This document shows, piece by piece, positions 1 through 64,000 of a DNA stretch of 64,000 nucleotides. The stretch comes from Vicinamibacterales bacterium (GTDB taxonomy: Bacteria; Acidobacteriota; Vicinamibacteria; Vicinamibacterales; 2-12-FULL-66-21). The position numbers and the translations under genes are program-made. Where the stretch lies: NCBI GenBank assembly GCA_036278735.1, contig DASUKM010000055.1:64683-128682 (forward strand), in the 5' to 3' direction. Position 1 is the first letter of the stretch, and every line of letters starts with the position of its first letter. The notes below the pieces were generated by a model, which worked only from the letters and a program-made list of their open reading frames with translations, ran no database searches and was not told the DNA's origin.

Positions 1-56
1 CGACAACAAGCGAATCGGCGAGCTGAAAGGCGCGAAGCTTCGTATAATCCCGGCTC

Positions 57-1115
57 ATGCTGGCGACTGAAGCCTGCTTTCGCATGCGCATCAGCGTGGC
101 CATTGCCTGGGCCATGGTGGCGGCCGTTGTGGTCGCCGCGGCGCCGGCGGCGCCGGCGTGGACGCCGCTGACGAGCGGCGTGAGCGCGCGGCTCCGGGGG
201 ATCAGCGCCATCAGCGCCACGGTCGCGTGGGCGAGCGGCGCCCACGGCACCATCCTGCGCACCATCGACGGCGGCGCCACGTGGGAGAGGCGGCCGATCG
301 ACGGTACGGGCGCGCTCGATTTTCGCGACATCGATGCGCTGAGCGCGGACGTGGCGTACGCGCTCAGCATCGGCCCCGGACCGGCATCGCGGATTTACAA
401 GACCACCGACGGCGGCGCGAGCTGGCGGCTGCAATTCACCAACGACGATTCGAAGGCCTTCTTCGACGCGATGGCGTTCTGGGACGCGCGCCGCGGGGTG
501 GCCGCCAGCGATTCGGTGGACGGCCACTTCGTGATCGTCCTGACGCGCGACGGCGGGGACACGTGGGCGCGCGTGCCCGACACGGCGCTGCCGCCGGCGC
601 TTCCCAACGAGGGCGCGTTTGCGGCGAGCGGCACGAACGTCTCCGTGCGGCCTCCGAATGACGTGTGGATCGGCACGGGAGCCGCGAGCACCGCGCGCGT
701 GCTGCATTCGCGGGATGGCGGCCGGACGTGGACGATTGCCGCCACGCCGCTGGCCGCCGGCGAGAGCGCGGGGATCTTCTCGATCGCCTTCCGCGATGCG
801 ACGCATGGCATCGTGGTCGGGGGCGACTATCGCCAGGAAACGGCCGCGCTGAAGAATGCGGCCGTCACATCGGACGGCGGCGCGACCTGGCGGCTCGTTC
901 CCGGGCTGTCCGGCTTTCGATCCGTGGTGGCGTACGCCGGCGGGACAACGGCCCTCGCCGCCGGCCCGTCCGGCGTGGACCGATCGGACGACGACGGCGG
1001 CACCTGGCGACACGTGAGCGACGACGGTTTCGACACGCTCAGCATCGCGCCAGGCACGTCGACGGGTTTCGCCAGCGGCGACGGCGGCCGCATCGCGCGA
1101 TATGCACGGCGCTGA
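57..1115 (+). CDS. Secreted BNR/Asp-box repeat beta-propeller protein (Ycf48/glycosyl hydrolase-like)
   Basis: Signal-like N-terminus; repeated Asp-boxes ([51 protein letters not shown]). TATAAT at 43-48; alternative ATG at 84. Confidence 0.8.
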
Positions 1116-1177
1116 TGCGCCGACCGGCACCAGACACACGTTTCTGCCCGCGCATCGAGGGGGCGTGGAGGTCATCC

Positions 1178-3688
1178 GTGAGACGAATGGCAATGTTCCG
1201 GCTCCTGCCGCTAGTGCTCATCATGGTCGGCGCCGGGCCGTTGACGGCCGCCGCGCAAGGAACGGCCGCCGATTACGAACGGGCGTTGGGACTGCGCAAG
1301 CAGTACGAAGGGCTCGTCGTGGACGCCCCCGAAACGGCGCACTGGATCGGCGTCACGGATCGCTTCTGGTACCGGCGCGCGGTCAAGGGGGGACACGACT
1401 TCATCCTCGTCGATGCCGCGGCGCGCACGAAGGGGCCGGCCTTCGATCACGCGACGCTCGCGGCATCGCTCTCGAAGGCGATCGGCAAGTCGTACACGGC
1501 GATCGACCTGCCGTTCGGCTCGTTCGAGTTCGTGGTGCCTGGCACCATCCAGTTCGCGGCCGAGGGATCGACGTGGCGCTGCACCCTGGCTGATTACGCC
1601 TGCCGGAAGACGACGGGCGCTGAAGACGCCGAGGCCGAAGCGGGGCGCGGTCGCGGCGGACGCGGCGGCGGTACCGGCGCACGCGGCGGGCGCGGCGGCG
1701 GCGCGCCGGAGGCCGAGCGCGCAATCCGCTCGCCCGACGGCAAGTGGGAGGCCGTCATCTGGAACTTCAACGTCGCGGTCAGGCCGGCACGGGATCCAGG
1801 GCAGACCACCGCGACCGATCGCGACTCACGCCGCGACGTCCTCAGCACCGATGGATCGGAAGGGGATCCGTACGAGCTGTCGTCGATCGCCTGGTCGCCC
1901 GATTCGTCGAAGCTCGCCGCCGAACGGGTACGTCCCGGCTACAAGCGCGAGGTCCATTACGTGGAGTCGTCGCCCGCCGATCAGATCCAGCCGAAGTACT
2001 CGTCGCGCGTGTACGCCAAGCCGGGCGACGTGCTCGACCTGCCCCAGCCGGTGCTCTTCGACGTCGCCGCGAAGAAGGAAATCGTCGTCGACAACACGCT
2101 GTTCCCCAACCCGTACGATCTCACGCGGCTGGTCTGGCGGAAGGACGGCCGCGCGTTCACCTTCGAGTACAACCAGCGCGGCCATCAGGTCTACCGCGTG
2201 ATCGAAGTCGACGCGACGACCGGCCGGGCGCGCGCCGTCGTCTCGGAAGCGCCGAAGACGTTCTTCAATTACCGGACGGCCAACGGCAGCCAGAGCGATT
2301 CCGGGAAGAAATATCGCGACGACGTCGCCGACGGCCAGGAAGTGATCTGGATGTCCGAGCGCGACGGCTGGAATCACCTGTATCTGTACGACGGCGTCAC
2401 CGGAACGGTGAAGAACCAGATCACGAAGGGACCGTGGGTCGTCCGTGCCGTGCAGAAGGTCGACGAGGTCAAACGGCAGATCTGGTTCAGCGCCGGCGGC
2501 ATGGACCCGGGCCAGGATCCCTACTTCGTCCACTATTACCGGATTGGCTTCGACGGCACCGGCCTGACGCCGCTCACGCCCGCCGACGCGAACCACACGG
2601 TCGAGTATTCCGACGACATGAAGTATTTCGTCGACACCTGGGCGCGCGTGGACATGGCGCCGGTCTCCGAACTCCACCGCGCAGACGATGGGTCGCTGGT
2701 GATGGCGCTCGAAAAGGGGGACCTGACGGCGCTGGCGGCCGCCGGGTGGAAGCCGCCGGAAGTGTTCGTCGCGAAGGGACGCGACGGAAAGACCGACATC
2801 TGGGGGGTCATCTACCGCCCGACGTCGTTCGATCCGTCGAAGAAGTATCCGGTGATCGAGAACATCTACGCCGGCCCGCAGGGATCGTTCGTGCCGAAGT
2901 CGTTCAGTCCGTACAACGGCATGCAGTCCATCGCGGAACTCGGCTTCATCGTGGTGCAGATCGACGGCATGGGCACGTCGAACCGGTCGAAGGCGTTCCA
3001 GGACGTCGCCTGGAAGAACCTCGGCGACGCCGGCTTCGCCGATCGGATTCTGTGGCACAAAGCGGTCGCCGCAAAGTATCCGTCCTACGACATCACGCGC
3101 GTCGGCATCTACGGAACGTCCGCCGGCGGCCAGAGCTCGCTCGGCGGACTGCTGTTCCATCCGGAGTTCTACAAGGTGGCGGTGTCCGCCTCCGGCTGCC
3201 ACGACAACCGCATGGACAAGATCTGGTGGAACGAGCAGTGGATGGGATGGCCGATCGGCCCGGAATACGCCGCCTCCTCCAACGTCGACAACGCGTGGCG
3301 CCTGCAGGGGGACGTGCTGCTGATCATGGGAGAAATGGACACGAACGTCGACCCTTCGTCGACGCTGCAGGTCGTGAATCAACTGATCAAGCACGACAAG
3401 AACTTCGACCTGCTCGTCATCCCGGGGTCGAACCACACCTCCGGCGGCCCCTTCGGCGAGCACAAGCGGTACGACTTCTTCGTGCAGCACCTGCTCGGCG
3501 TGATCCCGCCGTCGTGGAACGCGCTCGCGGCGGCCCAGGCCACCACGGCTGCGCCGGGCCAAGAAGGCCTGACCCACACGTCGTCATCGGCCGCGGACGA
3601 GCGCCTCACGGACGACGAAGACGAGGCGGGCCCGGCCGGCGAGGAGGCGGACGCCTGGCTGTCGCCGCGCGTGGGCGGAGGCCTGTAG
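1178..3688 (+). CDS. Secreted S9B dipeptidyl peptidase IV-like serine peptidase
   Basis: DPP IV propeller ([12 protein letters not shown]), nucleophile elbow GTSAGG, Asp (MDTNVD), His (SNHT). Start trimmed to GTG 1178 after GGAGG at 1167-1171. Confidence 0.9.
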
Positions 3689-3777
3689 CCGGGACCGGCC
3701 CGGCGATCACATTTTCCGATATGATCTCTCCGCCCTCTTTCCAGCGTTCACCGCAGGTCCGACCAGGAGTCGATCCG

Positions 3778-5739
3778 ATGTTCCGTAAGTTGCTCGTACC
3801 GGTCTTCGCGTTCAGTGTCGTCGTCACGGTCTCGGCGATGCCGCAGCAGCCGCAGCAGCAGGCGCCGCGTCAGGTCACCGTGTGGGTGCCGCACGCCATC
3901 GCGCCCGAGAAGATCGACGCGGACATGTACAAGAAGATCCGCGCCGAGGGGATGGACCACTCGAAGATCATGTGGATCGAGCACTACCTCACCGACGTCT
4001 ACGGCCCGCGCCCGACCGGCTCGCCCAACCAGGCCGCCGCCGCGAACTGGGCGGTGAAGACGATGACGAGCTTTGGGTTGAAGAACGCCCATCTCGAGCC
4101 GTTTACGTGGCGCGGCATCGGCTGGCTGCCGGGGCTGGCGAGCGGCTACATCACCTCGCCCATGAAGGCGAACCTGAAATTCGAGGCGGTCCCCTGGTCG
4201 CCATCGACCAACGGCACGGTCAAGGGAGACGTGGTGTGCCTCGTTCCGCCGGAAACGCCGACCCAGGCGGAGTTGACCGCCTATCTCGTCAAGATGGCCC
4301 CGATGGTGAAGGGGGCGATCGTGATGGTCGGGGCGCCGCCGGCGGTGCCCGTCGAGTTCAACGAGCGGGCGAAGCGGATTCCCGACGATCAGGTGAAGGC
4401 GCGCTACGAGCCGGGCGCGTCGAACCGGCCCAGGTTCCTGCGCGCGCGAGGCGGCGGGCAGACGCCGGCGGCGGGCCATCTCTCGGCGCGGCAGGTCAAC
4501 GAGCAGATCGCGCAGATGCTGCGCGACAACCTGCCGGCGCTCCGGCTGCAGGCCCAGGGCCCCGGACGCATTCCCGGCGTCATCGTGGCGCAGAACGGCC
4601 CGGGACAGATCTACGACGACAAGACGCCCCAGTCGCCCGCCGTCATCCTGCGTACCGACGACTACGGCCGCATCTTCCGAATCATCGCCGACGGCACGCC
4701 GGTCTCGGTCGAGTTCAACGTCCAGAACCAGTACTTCCCCGACGGCAAGACGTCGTACGTGACGGTTGCCGAAATTCCCGGCACCGACAAGGCCGACGAG
4801 GTCGTGATGCTCGGTGGCCATCTCGATTCGTGGGCGAGCGCCACCGGCGCGACCGACAACGCGATCGGCAGCGCCGTGATGATGGAAGCCGCGCGAATCC
4901 TGGAGGCGGTCGGAGCGAAGCCGCGCCGGACGATCCGGGTCGCGCTGTGGAGCGGCGAGGAGCAGGGGCTGCTCGGCTCGCTCGACTACGTGAAGCGCCA
5001 CTTCGGCTCGGCCGAGAAGCCGCTCCCCGATTACGCGAAGCTCGACGCGTACTGGAACATCGACGACGGCACCGGGCGCGTGCGGGGCGCCACGGTGTTC
5101 GGTCCGCCCGAGGCGGCCGCGGTCGTCGCGCAGTACCTGGCGCCGTTCGAGGACTGGGGCGTCTTCGGCGCCGCGCCGTCGAGCGCGCGCGTCGAAGGCG
5201 GCAGCGACAACGGCGCGTTCGCCGTCGCGGGTCTGCCCGGCATCGGGGCGCAGCAGGATCCCATCGAATACAACAGCACGACCTGGCACACCGATCTCGA
5301 CACGTACGAGCGCATCGTTCCAGACGATGTGATGAAGAACGCGGTGATCACCGCGTCGGTCGTGCTGGGGCTCGCCGACCGCGACGCGATGCTGCCGCGG
5401 TTCTCCGGAGAGGACATGCCGGAAATCCCGCAGCCGCGCCGGTTCGGAAATCAGGCCGGCCCGACGTCGGAGAGCCGCGTCTTCGTCGTCGATCGCAACA
5501 AGCCGTTCACTGTCGCGCCGCCCGGGCTCCAGCCGCCGCCGAATCCGCGTGCGGAAACGAAGACCGCCGCGACCGTGGCGCTCGACGCCGCCCCGGCCCA
5601 CGGCAAGGTGATGGTCAAGGAAGACGGCAGCTTCGTCTACACGCCCGCGCGCAACTTCACGGGCACCGATACGTTCACCTACAAGGTGACGAACGGGACG
5701 GAGACGATTCCCGGGACGGCGACGGTAATCGTGAAATAG
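3778..5739 (+). CDS. Secreted M28 (carboxypeptidase Q-like) metallopeptidase with C-terminal Ig/cadherin-like repeat
   Basis: GGHLDSW, GATDNAIG, SGEEQGLLGS and WHT metal motifs; C-terminal HGKV..DGSFVYTP..FTGTDTFTY. AGGAG SD before ATG 3778; TATGAT at 3720-3725. Confidence 0.88.
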   Translation: MFRKLLVPVFAFSVVVTVSAMPQQPQQQAPRQVTVWVPHAIAPEKIDADMYKKIRAEGMDHSKIMWIEHYLTDVYGPRPTGSPNQAAAANWAVKTMTSFGLKNAHLEPFTWRGIGWLPGLASGYITSPMKANLKFEAVPWSPSTNGTVKGDVVCLVPPETPTQAELTAYLVKMAPMVKGAIVMVGAPPAVPVEFNERAKRIPDDQVKARYEPGASNRPRFLRARGGGQTPAAGHLSARQVNEQIAQMLRDNLPALRLQAQGPGRIPGVIVAQNGPGQIYDDKTPQSPAVILRTDDYGRIFRIIADGTPVSVEFNVQNQYFPDGKTSYVTVAEIPGTDKADEVVMLGGHLDSWASATGATDNAIGSAVMMEAARILEAVGAKPRRTIRVALWSGEEQGLLGSLDYVKRHFGSAEKPLPDYAKLDAYWNIDDGTGRVRGATVFGPPEAAAVVAQYLAPFEDWGVFGAAPSSARVEGGSDNGAFAVAGLPGIGAQQDPIEYNSTTWHTDLDTYERIVPDDVMKNAVITASVVLGLADRDAMLPRFSGEDMPEIPQPRRFGNQAGPTSESRVFVVDRNKPFTVAPPGLQPPPNPRAETKTAATVALDAAPAHGKVMVKEDGSFVYTPARNFTGTDTFTYKVTNGTETIPGTATVIVK

Positions 5740-5831
5740 GCTTTGGGCGTTGGGCTTTAGGCTTTGGGAAAGAGCGCACCAAGCCAACTCCCAAAGCCCC
5801 CTAGAGCCTAAAGCGGAAAGCCCAAAGCTTA
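5737..5831. repeat. Inverted pair of heptamer arrays (TGGGCTT/TAGGCTT family) between convergent genes
   Basis: TAGGCTT TGGGCGT TGGGCTT TAGGCTT TGGG after the + stop; the complementary CCCAAAG/CCTAAAG arm runs into the - strand stop. Confidence 0.85.
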
Positions 5832-8800
5832 CCGCCCGCCGCCCTTGGCGAGCGCGCGGTAGTACTGCTCCACCTGTGTGCGGTACTGTTCGGGCACTTC
5901 GTCCGAGCCGGAGAGGAACGTCTGATTCCCGCTCGCGTCCGCCTTGCGGCGCAGCTCGAACTCGAGGCGCTTCATCTGCTCGGTCAAGGACGCCTGCAGC
6001 TTCGTGAGCGCCTGCGGGTCGTGATACGCGTTGGGATCGTCGAGCCGGCGGAGCCCTTCCATGACGCCGTCGAGCGCGTGCGTGTCGAGCCGCTCGCCGC
6101 GCATCAGGCGCCGCAGGTTCTCGGCGTCGCTCTGGCGCTGCCGCGCTTCGCCGCGGAACTGCCGAACGTCGTCCGGGGAGAAGCGCCCCCCGGCGGCGCC
6201 GTTCGGCTGCATGACGCCCGCGTTGCCGGTTCCCTCCTGGCCGCGCTGCCCCCCCTCGCCGCGCTGTCCTCCCTGCCCTTGCTGCCCCTGCTGCCCCTGC
6301 TGTCCTTGTTGGGCCTGCTGTCCTTGCTGACCTGATTGTCCCTGCTGGCCGGATCGTCCCTGCTGGCCAGCCTGTCCCTGTTGTCCGCGTTGTCCCTGCT
6401 GCGCCTGCTGGCTCGCCTCCTTCATGCGCTGATCGAGCGACTCCATGCCGCGCGCCAGCTCCCGGGCCTTCTGGAGCGTCTGGGCCATCGCGTCCGGCTT
6501 CGAGTTGCCGAGCGCCGAGGCGGCCTCGCCGATGCGCTTCCGCAGCGCGTCGATGTTGGCGCCGATGTCGTTCTCGAGGCTGCGGGCGTATTCGGCATTG
6601 CTGCCACCCTGCAGGAAGCCCTTCGAATAGCGGATCTTGTCCTGAAGGCGGCTGTCGCGCATGCCATTGGCCGCTTCGGACAACCGGCGCGCCGCGTCTC
6701 GCTCGTTCTTCTGCAGCGATGCCGCCGCGCGATCGAGCTGCTGCTCGAGCTGTCCTGCCTGGGAATCGAGCGTGTCCTTGCGAGCGGCGAGCTCCTGGGC
6801 CTTGCGCTGGCCGTCGGGCGTCGAGGGATCGAGCTTCTGCGCGTCGCCGGCGATGCCGGCCTGCTCGCGGGCCATCTCGTCGGCCTGGCGCTGGGCGTCG
6901 GCGATGTCGCGCGCGCCGCGCGCCCCCTGCGCCTGCTGGAGCTGACGCCCCGCCTCCTGCAGCCGCTGCGCCGCGGCGGACGCCTGGGCGGCGGCGTTCG
7001 GATCGTTCGACGCGGCGGCCCGGCGCATCGCATCCGCGGCCTCGCGCAACTGGCGCGCCGACTCGGCCAGCTCGGGGCGGTTCTCGTCGCGCGACAGCCG
7101 ATCGAGCTGCCGCGCCGCCTCTTCGGCTTGCTGCGCCAGCGCGCGCTGGTCCGCACTGCCGCCGGAGGAGGCCTGCCCGGACCTCGCCTGCTGGCGCTGC
7201 CGCGCCGCTTCCTGCTCCTGCCGCCGCGCCAGCTCCTTCAGCTTCTCGGCGAGCTCGTCGATCTTCTGATCGCGCTGCTGCTGCGTGGCGCGATCCGCGG
7301 TCTCGTACTGGTTCGACATGCGATCCAGCTCGAGCTGGAACAGGTCCGCCAGATCGCTCGCCATCGACCCGGAATTGCTCCCCCCGCCGCCGCCGTTGCG
7401 GCTCGTGCTGACCTGCACCTGATACTTCTCTTCGGCCTGCTGCAGGTACTGGAGCGCTTTCTGCTCCGGCGACAGCGCCGCCGCCGTATCGCGCGCCTGC
7501 AGCCTGCCCTCGGCCGCCTTCATCTCCTTCACCGCCTTCGGCAGCAGATCCGCGATCTCCTTGAAGCTGCCGTCGGTCCCGCCGAGGCGCTGCGTCATCT
7601 TCATCGCGATCTCGTCGACCTGCTCGCGCAGCTTCGCCTGCGACAGCGCGATTACCGTCGTCGCTTCCCGCAGCTTGTCGGGCGCGGTGGTCGAGCGGTC
7701 GCGCTGGACGTTGAACGTCGCCGAGATGATCCGGCGCTCCTGCTCGGAGAGCTGCCCGACCTGCGCGCCGCCGCCCCCGCCGCCCCCCTGGGACTGGGCC
7801 TGGCGGAAGTCCTTGTCGAGCGGCCGCACGCGGACGAAGTACATGTCGCTCGTCGCGGCGCGCGGGCCGTTCACCGTGCCGTTGTCGGTCGCGCGCGCGT
7901 AGTACGAGACGAAGTCGCCAGGCTTGACGTCGAATTCCTCGAGGTAGAACGTGTGCCCCGCCGAGATCTCGGGCATCCGCTTCGTTCCCTTGAACAGGGC
8001 GATGGTCCGGGCGGCGCCGCCGTTGACCGAATAGACGAGATCCATGCGGCCGATCCCGTAATCGTCCTGCGCCTTCGCCTCGACGAACACTTCTTCGATG
8101 GGGGACGCCGAGGTGTCGCGTCCCGGCTTCGAGAACGTCACCGTCGGAGGCTGGTCGTCGAGCGCGTCGATCGTGTACTGCGGCGACCCGCTCACGTGCG
8201 GGCCGTGCGGCGCGTCGAACTCGATGCGGTAGAAGCCGTCGTGGTCGGCCGTGAAGCGGCCCGTCAACGACCCGTCGGCCTCGACGGTCAGCGGCGCGCG
8301 GGTCTTGTCGTCGATCACCACGTCGCCGCCGGAGGCGGCCATCGTCGGGACGGCGCGGACGCGGATCTCGGTGCCGCGCAGGACGGCGATGTCCCCCCCA
8401 TCCTCGACCCGCCGCGGCGCCAGACCGGTGTACGCGGGAAAGTGATACTCCAGCTCGAGCCGCTGCACGTACGGCATGTCGGCGACGTGCAGCGTGTAGA
8501 CGGGAGACCGCACGCCGGCCGCCTCGACGAAATAGTCGATCGGCGCGGCAATCTTGAAGAGCATGCCGTCGTAGCGATTGCCGTCGCCGCGCACGAGCGG
8601 CAGGCGATCGAAGGGGGCCCCGGGCGACTTCCGGACCATCAACGACGCGCCGTCGGCATCGAAACCCACGAGGGTCGCCGAGACGGTCTGGTCGGCGCCG
8701 CGCGGCACCGTCGCCTGCCCCGGCTTCACCTCGATGCGATACGGCACGGCCGCCTCGACGCTGCGCGACACGATCAGCAGCGCCGACAGGCCGCTGCGCA

Positions 8801-9335
8801 GGTACGCGGGGCCGAGCACGAACAGGGCGAGCGCGCCGAGCAGCACCGCCGCGAGCGCGCCCGAATAGCGCCGCACGGGCTGCCGCTCGATTCCGTGGCC
8901 GTGCTCGATCGCGCGGCACTTCTCCACCGCGCCGTCGACGAGTTTCGCGACGAGCGCCGGCGACCGATCGCGCGCCTGCTCCTGCCGCTCCGCCTCGATC
9001 GCGCTGACAATCGCCGCCTCGAGCGACGGTTCGTGCTCTTCGAGGTACAGCGCGACCTGTTCGTCGGTGACGCGCCGCAGGAACGGCCGCGCCAGGCAGA
9101 CGTAGGCAACCGCGGCAAACACGATCCCGATCAGAATCCGGAACGTCAGGATCGAGGCAGGGGTGAACCGGAGCGCCTGCAGGATGTACGAGGCGACCAG
9201 CAACGTCGCCACCGCCAGACCGGCGGCCAGGGCGATTCCGCGCAAGGCCAGCTTCAGGCGCCATCGCCGGCGCACGTCGCCGATGATCGCGACGAGGTCC
9301 GCGCGCGACGCCGGGTGCCGTGAATCGCTCAGCAT
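5829..9335 (-). CDS. Large membrane-anchored protein with Ig-like region and long Gln-rich coiled coil (DUF4175-like)
   Basis: About 3 N-terminal TM helices, beta-rich middle (D.PPTVTFSKPGRD, AQDDYGI), long helical C-half, QQGQ repeats, C-terminal VPEQYRTQVEQYYRAL. GAGGT SD before ATG 9335. Confidence 0.75.
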   Translation of the reverse strand: MLSDSRHPASRADLVAIIGDVRRRWRLKLALRGIALAAGLAVATLLVASYILQALRFTPASILTFRILIGIVFAAVAYVCLARPFLRRVTDEQVALYLEEHEPSLEAAIVSAIEAERQEQARDRSPALVAKLVDGAVEKCRAIEHGHGIERQPVRRYSGALAAVLLGALALFVLGPAYLRSGLSALLIVSRSVEAAVPYRIEVKPGQATVPRGADQTVSATLVGFDADGASLMVRKSPGAPFDRLPLVRGDGNRYDGMLFKIAAPIDYFVEAAGVRSPVYTLHVADMPYVQRLELEYHFPAYTGLAPRRVEDGGDIAVLRGTEIRVRAVPTMAASGGDVVIDDKTRAPLTVEADGSLTGRFTADHDGFYRIEFDAPHGPHVSGSPQYTIDALDDQPPTVTFSKPGRDTSASPIEEVFVEAKAQDDYGIGRMDLVYSVNGGAARTIALFKGTKRMPEISAGHTFYLEEFDVKPGDFVSYYARATDNGTVNGPRAATSDMYFVRVRPLDKDFRQAQSQGGGGGGGAQVGQLSEQERRIISATFNVQRDRSTTAPDKLREATTVIALSQAKLREQVDEIAMKMTQRLGGTDGSFKEIADLLPKAVKEMKAAEGRLQARDTAAALSPEQKALQYLQQAEEKYQVQVSTSRNGGGGGSNSGSMASDLADLFQLELDRMSNQYETADRATQQQRDQKIDELAEKLKELARRQEQEAARQRQQARSGQASSGGSADQRALAQQAEEAARQLDRLSRDENRPELAESARQLREAADAMRRAAASNDPNAAAQASAAAQRLQEAGRQLQQAQGARGARDIADAQRQADEMAREQAGIAGDAQKLDPSTPDGQRKAQELAARKDTLDSQAGQLEQQLDRAAASLQKNERDAARRLSEAANGMRDSRLQDKIRYSKGFLQGGSNAEYARSLENDIGANIDALRKRIGEAASALGNSKPDAMAQTLQKARELARGMESLDQRMKEASQQAQQGQRGQQGQAGQQGRSGQQGQSGQQGQQAQQGQQGQQGQQGQGGQRGEGGQRGQEGTGNAGVMQPNGAAGGRFSPDDVRQFRGEARQRQSDAENLRRLMRGERLDTHALDGVMEGLRRLDDPNAYHDPQALTKLQASLTEQMKRLEFELRRKADASGNQTFLSGSDEVPEQYRTQVEQYYRALAKGGGR

Positions 9336-9345
9336 GGCTACCTCT

Positions 9346-9491
9346 ATTGGAAACCGGGGGGCTTCGCCCCGCCGGACCCCCCACCTCCACCCCAGCGCGC
9401 AGAGAACGCGCGCCGGGGACCCCGGTCGCCGTCGCTCGCGGGGCCCCATGACCCCCGCTCCGCTCCGGCGGGGCGCGCCCTTGGCGCCAAT
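9346..9491. repeat. 146-nt highly structured intergenic element (REP/MITE-like)
   Basis: Terminal ATTGG/CCAAT; perfect 12-bp inverted repeat 9365-9376 / 9464-9475; internal hairpins at 9357-9370, 9390-9418 and 9438-9458. Confidence 0.55.
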
Positions 9492-9496
9492 CCTAA

Positions 9497-11533
9497 TCAG
9501 ATCTTACCCGCGGACAGACGGTTCGAGAGCACGGTTTCGAGCCCGAGCAGCGCGAGGCCGGCCAGCAGCAGATACCACCAGATGCGCTGCGCCGCCGCCT
9601 GCTCGTCTGGCGTGAGCGGCCGCGCCGTGAAGCTCGATGCCGCGTCGCCCGGGTATCCCGCGACGGCGGTCGCCAGCTCCTTCGGATCGATCCGCTCAGG
9701 ATTGGACTCGCGCAGGTCGACGTTGGCCGCCACCGTCACCGCTCCGGCCGCCCCGGCGGCCGCCGTGGGAGGACGAATCTCGTAGAAGCCCTGCTCGGCC
9801 ATCTCCAGGACGTCCTCGTCCTCGCCGCCGAGCGCGACGCGGCGTCCCGACGGCGCCACCGCGATCCGCTGCGGCGGTGCGCCCCGCCGCATCCCGACCT
9901 GCCGCGGCACGACGTACACCTGACCGACGGTGAGCGACGGCGACGGCGCCCGGTAATCCGCGAGATAGCCGACGATCGTGTGCACGAACGGCAGGAACAC
10001 CGGCTTGAGCGCCAGATCGTTCCACGCCAGATCGATCGACGAAGTCCACAGCAGCACGCGGCCGGCGAACCCCGTCCGCTCGACCAGCGCCGGCGCGCCG
10101 TTGTCGAAGCGGGCGAGGACGTGCGACGGCGTGCCGCTCAGCGCACGGTAGCCGTAGAACTGCGCCGTCGAAAAGTCGCCGCTGCGGGGCGCGCGGAACA
10201 CATCGAAAATGGGATGACCGTAGTCGAGCGCCCCCAGTCGCGCCGCCAGATCCATCGAGCGATCGACGCTCTCGGCTGGCATTCCCGGCAGGAGGTCGGG
10301 CCCCTTCTGCGGCCACGACAGGCGCGGGCCCGCGACGACCAACAGCCCGCCGCCGGCCGCGACGAAGCGGGCGAGCCGCTCGGCGAGTGCCGGCGTGACG
10401 TCGAGATCGTCGGCGACGACGACGGCGGCCGCCTCCAACCCGCTCGCGTCGGCGGAGCGAACGGTGACGTCCAGCCGCGGCGCGTCGCCGATGCCCAGCG
10501 CGCGCGCGAGATAGAGGCTCTCGTCTCCGTCGGGGCGATCGAGCACCGTCACCTTGACCGGATCGGCCGGCGAGACGACGAAATCGTAGACGTTGTCGCG
10601 CCTCAGCGCATCGTCGGGGATCCGCACGGCCGCGCGCACGTTGCGGCCGGTCACCGTGAACGGCGCAAAGGTCGTGCTGGCGGAGCCGTGCGCGGCGACG
10701 TCGAGGCGGGTGGTGTCGACAGGCTTGCCGTCGACCTCGAGCGTCAGGGGTACGCCAGTCGCATTCGTGCCGCCGTGATTGATCACGCCGGCGGACACGG
10801 TGACGCGCTCCTGGCTGGCAAATCGCGCGCGCTGCAGCGCGACGGGCGTGACCGCCAGGTTCGCCGGCTCTCTGCCGGCCACGTCGACCGGCGTGAACGC
10901 CGAGCCGCCGGGCAGCCGCACGCCGTCGCTCGCGGACCAGCCCGTTTTCTGAAAATCGCTGATCAGGATCGCCTCGCGCCGCGGGAGGCGGGATTCGGCC
11001 AGCAGACTGCCGGCGAGCTTCAGGGCCGGGGCGTACCGCGTGGCGCCGGGTCCCGTGCGCGCGGCGTCGATCGCGGCCAGCAACTGCGCGCGATCGGCGG
11101 TCGACCGGAGCGCCACCTCGGCGCCCGTGTCGAACAGCACGATCGAGGCGCGGTCGCCGGAGCCGAGGCGGTTGACGGCCGCGCGCGCCGCGTCCCTGGC
11201 GCGCTGCCAGCGATCGCCGGACTCCATGCTGTAGGAGCGATCGATGAGAATCACCGCCTCGCGCGCTCCCGTCGCGCCGGGCGGCGGCGCGGCGCGCCGG
11301 ACGAACGGCCGCGCGAACGCCGCGACGATGAGCGCCAGGGCGGCGAGCCGCAGGAGCAGCAGCGCCCAATGACGGATGTGCCGGCGACGGACCGATTGAT
11401 ACGGGATCCGGCGCAGGAACATCAGCGAGGGGAACTCGACCACACGCTTCCGCTCGCGCTGGATCAGGTGAACGATCACCGGAACCGCCAGCGCCGCCAG
11501 CGCCGCGAGCAGCAAAGGCGCGGCAAAAGTCAT
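9497..11533 (-). CDS. BatA-domain / VWA membrane protein
   Basis: N-terminal BatA signature (PVIVHLI..FPSLMFL..LLLLRL..ARP), MIDAS DRSYSM, ISDFQ, C-terminal TM (IWWYLLLAGL). Confidence 0.88.
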   Translation of the reverse strand: MTFAAPLLLAALAALAVPVIVHLIQRERKRVVEFPSLMFLRRIPYQSVRRRHIRHWALLLLRLAALALIVAAFARPFVRRAAPPPGATGAREAVILIDRSYSMESGDRWQRARDAARAAVNRLGSGDRASIVLFDTGAEVALRSTADRAQLLAAIDAARTGPGATRYAPALKLAGSLLAESRLPRREAILISDFQKTGWSASDGVRLPGGSAFTPVDVAGREPANLAVTPVALQRARFASQERVTVSAGVINHGGTNATGVPLTLEVDGKPVDTTRLDVAAHGSASTTFAPFTVTGRNVRAAVRIPDDALRRDNVYDFVVSPADPVKVTVLDRPDGDESLYLARALGIGDAPRLDVTVRSADASGLEAAAVVVADDLDVTPALAERLARFVAAGGGLLVVAGPRLSWPQKGPDLLPGMPAESVDRSMDLAARLGALDYGHPIFDVFRAPRSGDFSTAQFYGYRALSGTPSHVLARFDNGAPALVERTGFAGRVLLWTSSIDLAWNDLALKPVFLPFVHTIVGYLADYRAPSPSLTVGQVYVVPRQVGMRRGAPPQRIAVAPSGRRVALGGEDEDVLEMAEQGFYEIRPPTAAAGAAGAVTVAANVDLRESNPERIDPKELATAVAGYPGDAASSFTARPLTPDEQAAAQRIWWYLLLAGLALLGLETVLSNRLSAGKI

Positions 11534-11534
11534 T

Positions 11535-12440
11535 TCATCGAACTCTCGACAAGCGCTCCCGCGCGGAGAGATAGCTGAACAGCGCGTAGTCGAGCGGCTG
11601 CGACGTGTTCAGCAGGGTGTAGTCCACCCGAATCTCCGAAAAGCGTTCGGTCAGGGCGTGCACGTGCTCGCGGATCAACGCGCGATACTGCTCGGCGAAC
11701 GCTTCCGGCACGACGGGGATCTGTTCGCCGCTCTCGAGATCCTCGAAACTCGTCGCCGCCTCGAACCCGAAGTCGAGCTCCGCGTGGTCGAGGACGTGGA
11801 ACACGATGAGGTCGTGGCCGCGAAAGCGCAGCGGACCCACCGCCTCGACGACCGCGTCCGGATCTTCGTAGAGGTCCGAGATGAGCACCAGCACGCCGCG
11901 CCGGCTGAAGTGTTCGGCCAGCGCGTGCAGGGGGGGGCCCAGGCGGCCGGCGCGCGTGGGCTCCAGCCGGTCGAGGGCGTGCAAAACGACGTCCATGTGC
12001 TTGGCCGACGGCGGCACGTGCTCGACGATCGCCTCGTCGAAGGCGGCGAGGCCGACCCGGTCGCGCTGCCGGTGCACGAGGTACGTCAGACAGCCCGCCA
12101 GCATCCGCGCGTAGTCGAACTTGCGCACCTCCCCGCTGGCGAACTGCATCGATTTCGACATGTCGAGCAGCACCGCGAAATTCGCGTTCGAATCCGCCTC
12201 GTACTCCTTGACGTAGTAGCGATCGGTCCGGGCGTACAGGCGCCAGTCCACCCGGCGGATGTCGTCCCCCGGCACGTAGCCGCGGTGCTCGGCAAAATCG
12301 ACCGACGCGCCGAAATACGGCGATCGATGCAGGCCGTTGATGAACCCGTCGACGACCGAGCGCGAGACCAGTTCCAGATTTCGCACGCGGGCCAGGACCG
12401 CGGGATCGACGAACCGCGCGCCGGCATTCACTGTGGCCAT
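11535..12440 (-). CDS. DUF58 family VWA-like protein (MoxR-associated)
   Basis: GLHRS..G.SVDFAEHRGYVPGDDIRRVDWRLYAR, LLDMSKSM, LISDL. Confidence 0.92.
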   Translation of the reverse strand: MATVNAGARFVDPAVLARVRNLELVSRSVVDGFINGLHRSPYFGASVDFAEHRGYVPGDDIRRVDWRLYARTDRYYVKEYEADSNANFAVLLDMSKSMQFASGEVRKFDYARMLAGCLTYLVHRQRDRVGLAAFDEAIVEHVPPSAKHMDVVLHALDRLEPTRAGRLGPPLHALAEHFSRRGVLVLISDLYEDPDAVVEAVGPLRFRGHDLIVFHVLDHAELDFGFEAATSFEDLESGEQIPVVPEAFAEQYRALIREHVHALTERFSEIRVDYTLLNTSQPLDYALFSYLSARERLSRVR

Positions 12441-12465
12441 GAACCGGACTCCTCTCTGGCGCGGA

Positions 12466-13503
12466 TCACATGCCCGATCGCGGCGCCGCGACCGATTCGA
12501 GCAGCGTGTCGACGAGACGATCGCTCGTCACCCCTTCGGACTGCGCGAGGAAATTCGTCAGGATGCGATGGCGCAGCACGGGATGCGCCAGCGCGCGGAT
12601 GTCGTCGAAGCTGACGTGATAGCGTCCGCTCGTGAGCGCGCGCGCCTTGCCGCCCAGGACGAGGTATTGCGCGGCGCGAACGCTCGCGCCGAACGCGGCC
12701 CATTTCCTGATCGCGTCGGGCGCCGTCGGCGACTTCGGCCGGCTGGCACGGACGACATCGAGGGCGTACCGGATCACCGGCTCGGCGGCGGGCACCCTGC
12801 GGACGAGACGCTGGAACGCGACGAGATCCGCGCCGCTCACCGGCCGCTGGAACTCCGGATCCCGCAGCGCGGTCGTCGCGCGGACCACCTCGAGCTCCTC
12901 ATCGACCGGCGGATGGTCGATGACGGTGTGGAACATGAAACGATCGAGCTGCGCTTCGGGCAGCGGATACGTGCCTTCCAGCTCGATCGGGTTCTGCGTG
13001 GCAAACACGTAGAACGGCTCTTCGAGCTGATACGTGCGCCCTTGAATCGTCACGCGGTGCTCCTGCATCGCCTCGAGCAGCGCCGACTGCGTCTTGGGAG
13101 GGGTCCGATTGATTTCGTCCGCCAGCACGATGTTGGCGAAGATCGGCCCGGGCGCGAACACCATCTGCCGGCGTCCGCTCGCGGCGTCCTCCTGGATCAG
13201 GTCGGTTCCCGTGATGTCGGACGGCATCAGGTCGGGCGTGAACTGAATCCGCGAGAACTTCAACGCGAGCACGCGGGCGAGCGTGTGGATCAGCAGCGTC
13301 TTGGCGAGCCCGGGGACCCCGACAATCAGGCTGTTGCCGCCGACGAACAACGTCAGCAGCACTTCGCCCACCACGTCGTCCTGGCCGACGATCATCTTTC
13401 GCAGCTCGACCAGGATCTGCTCGCGTCCGCTCTTCATCCGCTCCGCGAGCGCCACATCGTCGGGCGACTCGAGGTCAATCGTATCGGTGGCCAGTGCGTC
13501 CAC
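12466..13503 (-). CDS. moxR: MoxR family AAA+ ATPase
   Basis: GVPGLAKT, RIQFTPDLMPSDITG, LADEINRTPPKTQSALLEAMQE, ATQNPIE.EGTYPLPEAQLDRF. Start GTG 13503 after GGGAGG. Confidence 0.95.
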   Translation of the reverse strand: MDALATDTIDLESPDDVALAERMKSGREQILVELRKMIVGQDDVVGEVLLTLFVGGNSLIVGVPGLAKTLLIHTLARVLALKFSRIQFTPDLMPSDITGTDLIQEDAASGRRQMVFAPGPIFANIVLADEINRTPPKTQSALLEAMQEHRVTIQGRTYQLEEPFYVFATQNPIELEGTYPLPEAQLDRFMFHTVIDHPPVDEELEVVRATTALRDPEFQRPVSGADLVAFQRLVRRVPAAEPVIRYALDVVRASRPKSPTAPDAIRKWAAFGASVRAAQYLVLGGKARALTSGRYHVSFDDIRALAHPVLRHRILTNFLAQSEGVTSDRLVDTLLESVAAPRSGM

Positions 13504-13510
13504 GTGTTCC

Positions 13511-13564
13511 TCCCAAAGCCCAAAGCCCAAAGCCTAAAGCCCAACGCCTAACGCCTAACGCCTG
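13511..13564 (-). repeat. Heptamer tandem array (TGGGCTT/TAGGCGT), 7 units plus partial
   Basis: Fills the spacer from the upstream stop to the moxR Shine-Dalgarno; the last partial unit merges into GGGAGG. Confidence 0.9.
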
Positions 13565-13566
13565 CG

Positions 13567-14562
13567 TTACGATCCGCCGAGATCCCTGATCTTCTTACTC
13601 GTGACGGCGAGATCCGTCAGCAGCTTCTCCAGTTCGCTCGCGTAGCGCGCCTGATCCATGCTGCCCTTGAGCAGCTTCAGCGATTCGACCCTTCGCTCGA
13701 GGCCGTCGCGTTCGACGTAGAGCGCGCGCAGTTGCGGGCTGGCGTTCGCCGCCGGAGCGGCATGCGCCGGCTCGCCGAGCGACAGGATCGCCGCCACGCG
13801 GCCGTCCTTCGCCTGCGGACCAGGATCGGCGCTCCCCTCCCGATCGCCGTTGTCGTCGAGCAGCGGATGCTCGGTCTGCATCAGCCCCTCGCGCTGGTAC
13901 GCATTGGCGACCTCGCGCTTCGCGTACACGTACGCCTCGAGCACCGACACGCGCCCGCTGTGATCGGTGTCGGCCGCGTCGCTCTTGAAGGCATCGACGA
14001 AAAAGCCGCCGAACAGCGTCGCGAAGTGCTCGGCGCCGTTGCGGGTCGCCGTCACGATCGTCCGGCCAGGACCCGACAGGACTTCGACGAACGGCCCGCT
14101 GGCACTCGTCGTGTCGACGAACACGACACGCTTCGATGGCAGCTTGCCGAGCAGCGCCGCGAAGTCCTGCGGCGTCATGTCGGGCCCGCGGAGGTTGAAC
14201 TTCGCCACACTGCCGTCGAACGTGCCGAAGCCGAACAGGACGACCATGACGGTATCGTCCTCTCCCGCGGTCGCCAGGGCCGCAAACGCCTTCTCCACCT
14301 CCGCGCGAGTCGACCGGCCCGTGGCATGCGCATCCTGCGCCGGGTCGTCGGCCAGGTAGATCACGTCCGCCTTCGGGACGCCGAGCTGCTGCACCGCCAC
14401 GTCCGCCAGCGTGTCTCCCCATTTCGAAAACAGCGCGCCGTGTTCCGGATCGCCCGAGAGGCCCACCACGATCAACAGGTGTGGCGTCTGGGCAAGGGCC
14501 GGCCGCGCTGCCGCGAGGGCAGCCGTCAGCACGAGTCCGGTGACGCGAGCGCGATGACGCAT
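13567..14562 (-). CDS. Secreted caspase-hemoglobinase (peptidase C13/C14-like) fold protein, probably catalytically inactive
   Basis: Signal peptide ending ALA-Q; LLIVVGLSGD, VVLFGFGT, FVDTTSASG, DTDHSGRVSVLEAY, EHPLLDDNGD; C-terminal helical segment. Confidence 0.6.
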   Translation of the reverse strand: MRHRARVTGLVLTAALAAARPALAQTPHLLIVVGLSGDPEHGALFSKWGDTLADVAVQQLGVPKADVIYLADDPAQDAHATGRSTRAEVEKAFAALATAGEDDTVMVVLFGFGTFDGSVAKFNLRGPDMTPQDFAALLGKLPSKRVVFVDTTSASGPFVEVLSGPGRTIVTATRNGAEHFATLFGGFFVDAFKSDAADTDHSGRVSVLEAYVYAKREVANAYQREGLMQTEHPLLDDNGDREGSADPGPQAKDGRVAAILSLGEPAHAAPAANASPQLRALYVERDGLERRVESLKLLKGSMDQARYASELEKLLTDLAVTSKKIRDLGGS

Positions 14563-14570
14563 TAAACGCT

Positions 14571-14624
14571 GGCGGGTCTGAAGACCCGCCCTACACCCTC
14601 GGCGGGTCTGAAGACCCGCCCTAC
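14571..14624 (-). repeat. Two direct copies of a 24-nt GTAG-type REP palindrome
   Basis: GTAG-GGCGGGTC-TTCA-GACCCGCC on the - strand at 14571-14594 and 14601-14624, identical, 6-nt spacer. Confidence 0.9.
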
Positions 14625-14626
14625 CA

Positions 14627-16915
14627 CTATGCCAGGCCGCGGTGGCGGCGGTATCCCCACTCGCCGCACATCAGCCCCAGAATCAGCACGAGCACGATCG
14701 GCATGTGCCAGAGGTCACGCGCCTCGACCGTCGTGACGCCGCGGCCGGTGTACTTCAGATCTTCCGGCAGCGCCGAGACCGTCTCCGGCGTGTAGTACCG
14801 GCCGCCCGTCTCCTGCGCGATCCGGCGCAGCAGCGACGCGTGCAGCCCGGCGTCGAAATACTCCGCCACGTCTGCGGCGGCGCGGACGTGCGTCGTGCTC
14901 GTACCCACGGGCGTGCCGTTCTGGGTCGCGTCGACGCGCGCGGCGTACCAGCCGGCCTCCGCCGCGGTGAACGTCCCGCGATACTGGCCGGCGCGCGCCC
15001 CCGTCCACGTCAGCGGCACGTCGAACCGCTTCCCCGATGGCGCCGTGACGTGCGCGACGACCTGCGCATCGTTCAGCTCCAGGAAACGCTTGTCGACGAC
15101 GTCGGTCGTGAGCGACACGGCCTCGCCCGGTTCGACCCGATCGGTCAGTGGCCGCGGTTCGACGGTGTCGGGCACTCCGTCGACGACCCATCGCAGCAGT
15201 TGACGCCAGTAGTCTTCGTACGTCGTGTCCGTGGCTGGCACGCCAGCCTGCATCTGCCAGAGCCAGGAGTCCTGCACCGTGAAGGCCACCGCCTTACCGC
15301 GTCCGTACCGCTGATACGCAAGCACCGGATGCTCGCGTTCGCGATCGTCGGTGCCGGCCAGCAGCACCGTCGCGCCCGGCTTCACCGAATCGATCGCGTT
15401 GACGGTCGTCAGCTCCGTCATCCCCTTCCACCGATCGGACGAGGCCTGGTCCGTGTCGCCGAGACGCGTCACCGCGAGCCCCTCGCCGGCGCGCGTCGGG
15501 TGCACCTTCACCCGCGTCGCGATCGGCTCGCCGCCGCGCCTGGCGGCGCGGCCGAGGACGACCGGGAGCACGTCGGCCACGGGCGTGCCCGCGTACCCCC
15601 CTTCGGCGAACGCGTGCGCGCCGCCCAGCATCAGCAGGCCGCCGCCACGCACGTCGACGAAGTCGGCAATCATGCGCAGCTGATCGCCGGTGAACGCGCT
15701 CGCCTCCACGCTCCCCAGGATCAGACCGCGATACTGGAACAGCTCCTCGCGCGTCTTCGGGAACCCGCTCGCCAGTTCGTCCGGGCTGTCGATCCCCAGC
15801 CGATAGTACTTGTGGTCGGCGGTCCGGTTCAGCGTCACGATCTGGAGGTTCGGGTCGTCGGCGACCGCGCGCCGGATGAACTTCAGCTCGAACCGCGGCT
15901 CCCCTTCGAAGTACAGGATCCGCTCGCGCCGATCGCGCACGTCGATGAGCGCCTCCCGCTGGTTGTTCTTCGTCAGGGTCTCGCCCGGCTGCGGCGCGAT
16001 CCGTACGGTAAAGACGCGGGGACCGGCATCTTTGGCCGTGAAGCGCACGCGCACCGACGCCGGCTGCCCATCGGCCGGCAGCGTGACCGGCTCCGTCCCG
16101 ACGATGCGCCCCTCGTCTTCGATGTCGAGCGACACGGTCTTTCCCGCGTAGCCGTTCTGCGTGACGATCGCATCGGCGAGCAGCGACGTCCCCTTCAACA
16201 CCGTCCGGGGGGTCGAGACGCGGCCGATCTGGATGTCGTGCGCGAGCGCCTCCTGCCCGACGCCGACGGTGAACACGGGCACCGCCTGCGCTTTCGGCCC
16301 GAGCAGCGCGTCGGCCACCGACGCTTCGGTCGTGTCCGCCCCGTCGGTCACGAGGACCAGGCCGGCCAGCGGCAGCCCGGCGAGTTCCTGGCGCGCGCCG
16401 TCGATGGCCCCCGCCAGGCGCGTCTGCGGGCCGTCGAACGCCAGGCCGGACGCCGAGTCGATCCGTGAGGCCGACGACGAGAACCGGAACAGACGGACGA
16501 CGAAATGGTCCGAGAGGGCGTTCATCAGGGAACTCCCCTTCGAGCCGAAGGTCTGGCGGATGAAATCGCCGCGCGGCTGCCCGCGCCAGTCCGGCGTCTG
16601 CATGCTGCGGGAATCGTCGACCAGAATGCCGAGCACGTTCTGTTGCGGGACGGCCGCCTTGACGACCAGCACCGGCCGGAACAGGCAGACGAGGACGACG
16701 GCGAGCACCGCGACGCGAAAGCCGGAGAGGATCAGGCGGTCGCGGAGCGCCGCCTTCGTCCGCAGCAGCCGGTAGCTCGCCACGGCACCGATGAGGGCGG
16801 CGACGCCCAGGATGACGGCGACCCACACGCCTGCCGGGGGGCGGAAGGCAAACGCCCCCTGCTGGAAGACCACGGGGCGGTATTCGAACAGAAACTGAAA
16901 CAGCGACTCGAACAC
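14627..16915 (-). CDS. Membrane protein with VWA, Ig-like and class I glutamine amidotransferase-like domains
   Basis: N-terminal TMs, MIDAS VDDSRSM, LVTDG, GEPRFE.KF, GGGLLMLGG, YGRGK, SWLW, YWRQLLRW, C-terminal TM (EWGYRRHRGLA). GTG 16915 after GGAG; TACAAT at 16940-16945 (-). Confidence 0.8.
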   Translation of the reverse strand: MFESLFQFLFEYRPVVFQQGAFAFRPPAGVWVAVILGVAALIGAVASYRLLRTKAALRDRLILSGFRVAVLAVVLVCLFRPVLVVKAAVPQQNVLGILVDDSRSMQTPDWRGQPRGDFIRQTFGSKGSSLMNALSDHFVVRLFRFSSSASRIDSASGLAFDGPQTRLAGAIDGARQELAGLPLAGLVLVTDGADTTEASVADALLGPKAQAVPVFTVGVGQEALAHDIQIGRVSTPRTVLKGTSLLADAIVTQNGYAGKTVSLDIEDEGRIVGTEPVTLPADGQPASVRVRFTAKDAGPRVFTVRIAPQPGETLTKNNQREALIDVRDRRERILYFEGEPRFELKFIRRAVADDPNLQIVTLNRTADHKYYRLGIDSPDELASGFPKTREELFQYRGLILGSVEASAFTGDQLRMIADFVDVRGGGLLMLGGAHAFAEGGYAGTPVADVLPVVLGRAARRGGEPIATRVKVHPTRAGEGLAVTRLGDTDQASSDRWKGMTELTTVNAIDSVKPGATVLLAGTDDREREHPVLAYQRYGRGKAVAFTVQDSWLWQMQAGVPATDTTYEDYWRQLLRWVVDGVPDTVEPRPLTDRVEPGEAVSLTTDVVDKRFLELNDAQVVAHVTAPSGKRFDVPLTWTGARAGQYRGTFTAAEAGWYAARVDATQNGTPVGTSTTHVRAAADVAEYFDAGLHASLLRRIAQETGGRYYTPETVSALPEDLKYTGRGVTTVEARDLWHMPIVLVLILGLMCGEWGYRRHRGLA

Positions 16916-17019
16916 GAGATCTCCGTGGCGCCGTCTCGGATTGTACAACCCTCGCGCGGAGGGCGGGCGCAACATCCAGGGTATTTTTCCCGGCTCTTCT
17001 GTGGCACCATGCCTGCCGC

Positions 17020-18795
17020 ATGCACCTGACGTCCTTCGATTGGGTCATCGTCGCCGTCTCCATTTTCATCTCGTTCCTGCCCGCCATCCTGCTGGCGCGG
17101 CGGGCGGGGTCGAGCGCGGCCGAATTCTTCGCCTCGGGACGCGCGGCGCCGTGGTGGCTGATTGGCGTCTCGATGGTCGCAACGACTTTCAGCACGGATA
17201 CGCCGAACCTCGTCACGAATTTCGTGCGTGTCGACGGCGTGGCCGCGAACTGGGCCTGGTGGTCGTTCCTGCTGACGGGGATGATGACGGTCTTCTTCTA
17301 CGCCCGGCTGTGGCGCCGATCGGGGGTGCTCACCGATCTCGAGTTCTACGAGCTGCGCTACGCGGGCCGGCCGGCGGCGTGGGTGCGGGCGTTCAGGGCC
17401 GTGTACCTCGGGCTCTTCTTCAACATCGTCATCATGGCGTCGGTGAACCTCGCGGCCGTGAAGATCGCCAACGTCATCCTCGGCTGGCCCATGGCCGAGA
17501 CCCTCTGGATCTGCGCCGTGATCAACGTCGCGTTCGCGGCGACCTCCGGCCTCTGGGGCGTGCTCGTCACCGACTTCATCCAGTTCGGCATCGCGATGAC
17601 CGGATCGTTTGCCGCCGCCTATTTCGCGGTCAAGCAGCCCGCCGTCGGCGGACTGCACGGCCTGTTCACGCGTATCCCGACATCGACGCTGCGGCTGGTG
17701 CCCGACTTCAGCAACTGGAGCCTGACGCTGACCGTGCTGATCATCCCCCTCACGGTGCAGTGGTGGTCGGTGTGGTATCCCGGATCCGAGCCGGGCGGCG
17801 GCAGCTACATCGCGCAGCGGATGCTGGCGGCGCGCACGGAGCGCGATGCGGTGGGAGGCACGCTGTTCTTCAACGTCGCGCATTACGCGCTGCGGCCGTG
17901 GCCGTGGATCATCGTCGCCCTCGCCTCCATGCTCGTGTTTCCGCAGCTCTCCGACATCTCGCGGGCGTTCCCCTACGTCGACCCGCGGCTGATCGGACAC
18001 GACATGGCGTATCCGGCGATGCTGACATTCCTGCCCGTCGGCTGGATGGGCCTGATGGTCGCCGGGCTGCTCGCGGCCTACGTCTCGACGATCTCGACGC
18101 ACCTGAACTGGGGGACGTCGTACCTCGTGCACGACGGCTACCGGCGCTTCATCCATCAGGACGCGCCCGAACGGCACTACGTGATGGTCGGCCGGCTCGT
18201 GACGGCGGTCCTGATGGTGCTGGCCGCGCTGTTCACGTTCGTGCTGCAGACCGCAAGCCAGAGCTTCAGCCTGCTGCTCTCGGTCGGCGCGGGCACCGGG
18301 CTGTTGTACCTGCTGCGCTGGTTCTGGTGGCGGATCAACGCGTGGAGCGAGATCGCCGCGATGGTGTCCTCGTTCCTGATCGCGATGGTGCTGTTCGTCG
18401 CCCAGAATTACGGCTACAACCTGCCGGCCACGCTCACGCTGGTCGTCCCGGTGGCGGTCACCACGATCGTGTGGGTCGCGGTCACGCTGATGACGGCCCC
18501 CGCCGATCAGGAGACGCTCGTGCGGTTCTACCGGCTCGTGCGCCCCGCTGGCCGCGGGTGGGCGCCGATTCGCGCGATCGCGCAGGTCGGCCCGTCCCCC
18601 GACAGCATGGCGCAGGCGTTGATCGCCTGGGTGTGCGGCGTCGCGTTCGTCTACGCCGCGCTCTTCGGCTCCGGCAGCCTGCTGTACGGGTACAAGACAC
18701 AGGCGATCGTGTGGATCGTCGTGTTCGTCGTCAGCGGGGCCGGGCTGGTGAAGCTGCTGCCCGCGATGTGGAGGCAGCCCATTGCCGAATCTTGA
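17020..18795 (+). CDS. Sodium:solute symporter (SSS) family transporter
   Basis: EFFASGR..PWW..G.SMVATTFSTDTP, GLWGVLVTDFIQF, YIAQRMLAA, STISTHLNWG; many TM helices. Confidence 0.92.
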   Translation: MHLTSFDWVIVAVSIFISFLPAILLARRAGSSAAEFFASGRAAPWWLIGVSMVATTFSTDTPNLVTNFVRVDGVAANWAWWSFLLTGMMTVFFYARLWRRSGVLTDLEFYELRYAGRPAAWVRAFRAVYLGLFFNIVIMASVNLAAVKIANVILGWPMAETLWICAVINVAFAATSGLWGVLVTDFIQFGIAMTGSFAAAYFAVKQPAVGGLHGLFTRIPTSTLRLVPDFSNWSLTLTVLIIPLTVQWWSVWYPGSEPGGGSYIAQRMLAARTERDAVGGTLFFNVAHYALRPWPWIIVALASMLVFPQLSDISRAFPYVDPRLIGHDMAYPAMLTFLPVGWMGLMVAGLLAAYVSTISTHLNWGTSYLVHDGYRRFIHQDAPERHYVMVGRLVTAVLMVLAALFTFVLQTASQSFSLLLSVGAGTGLLYLLRWFWWRINAWSEIAAMVSSFLIAMVLFVAQNYGYNLPATLTLVVPVAVTTIVWVAVTLMTAPADQETLVRFYRLVRPAGRGWAPIRAIAQVGPSPDSMAQALIAWVCGVAFVYAALFGSGSLLYGYKTQAIVWIVVFVVSGAGLVKLLPAMWRQPIAES

Positions 18796-18919
18796 TTGCC
18801 GGCTGCCGATTGCCAGTGTCGATTGGCGATCGCCGATTGACGGATTGAAGATTGGCGATTGATCGGCGATTGGCGATTGGCGATAGATTGACGATTGGCG
18901 ATTGAAGATTGGGGATTGG
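18793..18919 (+). repeat. Degenerate heptamer array (GATTGNC family) between convergent genes
   Basis: GATTGCC/GATTGGC/GATTGAC/GATTGAA units starting within the TGA stop and filling the spacer. Confidence 0.85.
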
Positions 18920-21028
18920 TTACGCCCGCAGCGTGACCGGCAGGCGCGTCTCCACGACACCGAACGCACGGGCCGCGGTGCCGATCGCCGGGGCCGTACA
19001 CACGAGCGGCGTCTCCCCCGCGCCGGCCGATGGCAAGTCGCGGCGGTCGATCAGCACGATGTCGATGGCGGGGATGTCCTTGAAGCGCGGCACGCGGTAC
19101 TGCTCCATCGTGCCGTTCAGGAGCCGGCCGTTCTCGAACTGCATCGCTTCGAACAGCGCGCCGCCGAGCCCCTGAATCATCGCCCCCTCGACCTGGTTCT
19201 TCAGGCCGTCGGGATCCACGATCGCGCCGCACTCGAAGACGTTGACCATCCGCTCGACCTTGAAGCCGGCACCCGCTTTCGACAGCTCCGCGGCGCTCGC
19301 GACGTATCCGCCTTTTTCCGTGCCGCAGGCGATCCCGAGCGCGCGGCCGGCGGCCGACGGCTTGGGCCAGCCGATCTTCTGAGCGGCCGCCTTCAGCACC
19401 GCCTCGACGCGCGGGTCGCTCAGGTGCCGCAGCCGGAACTCGACGGCGTCCACGCCGAGCGCGCGGGCCATCGCGTCCATGTGCATCTCGCGCGCGTAGT
19501 GATTCGCCGTCGCGGCCAGGCCGCGATACGAGCCCTGGCGCAGCGGCGAGTCGCACGGATGGAACTCGATCCGGGTATTCGGGATGTCGTACGGCGTCTC
19601 GATGCCGGAGCCCCCCGAGTTCCAGTTGTCGTACTCCCAGGCGACGATCCGCCCGGCGGCGTCCACGCGGCTGCGGATGTCGATCACGCCGGCTGGGCGG
19701 AAGTACGCCCACATGAACTCCTCGGCGCGCGTCCACACGACCTTCACCGGCTGTCCGGCTGCCTTCGCGAGCCGCGCGGCTTCGATGGCGCACTCGCCGG
19801 TGTGCTTGCCGCCGTACGCGGCGCCCATGTCGGGCATCAGGACGTGGACGCGTTCGTCGGGCAGATGGAAGGCGCCGGCCAGCTCGGTGCGCACGCCGAA
19901 GGGGCGCTGCGTGCCGGTCCAGACCGTCAGGTTCCCGTCTTTCCACTCGGCCACGGCCGCGCGCGGCTCCATCGGGACGTGCGCGATGTACGGGATCAGA
20001 TACGTCGCCTCGAACGCGCGCGCGCCGCGGACGCTCGACACGTCGCCGCGAACCGACGGCCGGCCGCCGCGCCCTTCCGTATCGGGATGCTTCTTCAGAT
20101 AGTCGTAAATGGTCGACGACGACGGCTGGCCGGACGGTACGGTCCACGTCGCCTGCACCGCCGCCGCGGCGCGCTTTGCCTCGCGATCGGTCGGCGCGAC
20201 CACGCCGACGAAGTCGCCGTCGCGCACCAGCTTCACGCCGGGCATGGCGGTCGCGCGGCTCGCGTCGATTGAGGCGAGCGTCGCGCCGTACGCCTCCGGC
20301 CGGACAATCCGGCCGAACAGCATGCCGGGACGCACGACATCGGACGGGTACTGGTGCGCCCCGACGACGAAGTCGCGGGCGTTCACCTTCTTCGGCGACG
20401 TGCCGCGCACCTGCCAGGCGGTCCGCGGCTGCTGCGGCGCGTCCGCTTCGATCGTCCCAGTCAGCGGCTGCCCCTTCGTGATCTCGCCGTACGAGAGCGA
20501 CCGGCCGCCCGGACCGGTCACGCGCCCATCGTGCGCGGTCAGCGTCGCAGCCTCGACGTGCCACGCCGTCGCGGCCTGCGCGATCAGCATCTCGCGCGCC
20601 GTGGCTGCCGCCTTCGCGAAAATCGGCCCCATCGTCGGCGTCGTGCGCGATCCGAACGTGCCCGCGTCGTACGGCGTCCGGTCCGTGTCCCCCATGACGA
20701 GCGTGATCGCGCTCATCGGGACACGCAGTTCGTCGGCGACCTGCTCGGCGAGTGCGGTCCGCGCGTTCTGGCCGATCTCGACCTTCCCGGTGCTGCCCGT
20801 CACCCGGCCGCTCTCGTCGATGTGCAGCCACGCGGCGAGGTTCACCGGCTCGGCGTGCGCGCCGCCGCGGCCGCGGCCCGATTCCTGCGCCAGCACGTCG
20901 GGCATCGTGACGAGCACGAGCAGCCCGCCCCCGAGCAGCTTGAGGAAGCCGCGGCGCTCGAAGTCGAAGTGGTAGCGCGGCGTTTCCGCAAACTCGTAGC
21001 GTTCCGGTTCCGCACGCGGCAGCGTCAT
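18920..21028 (-). CDS. Xanthine dehydrogenase family molybdopterin subunit (isoquinoline 1-oxidoreductase beta-like), Tat-exported
   Basis: RRGFLKLLGGG twin-arginine motif, GKVEIGQN, AHVPMEP, GAAYGGK, NQVEGA, GAGE. ATGA overlap with the upstream Fe-S gene. Confidence 0.9.
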   Translation of the reverse strand: MTLPRAEPERYEFAETPRYHFDFERRGFLKLLGGGLLVLVTMPDVLAQESGRGRGGAHAEPVNLAAWLHIDESGRVTGSTGKVEIGQNARTALAEQVADELRVPMSAITLVMGDTDRTPYDAGTFGSRTTPTMGPIFAKAAATAREMLIAQAATAWHVEAATLTAHDGRVTGPGGRSLSYGEITKGQPLTGTIEADAPQQPRTAWQVRGTSPKKVNARDFVVGAHQYPSDVVRPGMLFGRIVRPEAYGATLASIDASRATAMPGVKLVRDGDFVGVVAPTDREAKRAAAAVQATWTVPSGQPSSSTIYDYLKKHPDTEGRGGRPSVRGDVSSVRGARAFEATYLIPYIAHVPMEPRAAVAEWKDGNLTVWTGTQRPFGVRTELAGAFHLPDERVHVLMPDMGAAYGGKHTGECAIEAARLAKAAGQPVKVVWTRAEEFMWAYFRPAGVIDIRSRVDAAGRIVAWEYDNWNSGGSGIETPYDIPNTRIEFHPCDSPLRQGSYRGLAATANHYAREMHMDAMARALGVDAVEFRLRHLSDPRVEAVLKAAAQKIGWPKPSAAGRALGIACGTEKGGYVASAAELSKAGAGFKVERMVNVFECGAIVDPDGLKNQVEGAMIQGLGGALFEAMQFENGRLLNGTMEQYRVPRFKDIPAIDIVLIDRRDLPSAGAGETPLVCTAPAIGTAARAFGVVETRLPVTLRA

Positions 21029-21534
21029 CGCGATTCTCCGGTCATGGGCGATCCGCCCGACGTCGTGCTCGATCGCATCCGCTCGGCGGCGCGCTGCACG
21101 GCGTCGACGATCCGCGGGAAGGTGCCGCAGCGGCAGACGTTGCGATCCATCACGCGCGCGATGTCCTGAGCGGAAGGAGCCAGGTTCGTGCGGAGCAGCC
21201 CGACGGCCGCCATGATCATGCCGGAGGTGCAGTAGCCGCACTGGAACGCTTCGGCATCGAGAAACGCCTGCTGAACCGGATGGAGCGTGTCGCCGGTGGC
21301 CAGCGATTCGATCGTCGTGATCGGCTTGCCGGCCACCGCGCCGACGCGCGCGACGCACGAGCGCGTCGTCATCCCGTCGACGAGCACGGTGCAGGCGCCG
21401 CAGAAGCCCTCGCCGCAACCGAACTTGCTGCCGGTGAGGTTCAGTTCGTAGCGGAGGACGGAGAGGAGGCTGTCGCCAGGCTCGGCCTCGACCTCATGGT
21501 CGCGATCGTTCACGCGAAGGACATAGCGAGCCAT
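21025..21534 (-). CDS. (2Fe-2S)-binding subunit (IorA/CoxS-like)
   Basis: GSKFGCGEGFCGACTV, QCGYCTSG, NVCRCG. Extended -10 TGcTAGAAT lies 7 nt before ATG 21534. Confidence 0.92.
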   Translation of the reverse strand: MARYVLRVNDRDHEVEAEPGDSLLSVLRYELNLTGSKFGCGEGFCGACTVLVDGMTTRSCVARVGAVAGKPITTIESLATGDTLHPVQQAFLDAEAFQCGYCTSGMIMAAVGLLRTNLAPSAQDIARVMDRNVCRCGTFPRIVDAVQRAAERMRSSTTSGGSPMTGESR

Positions 21535-21549
21535 AGGGTGAATTCTAGC

Positions 21550-21670
21550 ATTGGCGATGGCCGAGGGCCGATTGCCGATCGAAATCCCATTGCAGATTGG
21601 CGAGTGGGATTGCAGATTGACGAGTGGGATTGCAGATTGGTGAGTGGGATTGCAGATTGGCCGATTGGGC
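21550..21670. repeat. GATTG-family array containing a 20-nt higher-order repeat (about 3.6 copies)
   Basis: ATTGCAGATTGGCGAGTGGG period from 21589 to 21661, flanked by degenerate GATTG units. Confidence 0.85.
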
Positions 21671-21689
21671 TGCAGCTGAGGCGTACCCC

Positions 21690-21705
21690 CGGCACACAAG
21701 ATGCA
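21690..21705 (+). promoter_or_regulatory. Candidate sigma54 (-24/-12) promoter
   Basis: CGGCACACAAGATGCA: GG-N10-GC with GGCAC and TGCA, upstream of CDS 21859. Confidence 0.5.
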
Positions 21706-21858
21706 GTCCTTGATCATCGCCGTCTGTTGCCCCCCGCGGCCCGGCGACGTGCTCCTGAAAACGAAACCGCCACCTGGTCCGCTTGGCTGACAAGAGGCCG
21801 CGCACGCTCGTGCCCGGCCAGGCCGCAGGCGGCGTGAACGTCATAAAGGAGGACGAAC

Positions 21859-22479
21859 ATGGCAATACACGACGAAGGCGCGGTCCCGTTGGATGCGGCC
21901 GCGCGTGAACGGCGATTCGTCGAGCGGCGTACCCCGTCGGTGACGCGCGTCGAACTGGCCCCGGCATTGGCGCGTGTGTCGTGGAGCGGCGTCTGGGGCG
22001 GGTTCCTGATTGCGCTCGGGATCTGGATCACGCTGGCCGCGCTCGGGGCCGGAATCGGCCTGTCGGGCCTGCGCCCGAACGTGAGCGTCGGAACCGCAGG
22101 ACTGGGCACCGCGACCGGCGCGTGGCTCTACGTCACCGGCCTCATCGCGCTGTTCTTCGGCGGCGCATTCGGCACACGGCTCGCGATGGTCGTCGACGGC
22201 GCGGTGGCCTGGCTCGAAGCGACACTGATCTGGACCTTTGCGCTGGTGCTCGCCATGGCGGGCGCCACGGCGCTCGTCAGCGTCGCGGCCGCCTATCCGG
22301 CCGCCGCACAGGCGGTCGTGCAGGGCAACCCGGCGGCGGCGGCGACGGGCGGGATGAGCGCGGCGGCGTGGCTCACGTTCATCGGCATCGTGGTCGCCTG
22401 GGTCGTGACGGTTGTGGGCAGCTTCTGGGGCCGCGCCCAGGCCAGAGGACGGGCGCATGCGCTCGGACTGGCGGCGTGA
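21859..22479 (+). CDS. Small multi-pass membrane protein of unknown function
   Basis: RVSWSGVWGG followed by 4 Ala/Gly-rich TM helices; strong AAGGAGG SD. Confidence 0.75.
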   Translation: MAIHDEGAVPLDAAARERRFVERRTPSVTRVELAPALARVSWSGVWGGFLIALGIWITLAALGAGIGLSGLRPNVSVGTAGLGTATGAWLYVTGLIALFFGGAFGTRLAMVVDGAVAWLEATLIWTFALVLAMAGATALVSVAAAYPAAAQAVVQGNPAAAATGGMSAAAWLTFIGIVVAWVVTVVGSFWGRAQARGRAHALGLAA

Positions 22480-22540
22480 GGCCGGACGCGAGGTATTCCC
22501 GACACGCGCGCGGAGGCGCTCCGGCATTTAAAATGTCGGG

Positions 22541-23158
22541 GTGCTTCCCCTCGTCGTCGGCGTCGCCGGCGGGTCCGGCTCCGGCAAGACCACCGTCGTA
22601 CGGCGCATCGTCGAGAGCCTCGGCGACGCGCAGGTCACGGTGCTCGAGCACGATCGCTACTACCGCGATCGCCACGACCTGCGCCTCGACGAGCGCGCGG
22701 CGCTGAACTACGATCACCCCGACTCGCTCGAAACCGACCTGCTCGTGCGCCACGTGCACGCGCTGCGCGACGGGCACGCCGTCGAGGCGCCGCTGTACGA
22801 TTTCGCGCGGCACGCGCGTCAACCCGGGACCGAAACGCTCGCACCGCGCACCGCCCTCATCGTCGAGGGCATCCTGATCTTCACGGACCCCGCGCTGCGC
22901 GCCCTGATGGACGTCAAGGTCTTCGTCGACACCGACGACGACACCCGCTTCATCCGCCGCCTGCAGCGCGACATCGCCGAACGCGGCCGCACGGTCCAGT
23001 CGGTGATCGATCAGTACCTCGGGACCGTGAAGCCCATGCACCTGGAATTCGTCGAGCCGAGCAAGCGCTACGCCGACATCATCGTCCCGCAGGGGGGCCA
23101 CAACGTCGTCGCCATCGACATGCTGCTCACGCTGATCCGGAGCCTCGCGAACCGCTGA
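22541..23158 (+). CDS. udk: Uridine kinase
   Basis: GVAGGSGSGKTT, DRYY, NYDHPDS, IVEGIL, RRLQRD..ERGR, PMH..FVEPSKRYADII. Confidence 0.95.
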   Translation: MLPLVVGVAGGSGSGKTTVVRRIVESLGDAQVTVLEHDRYYRDRHDLRLDERAALNYDHPDSLETDLLVRHVHALRDGHAVEAPLYDFARHARQPGTETLAPRTALIVEGILIFTDPALRALMDVKVFVDTDDDTRFIRRLQRDIAERGRTVQSVIDQYLGTVKPMHLEFVEPSKRYADIIVPQGGHNVVAIDMLLTLIRSLANR

Positions 23159-23215
23159 GACCGCACGGGCTGGCCGTCCGCGCGGTCCCTGGCCGTCCGC
23201 GTGCGCCGTGGCCGC

Positions 23216-23800
23216 TTAGCCTGCCTTGCGCACGTCGTTCAGACGGACGGGCTGGTCGGCAAAGTCCTCCAGCTCGATGACGCCGTCGTCGGCGGATACG
23301 AGCCGCGTCGCGATCGACAGCTTGCCGACACCGTGATCGTCCTTGTCGAGCTGGAGCTGGATCAGCGTGAACGGATAATTCAGCGTGCGCGCGGCGTTCG
23401 TCACTTCCCAATAGCTGATGGGCCGGTCCGTCGCGAGCACCACTTTGCGGCCGCCGTCGGGCTGGGCGACCTGACGTGCGTAGTGCAGGTCGTAGCGCAG
23501 CGTCCCCGGCGTGTTGATATAGCCGACGACCGGTTGCTTCTGCAGCGCCGTCAGCAGGGCGTCCTGCCCCTTTTGCTTGAAGATCGACAGCAGCTCGTCC
23601 CGCGTGGCATCCGGCGACCAGCGGTTGATGACGATGTCGACCGTCGTCGCGGCGGCACGCGGCGCCGCACTGCTGATGTTCACGGCAAACGCAGTGAAAT
23701 GCTCCGGCAGGTCCTGCTTGGTCTGCGCCGTCAAGGGCGTCGCGGCCAGCGCCACCGCGACCGCCACAGCGGCGCCGGCGCCATAAACGAATCTCGTCAT
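23216..23800 (-). CDS. Secreted hypothetical protein
   Basis: Signal peptide (LTA-Q), GGAGG SD before ATG 23800, globular sequence (LATDRPISYWE, YPFTLIQL). Confidence 0.75.
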   Translation of the reverse strand: MTRFVYGAGAAVAVAVALAATPLTAQTKQDLPEHFTAFAVNISSAAPRAAATTVDIVINRWSPDATRDELLSIFKQKGQDALLTALQKQPVVGYINTPGTLRYDLHYARQVAQPDGGRKVVLATDRPISYWEVTNAARTLNYPFTLIQLQLDKDDHGVGKLSIATRLVSADDGVIELEDFADQPVRLNDVRKAG

Positions 23801-23963
23801 CAGATGCCTCCTCGCGCGTCGATTGCACGCGTCCGCCCCTCGTAATGCAACCCTTCGGCCCAGCCGAAGCCCGTCTGCAACGCGGCGCAACGCGGGGGTC
23901 AGATCTTGTTTCTTGCACGAGTGGCCTCGGCAGGTGACACTCGTGACCCTCCCCGGCGGCATC

Positions 23964-24404
23964 TCACCCCGTGGCGCCGAAGCCGCCGCGGGACGTGCCG
24001 CGCAACGCCTCGGCCTCGACCCAGCGCGCGCGCAGGACGGGCAGGAACAGCCCTTGCGCGATCCGATCGCCGGGCTCGAGCCGGACGGCGGACGCCGTGA
24101 AGTTCAGCACTTCAATCTTGACTTCGTCTTCCGGCCCACAGTAATCGCTGTCGATCACGCCCACGCCATTGGCCACCATCAGGCCCCGTTTGAGCGGCGT
24201 GCTGCTGCGGGCGAAAATGCCGAGGCAGTATCCGGGGGGCACTTCGATGACCAACCCGGTCGGCACGAGCGCCACCTCTCCCGGCTGGACGACCAGCGCG
24301 TCGCTCGCCGACAAATCGAACCCGGCAGCCCCTGCGCTTTGATACCGTGGCAGCGTCGCGGACGCGCGAAGCCGCCGGATCCGTACATCGAGCATCTCCG
24401 GCAT
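23964..24404 (-). CDS. dut: Trimeric dUTP diphosphatase
   Basis: AGFDL, RSS, GVIDSDY.G, DRIAQ, RGGFGATG. ATG 24404 is 7 nt after TAGAGT. Confidence 0.95.
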   Translation of the reverse strand: MPEMLDVRIRRLRASATLPRYQSAGAAGFDLSASDALVVQPGEVALVPTGLVIEVPPGYCLGIFARSSTPLKRGLMVANGVGVIDSDYCGPEDEVKIEVLNFTASAVRLEPGDRIAQGLFLPVLRARWVEAEALRGTSRGGFGATG

Positions 24405-24474
24405 GGCCGGCACTCTACAACGGTATTATCAGGACCGCCACGGAAAACAGGCGGTCCACCCGCTCCGCCCCATC

Positions 24475-24897
24475 ATGACCATCTATCTCGCCTGCACGGT
24501 CCGGGGCGACCGCGGCGCGGTCGCGGTGTTGCGCGCGCTTTGCGGCGCGCTGGCGGCGCGCGGTCATCACGTCCTCACGACGCATCTGCTCGACGACGAC
24601 GTGGACGCCGCCGAAGGCACGCTGACCGAACAGGACGTGTACACGCGCGACATCGCGTGGCTCGACGCCTGCGACGTGCTGATTGCCGAAGCGTCCGGCT
24701 CGAGCTACGGGGTCGGATTCGAGGTGGGCTACGTGCTCGGGCGCGATCGCGGGCAGCGGGTCCTGCTGCTCTACCGCGCCGATCGAGGGGCTCGGGTATC
24801 GAGGTTGATAGCCGGCAACGCGCATCCGCGCTGTCGCGTGCACGCCTATCGCGACGGCGACGACCTCGTGCGGTTCGTCGAGTCGGCGATTGGATAG
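24475..24897 (+). CDS. Nucleoside 2-deoxyribosyltransferase-fold protein, Rcl/DNPH1-like deoxynucleotide N-hydrolase
   Basis: IYLACTVRG.R, VLTTHL, VYTRDIAWL..CDVLIAE.S..SYGVGFEVG (catalytic Glu), VSRLIAG. Confidence 0.8.
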   Translation: MTIYLACTVRGDRGAVAVLRALCGALAARGHHVLTTHLLDDDVDAAEGTLTEQDVYTRDIAWLDACDVLIAEASGSSYGVGFEVGYVLGRDRGQRVLLLYRADRGARVSRLIAGNAHPRCRVHAYRDGDDLVRFVESAIG

Positions 24898-24939
24898 GGA
24901 CGCCGCGTCCCCAGGAGGATGCGGCGCATCGGCGCTGGA

Positions 24940-27900
24940 TCAGCGCTCGGTCGATCGCTGCGGCTCGAGGCGCGCGAGCACGGGCTGCGCGGCGACGCCG
25001 CGATGACGCGTCAGCCGTTCCTGCAGCAGTTCCATGTACACGTAGAACACGGGGGTGACGTAGAGCGTCAGCGTCTGCGAGACGAGCAGCCCGCCGACGA
25101 CCGCCAGGCCGAGCGGACGCCGGGCTTCGGCGCCGGCACCCCAGCCGAGCGCGATCGGCAGCGTGCCCATCAGGGCCGCCATCGTCGTCATCATGATCGG
25201 CCGGAAGCGGACGAGACACGCCTGGTAGATGGCCTCGGCCGCCGTCATCTCCTTCTGCCGCCGCGCCTCGACGGCGAAATCGATCATCATGATCCCGTTC
25301 TTCTTCACGAGGCCGACGAGCATGATGATGCCGACGAACGCGTAGATGTCGAGATCCTGGCGGAAGATCAACAGCGTGAGCAGCGCGCCGAAGCCGGCGG
25401 CCGGGAGCCCCGAGAGGATGGTAATCGGGTGGATGAAGCTCTCGTAGAGGATCCCGAGCACGACGTAGATGACGAAGATGGCGAGGCCGAGGACCCAGCC
25501 CAGACCGGTCAGTGAATCCTGGAACGCCTGCGCGGCCCCCTGGAAGCTGCCGGCCACGGTCGCGGGCAGGGTATCGCGTGCGAGCGCGTCCACGCGGTCC
25601 ACCGCTTCGCCGAGCGACACGCCGGGCGCGAGATTGAACGACATCGTCACCGACGGGAGCTGCCCCGTGTGGTTGACGGACTGCGGCCCGACGGTCTGGT
25701 GCGTGGTGGCGACGGTCGAGAGCGGGATCAGCGTGCCCGACGGCGTCTGCATGTAGAGCATCGAGAGCGCGGCGGGGTTGTTCTGGAACTCCGGCGCGAC
25801 CTGCATGATCACTTCGTACTCGTCGTTCGGCGCGAAGATCTGCGACACCTGCCGCGAGCCGTAGGCCGACGTGAGCGCCGACTCCACCTGGTCGACGGTG
25901 AGGCCGAGCGCGGCGATGTGCTCGCGGTCGAGATCGACGGTGATCTGCGGATTCTTGATCTGCAGGTCGGAGTTGACGTCCTCGAGGCCGGGAATGTCGT
26001 GCAGCTTCGCCTCGAACTGCGGCGCGACGCGGTACAGCTCCTCGGTGTCCGGATCCTGCAGCGTGTACTGATACTGGCTGTGCGTGTGATAGCCCCCGAT
26101 CCGGATCGCCGGGGGGTTCGTGAAGAAGGACTGCACGCCGGGCACCTTCGCCAGCTTCGGCCGCAGTTCGTCGATCACCTGATCGGCGCTCAGCGAGCGC
26201 TGATCGCGCGGCTTGAGGTCGACGTTCAGCCGCGCCGAATTGTCCCCCCCGACGTTGGCCGTGTAGGACGCGACGTTCGGGTCGGCCGCCACGATGCCCA
26301 TGACCTCTTTCATGTGCGCGACCATCGCCTCGAACCCGATGCCCTGGACGGCCTGCACGTCGCCGTTGATCTGGCCCGTATCGACGCTGGGGATGAACCC
26401 CTTGGGAATCACCACGAAGAGATAGCCGGTGCCGACGAGCAGCCCGACGAGCACCATCATCGTCGTGAAGCGGTGCTTGATCGTCTGCCGGAGCGTCCAC
26501 CCGTAGAACCGCAGCGAGCCGTCGAACATGCGTTCGATCGCGTTGTAGAACGCGCCGTGCCGCACGTCGTGCATCGGCTTCAGGAACCGGCTGCACAGCA
26601 TCGGCGTCAGCGTCAGCGACACGACGCCCGACACGAGAATCGCCGACGCGATCGTCACCGCGAACTCGTGCATCAGCCGTCCGACGATCCCCCCCATGAA
26701 CAGCACCGGGATGAAGACCGCCGCGAGCGAAATCGTCATCGACAGAATCGTGAACGAGATTTCCTTCGAGCCGTCCAGCGCGGCCGCCATCCGCCCTTCG
26801 CCCATCTCCATGTGACGGACGATGTTCTCGAGCATGACGATGGCGTCGTCGACCACGAAGCCGACCGACAGCGTGAGCGCCATCAGCGACAGGTTGTCGA
26901 GGCTGTATCCGAGCGCGTACATGACGGCAAACGTCCCGACAATCGAGAACGGCAGCGCCAGGCTCGGGATAATCGTCGCCGAGACGTTCCGGAGGAACAG
27001 GAAGATGACGAGGACGACGAGGAAGACGGTCAGCAGCAGCGTGAACTTGACGTCGTTGACGGACTCGCGAATCGAGACCGACCTGTCGCTGCGGATGGCG
27101 AGCTGGACCGCGCCCGGCAGCTGGGCCTGCAGTTGCGGCAGCACCGCCTTCACCGCGTCGACCACTTCGACGGTGTTGGTGCCCGGCTGCCGCATGATCG
27201 CCAGGTAGATCGTCCGGGTGCCGTTGAACCAGCTCGCGTTGCGCGGGTTCTCGACGCCGTCGTACACGTGCGCGACCTCGTCGAGCCGCACGGGACTGCC
27301 GTTGCGGTAGGCGACCACGATCGGCCGGTACGCCGCCGCGTCCATCAACTGGCCGCTCGCCTGCACCACGAAGTTCTTCGTCGGCCCGTACAGCGTGCCG
27401 GTCGGCCGGTTCACGTTGGCGCCGCTGATCGCGTCGGCGACCTGATCGATGCCGATCTGCCGCGAGGCGAGCTGCGTCGGGTCCACGTCGATCCGGACGG
27501 CGAACTTCTGCGCGCCGTACACGTTCACCTGCGCGACGCCGCTCACCATCGACAGCCGCTGCGAGAGCACGTCTTCCGCGTACCGGTCGACCTGCGAGAG
27601 CGGCAGCGTCGCCGAGCTGAGCGTGAGGAACATGATCGGCGAGTCGGCCGGGTTCGACTTGCTGTAGGACGGCGGCTCGGGCATCCCCGGCGGCAGGCCC
27701 CGCTGCGCGCGGGCAATCATGGACGCCACGTCCTGCGCGGCCGCGTCGATGTTGCGGTCGAGATCGAACTGCAGCGTGATGTTGGTGCTGCCCTGGCCGT
27801 TGCTCGAGCTGATCGACGTCACCCCGGCAATCGTCGAGAACTGCTTCTCGAGCGGCGTGGCGATCGACGAGGCCATCGTCTCCGGGTTCGCGCCGGGCAG

Positions 27901-28050
27901 GCTGGCTCGGACGGAAATCGTCGGATAGTCGACCGTCGGAAGATCGCTCACCGGCAGCAGCCGGTAGCCCATGATGCCGAAGATCAGGATGCTGGCGACG
28001 ATCAGCGTCGTCGCGACGGGGCGTCGAATGAATGGCTCGGCAAAATTCAT
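24940..28050 (-). CDS. RND efflux permease (MdtB/MdtC-like)
   Basis: FIRRPVAT, GFVVDDAIVMLENI, GLVKKNGIMMIDFA, RFRPIMMTT; 1036 aa. Confidence 0.95.
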   Translation of the reverse strand: MNFAEPFIRRPVATTLIVASILIFGIMGYRLLPVSDLPTVDYPTISVRASLPGANPETMASSIATPLEKQFSTIAGVTSISSSNGQGSTNITLQFDLDRNIDAAAQDVASMIARAQRGLPPGMPEPPSYSKSNPADSPIMFLTLSSATLPLSQVDRYAEDVLSQRLSMVSGVAQVNVYGAQKFAVRIDVDPTQLASRQIGIDQVADAISGANVNRPTGTLYGPTKNFVVQASGQLMDAAAYRPIVVAYRNGSPVRLDEVAHVYDGVENPRNASWFNGTRTIYLAIMRQPGTNTVEVVDAVKAVLPQLQAQLPGAVQLAIRSDRSVSIRESVNDVKFTLLLTVFLVVLVIFLFLRNVSATIIPSLALPFSIVGTFAVMYALGYSLDNLSLMALTLSVGFVVDDAIVMLENIVRHMEMGEGRMAAALDGSKEISFTILSMTISLAAVFIPVLFMGGIVGRLMHEFAVTIASAILVSGVVSLTLTPMLCSRFLKPMHDVRHGAFYNAIERMFDGSLRFYGWTLRQTIKHRFTTMMVLVGLLVGTGYLFVVIPKGFIPSVDTGQINGDVQAVQGIGFEAMVAHMKEVMGIVAADPNVASYTANVGGDNSARLNVDLKPRDQRSLSADQVIDELRPKLAKVPGVQSFFTNPPAIRIGGYHTHSQYQYTLQDPDTEELYRVAPQFEAKLHDIPGLEDVNSDLQIKNPQITVDLDREHIAALGLTVDQVESALTSAYGSRQVSQIFAPNDEYEVIMQVAPEFQNNPAALSMLYMQTPSGTLIPLSTVATTHQTVGPQSVNHTGQLPSVTMSFNLAPGVSLGEAVDRVDALARDTLPATVAGSFQGAAQAFQDSLTGLGWVLGLAIFVIYVVLGILYESFIHPITILSGLPAAGFGALLTLLIFRQDLDIYAFVGIIMLVGLVKKNGIMMIDFAVEARRQKEMTAAEAIYQACLVRFRPIMMTTMAALMGTLPIALGWGAGAEARRPLGLAVVGGLLVSQTLTLYVTPVFYVYMELLQERLTRHRGVAAQPVLARLEPQRSTER

Positions 28051-29351
28051 GATGCGCTTCCCGATCGATGGCCCCGGCGCCCGGGCCGCGGCGTCCCGGA
28101 CCCGCTCGTGGCCGTCCCAACCGGAGGATCCGCGAGGCTCGCGTCCGACGCCGCCGCCGGCCGCGGATTGACCTTCGCGCCCGGCGTGAGCCGCAGCTGT
28201 CCGTCGGTGACGACGGTTTCGCCGGGCGTCACGCCGCGGGCGATGATCGAATCCTCACCCTGCTGCCGCTGCACCGTCACGGAACGGTACTCCACCGTGT
28301 GATCCGGCTTCACGACGTAGACGTAGGTGCCCTGCTGCGAATTCTGGACCGCGCCGGACGGAATCACGATCGCGTGCGTCTGCGTGGTCAGGAGCAGCGT
28401 CACCTGCACGAACAACCCCGGCCAGAGGCTGTGATTGGTGTTCGCGAAGGTGCCTTTGAGCTTGATCGTGCCGGTGGTCGGATCGATCGCGTTGTCGATG
28501 AAGCTCACCGTGCCGACCGAATGTGGCCCCGTCGCGGCCCCTTCCACGTCTGGAGATTCGCTCGACGGCGGCGGCGCCTGCGAGCCCGGCAGCGTCGTCG
28601 ACGGGCTCCACGCCTGCACCTTGAGCGCCTTCTGCCCCTGGTAGTGCCGGATGTCGTTCAAGAAGCGGCCCGGCACCGAAAAGGTGACGTAAATCGGCGA
28701 CAGTTTGTTGATCACGACCATCGGGTTCGTGTCGTTGGCGCGAATCAAATCGCCGACGTGCACCATGAGAGCGCCCGTGCGCCCGTCGATCGGCGACACG
28801 ATCCGGGTGTATTCGAGATTGAGCTTGGCCTGCTCGACGGCGGCCTTGTCGGCGTTCAGCGTCTCCTGCAGAGACGCGTTGCTGGCTTCCTGCGCTTCGT
28901 ACTGGTCGCGCGGGAGGAGTCCGCGCTTGTACAGATCCGCGTACCGGGTGGCCTCGGCCTGCGAATTCTTGGCCTGCGCCGCGTCCTTGGCGAGCACGGC
29001 CTGGGCCTGCTGAAGCGACGCCTGGAAGGGACGCGCATCGATCGAGAACAGGAGCTGCCCCTTTCGGACGTCCTGCCCTTCGGAAAAATGGACGTCGCTG
29101 AGCTGGCCGGTGATCTGCGAGCGCAACTGGACGGTCGTGAAGGCCTCGGCCGTGCCGACGGCGTCGATCGTGACGGGCACGGCCCGGGAGGTGGCGACCG
29201 CCGTCACCACTGGCACGACCCCGCCGCCGCCCCGTCCGGCGCGTCCTCCCCGGCCGCTCCGCCCCGGGTCGGCGCTCTTGGCGGACGAGCAGGAAACGGC
29301 AAACAGCCCCAGAGCACAAACCGTGAGAATCCGCGGGATTTGGGTAGACAT
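28047..29351 (-). CDS. RND periplasmic adaptor (MdtA-like lipoprotein)
   Basis: Lipobox LFAVSC, FSEGQDVRKGQLLF, YTRIVSPIDG, IDPTTGT, LWPG, GETVVTDG. ATGA overlap with the permease. Confidence 0.9.
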   Translation of the reverse strand: MSTQIPRILTVCALGLFAVSCSSAKSADPGRSGRGGRAGRGGGGVVPVVTAVATSRAVPVTIDAVGTAEAFTTVQLRSQITGQLSDVHFSEGQDVRKGQLLFSIDARPFQASLQQAQAVLAKDAAQAKNSQAEATRYADLYKRGLLPRDQYEAQEASNASLQETLNADKAAVEQAKLNLEYTRIVSPIDGRTGALMVHVGDLIRANDTNPMVVINKLSPIYVTFSVPGRFLNDIRHYQGQKALKVQAWSPSTTLPGSQAPPPSSESPDVEGAATGPHSVGTVSFIDNAIDPTTGTIKLKGTFANTNHSLWPGLFVQVTLLLTTQTHAIVIPSGAVQNSQQGTYVYVVKPDHTVEYRSVTVQRQQGEDSIIARGVTPGETVVTDGQLRLTPGAKVNPRPAAASDASLADPPVGTATSGSGTPRPGRRGHRSGSAS

Positions 29352-29493
29352 TCGACGGAAAAAGGTATGCAAGGGTATAACGACGGCGGCCCGTCCGGCG
29401 TTTACCGCGTCGCTCGCGTGCCCCGGCGCCAGCCCATCCCTCGAGTGTAATCGAGCAGACACGCCGATGGGGGACGCGATATGGTGATCCGGT

Positions 29494-30591
29494 ATGGCTG
29501 TGCGACGCCTGCCTCTGTTCGGCGTCCTGGTGCTGCCCCTCCTGCTCGCGGGCTGCCACGGGTCGTCGCCGTCCACGTCGGCCGCCTCCGCCTCGGCCCC
29601 CCGGCCCAGTTCCGGACCGCTCGCGTACGTGTCGGACGAAACCGGGGGTCACGTCGTCGTCGTTGACGTCACCGCCCGAAGGGTGGCGTCCCGGATCGAT
29701 GTCGGGAAGCGTCCGCGCGGGATCGCGCTGTCGACCGACGGCGCGCGGCTGTTCGTGGCGCTGTCCGGCTCGCCCATTGCCGGGCCGGGGGTCGACGAGT
29801 CCCGGCTGCCCCCGGCAGACCGGACGGCCGACGGCATCGGCGTGGTCGATGTCGCGACCGGCAAATTGGTTCGGAAGTACCGCAGCGGTCAGGATCCCGA
29901 GACATTCGCGGTCTCCCCCGATGGGCACTTCCTGTATGTGTCCAACGAAGAGACGGCGGAGATGTCGGTGCTGGATCTCGACAGCGGTGACGTCCGGGCG
30001 CACGTGAAGGCCGGCTCGGAACCCGAAGGGGTCGCAGTGCGGCCCGGCGGCCACGAGATCTACGTCGACTGCGAAGCCGACAACGAAGTGGTCGTCGTGG
30101 ACGCGAAGAGCCACGCCGTCCTGGCCCGCATCGCGACCGCGGCGCGCCCCCGCGCGACCGTGTTCACGGCGGACGGCGCGACGGCGTTCGTCACGAGCGA
30201 AAACGGCGGATCGGTCGTGGTGATCGATGGCGGCACCCGCAAGGTAAAGAAGACGATCGCGATCCCACGGCCCCCGGATGCCCCGACCCCCGCCAGACCG
30301 ATGGGTGCGGTGCTCTCGCCCGACGGACGGCACGTGTTCGTCTCGCTCGGGCGCGCGAAGGCGGTCGCCGAGATCGACGTCGCCTCGCTTTCCGTCGTCC
30401 GCACGATCGACGACGTCGGCGCGCGGCCGTGGGGCATGGCCATCAGCGCCGACGGCCGTCGTCTGTACACGGCCAACGGGCCGTCGGGCGACGTCTCGAT
30501 CGTGGACGTCGCGCGCGGCCGGGTGGAGGGGCGCATCCGCGTCGGCGGCAGCCCGTGGGGTGTCGCGCTCGCCCAGCCCCCTCGCTCCTGA
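29494..30591 (+). CDS. YVTN/lactonase-type beta-propeller lipoprotein
   Basis: Lipobox LLAGC; repeats such as SPDGHFLYVSNE, SADGRRLYTANG, VGGSPWGV. Confidence 0.85.
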   Translation: MAVRRLPLFGVLVLPLLLAGCHGSSPSTSAASASAPRPSSGPLAYVSDETGGHVVVVDVTARRVASRIDVGKRPRGIALSTDGARLFVALSGSPIAGPGVDESRLPPADRTADGIGVVDVATGKLVRKYRSGQDPETFAVSPDGHFLYVSNEETAEMSVLDLDSGDVRAHVKAGSEPEGVAVRPGGHEIYVDCEADNEVVVVDAKSHAVLARIATAARPRATVFTADGATAFVTSENGGSVVVIDGGTRKVKKTIAIPRPPDAPTPARPMGAVLSPDGRHVFVSLGRAKAVAEIDVASLSVVRTIDDVGARPWGMAISADGRRLYTANGPSGDVSIVDVARGRVEGRIRVGGSPWGVALAQPPRS

Positions 30592-30600
30592 CGTTCGGGC

Positions 30601-31017
30601 CTATGTTCTTTCGTCGGGCTGAAGGCGGCCCGCCGCGGCCACGACCGCCCGCACGATCAGATCGAGATCGTACGGCTTGCCGACGATCTCGTACAACTGC
30701 TCATCGCTCCCCGCGATCTTCTGGACGTGCGCCGCATTGGTCGTCGTGACGACGAACTGGACGCCGGCGCAGACCGGCCGCGACCGAAAGTGCTCGAACA
30801 GCAGCCAGTTCTGCTCGTAGGGAATCGCGATGTCGTAGACGACGACCTTCGGCTGGTGCTCGAGCATGAAGGCGCGAAAGTCGAGCTTCCCATCGCGCAG
30901 GTAGTTCGTAAAGGCGGTCACGACGACGAAGCCGGCGTTCTCGAGGACGATCCGCAACAGATCGGTCGTGTCTTCGCTGGTATTGAGGACCGCGACGACG
31001 GCGGGCGGCTGCGGCAC
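30601..31017 (-). CDS. Atypical single-domain response regulator receiver protein
   Basis: C-terminal 138 aa of ORF 30601..33192: VAVLNTSED, PKVVVYDI (phospho-Asp position), VVTTT, GKPYDLDLI. Confidence 0.7.
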   Translation of the reverse strand: MPQPPAVVAVLNTSEDTTDLLRIVLENAGFVVVTAFTNYLRDGKLDFRAFMLEHQPKVVVYDIAIPYEQNWLLFEHFRSRPVCAGVQFVVTTTNAAHVQKIAGSDEQLYEIVGKPYDLDLIVRAVVAAAGRLQPDERT

Positions 31018-31028
31018 GTGGGATCGTG

Positions 31029-31044
31029 TGCAAGCGCAATGCCC
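31029..31044 (-). promoter_or_regulatory. Candidate sigma54 promoter
   Basis: GGGCATTGCGCTTGCA on the - strand (GG-N10-GC); GCAAGCGCAATG occurs twice on + (31030-31041, 31045-31056). Confidence 0.6.
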
Positions 31045-31082
31045 GCAAGCGCAATGGGGCGCGGCCCGCGGCGGTGGCCGCC

Positions 31083-31110
31083 GGAACTTCCCCGCCGCCG
31101 GCGACGTCAA
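31083..31110 (+). promoter_or_regulatory. Candidate ECF (sigmaE/RpoE-type) promoter
   Basis: GGAACTT-N16-GTCAA, 12 nt upstream of GTG 31123. Confidence 0.6.
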
Positions 31111-31122
31111 CGTTTCTCGACC

Positions 31123-33609
31123 GTGTCGCGCACGCTTCAGGATGTCCGCTTCGCCGCCCGCATGCTGCTGAAGGCGCCCGCCTTCAGCGTGGTGGCAGTC
31201 CTCGTGCTCGCCCTCGGGATCGGCGCCAACACGGCCATGTTCACGGTCGTCGATGCGCTGTTGTTCAAGCCGCTCGCCGGACGCGCCGGCGATCTGGTCG
31301 GACTCTACAGCCACGACCGGACGAAGCCGGATTCGTATCGCGCCTTCTCGTATCCCAATTACGTCGACATCCGCGACCGCGGCGGCGTGTTCGACGCGCT
31401 GATGGCGCACACGTTCGCGATGGTTGGTGTCGCCGCCGGCGACTCGACGCGCCAGGTCTTCGCCGACGTCGTCTCGTCGAACTACTTCGACACGCTCGGC
31501 GTAGGGCTGGCCGCGGGACGTCCGTTCTCGGCCGCGGAAGAGCGGCCGGGGGCGCGCCTGCCCGTCGCGATCGTCGGCCAGGATCGCGCCGGCCTGCTGG
31601 GACACACGCTGAAGATCGACGCTATCGATTTCACCGTCGTCGGCGTGGTGCCACAGGGCTTCACCGGAACGATGGCGTTGATCTCGCCAGGATTGTGGCT
31701 TCCGCTCGGCATGTACGGAGCGGTGGTGAACGATACGTTCAAGAACGACGGCAGCGGGCTCGAGAATCGCGCCAACGCGGGCCTGATTGTCGCCGGACGC
31801 CTTCCCCCGGGCGAGACGACGGCCGCGGCGTCCGCGCGGCTCGAGGCGGTCTCGCGCCAGCTGGCGGAGGCGTACCCCGCCGACAACCACGATCAGCTCC
31901 TCACGATCAGCACGCTGCCCAGGCTGTCGACGAGTACGTCGCCGCAAACCGATACCGGCGCCGGGATCGGCGCCGCCATGCTGATGGCCATGGCGGGCGT
32001 CGTGCTGCTCATCGCGTGCCTGAACATCGCCAACATGCTGATGGCGCGCGGCGCGGGGCGCCGCAGGGAGATCGCGATCCGGATCGCGGTCGGCGGCGGA
32101 CGCGGCCGGATCGTGCGACAACTGCTGACGGAGGGCCTGCTGCTCGCGCTCGCCGGCGCCGGCGCCGGGCTGCTGCTCGGCAACTGGGCGACCATCGCGC
32201 TCGTGCACTCCTTCCAGGCGGTGCTGCCGCTGTCGGTGCAGTTCGACGCGCGGCCGGACCTCACCGTGCTGGCCGCCACCGTCGGGTTCGCGATCGCGGC
32301 GACGATGGTGTTCGGCCTCGGCCCCGCGCTGCAGATGTCGCGCGGCAACGTGATCGCGGATCTGAAGGCGACGGCGGAGGGGACGGCCGGCCGGCTCGGG
32401 CGCTGGTTCACGGGACGCAACCTGCTCGTCGTCGGACAGATTGCGCTGTCGCTGATGCTGCTGTGCGCCGGCGGGCTGTTCGCGCGCGGTGCGCTGCAGG
32501 CCGCCGCCGCCACGCCGGGGTTCAGCTACGACGGCCAACTGCTGGTCCAGACCGATCCGGCCCTCGTGCAGTACGACGAGGCGGCCGGCCGCGCGGTGTA
32601 CGGGCGGCTCCTCGAGCGCGTACGCGCGACGCCGGGCGTCGCTTCGGCGTCGCTCGCCTCGAGCGTCCCCTTCGGCGACTTCCACGACGGGCGGTCGCTC
32701 GAGCGCGTCGGCGGCGGGGTCCGCCCGCCGGTGTCGGGCGTGTACCGGATCGTCGGGGCGGACTATTTTCGAACGTTGAACCTCCCGATGATTCGCGGGC
32801 GCGAGTTCACCGCGGCGGAAGAAACCTCGGCGGCCGCGCCGCGCGTCGCCGTCATCGACGAGCGGCTCGCGCAGAAGCTCTTCGGCGCCGAGAACCCGCT
32901 GGGGCAGATGATCCGGTTCGCCGATACGCCGGGCGCCGAACGGCGGCCCGATCGCAACCCGATGGAAGTCGTGGGCATCGCGGCGCCCATTCGCGACGAA
33001 TTGTTCGATCGGCTGGCGGGGCCGGCGATTTACGTCCCCTTCGGACGCCGCTATCAATCGGCGATGAGCCTGCACGTGCGCGCGTCGCGCGCCGCGACCG
33101 AAGCCGCGGTGCTCGATCGCGTGCGGCGCGACGTGGGCGCCGTCGATTCGCGGCTGCCCGTCCTCCGCGCCACCAGTTTGCAGGACTTCCACGATCGCAG
33201 TCTGTCGCTGTGGATGGTGCAGGCCGGGGGGCGGCTGTTCATGACGTTCGGCCTGCTCGCCCTCGCACTGGCCGTCGTCGGGCTCTACGGGGTCAAGTCG
33301 TACCTCGTCTCGCGACGCACGCGCGAGATCGGCGTCCGCATGGCGCTCGGGGCGCGGCCGGGCGACGTGCTGCGCATGGTGCTCACCGAAGGGGCGGCGC
33401 TCTCGGCAGTCGGCATCGCCGTCGGGCTGCCGCTCGCCGCGCTGATGGGAAAGCTGTTGAGCAGCGCCCTGTATCGGGTGCAGCCGCTCGATCCCTTCGT
33501 CTTCACGGTCGCGCCGGTGCTGCTGGCCGTGGCCGCCATGCTCGCCACGTGGGTCCCCGCGCGCCGCGCGACGCGGGTGCTGCCGCTGAGCGCCCTGCGC
33601 GAGCAGTGA
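31123..33609 (+). CDS. Duplicated MacB/FtsX ABC permease (acidobacterial ADOP-like orphan permease)
   Basis: LQDVRFAARML.K.P.F, LALGIGANTAMF, VLLIACLNIANM, RRREIAIR, VSRRTREIGVRMALGA, PARRATRV; no adjacent ATPase. Confidence 0.92.
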   Translation: MSRTLQDVRFAARMLLKAPAFSVVAVLVLALGIGANTAMFTVVDALLFKPLAGRAGDLVGLYSHDRTKPDSYRAFSYPNYVDIRDRGGVFDALMAHTFAMVGVAAGDSTRQVFADVVSSNYFDTLGVGLAAGRPFSAAEERPGARLPVAIVGQDRAGLLGHTLKIDAIDFTVVGVVPQGFTGTMALISPGLWLPLGMYGAVVNDTFKNDGSGLENRANAGLIVAGRLPPGETTAAASARLEAVSRQLAEAYPADNHDQLLTISTLPRLSTSTSPQTDTGAGIGAAMLMAMAGVVLLIACLNIANMLMARGAGRRREIAIRIAVGGGRGRIVRQLLTEGLLLALAGAGAGLLLGNWATIALVHSFQAVLPLSVQFDARPDLTVLAATVGFAIAATMVFGLGPALQMSRGNVIADLKATAEGTAGRLGRWFTGRNLLVVGQIALSLMLLCAGGLFARGALQAAAATPGFSYDGQLLVQTDPALVQYDEAAGRAVYGRLLERVRATPGVASASLASSVPFGDFHDGRSLERVGGGVRPPVSGVYRIVGADYFRTLNLPMIRGREFTAAEETSAAAPRVAVIDERLAQKLFGAENPLGQMIRFADTPGAERRPDRNPMEVVGIAAPIRDELFDRLAGPAIYVPFGRRYQSAMSLHVRASRAATEAAVLDRVRRDVGAVDSRLPVLRATSLQDFHDRSLSLWMVQAGGRLFMTFGLLALALAVVGLYGVKSYLVSRRTREIGVRMALGARPGDVLRMVLTEGAALSAVGIAVGLPLAALMGKLLSSALYRVQPLDPFVFTVAPVLLAVAAMLATWVPARRATRVLPLSALREQ

Positions 33610-33630
33610 TCGGCACGCCGCCCGACGACG

Positions 33631-36078
33631 CTACGGCGCCTTCGGGGTCGCGCGTTCGGGGTGCAGGTGCTCGCGGAAGAACGCATCGACGCGATGCCAG
33701 GCGTCGCGCACCACGAAGCTCCTGTCGAAATAATGGAACTCCCCGGGGTACATCATGAAGGTGAGCAGATCCCCCTTGCCCGCCTTCAGCATCGCGTCGA
33801 CCAGGAGCGCCGATTCGATGAACGGCACGTTGACGTCGGCCGTCCCGGCCAGCACCAGCAGCGGATGCTGGATCTGGTCGACGTGCGCCATCGGATCCGC
33901 CTTGGCATAGACGTCGGGATGCTCCTCGGGGGTGCCGATCCGGCTCGTCGTCCAGCCGCCGTGATAGGGGTCCTCGTAATAGAGGTGATAGTCGGTCACC
34001 CCCGCCACGTCCACCGCGGCCTGGAACCACGTCGGCTGCTGCGTCACCGCCAGCAGCGTAAAGAAGCCGCCGTAGCTCAGTCCCCAGACGCCAACGCGGT
34101 CCGGATCGACGTAGCCGAGCGTCTTCAGGTACGTGTACGCCATGCGCGCGTCTTTGGCGTCGTTGCCGCCGACGTCCATGTACACGTCGTTCCGCCAGTC
34201 GCGGCCGTACCCGATGCTGCCGCGATAGTCCGGCGCGATGACGACGTAGCCTTGCTGCAGCAGGTACTGGTGGAACTCGTAATACACCGCCTCGTTGCGA
34301 TCGGTGTGCCAGCCGTCGTAGTTCTGGTTCACGCCGTCGGGATGGATCCACACGATGGCGGGATGCGCCCTGGTGCGATCGAGATGCTTCGGCACGAACA
34401 GCCAGGCCGGCACGGACTTGCCGTCCGGGCCCGGATAGTGCACGAGCTGCGGCGCGACGAAGATCGAATGATCGATGCTCGACGGCATCGACGACGTCAA
34501 GCGCGTGGGGGTCGCGTGCGCCGCGGCATCGGCGACGTACAGGTCCGCCGAGTTCCGCGCGTCGGTATGCTGGAAGAGCAGGCGCCGGTCGCCGGGGGAC
34601 CACTGCGGCGACGTGTTCGTCCCCTGTCCTGACGTCACGGTCGTGATCGTGGCCTGCGCGGGATCGTCGGTGAAGGTCGCGAACTGGATCTGGCGATCGC
34701 CGGGCGCGTCGGCCGTGTTGGCGTCCCACGCGATGTGATGGCTGTCGTGAGACCAGACGGCGCGCCAGTGCTCGCCGCGCGCCTTCGTGATCGGCACCGG
34801 CTGCCCGCCCGAGGTGGGCATCACGTAGATCTCGTCCCAGCCGGTCTCGTCGGTCGTGAAGAGCAGCCAGCGATGGTCGGGCGAGATCGCGGAGACGGTG
34901 GTGTTGACGGCGCTGAAGAACTTGTCTTCGGTCTCGCGGTGAAGCACCTTCGGCGCGCCGCCGTCGACGTCGACCGATTCGCTGGTGCGCGTCTTGTTGT
35001 CGTTCGACGCGCGCATCGAGAGCAGGTGCGTCGCGTCGAGCCAGTTCCCGCCGCCGCGGCCGAACCCGAATCCACGGCCGGCGCCTTCGGCCAGCGGTCG
35101 GGGCGCGCCGCCGGCCGCCGGCACCGCGAACGCGTCGCCGGCTTCCCTCGTGCGCTCCGTGCTGACGAAGACGATCTTGTTGCCGATGTCGGGCGGCGAG
35201 GTGTAGTGCGGAATCACGCCGCCACCGGCGCCCGTGGTGTACGTGAGGGTGGCCCCATCGGGCGACCAGGAGACGCCGCCGAGCGGGCCGTTCGCTTTCA
35301 CGATCGTCGCCTGCGTCCCGGCCGCGAGGTCGGCGACGACGAGGGCCGCCGAGACGTCGGCGGGGGCCGGACGGCCGCCGCGCGCATCCGGCCCGATCGC
35401 ACCGCGTCCACGTCCACGGCCGCGCCCACCGCCGCCGGTTTCGATCACGTAGGCCAGGCGCGCGCCGTCGGGCGACCAGCTGATTGAACCGATCGACGCG
35501 CCGTCGACGTGCGCCACGTGCTGATCCCGCTTCGCCGCGACCTCGTGCACGATCAGATCGGCGCCGCGCGCGATGGAGGCGTCCGCGCTGCCGGAGGCCG
35601 GCGGCTCCGGCGCGCCTCTTCGGCCGCCGCGCCCGCGTCCGCCACCCTGACCCGTGATGAACGCCACGCGCGTCCCGTCCGGCGCCAGGGTAAAGCTCGC
35701 CGCGTGTTCGGCCGACGGCCAGGCCGTCTGCGGGGTACCGCCGGTCACCGGCACCGCGAGCAGGCCGCCGCCGCGCGGGAAGAAGAACGTCTGGCCGTCA
35801 TGGCTCCAGAAACCACCCGCGCCGGACTGGTCGTCGGGATAGTTCGTGAGCGCCACCGGCTGGCCGCTTCCATCAGCCGCCGCCACCCACACGTTGTTCA
35901 CCCCCCCATCGTCATACGTGAACCAGACGTGGCGGCCGTCGGGCGTCCACTGGTGCCCGGACGGATGCTTGATCTGGACGAGTTGATCGATGGTGAGCCG
36001 GGGCACCGGCGCCTGCGCCATCGCGAGCAGGGCGACGGCCGCGAGAGCACCGAACGAGAAGAATCTGCGCGCATGCAT
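33631..36078 (-). CDS. Secreted S9C (acylaminoacyl peptidase-like) serine peptidase with PD40 repeats
   Basis: Signal peptide, WSPDG repeats, DYRGSIGYG, GLSYGG, DVNVP, EFHYF. Confidence 0.9.
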   Translation of the reverse strand: MHARRFFSFGALAAVALLAMAQAPVPRLTIDQLVQIKHPSGHQWTPDGRHVWFTYDDGGVNNVWVAAADGSGQPVALTNYPDDQSGAGGFWSHDGQTFFFPRGGGLLAVPVTGGTPQTAWPSAEHAASFTLAPDGTRVAFITGQGGGRGRGGRRGAPEPPASGSADASIARGADLIVHEVAAKRDQHVAHVDGASIGSISWSPDGARLAYVIETGGGGRGRGRGRGAIGPDARGGRPAPADVSAALVVADLAAGTQATIVKANGPLGGVSWSPDGATLTYTTGAGGGVIPHYTSPPDIGNKIVFVSTERTREAGDAFAVPAAGGAPRPLAEGAGRGFGFGRGGGNWLDATHLLSMRASNDNKTRTSESVDVDGGAPKVLHRETEDKFFSAVNTTVSAISPDHRWLLFTTDETGWDEIYVMPTSGGQPVPITKARGEHWRAVWSHDSHHIAWDANTADAPGDRQIQFATFTDDPAQATITTVTSGQGTNTSPQWSPGDRRLLFQHTDARNSADLYVADAAAHATPTRLTSSMPSSIDHSIFVAPQLVHYPGPDGKSVPAWLFVPKHLDRTRAHPAIVWIHPDGVNQNYDGWHTDRNEAVYYEFHQYLLQQGYVVIAPDYRGSIGYGRDWRNDVYMDVGGNDAKDARMAYTYLKTLGYVDPDRVGVWGLSYGGFFTLLAVTQQPTWFQAAVDVAGVTDYHLYYEDPYHGGWTTSRIGTPEEHPDVYAKADPMAHVDQIQHPLLVLAGTADVNVPFIESALLVDAMLKAGKGDLLTFMMYPGEFHYFDRSFVVRDAWHRVDAFFREHLHPERATPKAP

Positions 36079-36123
36079 GCGACACCCTAATCCTTGTGCC
36101 GGAGCGACTTCAACAGGCTGGTC

Positions 36124-36147
36124 GTCAGGGCTGAAGCCCTGACCCAC
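36124..36147 (-). repeat. 24-nt REP-type palindrome (GTGG variant)
   Basis: GTGG-GTCAGGGC-TTCA-GCCCTGAC on the - strand; same geometry as the 14571 REP; degenerate neighbour at about 36157-36177. Confidence 0.75.
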
Positions 36148-36231
36148 AAAGAGCGTGGATGGGCTGACGACCCGTCCTCGAACGGTGACACATCTGCAAA
36201 GAACAAGATCTGACCCCGGTATAATCGCCGC

Positions 36232-37350
36232 ATGTGGCGCGCGATTGGTTTCGCGATGGTGCTCGCGGCGCTGGCCGCGTCCGGAGGACAGCGGCCGCGT
36301 GCGCGGGATCTCGGCATCGCGCCAGGGCGGCTCGATCCGGGGCCGCTCAACGCCATCACCGATGTGACGGGCGTCAAGGTGGGACAGGTCACGATCGTCG
36401 AAGGCGAGACGGTGCGGACGGGCGTGACCGCGATCCTGCCGCATGGCGGCAACCTGTTCCAGGAGAAAGTGCCGGGCGCCGTGTTCGTCGGCAACGCGTT
36501 CGGCAAGCTGGCTGGCTCGACCCAGGTGACCGAGCTGGGCACGATCGAGACCCCCATCGTGCTCACGAACACGCTCTCGGTCGGGACCGCGGTCGACGCG
36601 GTCGTGCGGTGGACGCTCGCGCAGCCCGGCAACGAACAGGTCCGATCGGTGAACGCGGTCGTCGGCGAGACGAACGACGGCACGCTCAACGACATCCGCG
36701 GCCTCCACGTCACGCGCGAGCACGTGATCGCGGCCATCGATGCCGCAAAGCCGGGGCCCGTCGCGGAAGGGGCGATCGGCGCCGGCACGGGCACGATCGC
36801 CTTCGGCTGGAAGGGGGGCATCGGGACGTCGTCGCGCCGCGTGCGCGCCGGCGGCCGCGAGTGGACGGTCGGCGTGCTGGTGCAGACGAACTATGGCGGC
36901 CGGCTCGTGATTGACGGCGTGCCGATCTGGAAGACCCTGAGCCCCGCGCGCCCGGGATCGCGCCAGCCGGCGCCGACGGCGGACGGTTCCTGCATGATCG
37001 TCGTCGCCACCGACGCCCCGCTCGACGCGCGCGATCTGAAGCGGCTCGCCGCGCGCGGCGTCTTCGCGCTCGCGCGCACCGGATCCACGTACTCGAACGG
37101 CAGCGGCGACTTTGCCATCGCCTTCTCGACCGATCCGTCGCTCCGCGTCACGAACGCCTCCGGACCGCAGCCCCGGACGGTACTGCCGACCGACGATGTG
37201 TCTCCGCTGTTCGAGGCGGTGCTCGACGCGACGGAGGAGGCGGTCGACAATTCCCTGCTGCAAGCCACCGACGTGACCGCCAACGGCCGCACGATCCGCG
37301 CGCTCCCGATCGAAGCGGTGAAGGCGCTGCTGAAACAGTACGGACGCTGA
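36232..37350 (+). CDS. Peptidase S58 / DmpA-like L-aminopeptidase/D-esterase
   Basis: RARDLGI..G..GPLNAITDV.GVKVG, GAGTG, GWKGGIGTSSR, autocleavage DG/SC.IVVATDAP, NGSGD. Confidence 0.92.
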   Translation: MWRAIGFAMVLAALAASGGQRPRARDLGIAPGRLDPGPLNAITDVTGVKVGQVTIVEGETVRTGVTAILPHGGNLFQEKVPGAVFVGNAFGKLAGSTQVTELGTIETPIVLTNTLSVGTAVDAVVRWTLAQPGNEQVRSVNAVVGETNDGTLNDIRGLHVTREHVIAAIDAAKPGPVAEGAIGAGTGTIAFGWKGGIGTSSRRVRAGGREWTVGVLVQTNYGGRLVIDGVPIWKTLSPARPGSRQPAPTADGSCMIVVATDAPLDARDLKRLAARGVFALARTGSTYSNGSGDFAIAFSTDPSLRVTNASGPQPRTVLPTDDVSPLFEAVLDATEEAVDNSLLQATDVTANGRTIRALPIEAVKALLKQYGR

Positions 37351-37393
37351 TCCCTCGATCCAGGCCTCTGCTAGGATGAGCGGAGGGGGCCGC

Positions 37394-38848
37394 ATGACAC
37401 GTCTCGCGCTGCTCAGTTGCCTCGTGATCGCGGTCGCCGCCGCCGGGCCGTCATCTTTTTCTGCGGCAGCCGGCGCCGCGACAACGACAGCGCGCGCAGC
37501 GCCCGCCGGACACGACTGGACGCAGTTTGGCGGCGATGCCGAACGCTCCAGCGCATCGGACGTACCCACCGGCATCGACGCCCGCAACGTGGCGTCACTC
37601 CAGAAGCAAACCGTCGAGATCGACGGCACGGTCGACGCCTCGGCGATCTACCTGCACGGCGTGCAGGTGCGCGGCGGCACGCACGACACCCTGTTCGTGA
37701 CGACGACCTATGGAAAAACCCTCGCGATCGATGCGGCCGATGGCAAGGTGCTCTGGGAGTACACGCCGCCGCAGTACTCGTCGTGGGCCGGGTCGCGCCA
37801 GATCACCAACGCCACGCCGATCGCCGATCCCGGCCGGCAGTTCGTCTACGCCGCCTCTCCTGACGGCCACGTGCAGAAGCTCGCCGTCTCGGACGGCCAC
37901 GCGCTGTGGAGCACGGCGATCACGAAGCTGCCGCAGCGCGAGAAGATCGCGTCCCCCCTCAACGAATTCAAGGGACACATCGTCGCGGTAACCGGCGGGT
38001 ACATCGGCGACCAGCCGCCCTACCAGGGACACGTCGCCATCCTCGACGCGAACAGCGGCCGGATCCTCCACGTCTGGAATTCGCTCTGCAGCGATCGCGC
38101 CGAGCTGATCGATCCCAAATCGTGTCCGGAAAGCGATTCCGCCATCTGGGGACGCGCCGGTGCCGTGATCGATTCGCAGACCGGCCACGTCTTCGTGGCG
38201 ACGGGCAACGCGCGATGGGATGGCCGGACGTACTGGGGCGATGCCGTGGTGGAGCTGGATCAGGATGCCACCCGGATGCTCGCCAACTACACGCCGCAGA
38301 ACACGAGCGAGCTGAACGAGCGCGATGCGGATCTGGGGTCGACGTCCCCCGTGCTGCTCGACCCCCGGACGATCGCCCAGGGGGGCAAGGACGGGCAGAT
38401 TCGCGTGCTCAGCCTGGAGAAGATCGCGGGTACGGCGCCGCATCAGGGCGGCGAACAGCAGACAGTGTCGACCCCTTCCGGCACCGACCTGTTCACCGCG
38501 CCGGCGGTCTGGCGCACGAAGGGCACCACGTGGATGTTCGCCGCCGACAACGGCGGCACTGCCGCCTGGACGTTTGCCGGCGGCCGTCTCTCGCCGAAAT
38601 GGCACAACGACCACTCCGGCACGAGTCCCCTGGTCGCCGGCGGCCTGCTGTACGTCTACGATCAGCGGGGCGGCGGCTTGCGCGTCTACGAGCCCGCGAC
38701 CGGACGCCAGCTCGCCGCGCTCGCCTGCGGCGAGGGCCATTGGAACAGCCCGATGGTCGCCGACGGCCGCATCATCCTGCCCGAAGGCAACGCAAACTCC
38801 CACGACATGAGCGGAGTGCTCGATATCTGGCGAGTCAGTCGCCAGTAA
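37394..38848 (+). CDS. Secreted PQQ-type (BamB-like) beta-propeller protein
   Basis: Signal peptide, DWTQFGGD, A.DA.DGKVLW repeats, VATGN, DADLGS; extended -10 TGcTAGGAT at 37369-37377 and GGAGG SD. Confidence 0.8.
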   Translation: MTRLALLSCLVIAVAAAGPSSFSAAAGAATTTARAAPAGHDWTQFGGDAERSSASDVPTGIDARNVASLQKQTVEIDGTVDASAIYLHGVQVRGGTHDTLFVTTTYGKTLAIDAADGKVLWEYTPPQYSSWAGSRQITNATPIADPGRQFVYAASPDGHVQKLAVSDGHALWSTAITKLPQREKIASPLNEFKGHIVAVTGGYIGDQPPYQGHVAILDANSGRILHVWNSLCSDRAELIDPKSCPESDSAIWGRAGAVIDSQTGHVFVATGNARWDGRTYWGDAVVELDQDATRMLANYTPQNTSELNERDADLGSTSPVLLDPRTIAQGGKDGQIRVLSLEKIAGTAPHQGGEQQTVSTPSGTDLFTAPAVWRTKGTTWMFAADNGGTAAWTFAGGRLSPKWHNDHSGTSPLVAGGLLYVYDQRGGGLRVYEPATGRQLAALACGEGHWNSPMVADGRIILPEGNANSHDMSGVLDIWRVSRQ

Positions 38849-38852
38849 CCAG

Positions 38853-38898
38853 TTCTCGGGTTCTCGGGTTCTCGGGTTCTCGGGTTCTCGGGTTCTCG
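38853..38898 (+). repeat. Octamer tandem repeat (TTCTCGGG) x5 plus partial
   Basis: Perfect copies directly after a short CCAGT arm that contains the upstream stop codon. Confidence 0.95.
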
Positions 38899-38991
38899 CC
38901 ACTCTTGTAATCGACGTACGAGAATGGTCAGCGGCCAGACTCCGAGCGCTGTTGCCGCCGCTCGGCCGCCGCGGCCATTCGGTTCGTCGCT

Positions 38992-39194
38992 ACCGGCGAC
39001 TGGTAACTGGCGACTGGTAACTGGTAACTGGTAACTGGCGACTGGTAACTGGCCACTGGTAACTGGCGACTGGTAACTGGCCACTGGTAACTGGCCACTG
39101 GTAACTGGCCACTGGTAACTGGCCACTGGTAACTGGCCACTGGTAACTGGCCACTGGTAACTGGCCACTGGTAACTGGCCGCTGGTAACTGGCT
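38992..39194 (+). repeat. Heptamer array ACTGG(TA/CG/CC), about 29 units with a 14-nt higher-order period
   Basis: Unit-by-unit reading: ACTGGTA alternates mainly with ACTGGCG on the left and ACTGGCC on the right. Confidence 0.95.
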
Positions 39195-39218
39195 CCCGGC
39201 TACTGTTGACTGCTCCTC

Positions 39219-39234
39219 CGGCACGTGATTTGCG
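39219..39234 (+). promoter_or_regulatory. Candidate sigma54 promoter
   Basis: CGGCACGTGATTTGCG matches GGCACG-N4-TTGC, about 45 nt before ATG 39280. Confidence 0.7.
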
Positions 39235-39279
39235 GCACGCGCTCGTCATCGCGGACGATCGTCGGGCGCACCCGAATCC

Positions 39280-40713
39280 ATGCAGCAGGACGTCCACACC
39301 GCAGCCTGGCTCGACTTCGATCGAACCATCACCGTCGTCGTGTTCCTCGTCGTGCTGGCGTCGGCCTGCCTCATGCCGATCCAGAGCGACACGTGGTGGC
39401 ATCTGCGCGCCGGGCACGACATGTGGCGCAGCCACGCGATCCTGCTGCGCGACACCTTTTCTTATACGGCGCGCGGCGACTACTGGCCGAACCACGAGTG
39501 GCTGAGCGAAATCCTGTTCTTCGCGACATATCGCGCGGCCGGCCTGCCGGGCCTGACCGCCCTCGCCGCGGTCGCGGTCACGGCGGCGATCGCGCTGTCG
39601 TGGGCCCTCATGCGCGGACCCGTGCTCGCGCGCGTTCTGCTGCTGGCCATCGCGGTGCCGTCCATCGTGCCGGTCTGGACGGTCAGGCCTCACGTGTTCA
39701 CGCTCGTGCTCTTCCTGGCGGCCTTCCACCTGATCCTGCGCGCACGGTTCTGGCCCGTCCCGATCCTGTTCGCCCTCTGGGCCAATCTGCACGGTGGGGT
39801 CGCGATCGGATTCGTCGTGCTCGGCGGCGCCGCGGCGGCGGATGTGTGGGTGAACGGCTGGTCGCGGCTCGGCCGATGGATGCTGCTGATCCCGGCATGC
39901 CTGGCCGCGACGCTCGTGACGCCGCTCGGTATCCACCTGTGGACGGCGATCGAGGCGTCGGTCCGCAAGTCGGCCGCGATCGGCGTATCGGAATATGCGG
40001 CGGCCTCCTTCGGCTGGTCCGATGGGGCGTTCTGGGTCCTGGCAAGCGCGCTGGTGCTGCTCGCCGTCGCTCGACGGCAATCGATCCGAACAGAGGCGGC
40101 GCTCGTCTTCGTGTCGTTCGCCTTGCTGCCCTTCGCCGTCCGGTACGCCCGCAATATCCCCCTGTTCCTGCTGGTCGCCGTTCCCACCGTCAGCCGTCTC
40201 TTGCCGCCGCGGCTGCTGCAGCGCCGGGGCAGCCGGCGCGATCGTCCCACGGTCAACGCGTCGCTGCTGGCAACAGTCGCGACCGCCTGCGTCGCCCTCG
40301 TCGCCGTGTCCTGGAGCGCGCCTGTCGCGCGCCTGCAGTGGCGTCCCGTGTCGGACACGATCGCCGGCGCCATCGACACCTGCCCGGGCCCGCTGTACAA
40401 CCGGTTCGACGACGGCGGCTACGTGATCTGGTTTGCGCCGGCCGTCCCGGTGTTCGTGGACAATCGGCAGGATCCGTATCCGCTCGACTTCCTGCAGGCG
40501 CACCTGCACGCCGAACGGAGCGGCCGCTACGAACAGGTTTTTCGGCAGTACGGGATCCGCTGTGCCTTTCTGCCGCCCACGTCGCCAACCGCCGAACGCC
40601 TGGTGGCGGCGGGGTGGCGTGTGCGCGCGTCGGATGCGCGCTGGGAGGTCCTCGAACGATCGACGGACGACATCGACGCGACCGCCGCCGCATCCGAGGC
40701 CAAGGACAGATAA
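39280..40713 (+). CDS. Polytopic membrane protein, probable GT-C fold glycosyltransferase
   Basis: DTWWHLRAG, D.FSYT, NHEWL, RPH, LWANLHGG, GGYVIW, VFVDNR..PYP; many TM helices. Confidence 0.65.
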   Translation: MQQDVHTAAWLDFDRTITVVVFLVVLASACLMPIQSDTWWHLRAGHDMWRSHAILLRDTFSYTARGDYWPNHEWLSEILFFATYRAAGLPGLTALAAVAVTAAIALSWALMRGPVLARVLLLAIAVPSIVPVWTVRPHVFTLVLFLAAFHLILRARFWPVPILFALWANLHGGVAIGFVVLGGAAAADVWVNGWSRLGRWMLLIPACLAATLVTPLGIHLWTAIEASVRKSAAIGVSEYAAASFGWSDGAFWVLASALVLLAVARRQSIRTEAALVFVSFALLPFAVRYARNIPLFLLVAVPTVSRLLPPRLLQRRGSRRDRPTVNASLLATVATACVALVAVSWSAPVARLQWRPVSDTIAGAIDTCPGPLYNRFDDGGYVIWFAPAVPVFVDNRQDPYPLDFLQAHLHAERSGRYEQVFRQYGIRCAFLPPTSPTAERLVAAGWRVRASDARWEVLERSTDDIDATAAASEAKDR

Positions 40714-40750
40714 CCGGCGCCCCGCGACGCCGATCGATTGGGGCGGGGGT

Positions 40751-41500
40751 TCATTCCCAGCGGAACACGCGCGCCGACAGCGCCGTGCACGCCGCAAACA
40801 CCAGCACGAGGACGCCGACGTCGGTCGCGTGCGCCAGCCAGCCGTCGCCCTGCCAGATGCCGCGCAGCAGCGAGGCCGCGTACGTCAACGGCAGCAGCCG
40901 CGCGATCCGGGCGAGGGGCGGCGGCATGACGGACACGGGCACGAACAGGCCCGACAAGCCGAGCATCGGATACAGGATGGCCGTCCCGATGGGCTGCGCG
41001 AACCGCGCCGTCGGGACGATGCTGGCGATCAGGAACCCGAGCGACAGGATCGTGAACGTCGTGAAGAGCAGCGCGATCGTGAAGCTGAAGATCGGCACGT
41101 CGGCCGGGATCGGATAGAACCGTCGCCCGGCGAGAATCATCAGGACCAGCGTGATCGCCGTGAACAGCAGCTTGACGGCCACGTGCGCCGCGAGGATCGT
41201 CTGCGGCCGCAGCGGCGTCGCCCGGAGCCGCTTCAGGATGCCGGCGTCGCGGTAGAGCGCGACGATCGTGATGAGCGACAGCACGGCCCCGAGCGCAATC
41301 AGCATCGCGCCAAGCGCCGGCACTTCGGCCGCGAACTCGGGCGCGCGCCGCGACGCCCCCGCCCGTCCGCCCAGCGCGCGTCCGAGCACGATGAACACGA
41401 ACACCGGCACCCCGACGCTCCCCACGACGCCCAGCGGCTCGCGGACGAAGATCTTGATCTCGACCCAGGTGAGCTTCCAGAAGCCACGCAGCATAGGCAT
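40751..41500 (-). CDS. ABC-2 type permease
   Basis: KIFVREP, YRDAGILKRLRATPL, LSGLFVP, PLTY; TGATG coupling with the ATPase. Confidence 0.9.
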   Translation of the reverse strand: MPMLRGFWKLTWVEIKIFVREPLGVVGSVGVPVFVFIVLGRALGGRAGASRRAPEFAAEVPALGAMLIALGAVLSLITIVALYRDAGILKRLRATPLRPQTILAAHVAVKLLFTAITLVLMILAGRRFYPIPADVPIFSFTIALLFTTFTILSLGFLIASIVPTARFAQPIGTAILYPMLGLSGLFVPVSVMPPPLARIARLLPLTYAASLLRGIWQGDGWLAHATDVGVLVLVFAACTALSARVFRWE

Positions 41501-42429
41501 CAGTCCCGAATCGAATGCCCCGTGACCTCGAGGAACATGTCCTCGAGGCTCGGCACGATCGTCCGAAAGTCGGTCACCCGCACGTGCCGCTCCGACAGGC
41601 ACGCGATCACGTCGGCCACCAGATCGTCCCCGCGTCCGCGGATGGTGAACCGCGTGCCGTCGCGCGTGACGCTGTCGGCGTGCGGAATCGACGCCAGCCA
41701 CCGCTCCGCCGACGGATCCTCGGTCGCGAGCAGGATGGTCCGCTCCGGACAGTGACGCGCGACGAGGTCGGCCGGGGTGCCGATGTCGACGATGCGCCCG
41801 TGGTCGATCACCGCGACGCGATCGCACAGCCGCTCGGCTTCCTCCATCAGGTGGGTCGTGAGCACGACCGTCTTGCCGCGATCGCGGATGCCGCGCACGA
41901 GATCCCAGATCGCATGCCGCGCCTGCGGGTCGAGCCCCGTCGTCAACTCGTCGAGGAACACCAGCTCCGGGTCGTTGATGAGCGCGAGCGCGATGAAGAG
42001 CCGCTGCTTCTGGCCGCCCGAGAGCGTCATGAACCAGGCCTGGCGCTTGTCCTCGAGGCCGAGTTGCTGGAGCAGCCGCCTGCCGTCGACGGGCCGGCGG
42101 TACAGCGAAGCCCAGAGGTCGATCGCCTCCCAGACTTTGATGCGCTTCTGCAGCTGCGCTTCCTGCAACTGCACGCCGACGCGCCCCTGGAGCCTGGCGG
42201 CGTGTCGCGCCGGGTCGAACCCCAGGACGGTGATGCGGCCGGCATCCGGCCGGCGCAGCCCTTCCACGCACTCGAGGGTCGTCGTCTTGCCGGCGCCGTT
42301 GGGGCCGATGAGCCCGAAGATTTCCCCCACGCCCACGTCGAAGGAGACGTCGGCCACCGCGACGACCCGGCCGTAGGTCTTGCGCAGCCCCGCCACGCGC
42401 ACCACCGGCGGTCGCGAGGCCTCCCTCAA
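41500..42429 (-). CDS. ABC transporter ATP-binding protein (DrrA-like)
   Basis: GPNGAGKTT, LSGGQKQR, FLDELTTGLDP, TTHLMEEAE. Start uncertain (TTG 42429 overlaps the upstream stop). Confidence 0.92.
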   Translation of the reverse strand: MREASRPPVVRVAGLRKTYGRVVAVADVSFDVGVGEIFGLIGPNGAGKTTTLECVEGLRRPDAGRITVLGFDPARHAARLQGRVGVQLQEAQLQKRIKVWEAIDLWASLYRRPVDGRRLLQQLGLEDKRQAWFMTLSGGQKQRLFIALALINDPELVFLDELTTGLDPQARHAIWDLVRGIRDRGKTVVLTTHLMEEAERLCDRVAVIDHGRIVDIGTPADLVARHCPERTILLATEDPSAERWLASIPHADSVTRDGTRFTIRGRGDDLVADVIACLSERHVRVTDFRTIVPSLEDMFLEVTGHSIRD

Positions 42430-42848
42430 TAGACGATGCCCAGATCGCGCTGCGCGCACGACTGGCAGATCTCGTCGTCGTGCATCGACTCAGGAGGCTT
42501 CTTCTGTCCGCAGTGGGAGCAGGGCAGATACTTCGACAGGCGGGATTCGCGCGCGGCGTCGATCAACGCGCGCGCCGCCGAGAACGCGTGGGAATTGGAG
42601 ACGAGTCGCCAGGCGATCGAGCCGGCGCGGATCGGACGGACGACCGAATGCTGCGGCGATTCCCAGTCGACGGCGTGCTCCCAGACGGTAATCGTCGTGC
42701 GCGTCAGCCGCACGATCACCTCGACCGGTTCGCCGCCCGTGAAATAGGTCGAGCCGTCCGGCGCTTCGTCCTGCACGACGGGCTGCGGCAACTGCGCCGC
42801 CACGAACGCGAGCCATTCTTCGAACGCCTGCGCCACCGCCGCGATCAT
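42426..42848 (-). CDS. Hypothetical protein with C-terminal CxxC-x14-CxxC zinc ribbon
   Basis: CSHC...CQSC; translationally coupled to the ABC ATPase. Confidence 0.65.
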   Translation of the reverse strand: MIAAVAQAFEEWLAFVAAQLPQPVVQDEAPDGSTYFTGGEPVEVIVRLTRTTITVWEHAVDWESPQHSVVRPIRAGSIAWRLVSNSHAFSAARALIDAARESRLSKYLPCSHCGQKKPPESMHDDEICQSCAQRDLGIVY

Positions 42849-42867
42849 ATCCCGGGACGTTGGGGCG

Positions 42868-43335
42868 TCACTTCACGAGCGCGCCCAGCCCCGCGGCCCA
42901 GGCGACGGCGGTCACCGCGACGCGCACGCGGTTCAGCACGACCCACCGGTGCACGACGGACGTGAGGCTGGCAGCATCGAGCCCCGCGCCGTGCGTCATC
43001 AGCAGGCGTCGGGCGGTCGGAGCGAAATACGCCAGCGTCGACGCGACGACGATCAGCTCGAGGATCGTCGCGACGAGCCGCCAGGTGAACTGCGGTCGAG
43101 GGGCCCGGAAGCCGGCGACGAGCGCCAGCACCGTCGCGATCGCGACGAGCGGCGAGAGCACGGCCCAGAAGTGGAGGCCCGCCCTCGCGGCGATGAGGCC
43201 GTACGGATTGCCGGGCGCGAGCGTCCCGGGAACCCCTGCCGTCCACAACGGCACGACCACACGCGTTTCGTACAACCCGGCGCCCAGATCCAGCCCCACC
43301 AGCACCACGAAGACCCAGAGCGTCACGCGGGCCAT
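42868..43335 (-). CDS. Small membrane protein (DUF1772/anthrone oxygenase-like)
   Basis: 4 TM helices, GAGLYETRVVVPLW, TLAYFAP, RWVVLNRVR; GGAGG SD; TACAAT at 43352-43357 (-). Confidence 0.65.
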   Translation of the reverse strand: MARVTLWVFVVLVGLDLGAGLYETRVVVPLWTAGVPGTLAPGNPYGLIAARAGLHFWAVLSPLVAIATVLALVAGFRAPRPQFTWRLVATILELIVVASTLAYFAPTARRLLMTHGAGLDAASLTSVVHRWVVLNRVRVAVTAVAWAAGLGALVK

Positions 43336-43359
43336 CTCGACCTCCTGGCAGATTGTAGT

Positions 43360-43408
43360 GGTTCAGGGTTCCGGATGCCGGGTTCCAGGTCGGCTCCGGG
43401 CAGTCGCC
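43360..43408. repeat. Short degenerate heptamer-like array (GGTTCCG/GGTTCAG)
   Basis: GGTTCAG GGTTCCG GATGCCG GGTTCCA with 7-nt spacing. Confidence 0.5.
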
Positions 43409-44407
43409 TTAGAGCGGCCTGCCCTCGAGCAGCGCCTCGCACGCGCGGGTTTCGGCGCCGTGCTCGGTGCAGATCGCGTACTCGGCGGCGTACATCGAGA
43501 CGCCGGCGCAGCGCCCCTGCGCGTCGAGGACGTAGAAGTTGACCGCGAAATTCGGGTCGCCGTTCTCCGTCAGCAGCCGGCGCTCGATCGTGTGCCGCTT
43601 GATCCGCGCGAGCGCCTCCATCCCGGCGTCCTTCGGATGACGGCCGTGCCGCAGCGCCTCGACGATCAGCAGCGATGAGAGGCTGTACAGGTTCGCTTCG
43701 CCGCGGCCGGTCGACCCCGCCGCGCCGACCTCCCCGTCCACGTAGAGGCCTGCGCCGAGGATCGGCGAATCGCCGACCCGGCCCGGAATCTTCCACGCCA
43801 GCCCGCTCGTCGTCGTCACACCGGCCATCTCCCCCTGCGCGCTCAGCGCGCTGCAGTGCAGCGTGCCGTAAAAGTGGTTCGGATCGACCCAGCCCTCCTG
43901 CATCATCGCCCGCTCCACGCGGCGGCGCGCGATCTCCCGGGCCGCGGGATCGAGGAAGTGGATTGGATCGGTGCGCCGCTTCCACTCGAGCCAGGTCTGG
44001 CGCGAGCGCTCCGTGTTGAGGTCGTCGACGATCTCGAAACCCATCTGCCGGGCGAATGCCTGCGCGCCCCTGCCCGCGAGCAGGTGATGGTCGGTCTCGT
44101 CGGCGACCTTGCGGGCGACGAGCGCGGGGGTCTTGACCCCTTCGAGCGCGGCGACGCCGCCGGCGCGGCGGGTGGGGCCGTCCATGCAGCATGCGTCGAG
44201 CTGCACCACGCCGTCGGCGTTCGGCAGCCCGCCATAGCCCACGCTCGTGTCGAGCGGATCGAGCTCGACGATGGTGACGCCGGCGAGGACGGCGTCGAGC
44301 ACGCCGCTGCCCTGCGTCAGCATCGCGAAGGCCTGCTCGACGGCGGTCGCCGACCCGCCGTTCCTGAACCGGTTGCCGTTCGCGGAGGCGATGACGATCG
44401 GATGCAT
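43409..44407 (-). CDS. N(4)-(beta-N-acetylglucosaminyl)-L-asparaginase / isoaspartyl peptidase (Ntn hydrolase, T2)
   Basis: SVGYGGLPN.DG.VQLDA, nucleophile GT, TTTSGLAWKIPGRVGDSPILGAG, STGRGE. Confidence 0.9.
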   Translation of the reverse strand: MHPIVIASANGNRFRNGGSATAVEQAFAMLTQGSGVLDAVLAGVTIVELDPLDTSVGYGGLPNADGVVQLDACCMDGPTRRAGGVAALEGVKTPALVARKVADETDHHLLAGRGAQAFARQMGFEIVDDLNTERSRQTWLEWKRRTDPIHFLDPAAREIARRRVERAMMQEGWVDPNHFYGTLHCSALSAQGEMAGVTTTSGLAWKIPGRVGDSPILGAGLYVDGEVGAAGSTGRGEANLYSLSSLLIVEALRHGRHPKDAGMEALARIKRHTIERRLLTENGDPNFAVNFYVLDAQGRCAGVSMYAAEYAICTEHGAETRACEALLEGRPL

Positions 44408-44441
44408 GCTGCCCCCACATCCTAGATCAGAGGCCGGGGCG

Positions 44442-44470
44442 TTGACGCTTGGCGGCTGGACGATTACGAT
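44442..44470 (+). promoter_or_regulatory. Sigma70-type promoter
   Basis: TTGACG-N17-TACGAT, 8 nt before GTG 44479. Confidence 0.7.
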
Positions 44471-44478
44471 GGCACTTC

Positions 44479-45447
44479 GTGCCACGCCACATCTCTCTCG
44501 AGACCATCCGCGACGCAGCGCGGACGGTCTACGACGTTGCCGTTCGTACGCCGCTCGTCGAGCTCGACCGCGGCGGCGAGGGGCCGCAGATTTTTCTGAA
44601 GCTGGAAACGCTCCAGCCGATCGGCTCCTTCAAGATTCGCGGCGCCTGGAATGCCGTGCGCCAGCTGCCCGCGTCGGCGCTCGCCGACGGCGTCTGGACG
44701 GTCAGCGCCGGCAACGCCGCGCAGGGGGTGGCGCTGGCGGCGCGCACCGCGGGGGCGCGTTGCAGCGTGCTCGTCATGGACACGGCGCCTGAAACCAAGC
44801 TGCGCGCCATCCGGGGCTTCGGCGCCAGCATCGTGCAGGCCTCCTACGACGAATGCTGGGAGACGGTCGAGCGGCACGCGTCGGACCGGATGCACGGCCA
44901 CTTCGTCCACCCCTTCGACGACGACCGGTTCATCAGCGGCAACGGGACGGTCGCGCTCGAGATCCTCGAGGATCTGCCCGACGTCGACGCGGTCATCGCG
45001 CCGATCGGCGGCGGGGGACTGATTGCCGGGATCGGCTGCGTGATGGCCGCGCTGCGGCCGGGCCTGACGAAGGTGTATGCGGCCGAACCGGAGACGGCCG
45101 CGCCGCTGGCCGCCTCGCGACGGGCCGGCCAGGCGGTCACCTTCGACGGCTGGCGCGCGTCGTTCGTGGACGGCGCCGGGGGGCACTCGGTGCTTCCGTC
45201 GATGTGGCCGCTGCTGCAGTCGTGGGTCGACGACTCGATCGTCGTCACGCTCGACGAGGCGGCCGCGGCGATGCGCGTCGCGGCCGAGCGGACCCACGTC
45301 ATTGCCGAAGGCGCCGCGGCCTGCGCGATCGCCGCGGCGATCGGACCCGCGCTCGCCGCGCGCGGCCATCGGCGCGTCGTCGCCGTCGTCTCCGGCGGCA
45401 ACATCGATCTTTCGCGTTTCGCACAGCTCGTCGGCGCATGCGGATGA
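44479..45447 (+). CDS. PLP-dependent threonine/serine dehydratase or serine racemase-like enzyme (no regulatory domain)
   Basis: LKLETLQPIGSFKIRGA, SAGNAAQG, HPFDD, PIGGGGL, SGGNID. Confidence 0.9.
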   Translation: MPRHISLETIRDAARTVYDVAVRTPLVELDRGGEGPQIFLKLETLQPIGSFKIRGAWNAVRQLPASALADGVWTVSAGNAAQGVALAARTAGARCSVLVMDTAPETKLRAIRGFGASIVQASYDECWETVERHASDRMHGHFVHPFDDDRFISGNGTVALEILEDLPDVDAVIAPIGGGGLIAGIGCVMAALRPGLTKVYAAEPETAAPLAASRRAGQAVTFDGWRASFVDGAGGHSVLPSMWPLLQSWVDDSIVVTLDEAAAAMRVAAERTHVIAEGAAACAIAAAIGPALAARGHRRVVAVVSGGNIDLSRFAQLVGACG

Positions 45448-45475
45448 CGCCGGCGCACCCCAGGTGACCCATTCG

Positions 45476-47617
45476 ATGACTACGACCCCCGAGCCCCGCG
45501 ACCTGCCGTCCCGTCTGAGCCGGCTGCCGGAGCTGGCAACCGATCTCTGGTGGACGTGGAACAGCGCGGCGCGCGAAGTGTTTCGCCGCCTCGATTACGC
45601 GCTCTGGCGCGAGACGGCGCACAACCCCGTCCTGATGCTGCGCGCGGTCCCTCCCGAGCTGCTCGCGCGGGCCGCGACCGACGAGACGTTCCTGCGCGTC
45701 TACGACGAGGCGCTGCACGCGCTCGACGGCGCGCGTACGGCGCGCGACACCTGGTGGGTGCACAAGTTCCCGTCGAACCCGGGACCGGTGGCGTACTTCT
45801 CCGCCGAGTTCGCGCTGCACCAGTCGCTGCCGATCTATGCCGGCGGCCTCGGCGTGCTCGCGGGGGACCACTGCAAGGAAGCGAGCGACCTCGGCGTGCC
45901 GCTCATCGGCGTCGGCTTCATGTATCCGCAGGGCTACTTCCATCAGAGCGTCTCCCCCGAAGGGTGGCAGCAGGAAAGTTACGAGCGCCTGAACTGGGCC
46001 GACGCCCCCATCGAGCCGGCCATCACGCCCGACGGCCTCGCCTGCGTCGTCGCGGTGCCGCTCGGCAGCCGGAGCGTGCTCGCGTCGGTCTGGCGCGTGC
46101 GCCTCGGACGCGTGAAGCTGTACCTGCTCGACACGGATCTCGAGGAGAACGCCCCGTGGGACCGCGAGCTGTCGGCGCGCCTGTACGGCGGCGACCGCGA
46201 GACGCGCGTCCAGCAGGAGATCATCCTGGGGGTCGGCGGCGTGCGCGCGCTGCGGGCGCTCGGATCGACGCCGGCGGTGTGGCACCTGAACGAGGGTCAC
46301 GCGGCATTCGTCGTGCTGCAGCGCATTCGCGACATGATCGAAGCGGGCCAGAGCTTCGACGCGGCGCTCGCGGAGGTCCGCCGGACGACGGTGTTCACGA
46401 CGCACACGCCGGTGCCGGCCGGGCACGACGCCTTCCCCTTCAACCTCGTCGAGACGCACCTGGCGGGCGCGTGGGGCACGCTCGGGAACTATCGCGATCG
46501 GTTCATGGCGCTCGGGTCGTACGACAACGGCTCGGGCCCGCAGTTCAACATGACGGCGCTCGCGCTGCGCGCGGCCAACGGCGTCAACGCCGTCAGCCAG
46601 CTCCACGGCGTCGTCACGCGCGAGATGTGGGGCCCGATCTGGCCGGGGCTGCCGGAGGAGCAGCGGCCGGTGCGCGCGCTGACCAACGGCATCCACGTCC
46701 CGACGTGGCTGTCCAACGAGCTGGCCAGCCTGTTCGATCAGTACCTCGACGCCGACTGGCGCGAACGGTACGACGACCCGGCGGTCTGGCAGCGCGTGAC
46801 GGCGATCCCGGACGAGGCGCTGTGGAACGCGCGCAAGGCGCTGCGGGAGTACTTGTTCACGTTCATCCGCGAGCGGGCGCGGCAGCGCTGGCGCGACGAG
46901 CGCGTCGGCGTCGCCCGCGTGGTCGCGGCGGGCACGCTGCTCGAACCGCACGCCTTGACGATCGGCTTCGCGCGCCGCTTCACCGGCTACAAGCGGCCCG
47001 ACCTGATCTTCCACGACCCCGAGCGCCTGCACGCGATCCTGAACGCCGCGCGCCGGCCCGTGCAGCTCGTCTTCGCCGGCAAGGCGCATCCGGCCGACGA
47101 AACGGGCAAGCACCATCTGCAGCAGGTCTATCGCCGCGCCCTCGATCCGGCCTTCGCCGGACGGATCGCGTTCGTCGACGACTACGACCTGCACGTCGCG
47201 CACTTCCTGGTGCAGGGGTGCGACGTCTGGCTGAACAATCCGCGCAAGCCGCTCGAAGCGAGCGGCACGAGCGGCATGAAAGCCTCGGTGAACGGCGTGC
47301 CGCACCTCAGCATCGGCGACGGCTGGTGGGCCGAAGGCTACTCCGGCGCCAACGGCTGGGTGATCGGCAACCACGGCGTCCACGACGAACGCGAAGTGGA
47401 CGCGGCCGACGCGCGCTCGCTCTACGATCTGCTCGAGACCGAGATCGTGCCGACCTTCTACGACCGCGACGACCACGACGTCCCGCACCGCTGGCTGGGT
47501 TTCGTGCGCCAGGCGATCATCACCGTGACGCCGCGCTTCAGCGCCCGCCGGATGGTCAAGCAGTACGTCGAGCAGATGTACGCGCCGGCGCTCGAGAGCG
47601 AGCCGGTCCGGGGCTAG
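45476..47617 (+). CDS. glgP: Alpha-glucan (glycogen/maltodextrin) phosphorylase
   Basis: YAGGLGVLAGDH, HLNEGH, TTHTPVPAGHD, TNGIH, ARRFTGYKR, GKAHPAD, EASGTSGMK. Confidence 0.95.
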   Translation: MTTTPEPRDLPSRLSRLPELATDLWWTWNSAAREVFRRLDYALWRETAHNPVLMLRAVPPELLARAATDETFLRVYDEALHALDGARTARDTWWVHKFPSNPGPVAYFSAEFALHQSLPIYAGGLGVLAGDHCKEASDLGVPLIGVGFMYPQGYFHQSVSPEGWQQESYERLNWADAPIEPAITPDGLACVVAVPLGSRSVLASVWRVRLGRVKLYLLDTDLEENAPWDRELSARLYGGDRETRVQQEIILGVGGVRALRALGSTPAVWHLNEGHAAFVVLQRIRDMIEAGQSFDAALAEVRRTTVFTTHTPVPAGHDAFPFNLVETHLAGAWGTLGNYRDRFMALGSYDNGSGPQFNMTALALRAANGVNAVSQLHGVVTREMWGPIWPGLPEEQRPVRALTNGIHVPTWLSNELASLFDQYLDADWRERYDDPAVWQRVTAIPDEALWNARKALREYLFTFIRERARQRWRDERVGVARVVAAGTLLEPHALTIGFARRFTGYKRPDLIFHDPERLHAILNAARRPVQLVFAGKAHPADETGKHHLQQVYRRALDPAFAGRIAFVDDYDLHVAHFLVQGCDVWLNNPRKPLEASGTSGMKASVNGVPHLSIGDGWWAEGYSGANGWVIGNHGVHDEREVDAADARSLYDLLETEIVPTFYDRDDHDVPHRWLGFVRQAIITVTPRFSARRMVKQYVEQMYAPALESEPVRG

Positions 47618-47644
47618 CCGGCCGCCGTCTGCTACAATCGACCC

Positions 47645-48103
47645 ATGCCTCGAAAGTCCGTCGCACAGGCGCGGTGCGCGCTCTGCGGCGCGAAGGAAAT
47701 CTCCGAGCCGCGCGGCGAAGAGAAATACTGCCGCGACTGCTGGGACAAGAAGATCGCCGTCGAAGAGATCGTCGCGCGCGAGTTCGCGCTCAAGCGCTAC
47801 ATCCGCGCCCACAGCGCGGAGAAGTACCTCGTCTATCACTCGACGCTGAAGCGCCCCTGCGGCCAGATCATCGTCGTCGACGACGGCTACGATCTGTTCC
47901 TCACGCTGGTGCTGTATCCGAGCTTCGCGTGGGAGGAGCCGGCCTATCACCTCGATGGCGACCCCGAAGGACGCACGTTCGCCGAGATCCTCGTCGACGT
48001 CGTCGCCGCGGAAGTGATCGAGCCCTGGGGCGGCGGCAAGTGGCACCTCGAAATCTTCCGCTCCACCAACGCCGATCCGGAGGACTGGAACGGCGAGATG
48101 TGA
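47645..48103 (+). CDS. Hypothetical protein with N-terminal CxxC-x15-CxxC zinc finger
   Basis: CALC...YCRDC; natural composition; TGcTACAAT 6 nt before ATG. Confidence 0.8.
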   Translation: MPRKSVAQARCALCGAKEISEPRGEEKYCRDCWDKKIAVEEIVAREFALKRYIRAHSAEKYLVYHSTLKRPCGQIIVVDDGYDLFLTLVLYPSFAWEEPAYHLDGDPEGRTFAEILVDVVAAEVIEPWGGGKWHLEIFRSTNADPEDWNGEM

Positions 48104-48122
48104 CGCGCATATAATCGGCGTC

Positions 48123-48211
48123 GCAGCTGTCAGCCAACCAGCCGTCAGCTGTCAGCCATCGCGCCACCGGCTTCGCGCCTGCTGCAGCTGAGCGCTGACA
48201 GTTGAGGGCTG
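48123..48211. repeat. Inverted CAGC-family heptamer arms forming a hairpin in a 5' UTR
   Basis: CAGCCGTCAGCTGTCAGC (48139-48156) pairs with GCTGACAGTTGAGGGCTG (48194-48211); TATAAT at 48110-48115. Confidence 0.7.
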
Positions 48212-48228
48212 CCCCCAGGGAGGTAGCC

Positions 48229-48678
48229 ATGACCCGCTCCCGGTTTCTCTGTGCCGCGGCGCTCCTCGGCTCGCTCGGCGTCGCCCCCGCCGCCTTTGCT
48301 CAGGCCAAGCCCGCCACCCCGACCACCACGGCTCCGCCCGTACGGACGAAGTGGATTGCCCCCGTGCGCGGCCTCGCCACGATCGACGTCCTCCGCAGCA
48401 CGCCCAAGCGGGTCGGCGACGACATGGTCACGGTGCTGAAGGTGAAGAACACCTCGCGGGGCGCCATCGCCCTGCTGCAGATCGACGAGTACTGGTACAA
48501 CCAGGCCCGCAAGATCGTCTCCGCCGACACACAAAAAATACGCAAGCTGATCAACCCCGGCGAGGTCATCGAAATCACCACCCGCGCGCCCTACAAGCCC
48601 GGCCTCTACACGAGCCAGTTCAAGTTCACGCACGCCAACGGCCAGATCAAAGCCACGGCCGTGAAGAAGATTGAATAG
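48229..48678 (+). CDS. Secreted basic beta-rich hypothetical protein
   Basis: GGAGG SD, signal peptide ending AFA-Q, Ig-like strand pattern (LKVKNTS, INPGEVIEI). Confidence 0.75.
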   Translation: MTRSRFLCAAALLGSLGVAPAAFAQAKPATPTTTAPPVRTKWIAPVRGLATIDVLRSTPKRVGDDMVTVLKVKNTSRGAIALLQIDEYWYNQARKIVSADTQKIRKLINPGEVIEITTRAPYKPGLYTSQFKFTHANGQIKATAVKKIE

Positions 48679-48681
48679 GCG

Positions 48682-49071
48682 TCAGACGTCAGGCGTCCGT
48701 GCGAGGCGCGCGGCCAGCCGGCCGACGTACGGCAGTTCGAGCCGTGCGCCGGCCCACGCCTTCCACAGGCAGACCAGCCAGACGATCACCCACACGAGCC
48801 AGACCAGCGTGGAGAGCCAGAGAAAGAGCGGCGTGGCGGCGCCCGACAGGAAGAGCGCCCCGAACGCGAAGACGTAGCAGAGCATGCCGGCGATCCACAG
48901 GCCGCCGAGCGCGAGGATGGATTGCCACGCGTGGAACCGGACCGCCTCGTTGCGCCCTTCCGCGAGCAGGACGAGCGCGCCGGACAGCGGTCCCACCAGA
49001 TACGCGAGCGCGGAAGCGGTCGACGGGCGCAGGCCCGTGCCCGACGGCGTGTCGCGGGCCGGCGGGATCAT
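48682..49071 (-). CDS. DUF4870-like small membrane protein
   Basis: TGL.P.TASALAY, VRFHAWQS, KAWAG....LPYVG. Confidence 0.8.
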   Translation of the reverse strand: MIPPARDTPSGTGLRPSTASALAYLVGPLSGALVLLAEGRNEAVRFHAWQSILALGGLWIAGMLCYVFAFGALFLSGAATPLFLWLSTLVWLVWVIVWLVCLWKAWAGARLELPYVGRLAARLARTPDV

Positions 49072-51191
49072 CGGACGCGGAACTCGACTTCGCGGCTCGC
49101 CGTCGCCGACGCCTTGGCGAGCGACTTCGCGTCGATCCGCAGCACGTAGCGCCCGGGCGCGAGCGCGGCGGTGGGAATGGTCGCGGTGTAGCCGTAGCCG
49201 CCGCGTGCGCCCTGCAGCTCGGCGCTGCTCCGTTCGTCGGACGCCGAGAACACCGTCTTCCCATCGTCGGCGAGCACGGTGGCGGCAATCGAAACGCGAT
49301 GTGGCGTCGAGACGGCGTTGTCGTAGACCTCCGCGAAGACCGCGATCGAGTCGCCGCGCGGGAAGTCCCGAATCGTCGTCGGCGAGGCGGGCAGGACGTC
49401 CTTGAACAGCGGATCGGGCTGGGCCGTCGGGATGCGGCTGGCAGACGCCGACGTGATGGCGATGCCGCTCATCGTCAGATCGCCTTTGGAGAAATCGGGC
49501 ACCTGCAGGTCGTACAGGACGGTCCCGACCGCGCCGCTGTTGCCGTCGCGGGCGCCGATGCGGAGCTGATACTTGCCGGGGGGCAGGGCCAGCGTGTGCA
49601 TCACGCGCAGGCCGTGGCTCTGCTCGATCGCCTGATAGGTGCCCTGGTGCAGCGCGAGCGCCACTTCGTCGCGGCCGCCGTCGCGGATCTTGCCGGAGAC
49701 GTCGGCCGCGAAGAGCGAGACTTCGAGCTTGTCGGTGTAGAGACCGTTCTGCTCGGTGAACTTCATCTGCGCGGGATCGACCTCGAGCGCGATCGCGACC
49801 GAGGCGTTCGGGGCTTCGCCGCGGAACGGCGCCGCAAACGCGCGCAGCGGCAGCCCGCTGACGGCGACAGGGCTCGTCAGCGCCTCGCGCAATTCCACCG
49901 AGGTCGTGGACCCGCCCAGGATTTTCCGGGGCTGCTCCTTCCCCTTCGGCGCCACGTACCCCTGGCGCGCCCGCACGGTGAGGCCGGGACGATCCACCCG
50001 GACGCTGATCCGATGGAAGCGTCCATCGTGCTTCTCGGTGGCCGGGTAGTAGCCGAGCACGTAATAGCTGCTGTTGTCCTGGAGGATCCGCGCGAAGGCG
50101 TTGTGGAAGTCGTTTGCGTTGACGACGGCGAACCCGCCGGTCTGGTCGGAGAGCACGCGCAGGCTGTCCTGGGAGCGCCGCAGCTCGTTTTGAAGGGACG
50201 TGATCCCGAGGCTCTGATCGCCGGACGGCAGCGATCCGATCTGCATCAGCTCGTCGCCCATGTTGGTCAGGCCCCGCGGGTCGATCCCGTAGATGCTGAC
50301 GTTGGCGCGCGTCGCGGCGGCAATGGCATCGCGCGTGGACTGGAGCACGTCGCTCGCATACGCGTTGGTGTCGCTCGAGATCAGGTTGGAGATGTCGTAG
50401 TCGATGCCCTCGCTGAAGTACACGAGCGCCTTGCGGCGGCCGCGAATCCCGGCGAGATAGTCGGCGACGTTCTTCACCGTGTCGAGCGCGTTGCGCGCCT
50501 TGGTGCCGCGCTCGATGTCGTTCATGCGGGTCTCCGCGTTCGTGTTGGGGGACTTGCCCGCCGCGTAGTCTTCGTTCGCGAGCGCGTCGTCGATCCCGGC
50601 GAGCGTCTGCGACTGCGCCTTCTGGCCGGCGAAGCGGCTGATCGCGTCGAGGATCAGCGCGCGATTCGTCGTGAACTCCTGCGACCCTTTGGCGGCGCCG
50701 CCCGTAGTCACGACGGCGACCTCGTCGTTGGCGCCCACGTACCGATCGACGAAGAGCGTCGCCGCTTTCCTGAGCAACGCCGACCGGCCGAAGCCGGTGT
50801 GCAGGTCGTCGAGCAGCAGCACGAACAGCCGCCCCTCGGCCGGATGCTTGTTGGTGGCCACGTCGGGCGGAATCGCGTTCTTCGCGAACAGCGGCGGGTC
50901 GGCGTGCTCCACCGGAATATCGACCAGCGAGAAGATCGACAGCGACTGCGGCTTGCCGTCTTCAGACACCTGGAAATCGTTCTGGTTCAATCCGCGGACG
51001 AAGTTGCCCTGGGCGTCGGTGACGGTGGCGTCCACTTCGACGTAGTTCACTTCGACTTTGTAGGTCAGCGGCGGCTGCTGACCCGCGGCCGGTCGTTGCG
51101 CGCCGGGCGCGGGGGCCGCCGGCTGTTGTGCCGCCAGGATCGCCGACAGAAACCCGATGGCCGAAAGACTCAACCAGGATGCGGTGCGCAT
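49068..51191 (-). CDS. Secreted acidobacterial-type VWA domain protein
   Basis: V.VDATVTD.QG.FVRGL...DF.V.EDG..Q, LLLDDLH, RRKALVYFSEG, ANVSIYGIDPRG, TGG, YYVLGY; TATAAT at 51222-51227 (-). Confidence 0.88.
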   Translation of the reverse strand: MRTASWLSLSAIGFLSAILAAQQPAAPAPGAQRPAAGQQPPLTYKVEVNYVEVDATVTDAQGNFVRGLNQNDFQVSEDGKPQSLSIFSLVDIPVEHADPPLFAKNAIPPDVATNKHPAEGRLFVLLLDDLHTGFGRSALLRKAATLFVDRYVGANDEVAVVTTGGAAKGSQEFTTNRALILDAISRFAGQKAQSQTLAGIDDALANEDYAAGKSPNTNAETRMNDIERGTKARNALDTVKNVADYLAGIRGRRKALVYFSEGIDYDISNLISSDTNAYASDVLQSTRDAIAAATRANVSIYGIDPRGLTNMGDELMQIGSLPSGDQSLGITSLQNELRRSQDSLRVLSDQTGGFAVVNANDFHNAFARILQDNSSYYVLGYYPATEKHDGRFHRISVRVDRPGLTVRARQGYVAPKGKEQPRKILGGSTTSVELREALTSPVAVSGLPLRAFAAPFRGEAPNASVAIALEVDPAQMKFTEQNGLYTDKLEVSLFAADVSGKIRDGGRDEVALALHQGTYQAIEQSHGLRVMHTLALPPGKYQLRIGARDGNSGAVGTVLYDLQVPDFSKGDLTMSGIAITSASASRIPTAQPDPLFKDVLPASPTTIRDFPRGDSIAVFAEVYDNAVSTPHRVSIAATVLADDGKTVFSASDERSSAELQGARGGYGYTATIPTAALAPGRYVLRIDAKSLAKASATASREVEFRVR

Positions 51192-51271
51192 AGGTGTTCC
51201 GAACAGGCAGGGCTGATGGCCATTATACGGCCGCCCGTCCCATCCGTTCGTCCAAACGCTATACTCAGAGG

Positions 51272-52450
51272 ATGGGCATTTCCGTTCCCGCGGTCCAGCG
51301 TGCGCTCGAGGCCGACGGCCTCGACGGCTGGCTGCTGTACGACTTCCACGGCTCCAACCCCATCGCCCGGCGCCTGGCCGGTCTCGATGGACCGGGCAAG
51401 ATGACGACCCGGCGCTGGTACTACTTCATTCCGGCCGTCGGCGAGCCGAGGAAGCTCGTGCACGCCATCGAGGCGTACAACCTGGACCCGTTGCCGGGCG
51501 GCAAGCACGTCTACGCGCGGCGCGACCAGCTCAGCGCGGGCCTGGAGGAGCTGCTGGCGGGCGCCAAGCGGGTCGCGATGGAGTATTCGCCGGGCAACGC
51601 CATTCCGTACGTGTCGCGCGTCGACGCCGGCACGGTGGACGCCGTCCGCAAACTCGGCGTCGACGTCGTCACCTCTGGCGACCTCGTCCAGCGGTTCGAA
51701 GCGGTCTGGTCGGAGCAGGCGATCGCCTCGCATCGGGCGGCGTCGGAACGGCTCTACCGGGTCAAGGATCGCGCCTTCGACATGGTCCGCCGCGCGCGCA
51801 AGGACGGACGCGGGCTGACGGAATACGACGTCCAGCAGGCGATGGTGGGGTGGTTCGAGGACGAAGGGCTCATCAGCGACGGGTCCCCGTGCGTCGCGGC
51901 GCAGGAGGACGCGGGCAATCCGCACTACCATCCGAGCGCGACGCATCACCGGGCGATCAACGCCGACGAGATCGTGCTGCTCGACCTCTGGGGCAAGCTG
52001 CCGGACCCCGGCGCGGTGTTTGCTGACATCACCTGGGTGGGTTTTACAGGGTCGCCGGTCCCGGACCGATATGCCAGAGCGTTCGCCGTGATTTGCGAGG
52101 GACGCGACGCGGCGGTCACGCTGGTCCAGCAGGCCGCGAAGAGCGGCCGCGAACTGCGCGGCTGGGAGGTGGACCGCGCCTGCCGCGACGTCATCGAACG
52201 CGCGGGATACGGCGAGGCCTTCGTCCACCGGACGGGCCACAGCCTCGGGACCGAGGTGCACGGCAACGGCGTGCACATGGACGACTACGAGACGCGCGAC
52301 GAACGGCGGCTGCTGCCGGGCACCGGCTTCACGATCGAGCCCGGCATCTACACCCCTGAATTCGGCGTCCGGACGGAAATCAACATGATCGTGGGGGAAC
52401 ACGACGCGCAGGTCACCGGACCGCGCCAGGACGCCATCGTCACGCTGTAG
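51272..52450 (+). CDS. M24 family aminopeptidase P-like metallopeptidase
   Basis: NPHY, LLDLW, ADITW, HRTGHSLG..VHG, FTIEPGIY, GVRTE; TATACT 6 nt before ATG 51272. Confidence 0.92.
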   Translation: MGISVPAVQRALEADGLDGWLLYDFHGSNPIARRLAGLDGPGKMTTRRWYYFIPAVGEPRKLVHAIEAYNLDPLPGGKHVYARRDQLSAGLEELLAGAKRVAMEYSPGNAIPYVSRVDAGTVDAVRKLGVDVVTSGDLVQRFEAVWSEQAIASHRAASERLYRVKDRAFDMVRRARKDGRGLTEYDVQQAMVGWFEDEGLISDGSPCVAAQEDAGNPHYHPSATHHRAINADEIVLLDLWGKLPDPGAVFADITWVGFTGSPVPDRYARAFAVICEGRDAAVTLVQQAAKSGRELRGWEVDRACRDVIERAGYGEAFVHRTGHSLGTEVHGNGVHMDDYETRDERRLLPGTGFTIEPGIYTPEFGVRTEINMIVGEHDAQVTGPRQDAIVTL

Positions 52451-52486
52451 CAGGAAGCTGTCGAACGCTTCAGGAGTCGAGGAGCA

Positions 52487-54067
52487 ATGTCAAAGGGCAA
52501 GACCACGTTGTTTTATGCCGTCCTGCTGTCGATCGCGTCGGTGGCGGTCGGGATGGTGATCGCCTCCCGGCTGGATCTGTCGCCGACCGCCTCGGCGGCG
52601 CCGGCCGTCTCGGTGCCGTCCACCAACAGCGCGCCGATCACCGGTCCGATCGATGCGACCACGTTCCGGAACATTGCGAAAGCGGACATGCCGGCGGTCG
52701 TCAACATCCAGACCGAGTCGCACGCGCGCAGACGCGACATGAGCGAGTTCTTCGGCGGCGGCGGCGACGACCTGCTGCGCCGCTTCTTCGGCCAGCAGGG
52801 CCAGGGCGGCGAAGGCGAGAACCCGACGCCGCGCAACCGCGGCCGCGGCCAGCAGGATCAGGGGCCCGCGATGGTCGGGGCCGGCAGCGGCTTCGTCATC
52901 GACAAGACCGGCTTCATCCTGACCAACAACCACGTGGTCGAAGGGGCCGAGAAGATTCAGGTCTCCTTCTCCGACGGTGCGCCGGGCGTCTCGTACCCGG
53001 CCAAGGTCATCGGCCGCGATCTGCTGACGGACTGCGCCCTCATCCAGTTGACGGAGATGCCGGCGACGCCGCTTCACGAAGTGAAGTTCGGCGATTCGAC
53101 GCAGATGGAGCCGGGCGACTGGGTGATGGCGATCGGCAATCCATTCAATATCGGCCAGACCGTCACGGTGGGGGTCATCAGCGCGCTCGGCCGTCCGTTC
53201 GGCGGCGTGCAGGGGCGCACGCAGGACATGCTGCAGACCGACGCCGCGATCAATCCGGGCAATTCGGGCGGCCCGCTGCTGAATCTTCGGGGCGAGGTGG
53301 TCGGCATGAACACCGCCATCTATACCGACCAGCGTTCGGCGAACATCGGCATCGGCTTCGCGACCCCGATCAACACGATTCGCGACCTGCTCCCGCAGCT
53401 CCGGACGGGGAAGGTCATCCGTGGCGTCATCGGCGTCCAGGTGCAGAGCCGGCCGATCGCGGCGAACGAGGCCAAGGCGTTCGGGCTGCCGAACAACAAC
53501 GGCGCCGTCATCAGCACCGTCAATCCCAACGGCCCGGCCGACAAGGCCGGTCTCGAACCCGGCGACGTCGTCGTCGAGTACAACGGCCAGCCGGTGAAGG
53601 ACAGCAACGCGCTCGTCTCGATGGTGGTCGGCACCAAGCCGGGCACCACCGTCCCGGTCACCGTGTATCGCGACGGCCAGCGCAAGGCGCTGAACGTGAC
53701 GATCGACGAGCTGGACCTCGAGGCGGAACAGAATCAGACCGCCCGCGGCGGCGGCGCCCCGAACCAGAACGAGCCGACGACGACCGGCTTCGGGATGACG
53801 CTCGATCCGATTACGCCCGACGTGTCGCGGCGGCTCGACCTGCCGCGCGATACGGGGGGGGCGGTCGTGAGCGACGTCGACCGTGACGGCGCGGCGGTAG
53901 CGGCCGGCGTGGTCCCGGGCGACGTGATCCTGGAGGTCAATCGCGTCAAGGTGAACAGCGTCAGCCAGGTCACGCGCGAGCTGGACAAGGTGCAGACAGG
54001 CCAGCCGGCGTTCCTGCTGATCTGGCGCGACGGCCAGCAGGTCTTCGTCACGATGACCAAGAAATAG
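52487..54067 (+). CDS. DegP/HtrA (Do family) serine protease with two PDZ domains
   Basis: GSGFVI, LTNNHVV, AIGNPF, QTDAAINPGNSGGPL, two PDZ domains; GAGGAG SD. Confidence 0.95.
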   Translation: MSKGKTTLFYAVLLSIASVAVGMVIASRLDLSPTASAAPAVSVPSTNSAPITGPIDATTFRNIAKADMPAVVNIQTESHARRRDMSEFFGGGGDDLLRRFFGQQGQGGEGENPTPRNRGRGQQDQGPAMVGAGSGFVIDKTGFILTNNHVVEGAEKIQVSFSDGAPGVSYPAKVIGRDLLTDCALIQLTEMPATPLHEVKFGDSTQMEPGDWVMAIGNPFNIGQTVTVGVISALGRPFGGVQGRTQDMLQTDAAINPGNSGGPLLNLRGEVVGMNTAIYTDQRSANIGIGFATPINTIRDLLPQLRTGKVIRGVIGVQVQSRPIAANEAKAFGLPNNNGAVISTVNPNGPADKAGLEPGDVVVEYNGQPVKDSNALVSMVVGTKPGTTVPVTVYRDGQRKALNVTIDELDLEAEQNQTARGGGAPNQNEPTTTGFGMTLDPITPDVSRRLDLPRDTGGAVVSDVDRDGAAVAAGVVPGDVILEVNRVKVNSVSQVTRELDKVQTGQPAFLLIWRDGQQVFVTMTKK

Positions 54068-54301
54068 ATGACGGATGACGGATGGCGGATGGCGGATGGC
54101 GGATGATGGATGATGGATGACGGATGACGGATGACGGATGACGGATGACGGATGACGGATGACGGATGACGGATGACGGATGACGGATGATGGATGGCGG
54201 ATGATGGATGGCGGATGATGGATGGCGGATGATGGATGGCGGATGACACGTGAGGGGCGAATGGATGATCCGTCATCCGACCTCCGTCATCCGACATCCG
54301 T
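54067..54301. repeat. Heptamer array GATGACG/GATGGCG/GATGATG (about 26 units) plus a short inverted TCCGTCA arm
   Basis: Starts at the stop TAG and runs to 54247; the complementary arm at about 54269-54301 lies in the first codons of the next ORF. Confidence 0.95.
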
Positions 54302-55154
54302 CCCTCGCCGCCTTCCCCCATACGCCTGGATCGGCCTCGCGACGATGGCGGTGTCGGAGATCGGCATGCTGCGGCACGTCGAGCCGTTCTGGTCCTGGCA
54401 CACGCCGATCGCCTGGACCGGCTACATCCTCCTCGTCGACGGTCTGGTGTGGCGGCGGCGCGGAGATTCGTGGCTGCGGAACGCGCGCGCCGAGTTCTGC
54501 TTTCTCGCGGCGGCCAGCATCGCCCTCTGGGTTGTGTTCGAGCTGTACAACGCCTTCGCCCTGCACAACTGGTATTACGTCAACCTGCCCGCGAACGCGC
54601 TGCTGCGGTATTTCGGGTACGCGTGGGCGTTTGCGACCATCTCCCCCGCCATTTTCGAAACCGGCGAGCTGATTGCTGCCTGGCGCGATCGCCGGGCGCC
54701 GCGCTCCCGACGCGACCCGCCGCCCCTCGTGCCGCTCGGCGCGGCGGGGTGGACGAGCGTGCTCGTCGGTCTTGGCCTCGTGCTGCTGCCGATCCTCCAC
54801 CCCTCGCCGTGGCTCGCCGCTCCCGTGTGGCTGGGGTTCATCTTTCTGTTCGATCCGCTGAACGCGGCGGCCGGCGCCGAGTCGATTCGGAGTGACCTGC
54901 GGGCCGGGCAGTACCGGCGGCTGATCGCGCTGCTGCTGAGCGGACTGGCCTGCGGTTTCATCTGGGAATTCTGGAACGACTGGTCGCGCGCGAAGTGGAT
55001 CTATACCGTCCCGGTCCCGCCGCACGTGAAGCTCTTCGAGATGCCGCTGGCCGGTTTCGGCGGCTTTCCGCCGTTTGCCGTCGAGTGCTTCACGATGTAC
55101 GTCTTCGTCCGGCACTGGATCTGGCGTGGAGTGGAGCGGCCGATCTCGCTATAA
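54261..55154 (+). CDS. Conserved-looking Trp-rich membrane protein of unknown function
   Basis: WTGYILLVD, W.VFELYN....NWYY, FATI.PAIFET, CGFIWEFWN, KLFEMPL.G.GF.PFA.E; start uncertain. Confidence 0.75.
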   Translation: MDDPSSDLRHPTSVPRRLPPYAWIGLATMAVSEIGMLRHVEPFWSWHTPIAWTGYILLVDGLVWRRRGDSWLRNARAEFCFLAAASIALWVVFELYNAFALHNWYYVNLPANALLRYFGYAWAFATISPAIFETGELIAAWRDRRAPRSRRDPPPLVPLGAAGWTSVLVGLGLVLLPILHPSPWLAAPVWLGFIFLFDPLNAAAGAESIRSDLRAGQYRRLIALLLSGLACGFIWEFWNDWSRAKWIYTVPVPPHVKLFEMPLAGFGGFPPFAVECFTMYVFVRHWIWRGVERPISL

Positions 55155-55200
55155 TCGCCGCCGGGAGCACGCGGACCCGGAACGGAAGGAGCCGTTGCCC

Positions 55201-55770
55201 ATGTCGACCACGACGATCCTCGAACGCGAAGTGAAGCTGTGCTTCGACTCGGCCGAGGCGGCGCGCCGCGCGGTGCTCGCGTCGGGCGCGACCCCGCTGC
55301 TCGGCCGCCGTTTACAGGAGGACTCGCTGCTCGACACCGACGACGAGCAGTTGCGGCGCCGTCGCTGCGTGCTTCGCGTCCGGGTCGAAGCGGGCAAGAG
55401 CCGCCTCACCTTCAAGGGGCCGGTGCAGCCCTCGGCGATGAAGCTGCGCGAGGAGTACGAAACCGTGGTCGGCGACGGCACCATGCTCCTGCGGGTCCTC
55501 GAGGAGCTGGGGCTGCACGTCTGGTTCCGGTACGAAAAGTACCGCGAGGAGTTCGCGCACGAGGACGTCATCGTCGCGATCGACGAGACGCCTGTCGGCG
55601 TCTTCGTCGAGATCGAAGGCACCGAGGGGGGCATTACGGCGATGGCAGAAGCGCTGGGTCGCTCGCCGTCGGAGTACGAGCTCGACTCCTATCGCACGCT
55701 CTTCCTCCGCCGCCGCCAGGATTACGGCCTCACCGGCAGCGACATGCTCTTCGACGAGTCGCAGGGATAG
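55201..55770 (+). CDS. CYTH domain protein (class IV adenylate cyclase / triphosphate tunnel metalloenzyme)
   Basis: EREVK, VLRVR, LTFKGP, REEYET, YEKYRE, FVEIEG; AAGGAG SD; TATAAT at 55150-55155. Confidence 0.9.
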   Translation: MSTTTILEREVKLCFDSAEAARRAVLASGATPLLGRRLQEDSLLDTDDEQLRRRRCVLRVRVEAGKSRLTFKGPVQPSAMKLREEYETVVGDGTMLLRVLEELGLHVWFRYEKYREEFAHEDVIVAIDETPVGVFVEIEGTEGGITAMAEALGRSPSEYELDSYRTLFLRRRQDYGLTGSDMLFDESQG

Positions 55771-55845
55771 TCGCCAGTTACCAGTCGCCAGTTACCAGTC
55801 GCCAGTTACCAGTTACCAGTTACCAGTTACCAGTCGCCAGTTTCC
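55768..55845 (+). repeat. Heptamer array CAGTTAC/CAGTCGC, 11 units
   Basis: Runs from the stop TAG to 1 nt before the next ATG. Confidence 0.95.
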
Positions 55846-56838
55846 ATGTCCGACGTCCTGCCCTTCAGGCGCGCGCTCGTCCTGACGGCTGGCTTCGGGA
55901 CGCGATTGCGGCCGCTGACGTGCGTGCGGGCGAAGGCGGCCGTGCCTGTCGACGGCGAGCCGCTCGTGCGCCGCGTCATCCGGTGGCTCGTGGCCGCCGG
56001 CGTCGACGATCTCGTCCTGAACCTGCACCACAAGCCGGAGACCATTGCCGCCGTCGTCGGCGATGGCGCGGATCTGGGCGCGCGCGTGCGCTATTCCTGG
56101 GAACAGCCGGTCCTCGGCTCGGCCGGGGGCCCGAGGCGCGCGCTGCCGCTGCTGACCGGCGACGATGGGGCGCGGCCGTTTCTGATCGTCAACGGGGATA
56201 CGCTCACCGACGTGGACCTGCGGGCGCTCGGCGAGGCGCACGCGCAATCGGGGGCGCTCGTCACGATGGCGCTGATTCCCAATCCCCGGCCGGACAAGTA
56301 CGGCGGCGTGGCGCTGGACGGCGACGGGCGCGTGACTGGTTTCACGCGGCGCGGCTCGCCCGAGCCGTCGCGGCACTTCATCGGCGTGCAGGCGGTGCAG
56401 GCGGAGGCGTTCGCGGATCTGCCCGACGGCGTCGTGATGGAATCGGTCCTCGGCGTCTATCCGCGGCTGATGCTTGAGCAGCCCGGGAGCATCCGTGGGT
56501 TCCTTACCCGCGCCGCATTCCAGGACATCGGCACGCCGGCCGATCTCTGGCGCACCTCGATGGATCTGGCCGCGGAAGCCGGCCGCCCCGGGCGGCCCGC
56601 GGCGGGGGCGCGCGTGGCGATCGCGCCGGACGCGCGTGTGGAGCGCAGCGTGTTATGGGATGATGTGAGCGTCGCGGCGGGGGCGCGCGTCGTCGAGGCG
56701 ATCGTCGCCGACGGCGTCTCGATTCCTCCGGGCGCCGTGTTCGAACGCTGCGCGATCGTGCGCGCGGGCGCCGGACCGGCTGGGCCCGGCGAAACCATCC
56801 GCGACGGGCTGCGGGTCGCGCCGCTGGATCGCTCCTGA
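55846..56838 (+). CDS. Sugar-1-phosphate nucleotidyltransferase (MurU-like) with C-terminal beta-helix-like segment
   Basis: LTAGFGTRLRPLT..RAK, NLHH, E.PVLGSAGG, VNGD, DIGTP; adjacent to an AmgK-like kinase. Confidence 0.8.
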   Translation: MSDVLPFRRALVLTAGFGTRLRPLTCVRAKAAVPVDGEPLVRRVIRWLVAAGVDDLVLNLHHKPETIAAVVGDGADLGARVRYSWEQPVLGSAGGPRRALPLLTGDDGARPFLIVNGDTLTDVDLRALGEAHAQSGALVTMALIPNPRPDKYGGVALDGDGRVTGFTRRGSPEPSRHFIGVQAVQAEAFADLPDGVVMESVLGVYPRLMLEQPGSIRGFLTRAAFQDIGTPADLWRTSMDLAAEAGRPGRPAAGARVAIAPDARVERSVLWDDVSVAAGARVVEAIVADGVSIPPGAVFERCAIVRAGAGPAGPGETIRDGLRVAPLDRS

Positions 56839-56852
56839 CCGGGTCCTCACCC

Positions 56853-57884
56853 ATGTCCATCGCCGAACGACGTCAGACGGGGCCTGCCGACGCGCGGGAG
56901 CGCATCGACGGGTACCTGCAGCGAAGCGGCCTCGCCCAGCAGTCGCCGCGCGTCGTCCCGCTGACCGGCGACGCCTCCGACCGGCGGTACTTTCGCGTGC
57001 TCCTGCCCGATGCCGCGTCGATCGTGCTGGCGCTCTACTCCGAGCCGTTCGACGTGCGCACCCTCCCCTTCGTCAACGTCGCGAGGCTCCTGCAGCAGAT
57101 GCCCGTGCCGATTCCCGACGTGCTGGGGCATGCCGACGATCTCGGCGTGCTCGCGCTGCAGGATCTCGGCGACGTGACGTTGCAGGCGCATCTGGGCGCG
57201 GCTTCCCCCGCCGAGCACGCGGCGTTGTACCGCCAGGCGGTCACGCTGATCGCGACGCTGCAGCGCCGCGGGCGCGACCTCGCGTCCCCCGGCTTCCTGC
57301 CGTACGGCATCGCGTTCGATCGGGACAAGCTGACCTGGGAGCTGGAATTCTTCACGAAGCACTTCCTCGAGGCGTATCGCGGCGTCACGCTGGCCCCGGC
57401 CGACCGCGACGCGTTGCGCGCCGAATTCGCCGCGATCGTCCAGGAGCTGGCGGCCGAGCCGCGCGTGCTGTGCCACCGCGACTATCACAGCCGCAACCTG
57501 ATGCTGCACGAAGCGCAGCTCTACATCATCGATTTCCAGGACGCGCGGATGGGGCCCGACACCTACGACCTCGTCTCGCTGCTGCGCGACTCGTACGTCG
57601 ACCTGCCGGACCAGACCGTGGACGAACTGCTGGCGTACTTCCTCGCGCTCACGGGCGTATCGGGATCGGAGCGCGAGTTCCGCCGCCGCTTCGACCTGAT
57701 GGCCCTGCAGCGCAACCTGAAGGCGCTCGGCACGTTCGGCTATCAAACCACCGCGCGGCGCAATCCCGTCTACATCCAGTACATTCCCCGAACGCTGCGG
57801 TACGTCCGCAACAACCTGAGCCAGTCCGCGCGCCTCAGCCGCATGCACGACCTGCTGGCGGCGCACGTGGAGGAGTTCAGATAG
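56853..57884 (+). CDS. amgK: APH-fold anomeric MurNAc/GlcNAc kinase (AmgK-like)
   Basis: GDASDRRYFR, DLGD, HRDYHSRNLM, IDFQDARMGP..YDLVSLLRD, QRNLKALGTF. Confidence 0.8.
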   Translation: MSIAERRQTGPADARERIDGYLQRSGLAQQSPRVVPLTGDASDRRYFRVLLPDAASIVLALYSEPFDVRTLPFVNVARLLQQMPVPIPDVLGHADDLGVLALQDLGDVTLQAHLGAASPAEHAALYRQAVTLIATLQRRGRDLASPGFLPYGIAFDRDKLTWELEFFTKHFLEAYRGVTLAPADRDALRAEFAAIVQELAAEPRVLCHRDYHSRNLMLHEAQLYIIDFQDARMGPDTYDLVSLLRDSYVDLPDQTVDELLAYFLALTGVSGSEREFRRRFDLMALQRNLKALGTFGYQTTARRNPVYIQYIPRTLRYVRNNLSQSARLSRMHDLLAAHVEEFR

Positions 57885-58078
57885 TCGCCAGCCGGCAGTC
57901 GCCAGTTGCCGGTAACCAGTCGACAGTAACCAGTCGACAGTAACCAGTTGCCAGTAACCAGTTGCCAGTAACCAGTTCCCAGTAGTCAGCGCCCGTCCGC
58001 CAGCCCCCGCACTCCGCCCCCCACGCCCCGCACTCCGCCGCCGCACCCGCCATCCCCCCTCCGTCATCCGCCATCCAG
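57882..58078. repeat. Composite array: CCAGT-family heptamers followed by C-rich CCGCAC/TCCGCCA units
   Basis: CCAGTAA/CCAGTTG/CCAGTCG from the stop to about 57988, then CCGCACT, TCCGTCA and TCCGCCA units up to TACAAT at 58087-58092. Confidence 0.85.
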
Positions 58079-58134
58079 CTGTGTAGTACAATCGTTTGTT
58101 TCAGCCGCTCGCCGGGGCGGGCGCTGTGACGGCC

Positions 58135-58968
58135 ATGCGGTTCGGCATTTCGACCCACCTGTACCACGACCAGCGGCTCGCCGCCGAACACCTGGCCGAG
58201 ATCGCCTCGTTCGGGTTCGAAGCGGTCGAACTGTTCGCCACGCGCTCGCACTTCGACTACCACGACCGCGCGGCGATCGAGGCGCTCGCGGGGTGGCTGC
58301 GGGAAACGGGCCTCGACCTCCACGGGATTCACGCGCCGATCGCCGAATCGATGGGAGCGGGCGATCGGTGGGGCCCCGTGATTTCGAACGCGGTGACCGA
58401 CAGCGCCGCGCGGCACGCGGCCGTGCGCGAAACGGACCGCGCGCTCGACGTCGTCCGGCGGATTGGCGCGGAGGTGGTGGTCGTTCACCTCGGGACGCCC
58501 GCGTCGAAGGCTGGCGACAACAATCGGGGCGCGGCCGTCCGGAGCCTCGAGGAAATTTGCGGCCTCGCGGACGGGGTGGGCGTGCAGGTTGCGGTGGAGG
58601 TGATCCCCAACGAACTGTCGAGCGCGGCCGCGCTGGCCGCGATGCTCGACCGCGATCTGGACGGCTCGGCCGCCGGCATCTGCTTCGACTTCGGGCACGC
58701 GCGGCTGCTGGGCGACGTGCCCGACGCGATCGAAGCGGCGTCGGAGCACGTGATCGCCACCCACGTGCACGACAACCACGGGCGAACCGACGAGCACCTC
58801 GTGCCCTTCGACGGCAGCATCGACTGGAACGCGGCGCTGATGTCGATGCAGAAGATTGGCTACGAGGGCACGTACCTGATGGAACTGGCGAACACCGCGC
58901 CGGCCGCCGCGGTGCTCGAATCCGCGCGACGCGCGCGCCAGCGCTTCGAGCAGTTGCTGACGTATTGA
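58135..58968 (+). CDS. Sugar phosphate isomerase/epimerase (xylose isomerase-like TIM barrel)
   Basis: GFEAVEL, IHAP, AVE, CFDFGHA, THVHDNHGRTDEHLVPFDGSIDW, LME. Confidence 0.88.
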   Translation: MRFGISTHLYHDQRLAAEHLAEIASFGFEAVELFATRSHFDYHDRAAIEALAGWLRETGLDLHGIHAPIAESMGAGDRWGPVISNAVTDSAARHAAVRETDRALDVVRRIGAEVVVVHLGTPASKAGDNNRGAAVRSLEEICGLADGVGVQVAVEVIPNELSSAAALAAMLDRDLDGSAAGICFDFGHARLLGDVPDAIEAASEHVIATHVHDNHGRTDEHLVPFDGSIDWNAALMSMQKIGYEGTYLMELANTAPAAAVLESARRARQRFEQLLTY

Positions 58969-58983
58969 TCGCGACACACGCTC

Positions 58984-60276
58984 ATGACGGTTTACATCGA
59001 AGACATCGCGCGACACGACGGCGAGGCGGTCACCATCCGGGGGTGGCTCCACAACCGCCGGTCGAGCGGCAAGATTCATTTCCTGACGGTGCGCGACGGC
59101 TCCGGCTTCATCCAGTGCGTGATGTCGAAGCAGGCGGTCGGCGAGGAGGCGTTCCGGCGCGCCGGCCATCTGGCGCAGGAAACCTCCCTCGTCGTCGACG
59201 GCACGGTGCGGGGCGACGCGCGCGCGCCGGGGGGCTACGAGATCGACGTCACCGCGCTGCAGGTCGTCTCGGAAGCGAAGGACTATCCGATCACGCCGAA
59301 AGAGCACGGCATCGAGTTCCTGATGGATCGGCGCCACCTCTGGATCCGATCGCCCCGCCAGGAAGCCGTGCTGCGGGTGCGCCATGAAGTGATCAACGCC
59401 GTCCGCGACTTCTTCAACAGCCGCGGCTTCGTGCTCGCCGATACCCCGATCTTCACGCCGGCGGCGTGCGAGGGCACGACGACGCTGTTTCCCGTGCAGT
59501 ATTTCGACGACACGACGGCGTATCTCACGCAGAGCGGGCAGTTGTACAACGAGGCGAATGCGATGGCGCTCGGCCGCGTGTACTGCTTTGGCCCGACCTT
59601 CCGGGCCGAAAAGTCGAAAACGCGGCGGCATCTCACCGAGTTCTGGATGGTCGAACCGGAAGTGGCGTACGCCACGCTCGACGACATCATCGACCTCGCC
59701 GAGGGCCTCGTCGTCTACGTCGTCGGCCGGACGCTGGAGCGCCGCCGTCGCGAACTGCAGACCCTCGAGCGCGACACGTCGAAGCTCGAACGGGTGCAGG
59801 CGCCGTTCCCGCGCATCTCCTACGACGACGCCGTCGAGATCCTGAAGCGGAAGGGACTGCCGTTCGAGTGGGGGGGCGATTTCGGCGCCCCCGACGAAAC
59901 CGCGCTCTCGGAGGAATTCGATCGGCCGGTCGCCGTACACCGCTACCCCGCCGCGGTGAAGGCGTTTTATATGAAGCCGGACCCGCAGCGCCCCGAACTG
60001 GCCCTCGGGGTCGACGTGCTCGCCCCGGAAGGCTACGGCGAGATCATCGGCGGCGGCGAGCGCATCGACGACTACGACCTGCTGCTCGAGCGGATCAAAC
60101 AGCACGACCTGCCGCAGGAGGCCTTCGAGTGGTACCTCGATCTGCGGCGGTACGGCAGCGTCCCGCACGGCGGCTTCGGCATGGGGATCGAACGGTGCGT
60201 GTCGTGGATTTGCGGCTTGGAACATCTGCGCGAAGCGATTCCGTATCCGCGGATGTTGTACCGGATGTATCCGTGA
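58984..60276 (+). CDS. asnS: Asparagine--tRNA ligase
   Basis: OB domain (GW...R.SGKI.F..VRDG), [52 protein letters not shown]. Confidence 0.95.
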
Positions 60277-60586
60277 CGGATGGCGGATGACGGAAGGCGG
60301 ATGGCGGATGACGGAAGGCGGAGGGCGGAAGGCGGAAGGCGGAAGGCGGAGGGCGGAAGGCGGAGGGCGGAAGGCGGAGGGCGGAGGGCGGAAGACGGAT
60401 GGCGGATGGCGGATGGCGGATGGCGGATGGCGGATGGCGGATGGCGGATGGCGGAGCCAATCGCCATTCATCAATCGTCAATCGCGTGCAATCGACAATC
60501 ATCATTCCGATGGCCAATCGAAAATCCGTCAATCGCGAATCATCAATGATCAATCCCAATCGTCAATCGCCACTCGACAATCGGAA
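60274..60586. repeat. Composite array: 26 units of NG(G/A)CGGA-type heptamer followed by degenerate CAATCG units
   Basis: TGACGGA begins with the asnS stop; units run to 60455; CAATC units from 60457 to the rimO ATG. Confidence 0.92.
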
Positions 60587-61939
60587 ATGAAGGTCGGTCT
60601 CATTTCACTCGGTTGTCCGAAAAACCTCGTCGATGGCGAGGTAATGCTGGGGCTTGCGCAGCAGGCCGGGCATCACGTCACGCCCGATGCGGCCGATGCC
60701 GACGTCCTCGTCGTCAACACCTGCGCCTTCATCGATCGCGCGAAGCAGGAATCGATAGACGCGATTCTGGAGATGGCGGCGCTGAAGCGCCCGGGCAAGC
60801 GGCTCGTCGTGACGGGCTGTCTCGCGGAGCGATACCGCGAGGAGCTGAAGAAGGAAATTCCGGAAATCGACGCGTTGCTCGGCACGGGCGAAGTAGAGGG
60901 CATCGTCGACGCGATCGGCGGCGGCCCGGCGCGTCCGGCGGCCAGGCCGCTGACGTTCTACAAGAAGCCCACGTATCTCTACGACGCGTCGACGCCGCGG
61001 CTCCAGACGACGCCCCGGCATTTCGCGTACGTGAAAATCGCCGAAGGCTGCGACTACACCTGCGCTTTCTGCATCATCCCCACGCTGCGCGGCCAGTATC
61101 GCAGCCGGACGGCGCAGTCGATCCTCCAGGAAGCCCGGCAGCTCGCCGACCGCGGCGTCCGCGAACTGCTGCTGATCTCGCAGGACACGACCTTCTACGG
61201 CATCGACCAGGGAGAGCGCGGCGCGCTCGCGCGCCTGCTGCGCGAGCTGAACGCCGTCGACGGGCTGGCCTGGATCCGTCTGCTCTACCTCTACCCGACG
61301 ACCATCACCGACGACGTCCTGGACGCGATGGCGGAGTGCGAGAAGGTCTGCCGCTACGTCGACCTGCCGCTGCAGCACGCGTCGGCCGGCGTCTTGAAAC
61401 GGATGCGTCGCCCGGGCCATCGACGGACGTACGACGCGCTGCTCTCGCGGATCCGTGCGCGCGTGCCCGGCGTCGTACTTCGGACGACGTTCATCGTCGG
61501 GTTCCCGGGAGAGACCCGGGAGGAATTCGCGGAGCTCGAGGCGTTCGTCGACGACACGCGCTTCGATCATGTCGGCGTGTTCACCTACTCCCACGAGGAG
61601 GGCACGCGCGCCTTCGATCGACCCGACGATGTGCCGGCGGCGCTGAAGCGGCGGCGGCGCGACCACCTGATGCGGCGCCAGCAGCGGATTGTCGCGGCGG
61701 CGCAGCGGGAGCGGATGGGCACGCTCGTGCGGGTGATGATCGACGGTCCGTCCCCCGAGCACGAGCTGGTGCTGCGCGGCCGGCTCGAGGGGCAGGCGCC
61801 CGAGATCGACCCGGCGGTGTACCTCAGCGGGGCCGACCCCGCGGTTCATCGTCCGGGCGACCTGATCCAGGCGAAAATCACGGGCGCGACGGGGTACGAT
61901 CTGGTCGCCGAGCCGGTCTCGGTCGTCGCCACGGTGTGA
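60587..61939 (+). CDS. rimO: Ribosomal protein uS12 methylthiotransferase RimO
   Basis: SLGCPKNLVD, NTCAFI, GCLAERY, KIAEGCDYTCAFC, WIRLLYLYP, APEID, TRAM domain. Upstream in-frame extension is repeat-derived. Confidence 0.95.
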   Translation: MKVGLISLGCPKNLVDGEVMLGLAQQAGHHVTPDAADADVLVVNTCAFIDRAKQESIDAILEMAALKRPGKRLVVTGCLAERYREELKKEIPEIDALLGTGEVEGIVDAIGGGPARPAARPLTFYKKPTYLYDASTPRLQTTPRHFAYVKIAEGCDYTCAFCIIPTLRGQYRSRTAQSILQEARQLADRGVRELLLISQDTTFYGIDQGERGALARLLRELNAVDGLAWIRLLYLYPTTITDDVLDAMAECEKVCRYVDLPLQHASAGVLKRMRRPGHRRTYDALLSRIRARVPGVVLRTTFIVGFPGETREEFAELEAFVDDTRFDHVGVFTYSHEEGTRAFDRPDDVPAALKRRRRDHLMRRQQRIVAAAQRERMGTLVRVMIDGPSPEHELVLRGRLEGQAPEIDPAVYLSGADPAVHRPGDLIQAKITGATGYDLVAEPVSVVATV

Positions 61940-61945
61940 TATAGT
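61937..61945 (+). promoter_or_regulatory. Extended -10 promoter for rimP-nusA-infB
   Basis: TGaTATAGT overlapping the rimO stop. Confidence 0.6.
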
Positions 61946-61972
61946 GATCGGTGGCTGTGACGAGGCTTTTCC

Positions 61973-62001
61973 GAGTGGGCCGGTGCCCACTTTTTGTTTT
62001 T
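61973..62001 (+). terminator. rimP leader attenuator-type intrinsic terminator
   Basis: AGTGGGC-CGGT-GCCCACT followed by TTTTGTTTTT; GGGC..GCCC core typical of rimP-nusA-infB leaders. Confidence 0.85.
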
Positions 62002-62009
62002 CAGGGGCA

Positions 62010-62525
62010 ATCAGTACGGCAGGATCCGAACAGCTGACCCGGCTGCGCGCCGCCGCCGAGCAGGTGGCCCGCAGTCATGGACTCGACATCTTCGACGTGC
62101 AGTTGCGGCGCGAGCCGATCGGCATGGTGCTGCGCGTCGTCATCGACAGGCCCGCGACGGATCGCCCAGAAGCCCCGAGTGAAGAAGAACGCATCGGCGT
62201 CGACGATTGCCAGCGCGTCAGCCACGATTTGAGCGCGCTGCTCGACGTCGAAGAGGAATTCGGCCGGCCGGAGCTCGCCGAGGAGTACACGCTGGAAGTG
62301 TCCTCGCCGGGCCTCGACCGCCCCTTGCGCGGCGAAGCGGATTACCGCCGCTTCGCCGGGCGGCTGGCGAAGCTCGTCACCGTCGAGCCGATCGAGCGGC
62401 AGACGGCGTTCGCCGGACGCATTCGCGGCGTCGAGGGGGGGGCGATCCTGCTCGACGAGGGACGCCGGACGCACCGGGTGCCGCTCGCGCTCGTCAAGCG
62501 CGCGAATCTGGACGTGGAGTTCTGA
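62010..62525 (+). CDS. rimP: Ribosome maturation factor RimP (start codon uncertain)
   Basis: LRVVID, IGVDDCQRVS..LS..LD, YTLEVSSPGLDRPL, YRRFAG; first gene before nusA. Confidence 0.92.
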   Translation: MSTAGSEQLTRLRAAAEQVARSHGLDIFDVQLRREPIGMVLRVVIDRPATDRPEAPSEEERIGVDDCQRVSHDLSALLDVEEEFGRPELAEEYTLEVSSPGLDRPLRGEADYRRFAGRLAKLVTVEPIERQTAFAGRIRGVEGGAILLDEGRRTHRVPLALVKRANLDVEF

Positions 62526-62536
62526 CGCAGGAAGTT

Positions 62537-62604
62537 TCCAGATTCCAGTTGCCAGTTGGAACCTGGAACCGAACTGGAAACTGGAAGCTGGCGACTGGTT
62601 ACTG
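62537..62604. repeat. Inverted CCAGT / ACTGG heptamer arms between rimP and nusA
   Basis: TTCCAGA TTCCAGT TGCCAGT then AACTGGA AACTGGA AGCTGGC GACTGGT TACTGA. Confidence 0.8.
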
Positions 62605-62610
62605 ATTGTT

Positions 62611-63855
62611 ATGCAGAATCCGCTGTTGCAGCAGATCGACGCCATCGCGAAGGAAAAAGGGGTCGAGCCGGAAGTGATCATCGGGGCCGTGCAGGACGCC
62701 ATCGAGGCGGCCGCGCGGCGGCGCTACAAGAACGAGACGCTCCGGGCCCGCTTCAACCAGGAGACGGGGCAGATCGAGCTCTGCGCCGTCAAGCGGATCG
62801 TCGACGAGGTGACGGACCCGGCGACGCAGATGTCGCTGGCCGAGGCGCAGCAGCTGTATGGCGAGGAGGCGGAAGTCGACATGGAGGTCGAGTTCCCGCG
62901 GCCGACCGAGGACCTCGGACGCATCGCCGCCCAGACCGCCAAGCAGGTGATCTTTCAGAAGGTCCGCGAGGCGGAGCGCGAGAACGTCCACGCCGAATTC
63001 AGCCAGCGCGTCGGCGAAGTGGTCAGCGGCGTCGTCAAGCGCTTCGAGAACGGCGACCTCATCATGGAAATGGGGCGCATCGAGGCGGTCCTGCCGCGCA
63101 AGGAACAGTCGCGCGCGGAAAACTACACCGTCGGCGACCGCGTGCGCGCCGTCATCCGCGGCGTGAACCGGAGCGCGAAGGGGCCGCAGATCGTGCTCTC
63201 GCGCACCGACCCGGCGCTGCTGATCAAGTTGTTCGAGCAGGAAGTCCCCGAGATCTACGACGGCACCGTCATCATCCGCGGCGCCGTCCGCGAAGCGGGG
63301 GATCGCGCCAAGGTGGCCGTCTACTCGCGCGAGCGCGACGTGGATCCGGTCGGCGCGTGCGTGGGCATGAAGGGAACGCGCGTGCAGTCGATCATCCGCG
63401 AACTGCGGGGCGAGAAGATCGACATCGTCGAGTACTCGGAGGATTCGGTCCTCTTCGTCACCAACGCGATCAGCCCCGCCAAGGTGCAGCGCGTCTCGAT
63501 CGTCGACGACGCCGAGAAGGTGATGGAAGTGATCGTCGAGGATCGGCAGCTGTCGCTCGCGATCGGCAAGAAGGGACAGAACGTCCGTCTGGCCGCGAAG
63601 CTGACCGGCTGGAAGATCGAAATCAAGAGCGAAGAGGAAAAGCGCCGCGAAGTCGAAGCGCAGTTCGGGGCGCTCGAAATCGGCGGGACGGACGTGGCCG
63701 AAGGCGACGCGGCGGCGGACCAGGCCGACGCGGCCATCGTGGAGACGACCGAAGGCGAAAGCGCCGAGGCCGCGGCCGCCTCCGCCGCGGTGGCGGAGCC
63801 GGCGGCCGACGCACCCGGCGAGCAGACGGCCGAAGCGGAAGCAAAGACGGAGTAA
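62611..63855 (+). CDS. nusA: Transcription termination/antitermination factor NusA
   Basis: GRIAAQTAKQVI.QKVREAER, LSRT.P, LFEQEVPEI, DPVGACVGMKG.RV, LAIGKKGQNVRLA; acidic tail. Confidence 0.97.
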   Translation: MQNPLLQQIDAIAKEKGVEPEVIIGAVQDAIEAAARRRYKNETLRARFNQETGQIELCAVKRIVDEVTDPATQMSLAEAQQLYGEEAEVDMEVEFPRPTEDLGRIAAQTAKQVIFQKVREAERENVHAEFSQRVGEVVSGVVKRFENGDLIMEMGRIEAVLPRKEQSRAENYTVGDRVRAVIRGVNRSAKGPQIVLSRTDPALLIKLFEQEVPEIYDGTVIIRGAVREAGDRAKVAVYSRERDVDPVGACVGMKGTRVQSIIRELRGEKIDIVEYSEDSVLFVTNAISPAKVQRVSIVDDAEKVMEVIVEDRQLSLAIGKKGQNVRLAAKLTGWKIEIKSEEEKRREVEAQFGALEIGGTDVAEGDAAADQADAAIVETTEGESAEAAAASAAVAEPAADAPGEQTAEAEAKTE

Positions 63856-63874
63856 GGCGCAGCAAGAGGTCTAT

Positions 63875-64000
63875 TTGGCAACTGTTCGGATCTACAAAGT
63901 CGCGGAACTGCTCGACACGACGAGCCAGGAAGTCATCGCGCTGCTGAAACGCGAGCACGGCATCGAGGTGAAGAGCGCCTCGAGCACGATCGAAGAGGTC
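63875..64000 (+). CDS. infB: Translation initiation factor IF-2, N-terminus (truncated by window end)
   Basis: GAGGT SD then TTG; MATVRIYKVAELL...GIEVKSASSTIEE matches the IF-2 N-terminal domain; follows nusA. Not in the ORF track. Confidence 0.88.
   Translation, partial: MATVRIYKVAELLDTTSQEVIALLKREHGIEVKSASSTIEEV

Follow-up and report, generated by a model that had tools for sequence, protein, structure and literature searches.

The window, a 64,000-nucleotide stretch of the source genome (contig C55 of G000; G000:C55:64683-128682), opens within a PF05635 (four-helix-bundle) gene, the 5' end of which lies on the reverse strand at 1..58 and the remainder just outside the window (whole gene, G000:C55:64411-64722). 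Three AAAGCCC units lie downstream of this gene, ~310-330 nt before the window, and a remnant of one or two units lies upstream of it at ~63-82. Further along, all 12 spacers in which the initial annotation had reported short tandem arrays do contain them at the places named. Search of the window against Rfam gave no match.

Inverted pairs without a gene occur at several of these sites. A TTTRGGC pair between convergent genes (5736..5830, array 5739-5828) has arms that each begin at a TAG stop, in register, and folds as a hairpin of -44 kcal/mol (z -4.15). A GGATG-family pair following degP (54067..54302) comprises a 25-unit left arm, a ~20-nt centre and a 4-unit right arm, and its core family also flanks the PF05635 gene on contig C19. 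A CCAGT pair separates rimP from nusA (62533..62604; hairpin z -3.82), and a degenerate pair of the CAGCY subfamily lies at 48123..48214 (hairpin z -4.00). The four window pairs that were folded all give stable hairpins, with z between -3.8 and -5.2.

Solo arms are found at other sites. A reverse-strand TTTRGGC arm (13510..13563) follows the stop of the gene at 13567-14469 and precedes a MoxR gene, upstream of which relatives have other units or none. Forward-strand GATTG arms fill a convergent spacer (18793..18919) and occupy the left edge of a divergent one (21550..21675), the latter with a 20-nt higher-order period at 21589-21661. The forward-strand CCAGT arm at 55771..55846 takes up the entire spacer ahead of a nucleotidyltransferase gene, a spacer in which inspection by eye revealed a heptamer array in none of 22 other genomes. 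The forward-strand array at 43360..43387, which had been regarded as too degenerate to score, can be scored as a short arm of three units of the GGTTC family, which also flanks a truncated PF05635 gene on contig C14.

The remaining modules are composite. The nested module at 38836..39212 has a CCAGT left arm lying over a stop codon (38836-38858), an inner arm at 38852-38898 and a 30-unit ACTGG right arm (38995-39212); the inner arm is an 8-mer array, GTTCTCGG, correcting the 7-nt period first assigned to it. A mixed module after amgK (57885..58076) combines a CCAGT left arm with CCGCAC and CCATCC right arms, and in G004 (relatives are denoted by G numbers) the orthologue of this spacer (57885-58134) harbours a full GxxExxY cassette. 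Between asnS and a radical-SAM/TRAM gene (60277..60583), a GGADG left arm of 25 units is paired with a CAATC right arm; CAATC arms are also present at this junction in G007, G009, G005 and G024; in G003, G006, G012 and G026 there is no spacer, the stop codon overlapping the start of the next gene, and metagenome contigs carry at least five unrelated units at the junction. Contigs of the probable source run enter every degP-to-asnS array from both flanks with 0 differences, these contigs being not independent of the assembly and breaking inside arrays or barely overlapping, with unit numbers not fixed by them.

Period and unit families in the genome

The G000 assembly (3.78 Mb in 57 contigs, 84.6% complete, ~69% G+C) was assigned 3073 genes using our own codon model, with 89% of the sequence coding and the spacer bounds at gene starts approximate. 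Protein-family matches, acidobact_VWFA among them, suggest an acidobacterial source. The genome-wide excess of period 7 that the initial annotation had proposed looking for is pronounced: among 1886 spacers of at least 25 nt, 356 score at period 7 compared with 4.7 in base-shuffled spacers, the corresponding numbers for periods 5, 6, 8 and 9 being 11, 25, 46 and 45. Tandem Repeats Finder (score at least 50, at least 3 copies) returned 339 rows with period 7, 35 with period 8, 32 with period 9, four with period 6 and one with period 5. Within the window, the periodicity threshold is reached at period 7 by 10 of 35 spacers, at period 8 by one and at periods 4-6 or 9-12 by none; the arrays at 43360 and 48123 score below threshold and were recovered using family patterns. 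Period-7 arrays are intergenic in 492 of 540 cases. The shared period is not universal, since families of 8-, 9- and 10-mers exist, which track the cargo family as described below.

Family patterns identified 657 arms covering 30.5 kb with overlaps removed (765 arms before the GYGCGG family, mostly a rotation of GGADG, was dropped). The heptamer families are CAG(T/C) with 182 arms, GGADG with 132, TTTRGGC with 97, GGTTC with 50 and GATTG with 46; the longer or other families comprise a CACGG 9-mer (83), a CAGGAG 8-mer (26), a GGTTCTC 8-mer (24) and others (17). As first proposed, each unit couples a fixed core to variable positions, the cores being 93-100% fixed and two to three positions varying. 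Arms range from 3 to 30 units, with 14- and 20-nt higher-order periods present, lie a median of 9 nt from stop codons, and occur at 94 of 474 convergent, 58 of 476 divergent and 220 of 2066 co-directional junctions. TTTRGGC arms have a TAG stop at their start in 45 of 55 cases (TAG accounts for 28% of stops in the genome) and share a single register in 36 of 55; for no other family with good sampling is the fit of one register to stops significant. Core fixation, stop distance, the TAG counts and the inward/outward count given below derive from the family set before GYGCGG removal.

Polarity of the arrays

The initial annotation proposed that array orientation follows transcription, on the basis of counts after stop codons (TGGGCTT 3, CCAGT 4, GGATG 2, GATTG 1) that agree with our gene calls. 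Across the genome, however, solo arms in co-directional spacers divide 74 sense-left to 77 sense-right. The 379 arm-bearing spacers comprise 133 with left-type arms only, 134 with right-type arms only, 102 in left-right order, five in right-left order and five that are complex, such that the left arm lies left of the right arm in 102 of 112 two-sided spacers. Because an inverted pair reads as left arm followed by right arm on either strand, the apparent after-stop/before-start rule follows from geometry. With respect to that placement, 395 of 618 arms are outer, 112 inner and 111 ambiguous, and a count of inward against outward orientation gave 72 and seven. The polarity is geometric, belonging to inverted pairs, rather than transcriptional. 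Folding of 36 arm pairs gave sense better than antisense and the reverse equally often (18:18). A sense-left lean is apparent for all GATTG (24:9) and CACGG (27:7) arms, the solo arms of these families being few (6:3 each).

The same family stands on both sides in 59 of 112 two-sided spacers, compared with ~30% expected if the sides were independent, and 47 of the 102 left-right spacers combine unrelated families; in the window, the modules at 57885 and 60277 are of the mixed kind, and nesting is seen at 38836. The idea that one arm is copied from its partner as a perfect mirror image was considered and rejected for gene-less pairs, in which the similarity of arms is not above that of random pairing within a family. 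In paired CCAGT arms the centre base is complementary in three of 19 cases (p 0.07); as the variable positions are not complementary, the constraint lies on the core.

Cargo genes between matched arms

Profile searches of G000 found five PF05635 genes and one GxxExxY gene, and six of its ~10 unit families flank these genes, five with a PF05635 gene and one with the GxxExxY gene. Each of the six has its own arm family: for PF05635, CCAGT on C50, GGAGGAC on C19, GGTTCTCG on C30, GGTTCAG on C14 (where the gene is without its front half) and AAAGCCC on C55 (downstream arm only), and for GxxExxY, CAGGAGAT on C6. The encoded proteins are 30-49% identical where alignable. A tblastn search of G000 with the six cargo proteins revealed no further relics, leaving the C14 gene as the sole relic for ~650 arms. 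Other genes located between arms of one family in G000 were set aside as ordinary genes flanked by two separate spacers. In relatives, GATTG arms flank a PF05635 clade (G009, G011 and G012) and CACGG/CACAG 9-10-mers flank GxxExxY genes (G002, G003, G004, G006 and G009). The arrays in the window are real: they are inverted arms that face inward and belong to the unit families bracketing the PF05635 and GxxExxY genes of G000.

The initial annotation raised the possibility of a cassette in which inverted heptamer arms enclose small genes for four-helix-bundle proteins or nucleases, and both G000 and its relatives bear this out. The loci examined correspond to 94 of the 134 rows for PF05635 and 30 of the 43 for GxxExxY, mostly those with the best scores, two of the GxxExxY rows representing one locus. 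Matched inverted arms flank 62 of 89 PF05635 loci with full flanks in relatives (both arms were detected at 66, one only at 17 and none at six), against a mean of 3.0 and a maximum of 8 with shuffled pairings, and two with direct rather than inverted matching. For GxxExxY loci with full flanks, the figure is 12 of 27 against 0.85 with shuffling. The period depends on the cargo family, 57 of 87 examined PF05635 loci having period 7 and all 25 GxxExxY loci a period of 8-10. The more alike two cargo proteins are, the more alike are their arms (rho 0.27 over 1752 cross-genome pairs, in which kin share labels), 14 of the 16 top pairs share arms, and arm cores cluster on protein clades in a quick tree of 122 columns with many open forks. 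Filled-cassette arms have four or five units in 39 of 75 cases (14 at four, 25 at five); gene-less arrays peak at four.

Sigma-54 promoters have the consensus GG-N10-GC at -24/-12. A motif of this consensus, as generally given, occurs upstream of the gene at 50 of 92 PF05635 loci, where it falls within the left arm, and at 10 of 29 GxxExxY loci, compared with 281 of 3048 ordinary genes. When motifs were paired with start codons, the GC was 12-14 nt ahead of the codon in 24 of 43 pairs, a spacing such that the putative promoter would yield leaderless transcripts; RpoN is encoded in G000. A cassette consists of a left arm, a small gene, often preceded by a sigma-54-like motif, and a right arm, and is present in any orientation at junctions of ordinary genes, all four orientations relative to the neighbours being represented (17, 16, 15 and 14 of 62). 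The PF05635 cargo matches two solved structures, 2gsc (XCC0516) and 2rld, each with five chains per entry. Pfam places the GxxExxY protein in a PD-(D/E)XK family, and its sequence has a D...E-x-K stretch.

Orthologous sites in relatives

Comparison of orthologous spacers, a check suggested at the outset, revealed both empty and cargo-filled sites. Over the block from degP to nusA, gene order is largely maintained in 24 relatives, all of other genera than G000, with the same spacers being empty or carrying other units. At a site between ABC-permease and EF-G-like genes compared in 13 genomes, states from intact to absent coexist: the cargo gene is intact and forward in G016 and G024 (the latter with another downstream gene), intact but inverted in G000, frameshifted in G017, and broken or internally deleted in G009, G007 and G002 (by tblastn) and in G011 and G003 (by eye); arms only are left in G001, arms of another family are present in G012 and G006, and G005 is clean. 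At the leuC/pcrA site, related cargo genes in six genera have units that differ or were not detected, and the units match between the two arms wherever both were detected. Sister genes L001 and L035 have the same arms at different sites, and single sites have been reused by cargo of different clades or families. What is shown directly comprises shared arm families, inversion, decay in place, site reuse and dependence of the period on the cargo family.

Fourteen sites carry a cassette in a relative but none in G000; eight of these are clean in G000 and six bear arms, compared with arms at 12.6% of all junctions (p 0.005); one of the six has a gene between. In no case do the arms share their unit with the cassette found in the relative, which means that such a cassette did not simply leave them behind. 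One module, which has CCAGCT arms around a conserved central hairpin but no gene, is present in 15 copies in G000; it recurs in G004 and in G009, occupying two orthologous sites and a further one that is empty in G000. A pattern scan of species genomes for the core-bearing module gave 14 scattered matches in unrelated taxa.

Period-7/8 arrays number one in 319 kb of five PF05635-negative genomes (of other families than G000, but of like GC content) and 40 in 400 kb of seven positive genomes, both samples being small. Exceptions among the positives are G029 (six matches), with no array in 60 kb, and G024 (17 matches), with two in 60 kb. Genomes G019, G022, G025 and G026 have PF05635 without GxxExxY, and arrays are still found in G025 and G026.

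Origin and maintenance of the arrays

Taken as a whole, the explanation that we favour, and consider somewhat better than even, is that the arrays are arms of the cassette type and that the other arms, ~650 in number, likely derive from cassettes without carrying a gene. Cassettes, or gene-less hairpin modules, would arrive time and again at the same junctions that tolerate them, in many cases on top of or within older arms, and the mixed left/right pairs would result; the gene would then be lost via internal deletion while the arms persist, each growing or shrinking independently through slippage. The core and period may be kept by the cargo protein, predicted to form a pentameric ring like its solved relatives, which would bind about five units of its own family, such that the period follows the protein family and the core follows the protein clade. 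Three hints point to such a binding step, i.e. the non-pairing variable positions, the peak at five units and the five-chain relatives. Agreement between clade and core is also expected from joint inheritance, and the differing units of orthologous genes at the leuC/pcrA site are not predicted by strict recognition. As to how modules move, our guess would be host recombination or repair acting on the hairpin.

If the arms are instead host-selected RNA structures, akin to RNase III- or terminator-like hairpins at gene ends, with the small genes hitch-hiking as do the ORFs of 23S rRNA intervening sequences, then the stable folding of the window pairs, the higher frequency of arms at convergent junctions, the retention of the core-bearing module at orthologous sites in G004 and G009, and the excision of the Coxiella intervening sequence by RNase III, as described in the available part of PMC4990558, are all readily accommodated. 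It is more difficult to reconcile with such selection that 267 of 379 arm-bearing spacers have a single arm type, that unrelated families are so often paired, that sense and antisense fold alike and that the variable positions do not pair; moreover, a hairpin does not require period 7, and we consider this explanation unlikely. We regard as less likely again the idea that no module moves and that the cargo protein acts as a writer or homogeniser, adding or rewriting units near stops together with a host polymerase or a reverse transcriptase. The short distance to stops, the TAG start and register of TTTRGGC arms, and the change of unit in both arms of orthologous cassettes at unchanged positions are consistent with writing, as is the resemblance of PF05635 to Avd, the partner of the reverse transcriptase of diversity-generating retroelements, stated in the accessible text of PMC10053308. 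However, the reverse transcriptase profile PF00078 has 0 matches in G000 (84.6% complete), which also leaves the templated repeat addition entertained in the initial annotation without support as far as a reverse transcriptase would be its agent; the register is not significant in other well-sampled families, solo arms show no sense bias, and the 15-copy module with its conserved non-repeat core suggests copying of whole modules. Neutral slippage biased to period 7, with no tie to any gene family, would account for the range of arm lengths and the higher-order periods, but is scarcely tenable, being already contradicted by the polarity, with five right-left against 102 left-right spacers, and by the tight link to two cargo families; nor would it predict a few fixed cores used hundreds of times, or arrays nearly absent from PF05635-negative relatives of like GC.

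The cassette explanation can be taken further, although we do so tentatively and think this bolder form improbable as it stands: PF05635 and GxxExxY genes may drive selfish cassettes lacking a transposase, in which each oligomer would read a tandem lattice of its own, composed of five heptamers in the case of the pentamer and of 8-10-mers in that of the nuclease-like GxxExxY protein, be expressed from its own sigma-54 leaderless transcript and spread gene-less hairpin modules in a RAYT-like manner, thereby giving rise to the excess of heptamers seen across many bacteria.

If the link holds, a long-unexplained class of bacterial repeats would be tied to two uncharacterised protein families, with bearing both on the over-representation of period 7 in bacterial tandem repeats and on the role of a very widespread protein, the 'four helix bundle / 23S rRNA intervening sequence protein'. 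Six repeat families paired with six cargo genes, and two more via relatives, make a comparison of cognate with non-cognate combinations possible, and specific predictions follow from the dependence of period on cargo, from the distribution of cores over protein clades, from the sigma-54-like motif and from the stages of decay seen at a single site. Both the existence of heptamer arrays and where they are placed have already been published; of a link to the PF05635 and GxxExxY families, no report was found in the largely openly accessible literature searched.

Comparison with known systems

The short tandemly repeated repetitive (STRR) sequences of cyanobacteria are heptamer repeats. Among published heptamers, available sections of PMC4692102 describe GGGAATC in Xanthomonas and GGGGA(C/T)T in Nostoc, with placement after stops and before starts, and generally without a tie to mobile elements; those of PMC4679880 describe TAACTGA in Beggiatoaceae, for which no mechanism was found. 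The arrays of G000 resemble these, as far as the same sections describe them, in being intergenic with a 7-nt period, in having about four units most commonly and in taking opposite orientations after stops and before starts (PMC4692102, PMC4679880). They differ in comprising ~10 unit families in one genome, 8-10-mers included, in being tied to PF05635/GxxExxY cassettes, and in having units mostly without the G-tracts needed for quadruplex formation. None of GGGAATC, GGGGAYT and TAACTGA is among the common consensus units of G000. A TAACTGG unit of G000 is one base off TAACTGA.

PF05635 is the 23S_rRNA_IVP family, and the PF05635/TIGR02436 ORF by which 23S rRNA intervening sequences are recognised is present here; the small gene in a stem and the decaying ORFs are further likenesses to the S23p intervening sequences, as presented in the available part of PMC4990558. 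Unlike in those sequences, the identifiable neighbours of the cassettes are all protein-coding, the arms are tandem arrays, and Rfam finds nothing in the window. The match to five-chain four-helix-bundle structures recalls Avd of diversity-generating retroelements, which PF05635 resembles according to the accessible text of PMC10053308, where a reference title speaks of five four-helix bundles; unlike in those retroelements, no reverse transcriptase was found in G000.

TRAP is an oligomeric ring that binds spaced triplet repeats, with one core per subunit and free spacer bases. The likeness to the cassettes would lie in the proposed logic only, the proteins being unrelated and the binding in G000 putative. 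In organisation, the cassettes are like REPIN-RAYT as described in the accessible text of PMC3337134: few divergent single-copy genes, each with an inverted-repeat family of its own, are accompanied by ~100-fold more gene-less intergenic repeats. Unlike in REPIN-RAYT, the unit is a tandem heptamer array rather than a REP palindrome, the associated gene is without known transposase activity, and the Y1 tyrosine transposase/RAYT profile PF01797 has 0 matches in G000 (84.6% complete). The arrays are real and non-random and belong to a known class of heptamer repeats, organised like REPIN-RAYT without being REPIN-RAYT.

Gene-less modules and pairing between arms

Inverted tandem arrays (arms) also occur as modules without a gene, among them a module of 70-90 nt in which CCAGCT arms enclose a conserved AAGGAAG-N5-CTTCCTT hairpin. 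This module is common to the source genome (G000) and two of its relatives, G004 and G009, and is present in 15 copies in G000, including those at C22:79661, C22:147758, C50:49238, C50:50183, C50:172136 and C55:56926, with several of the copies being set in ribosomal-protein operons. In paired CCAGT arms of G000 the centre base is frequently the same on the same strand (e.g. at C5:58692, C10:7516, C14:50512 and C25:56006); in such a hairpin each unit then contains a single mismatch, either T-T or A-A. Two GGTTCTC arms at G000:C29:66355-67152 lie ~670 nt apart, the sequence between them being without a called gene.

Cassette orientation and neighbouring features

The cassette (two arms with a small gene between them) at the PF05635 locus L001 (G000:C50:43806-44497) has the opposite orientation to that in G016, G017 and further genomes, having been flipped at its site such that one arm now adjoins the gene start. 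A single site next to a release-factor-like gene is occupied, at loci L191 and L249, by unrelated PF05635 clades in opposite orientations. In the window, a near-perfect sigma-54-type motif (39219-39233) lies directly past the long right arm and ahead of the gene at 39280.

The GGGGGTGGGGCCCC-type hairpin module, which is found at L099, L073, L306 and L318-L320, is a different intergenic repeat, seen repeatedly at the same junctions in G007, G010, G013 and G023. The coding repeats of 9/18/27/36 nt at window 6232-6401, within a DUF4175-like gene (1168 aa), are a protein repeat and lie outside the arm/cassette system.
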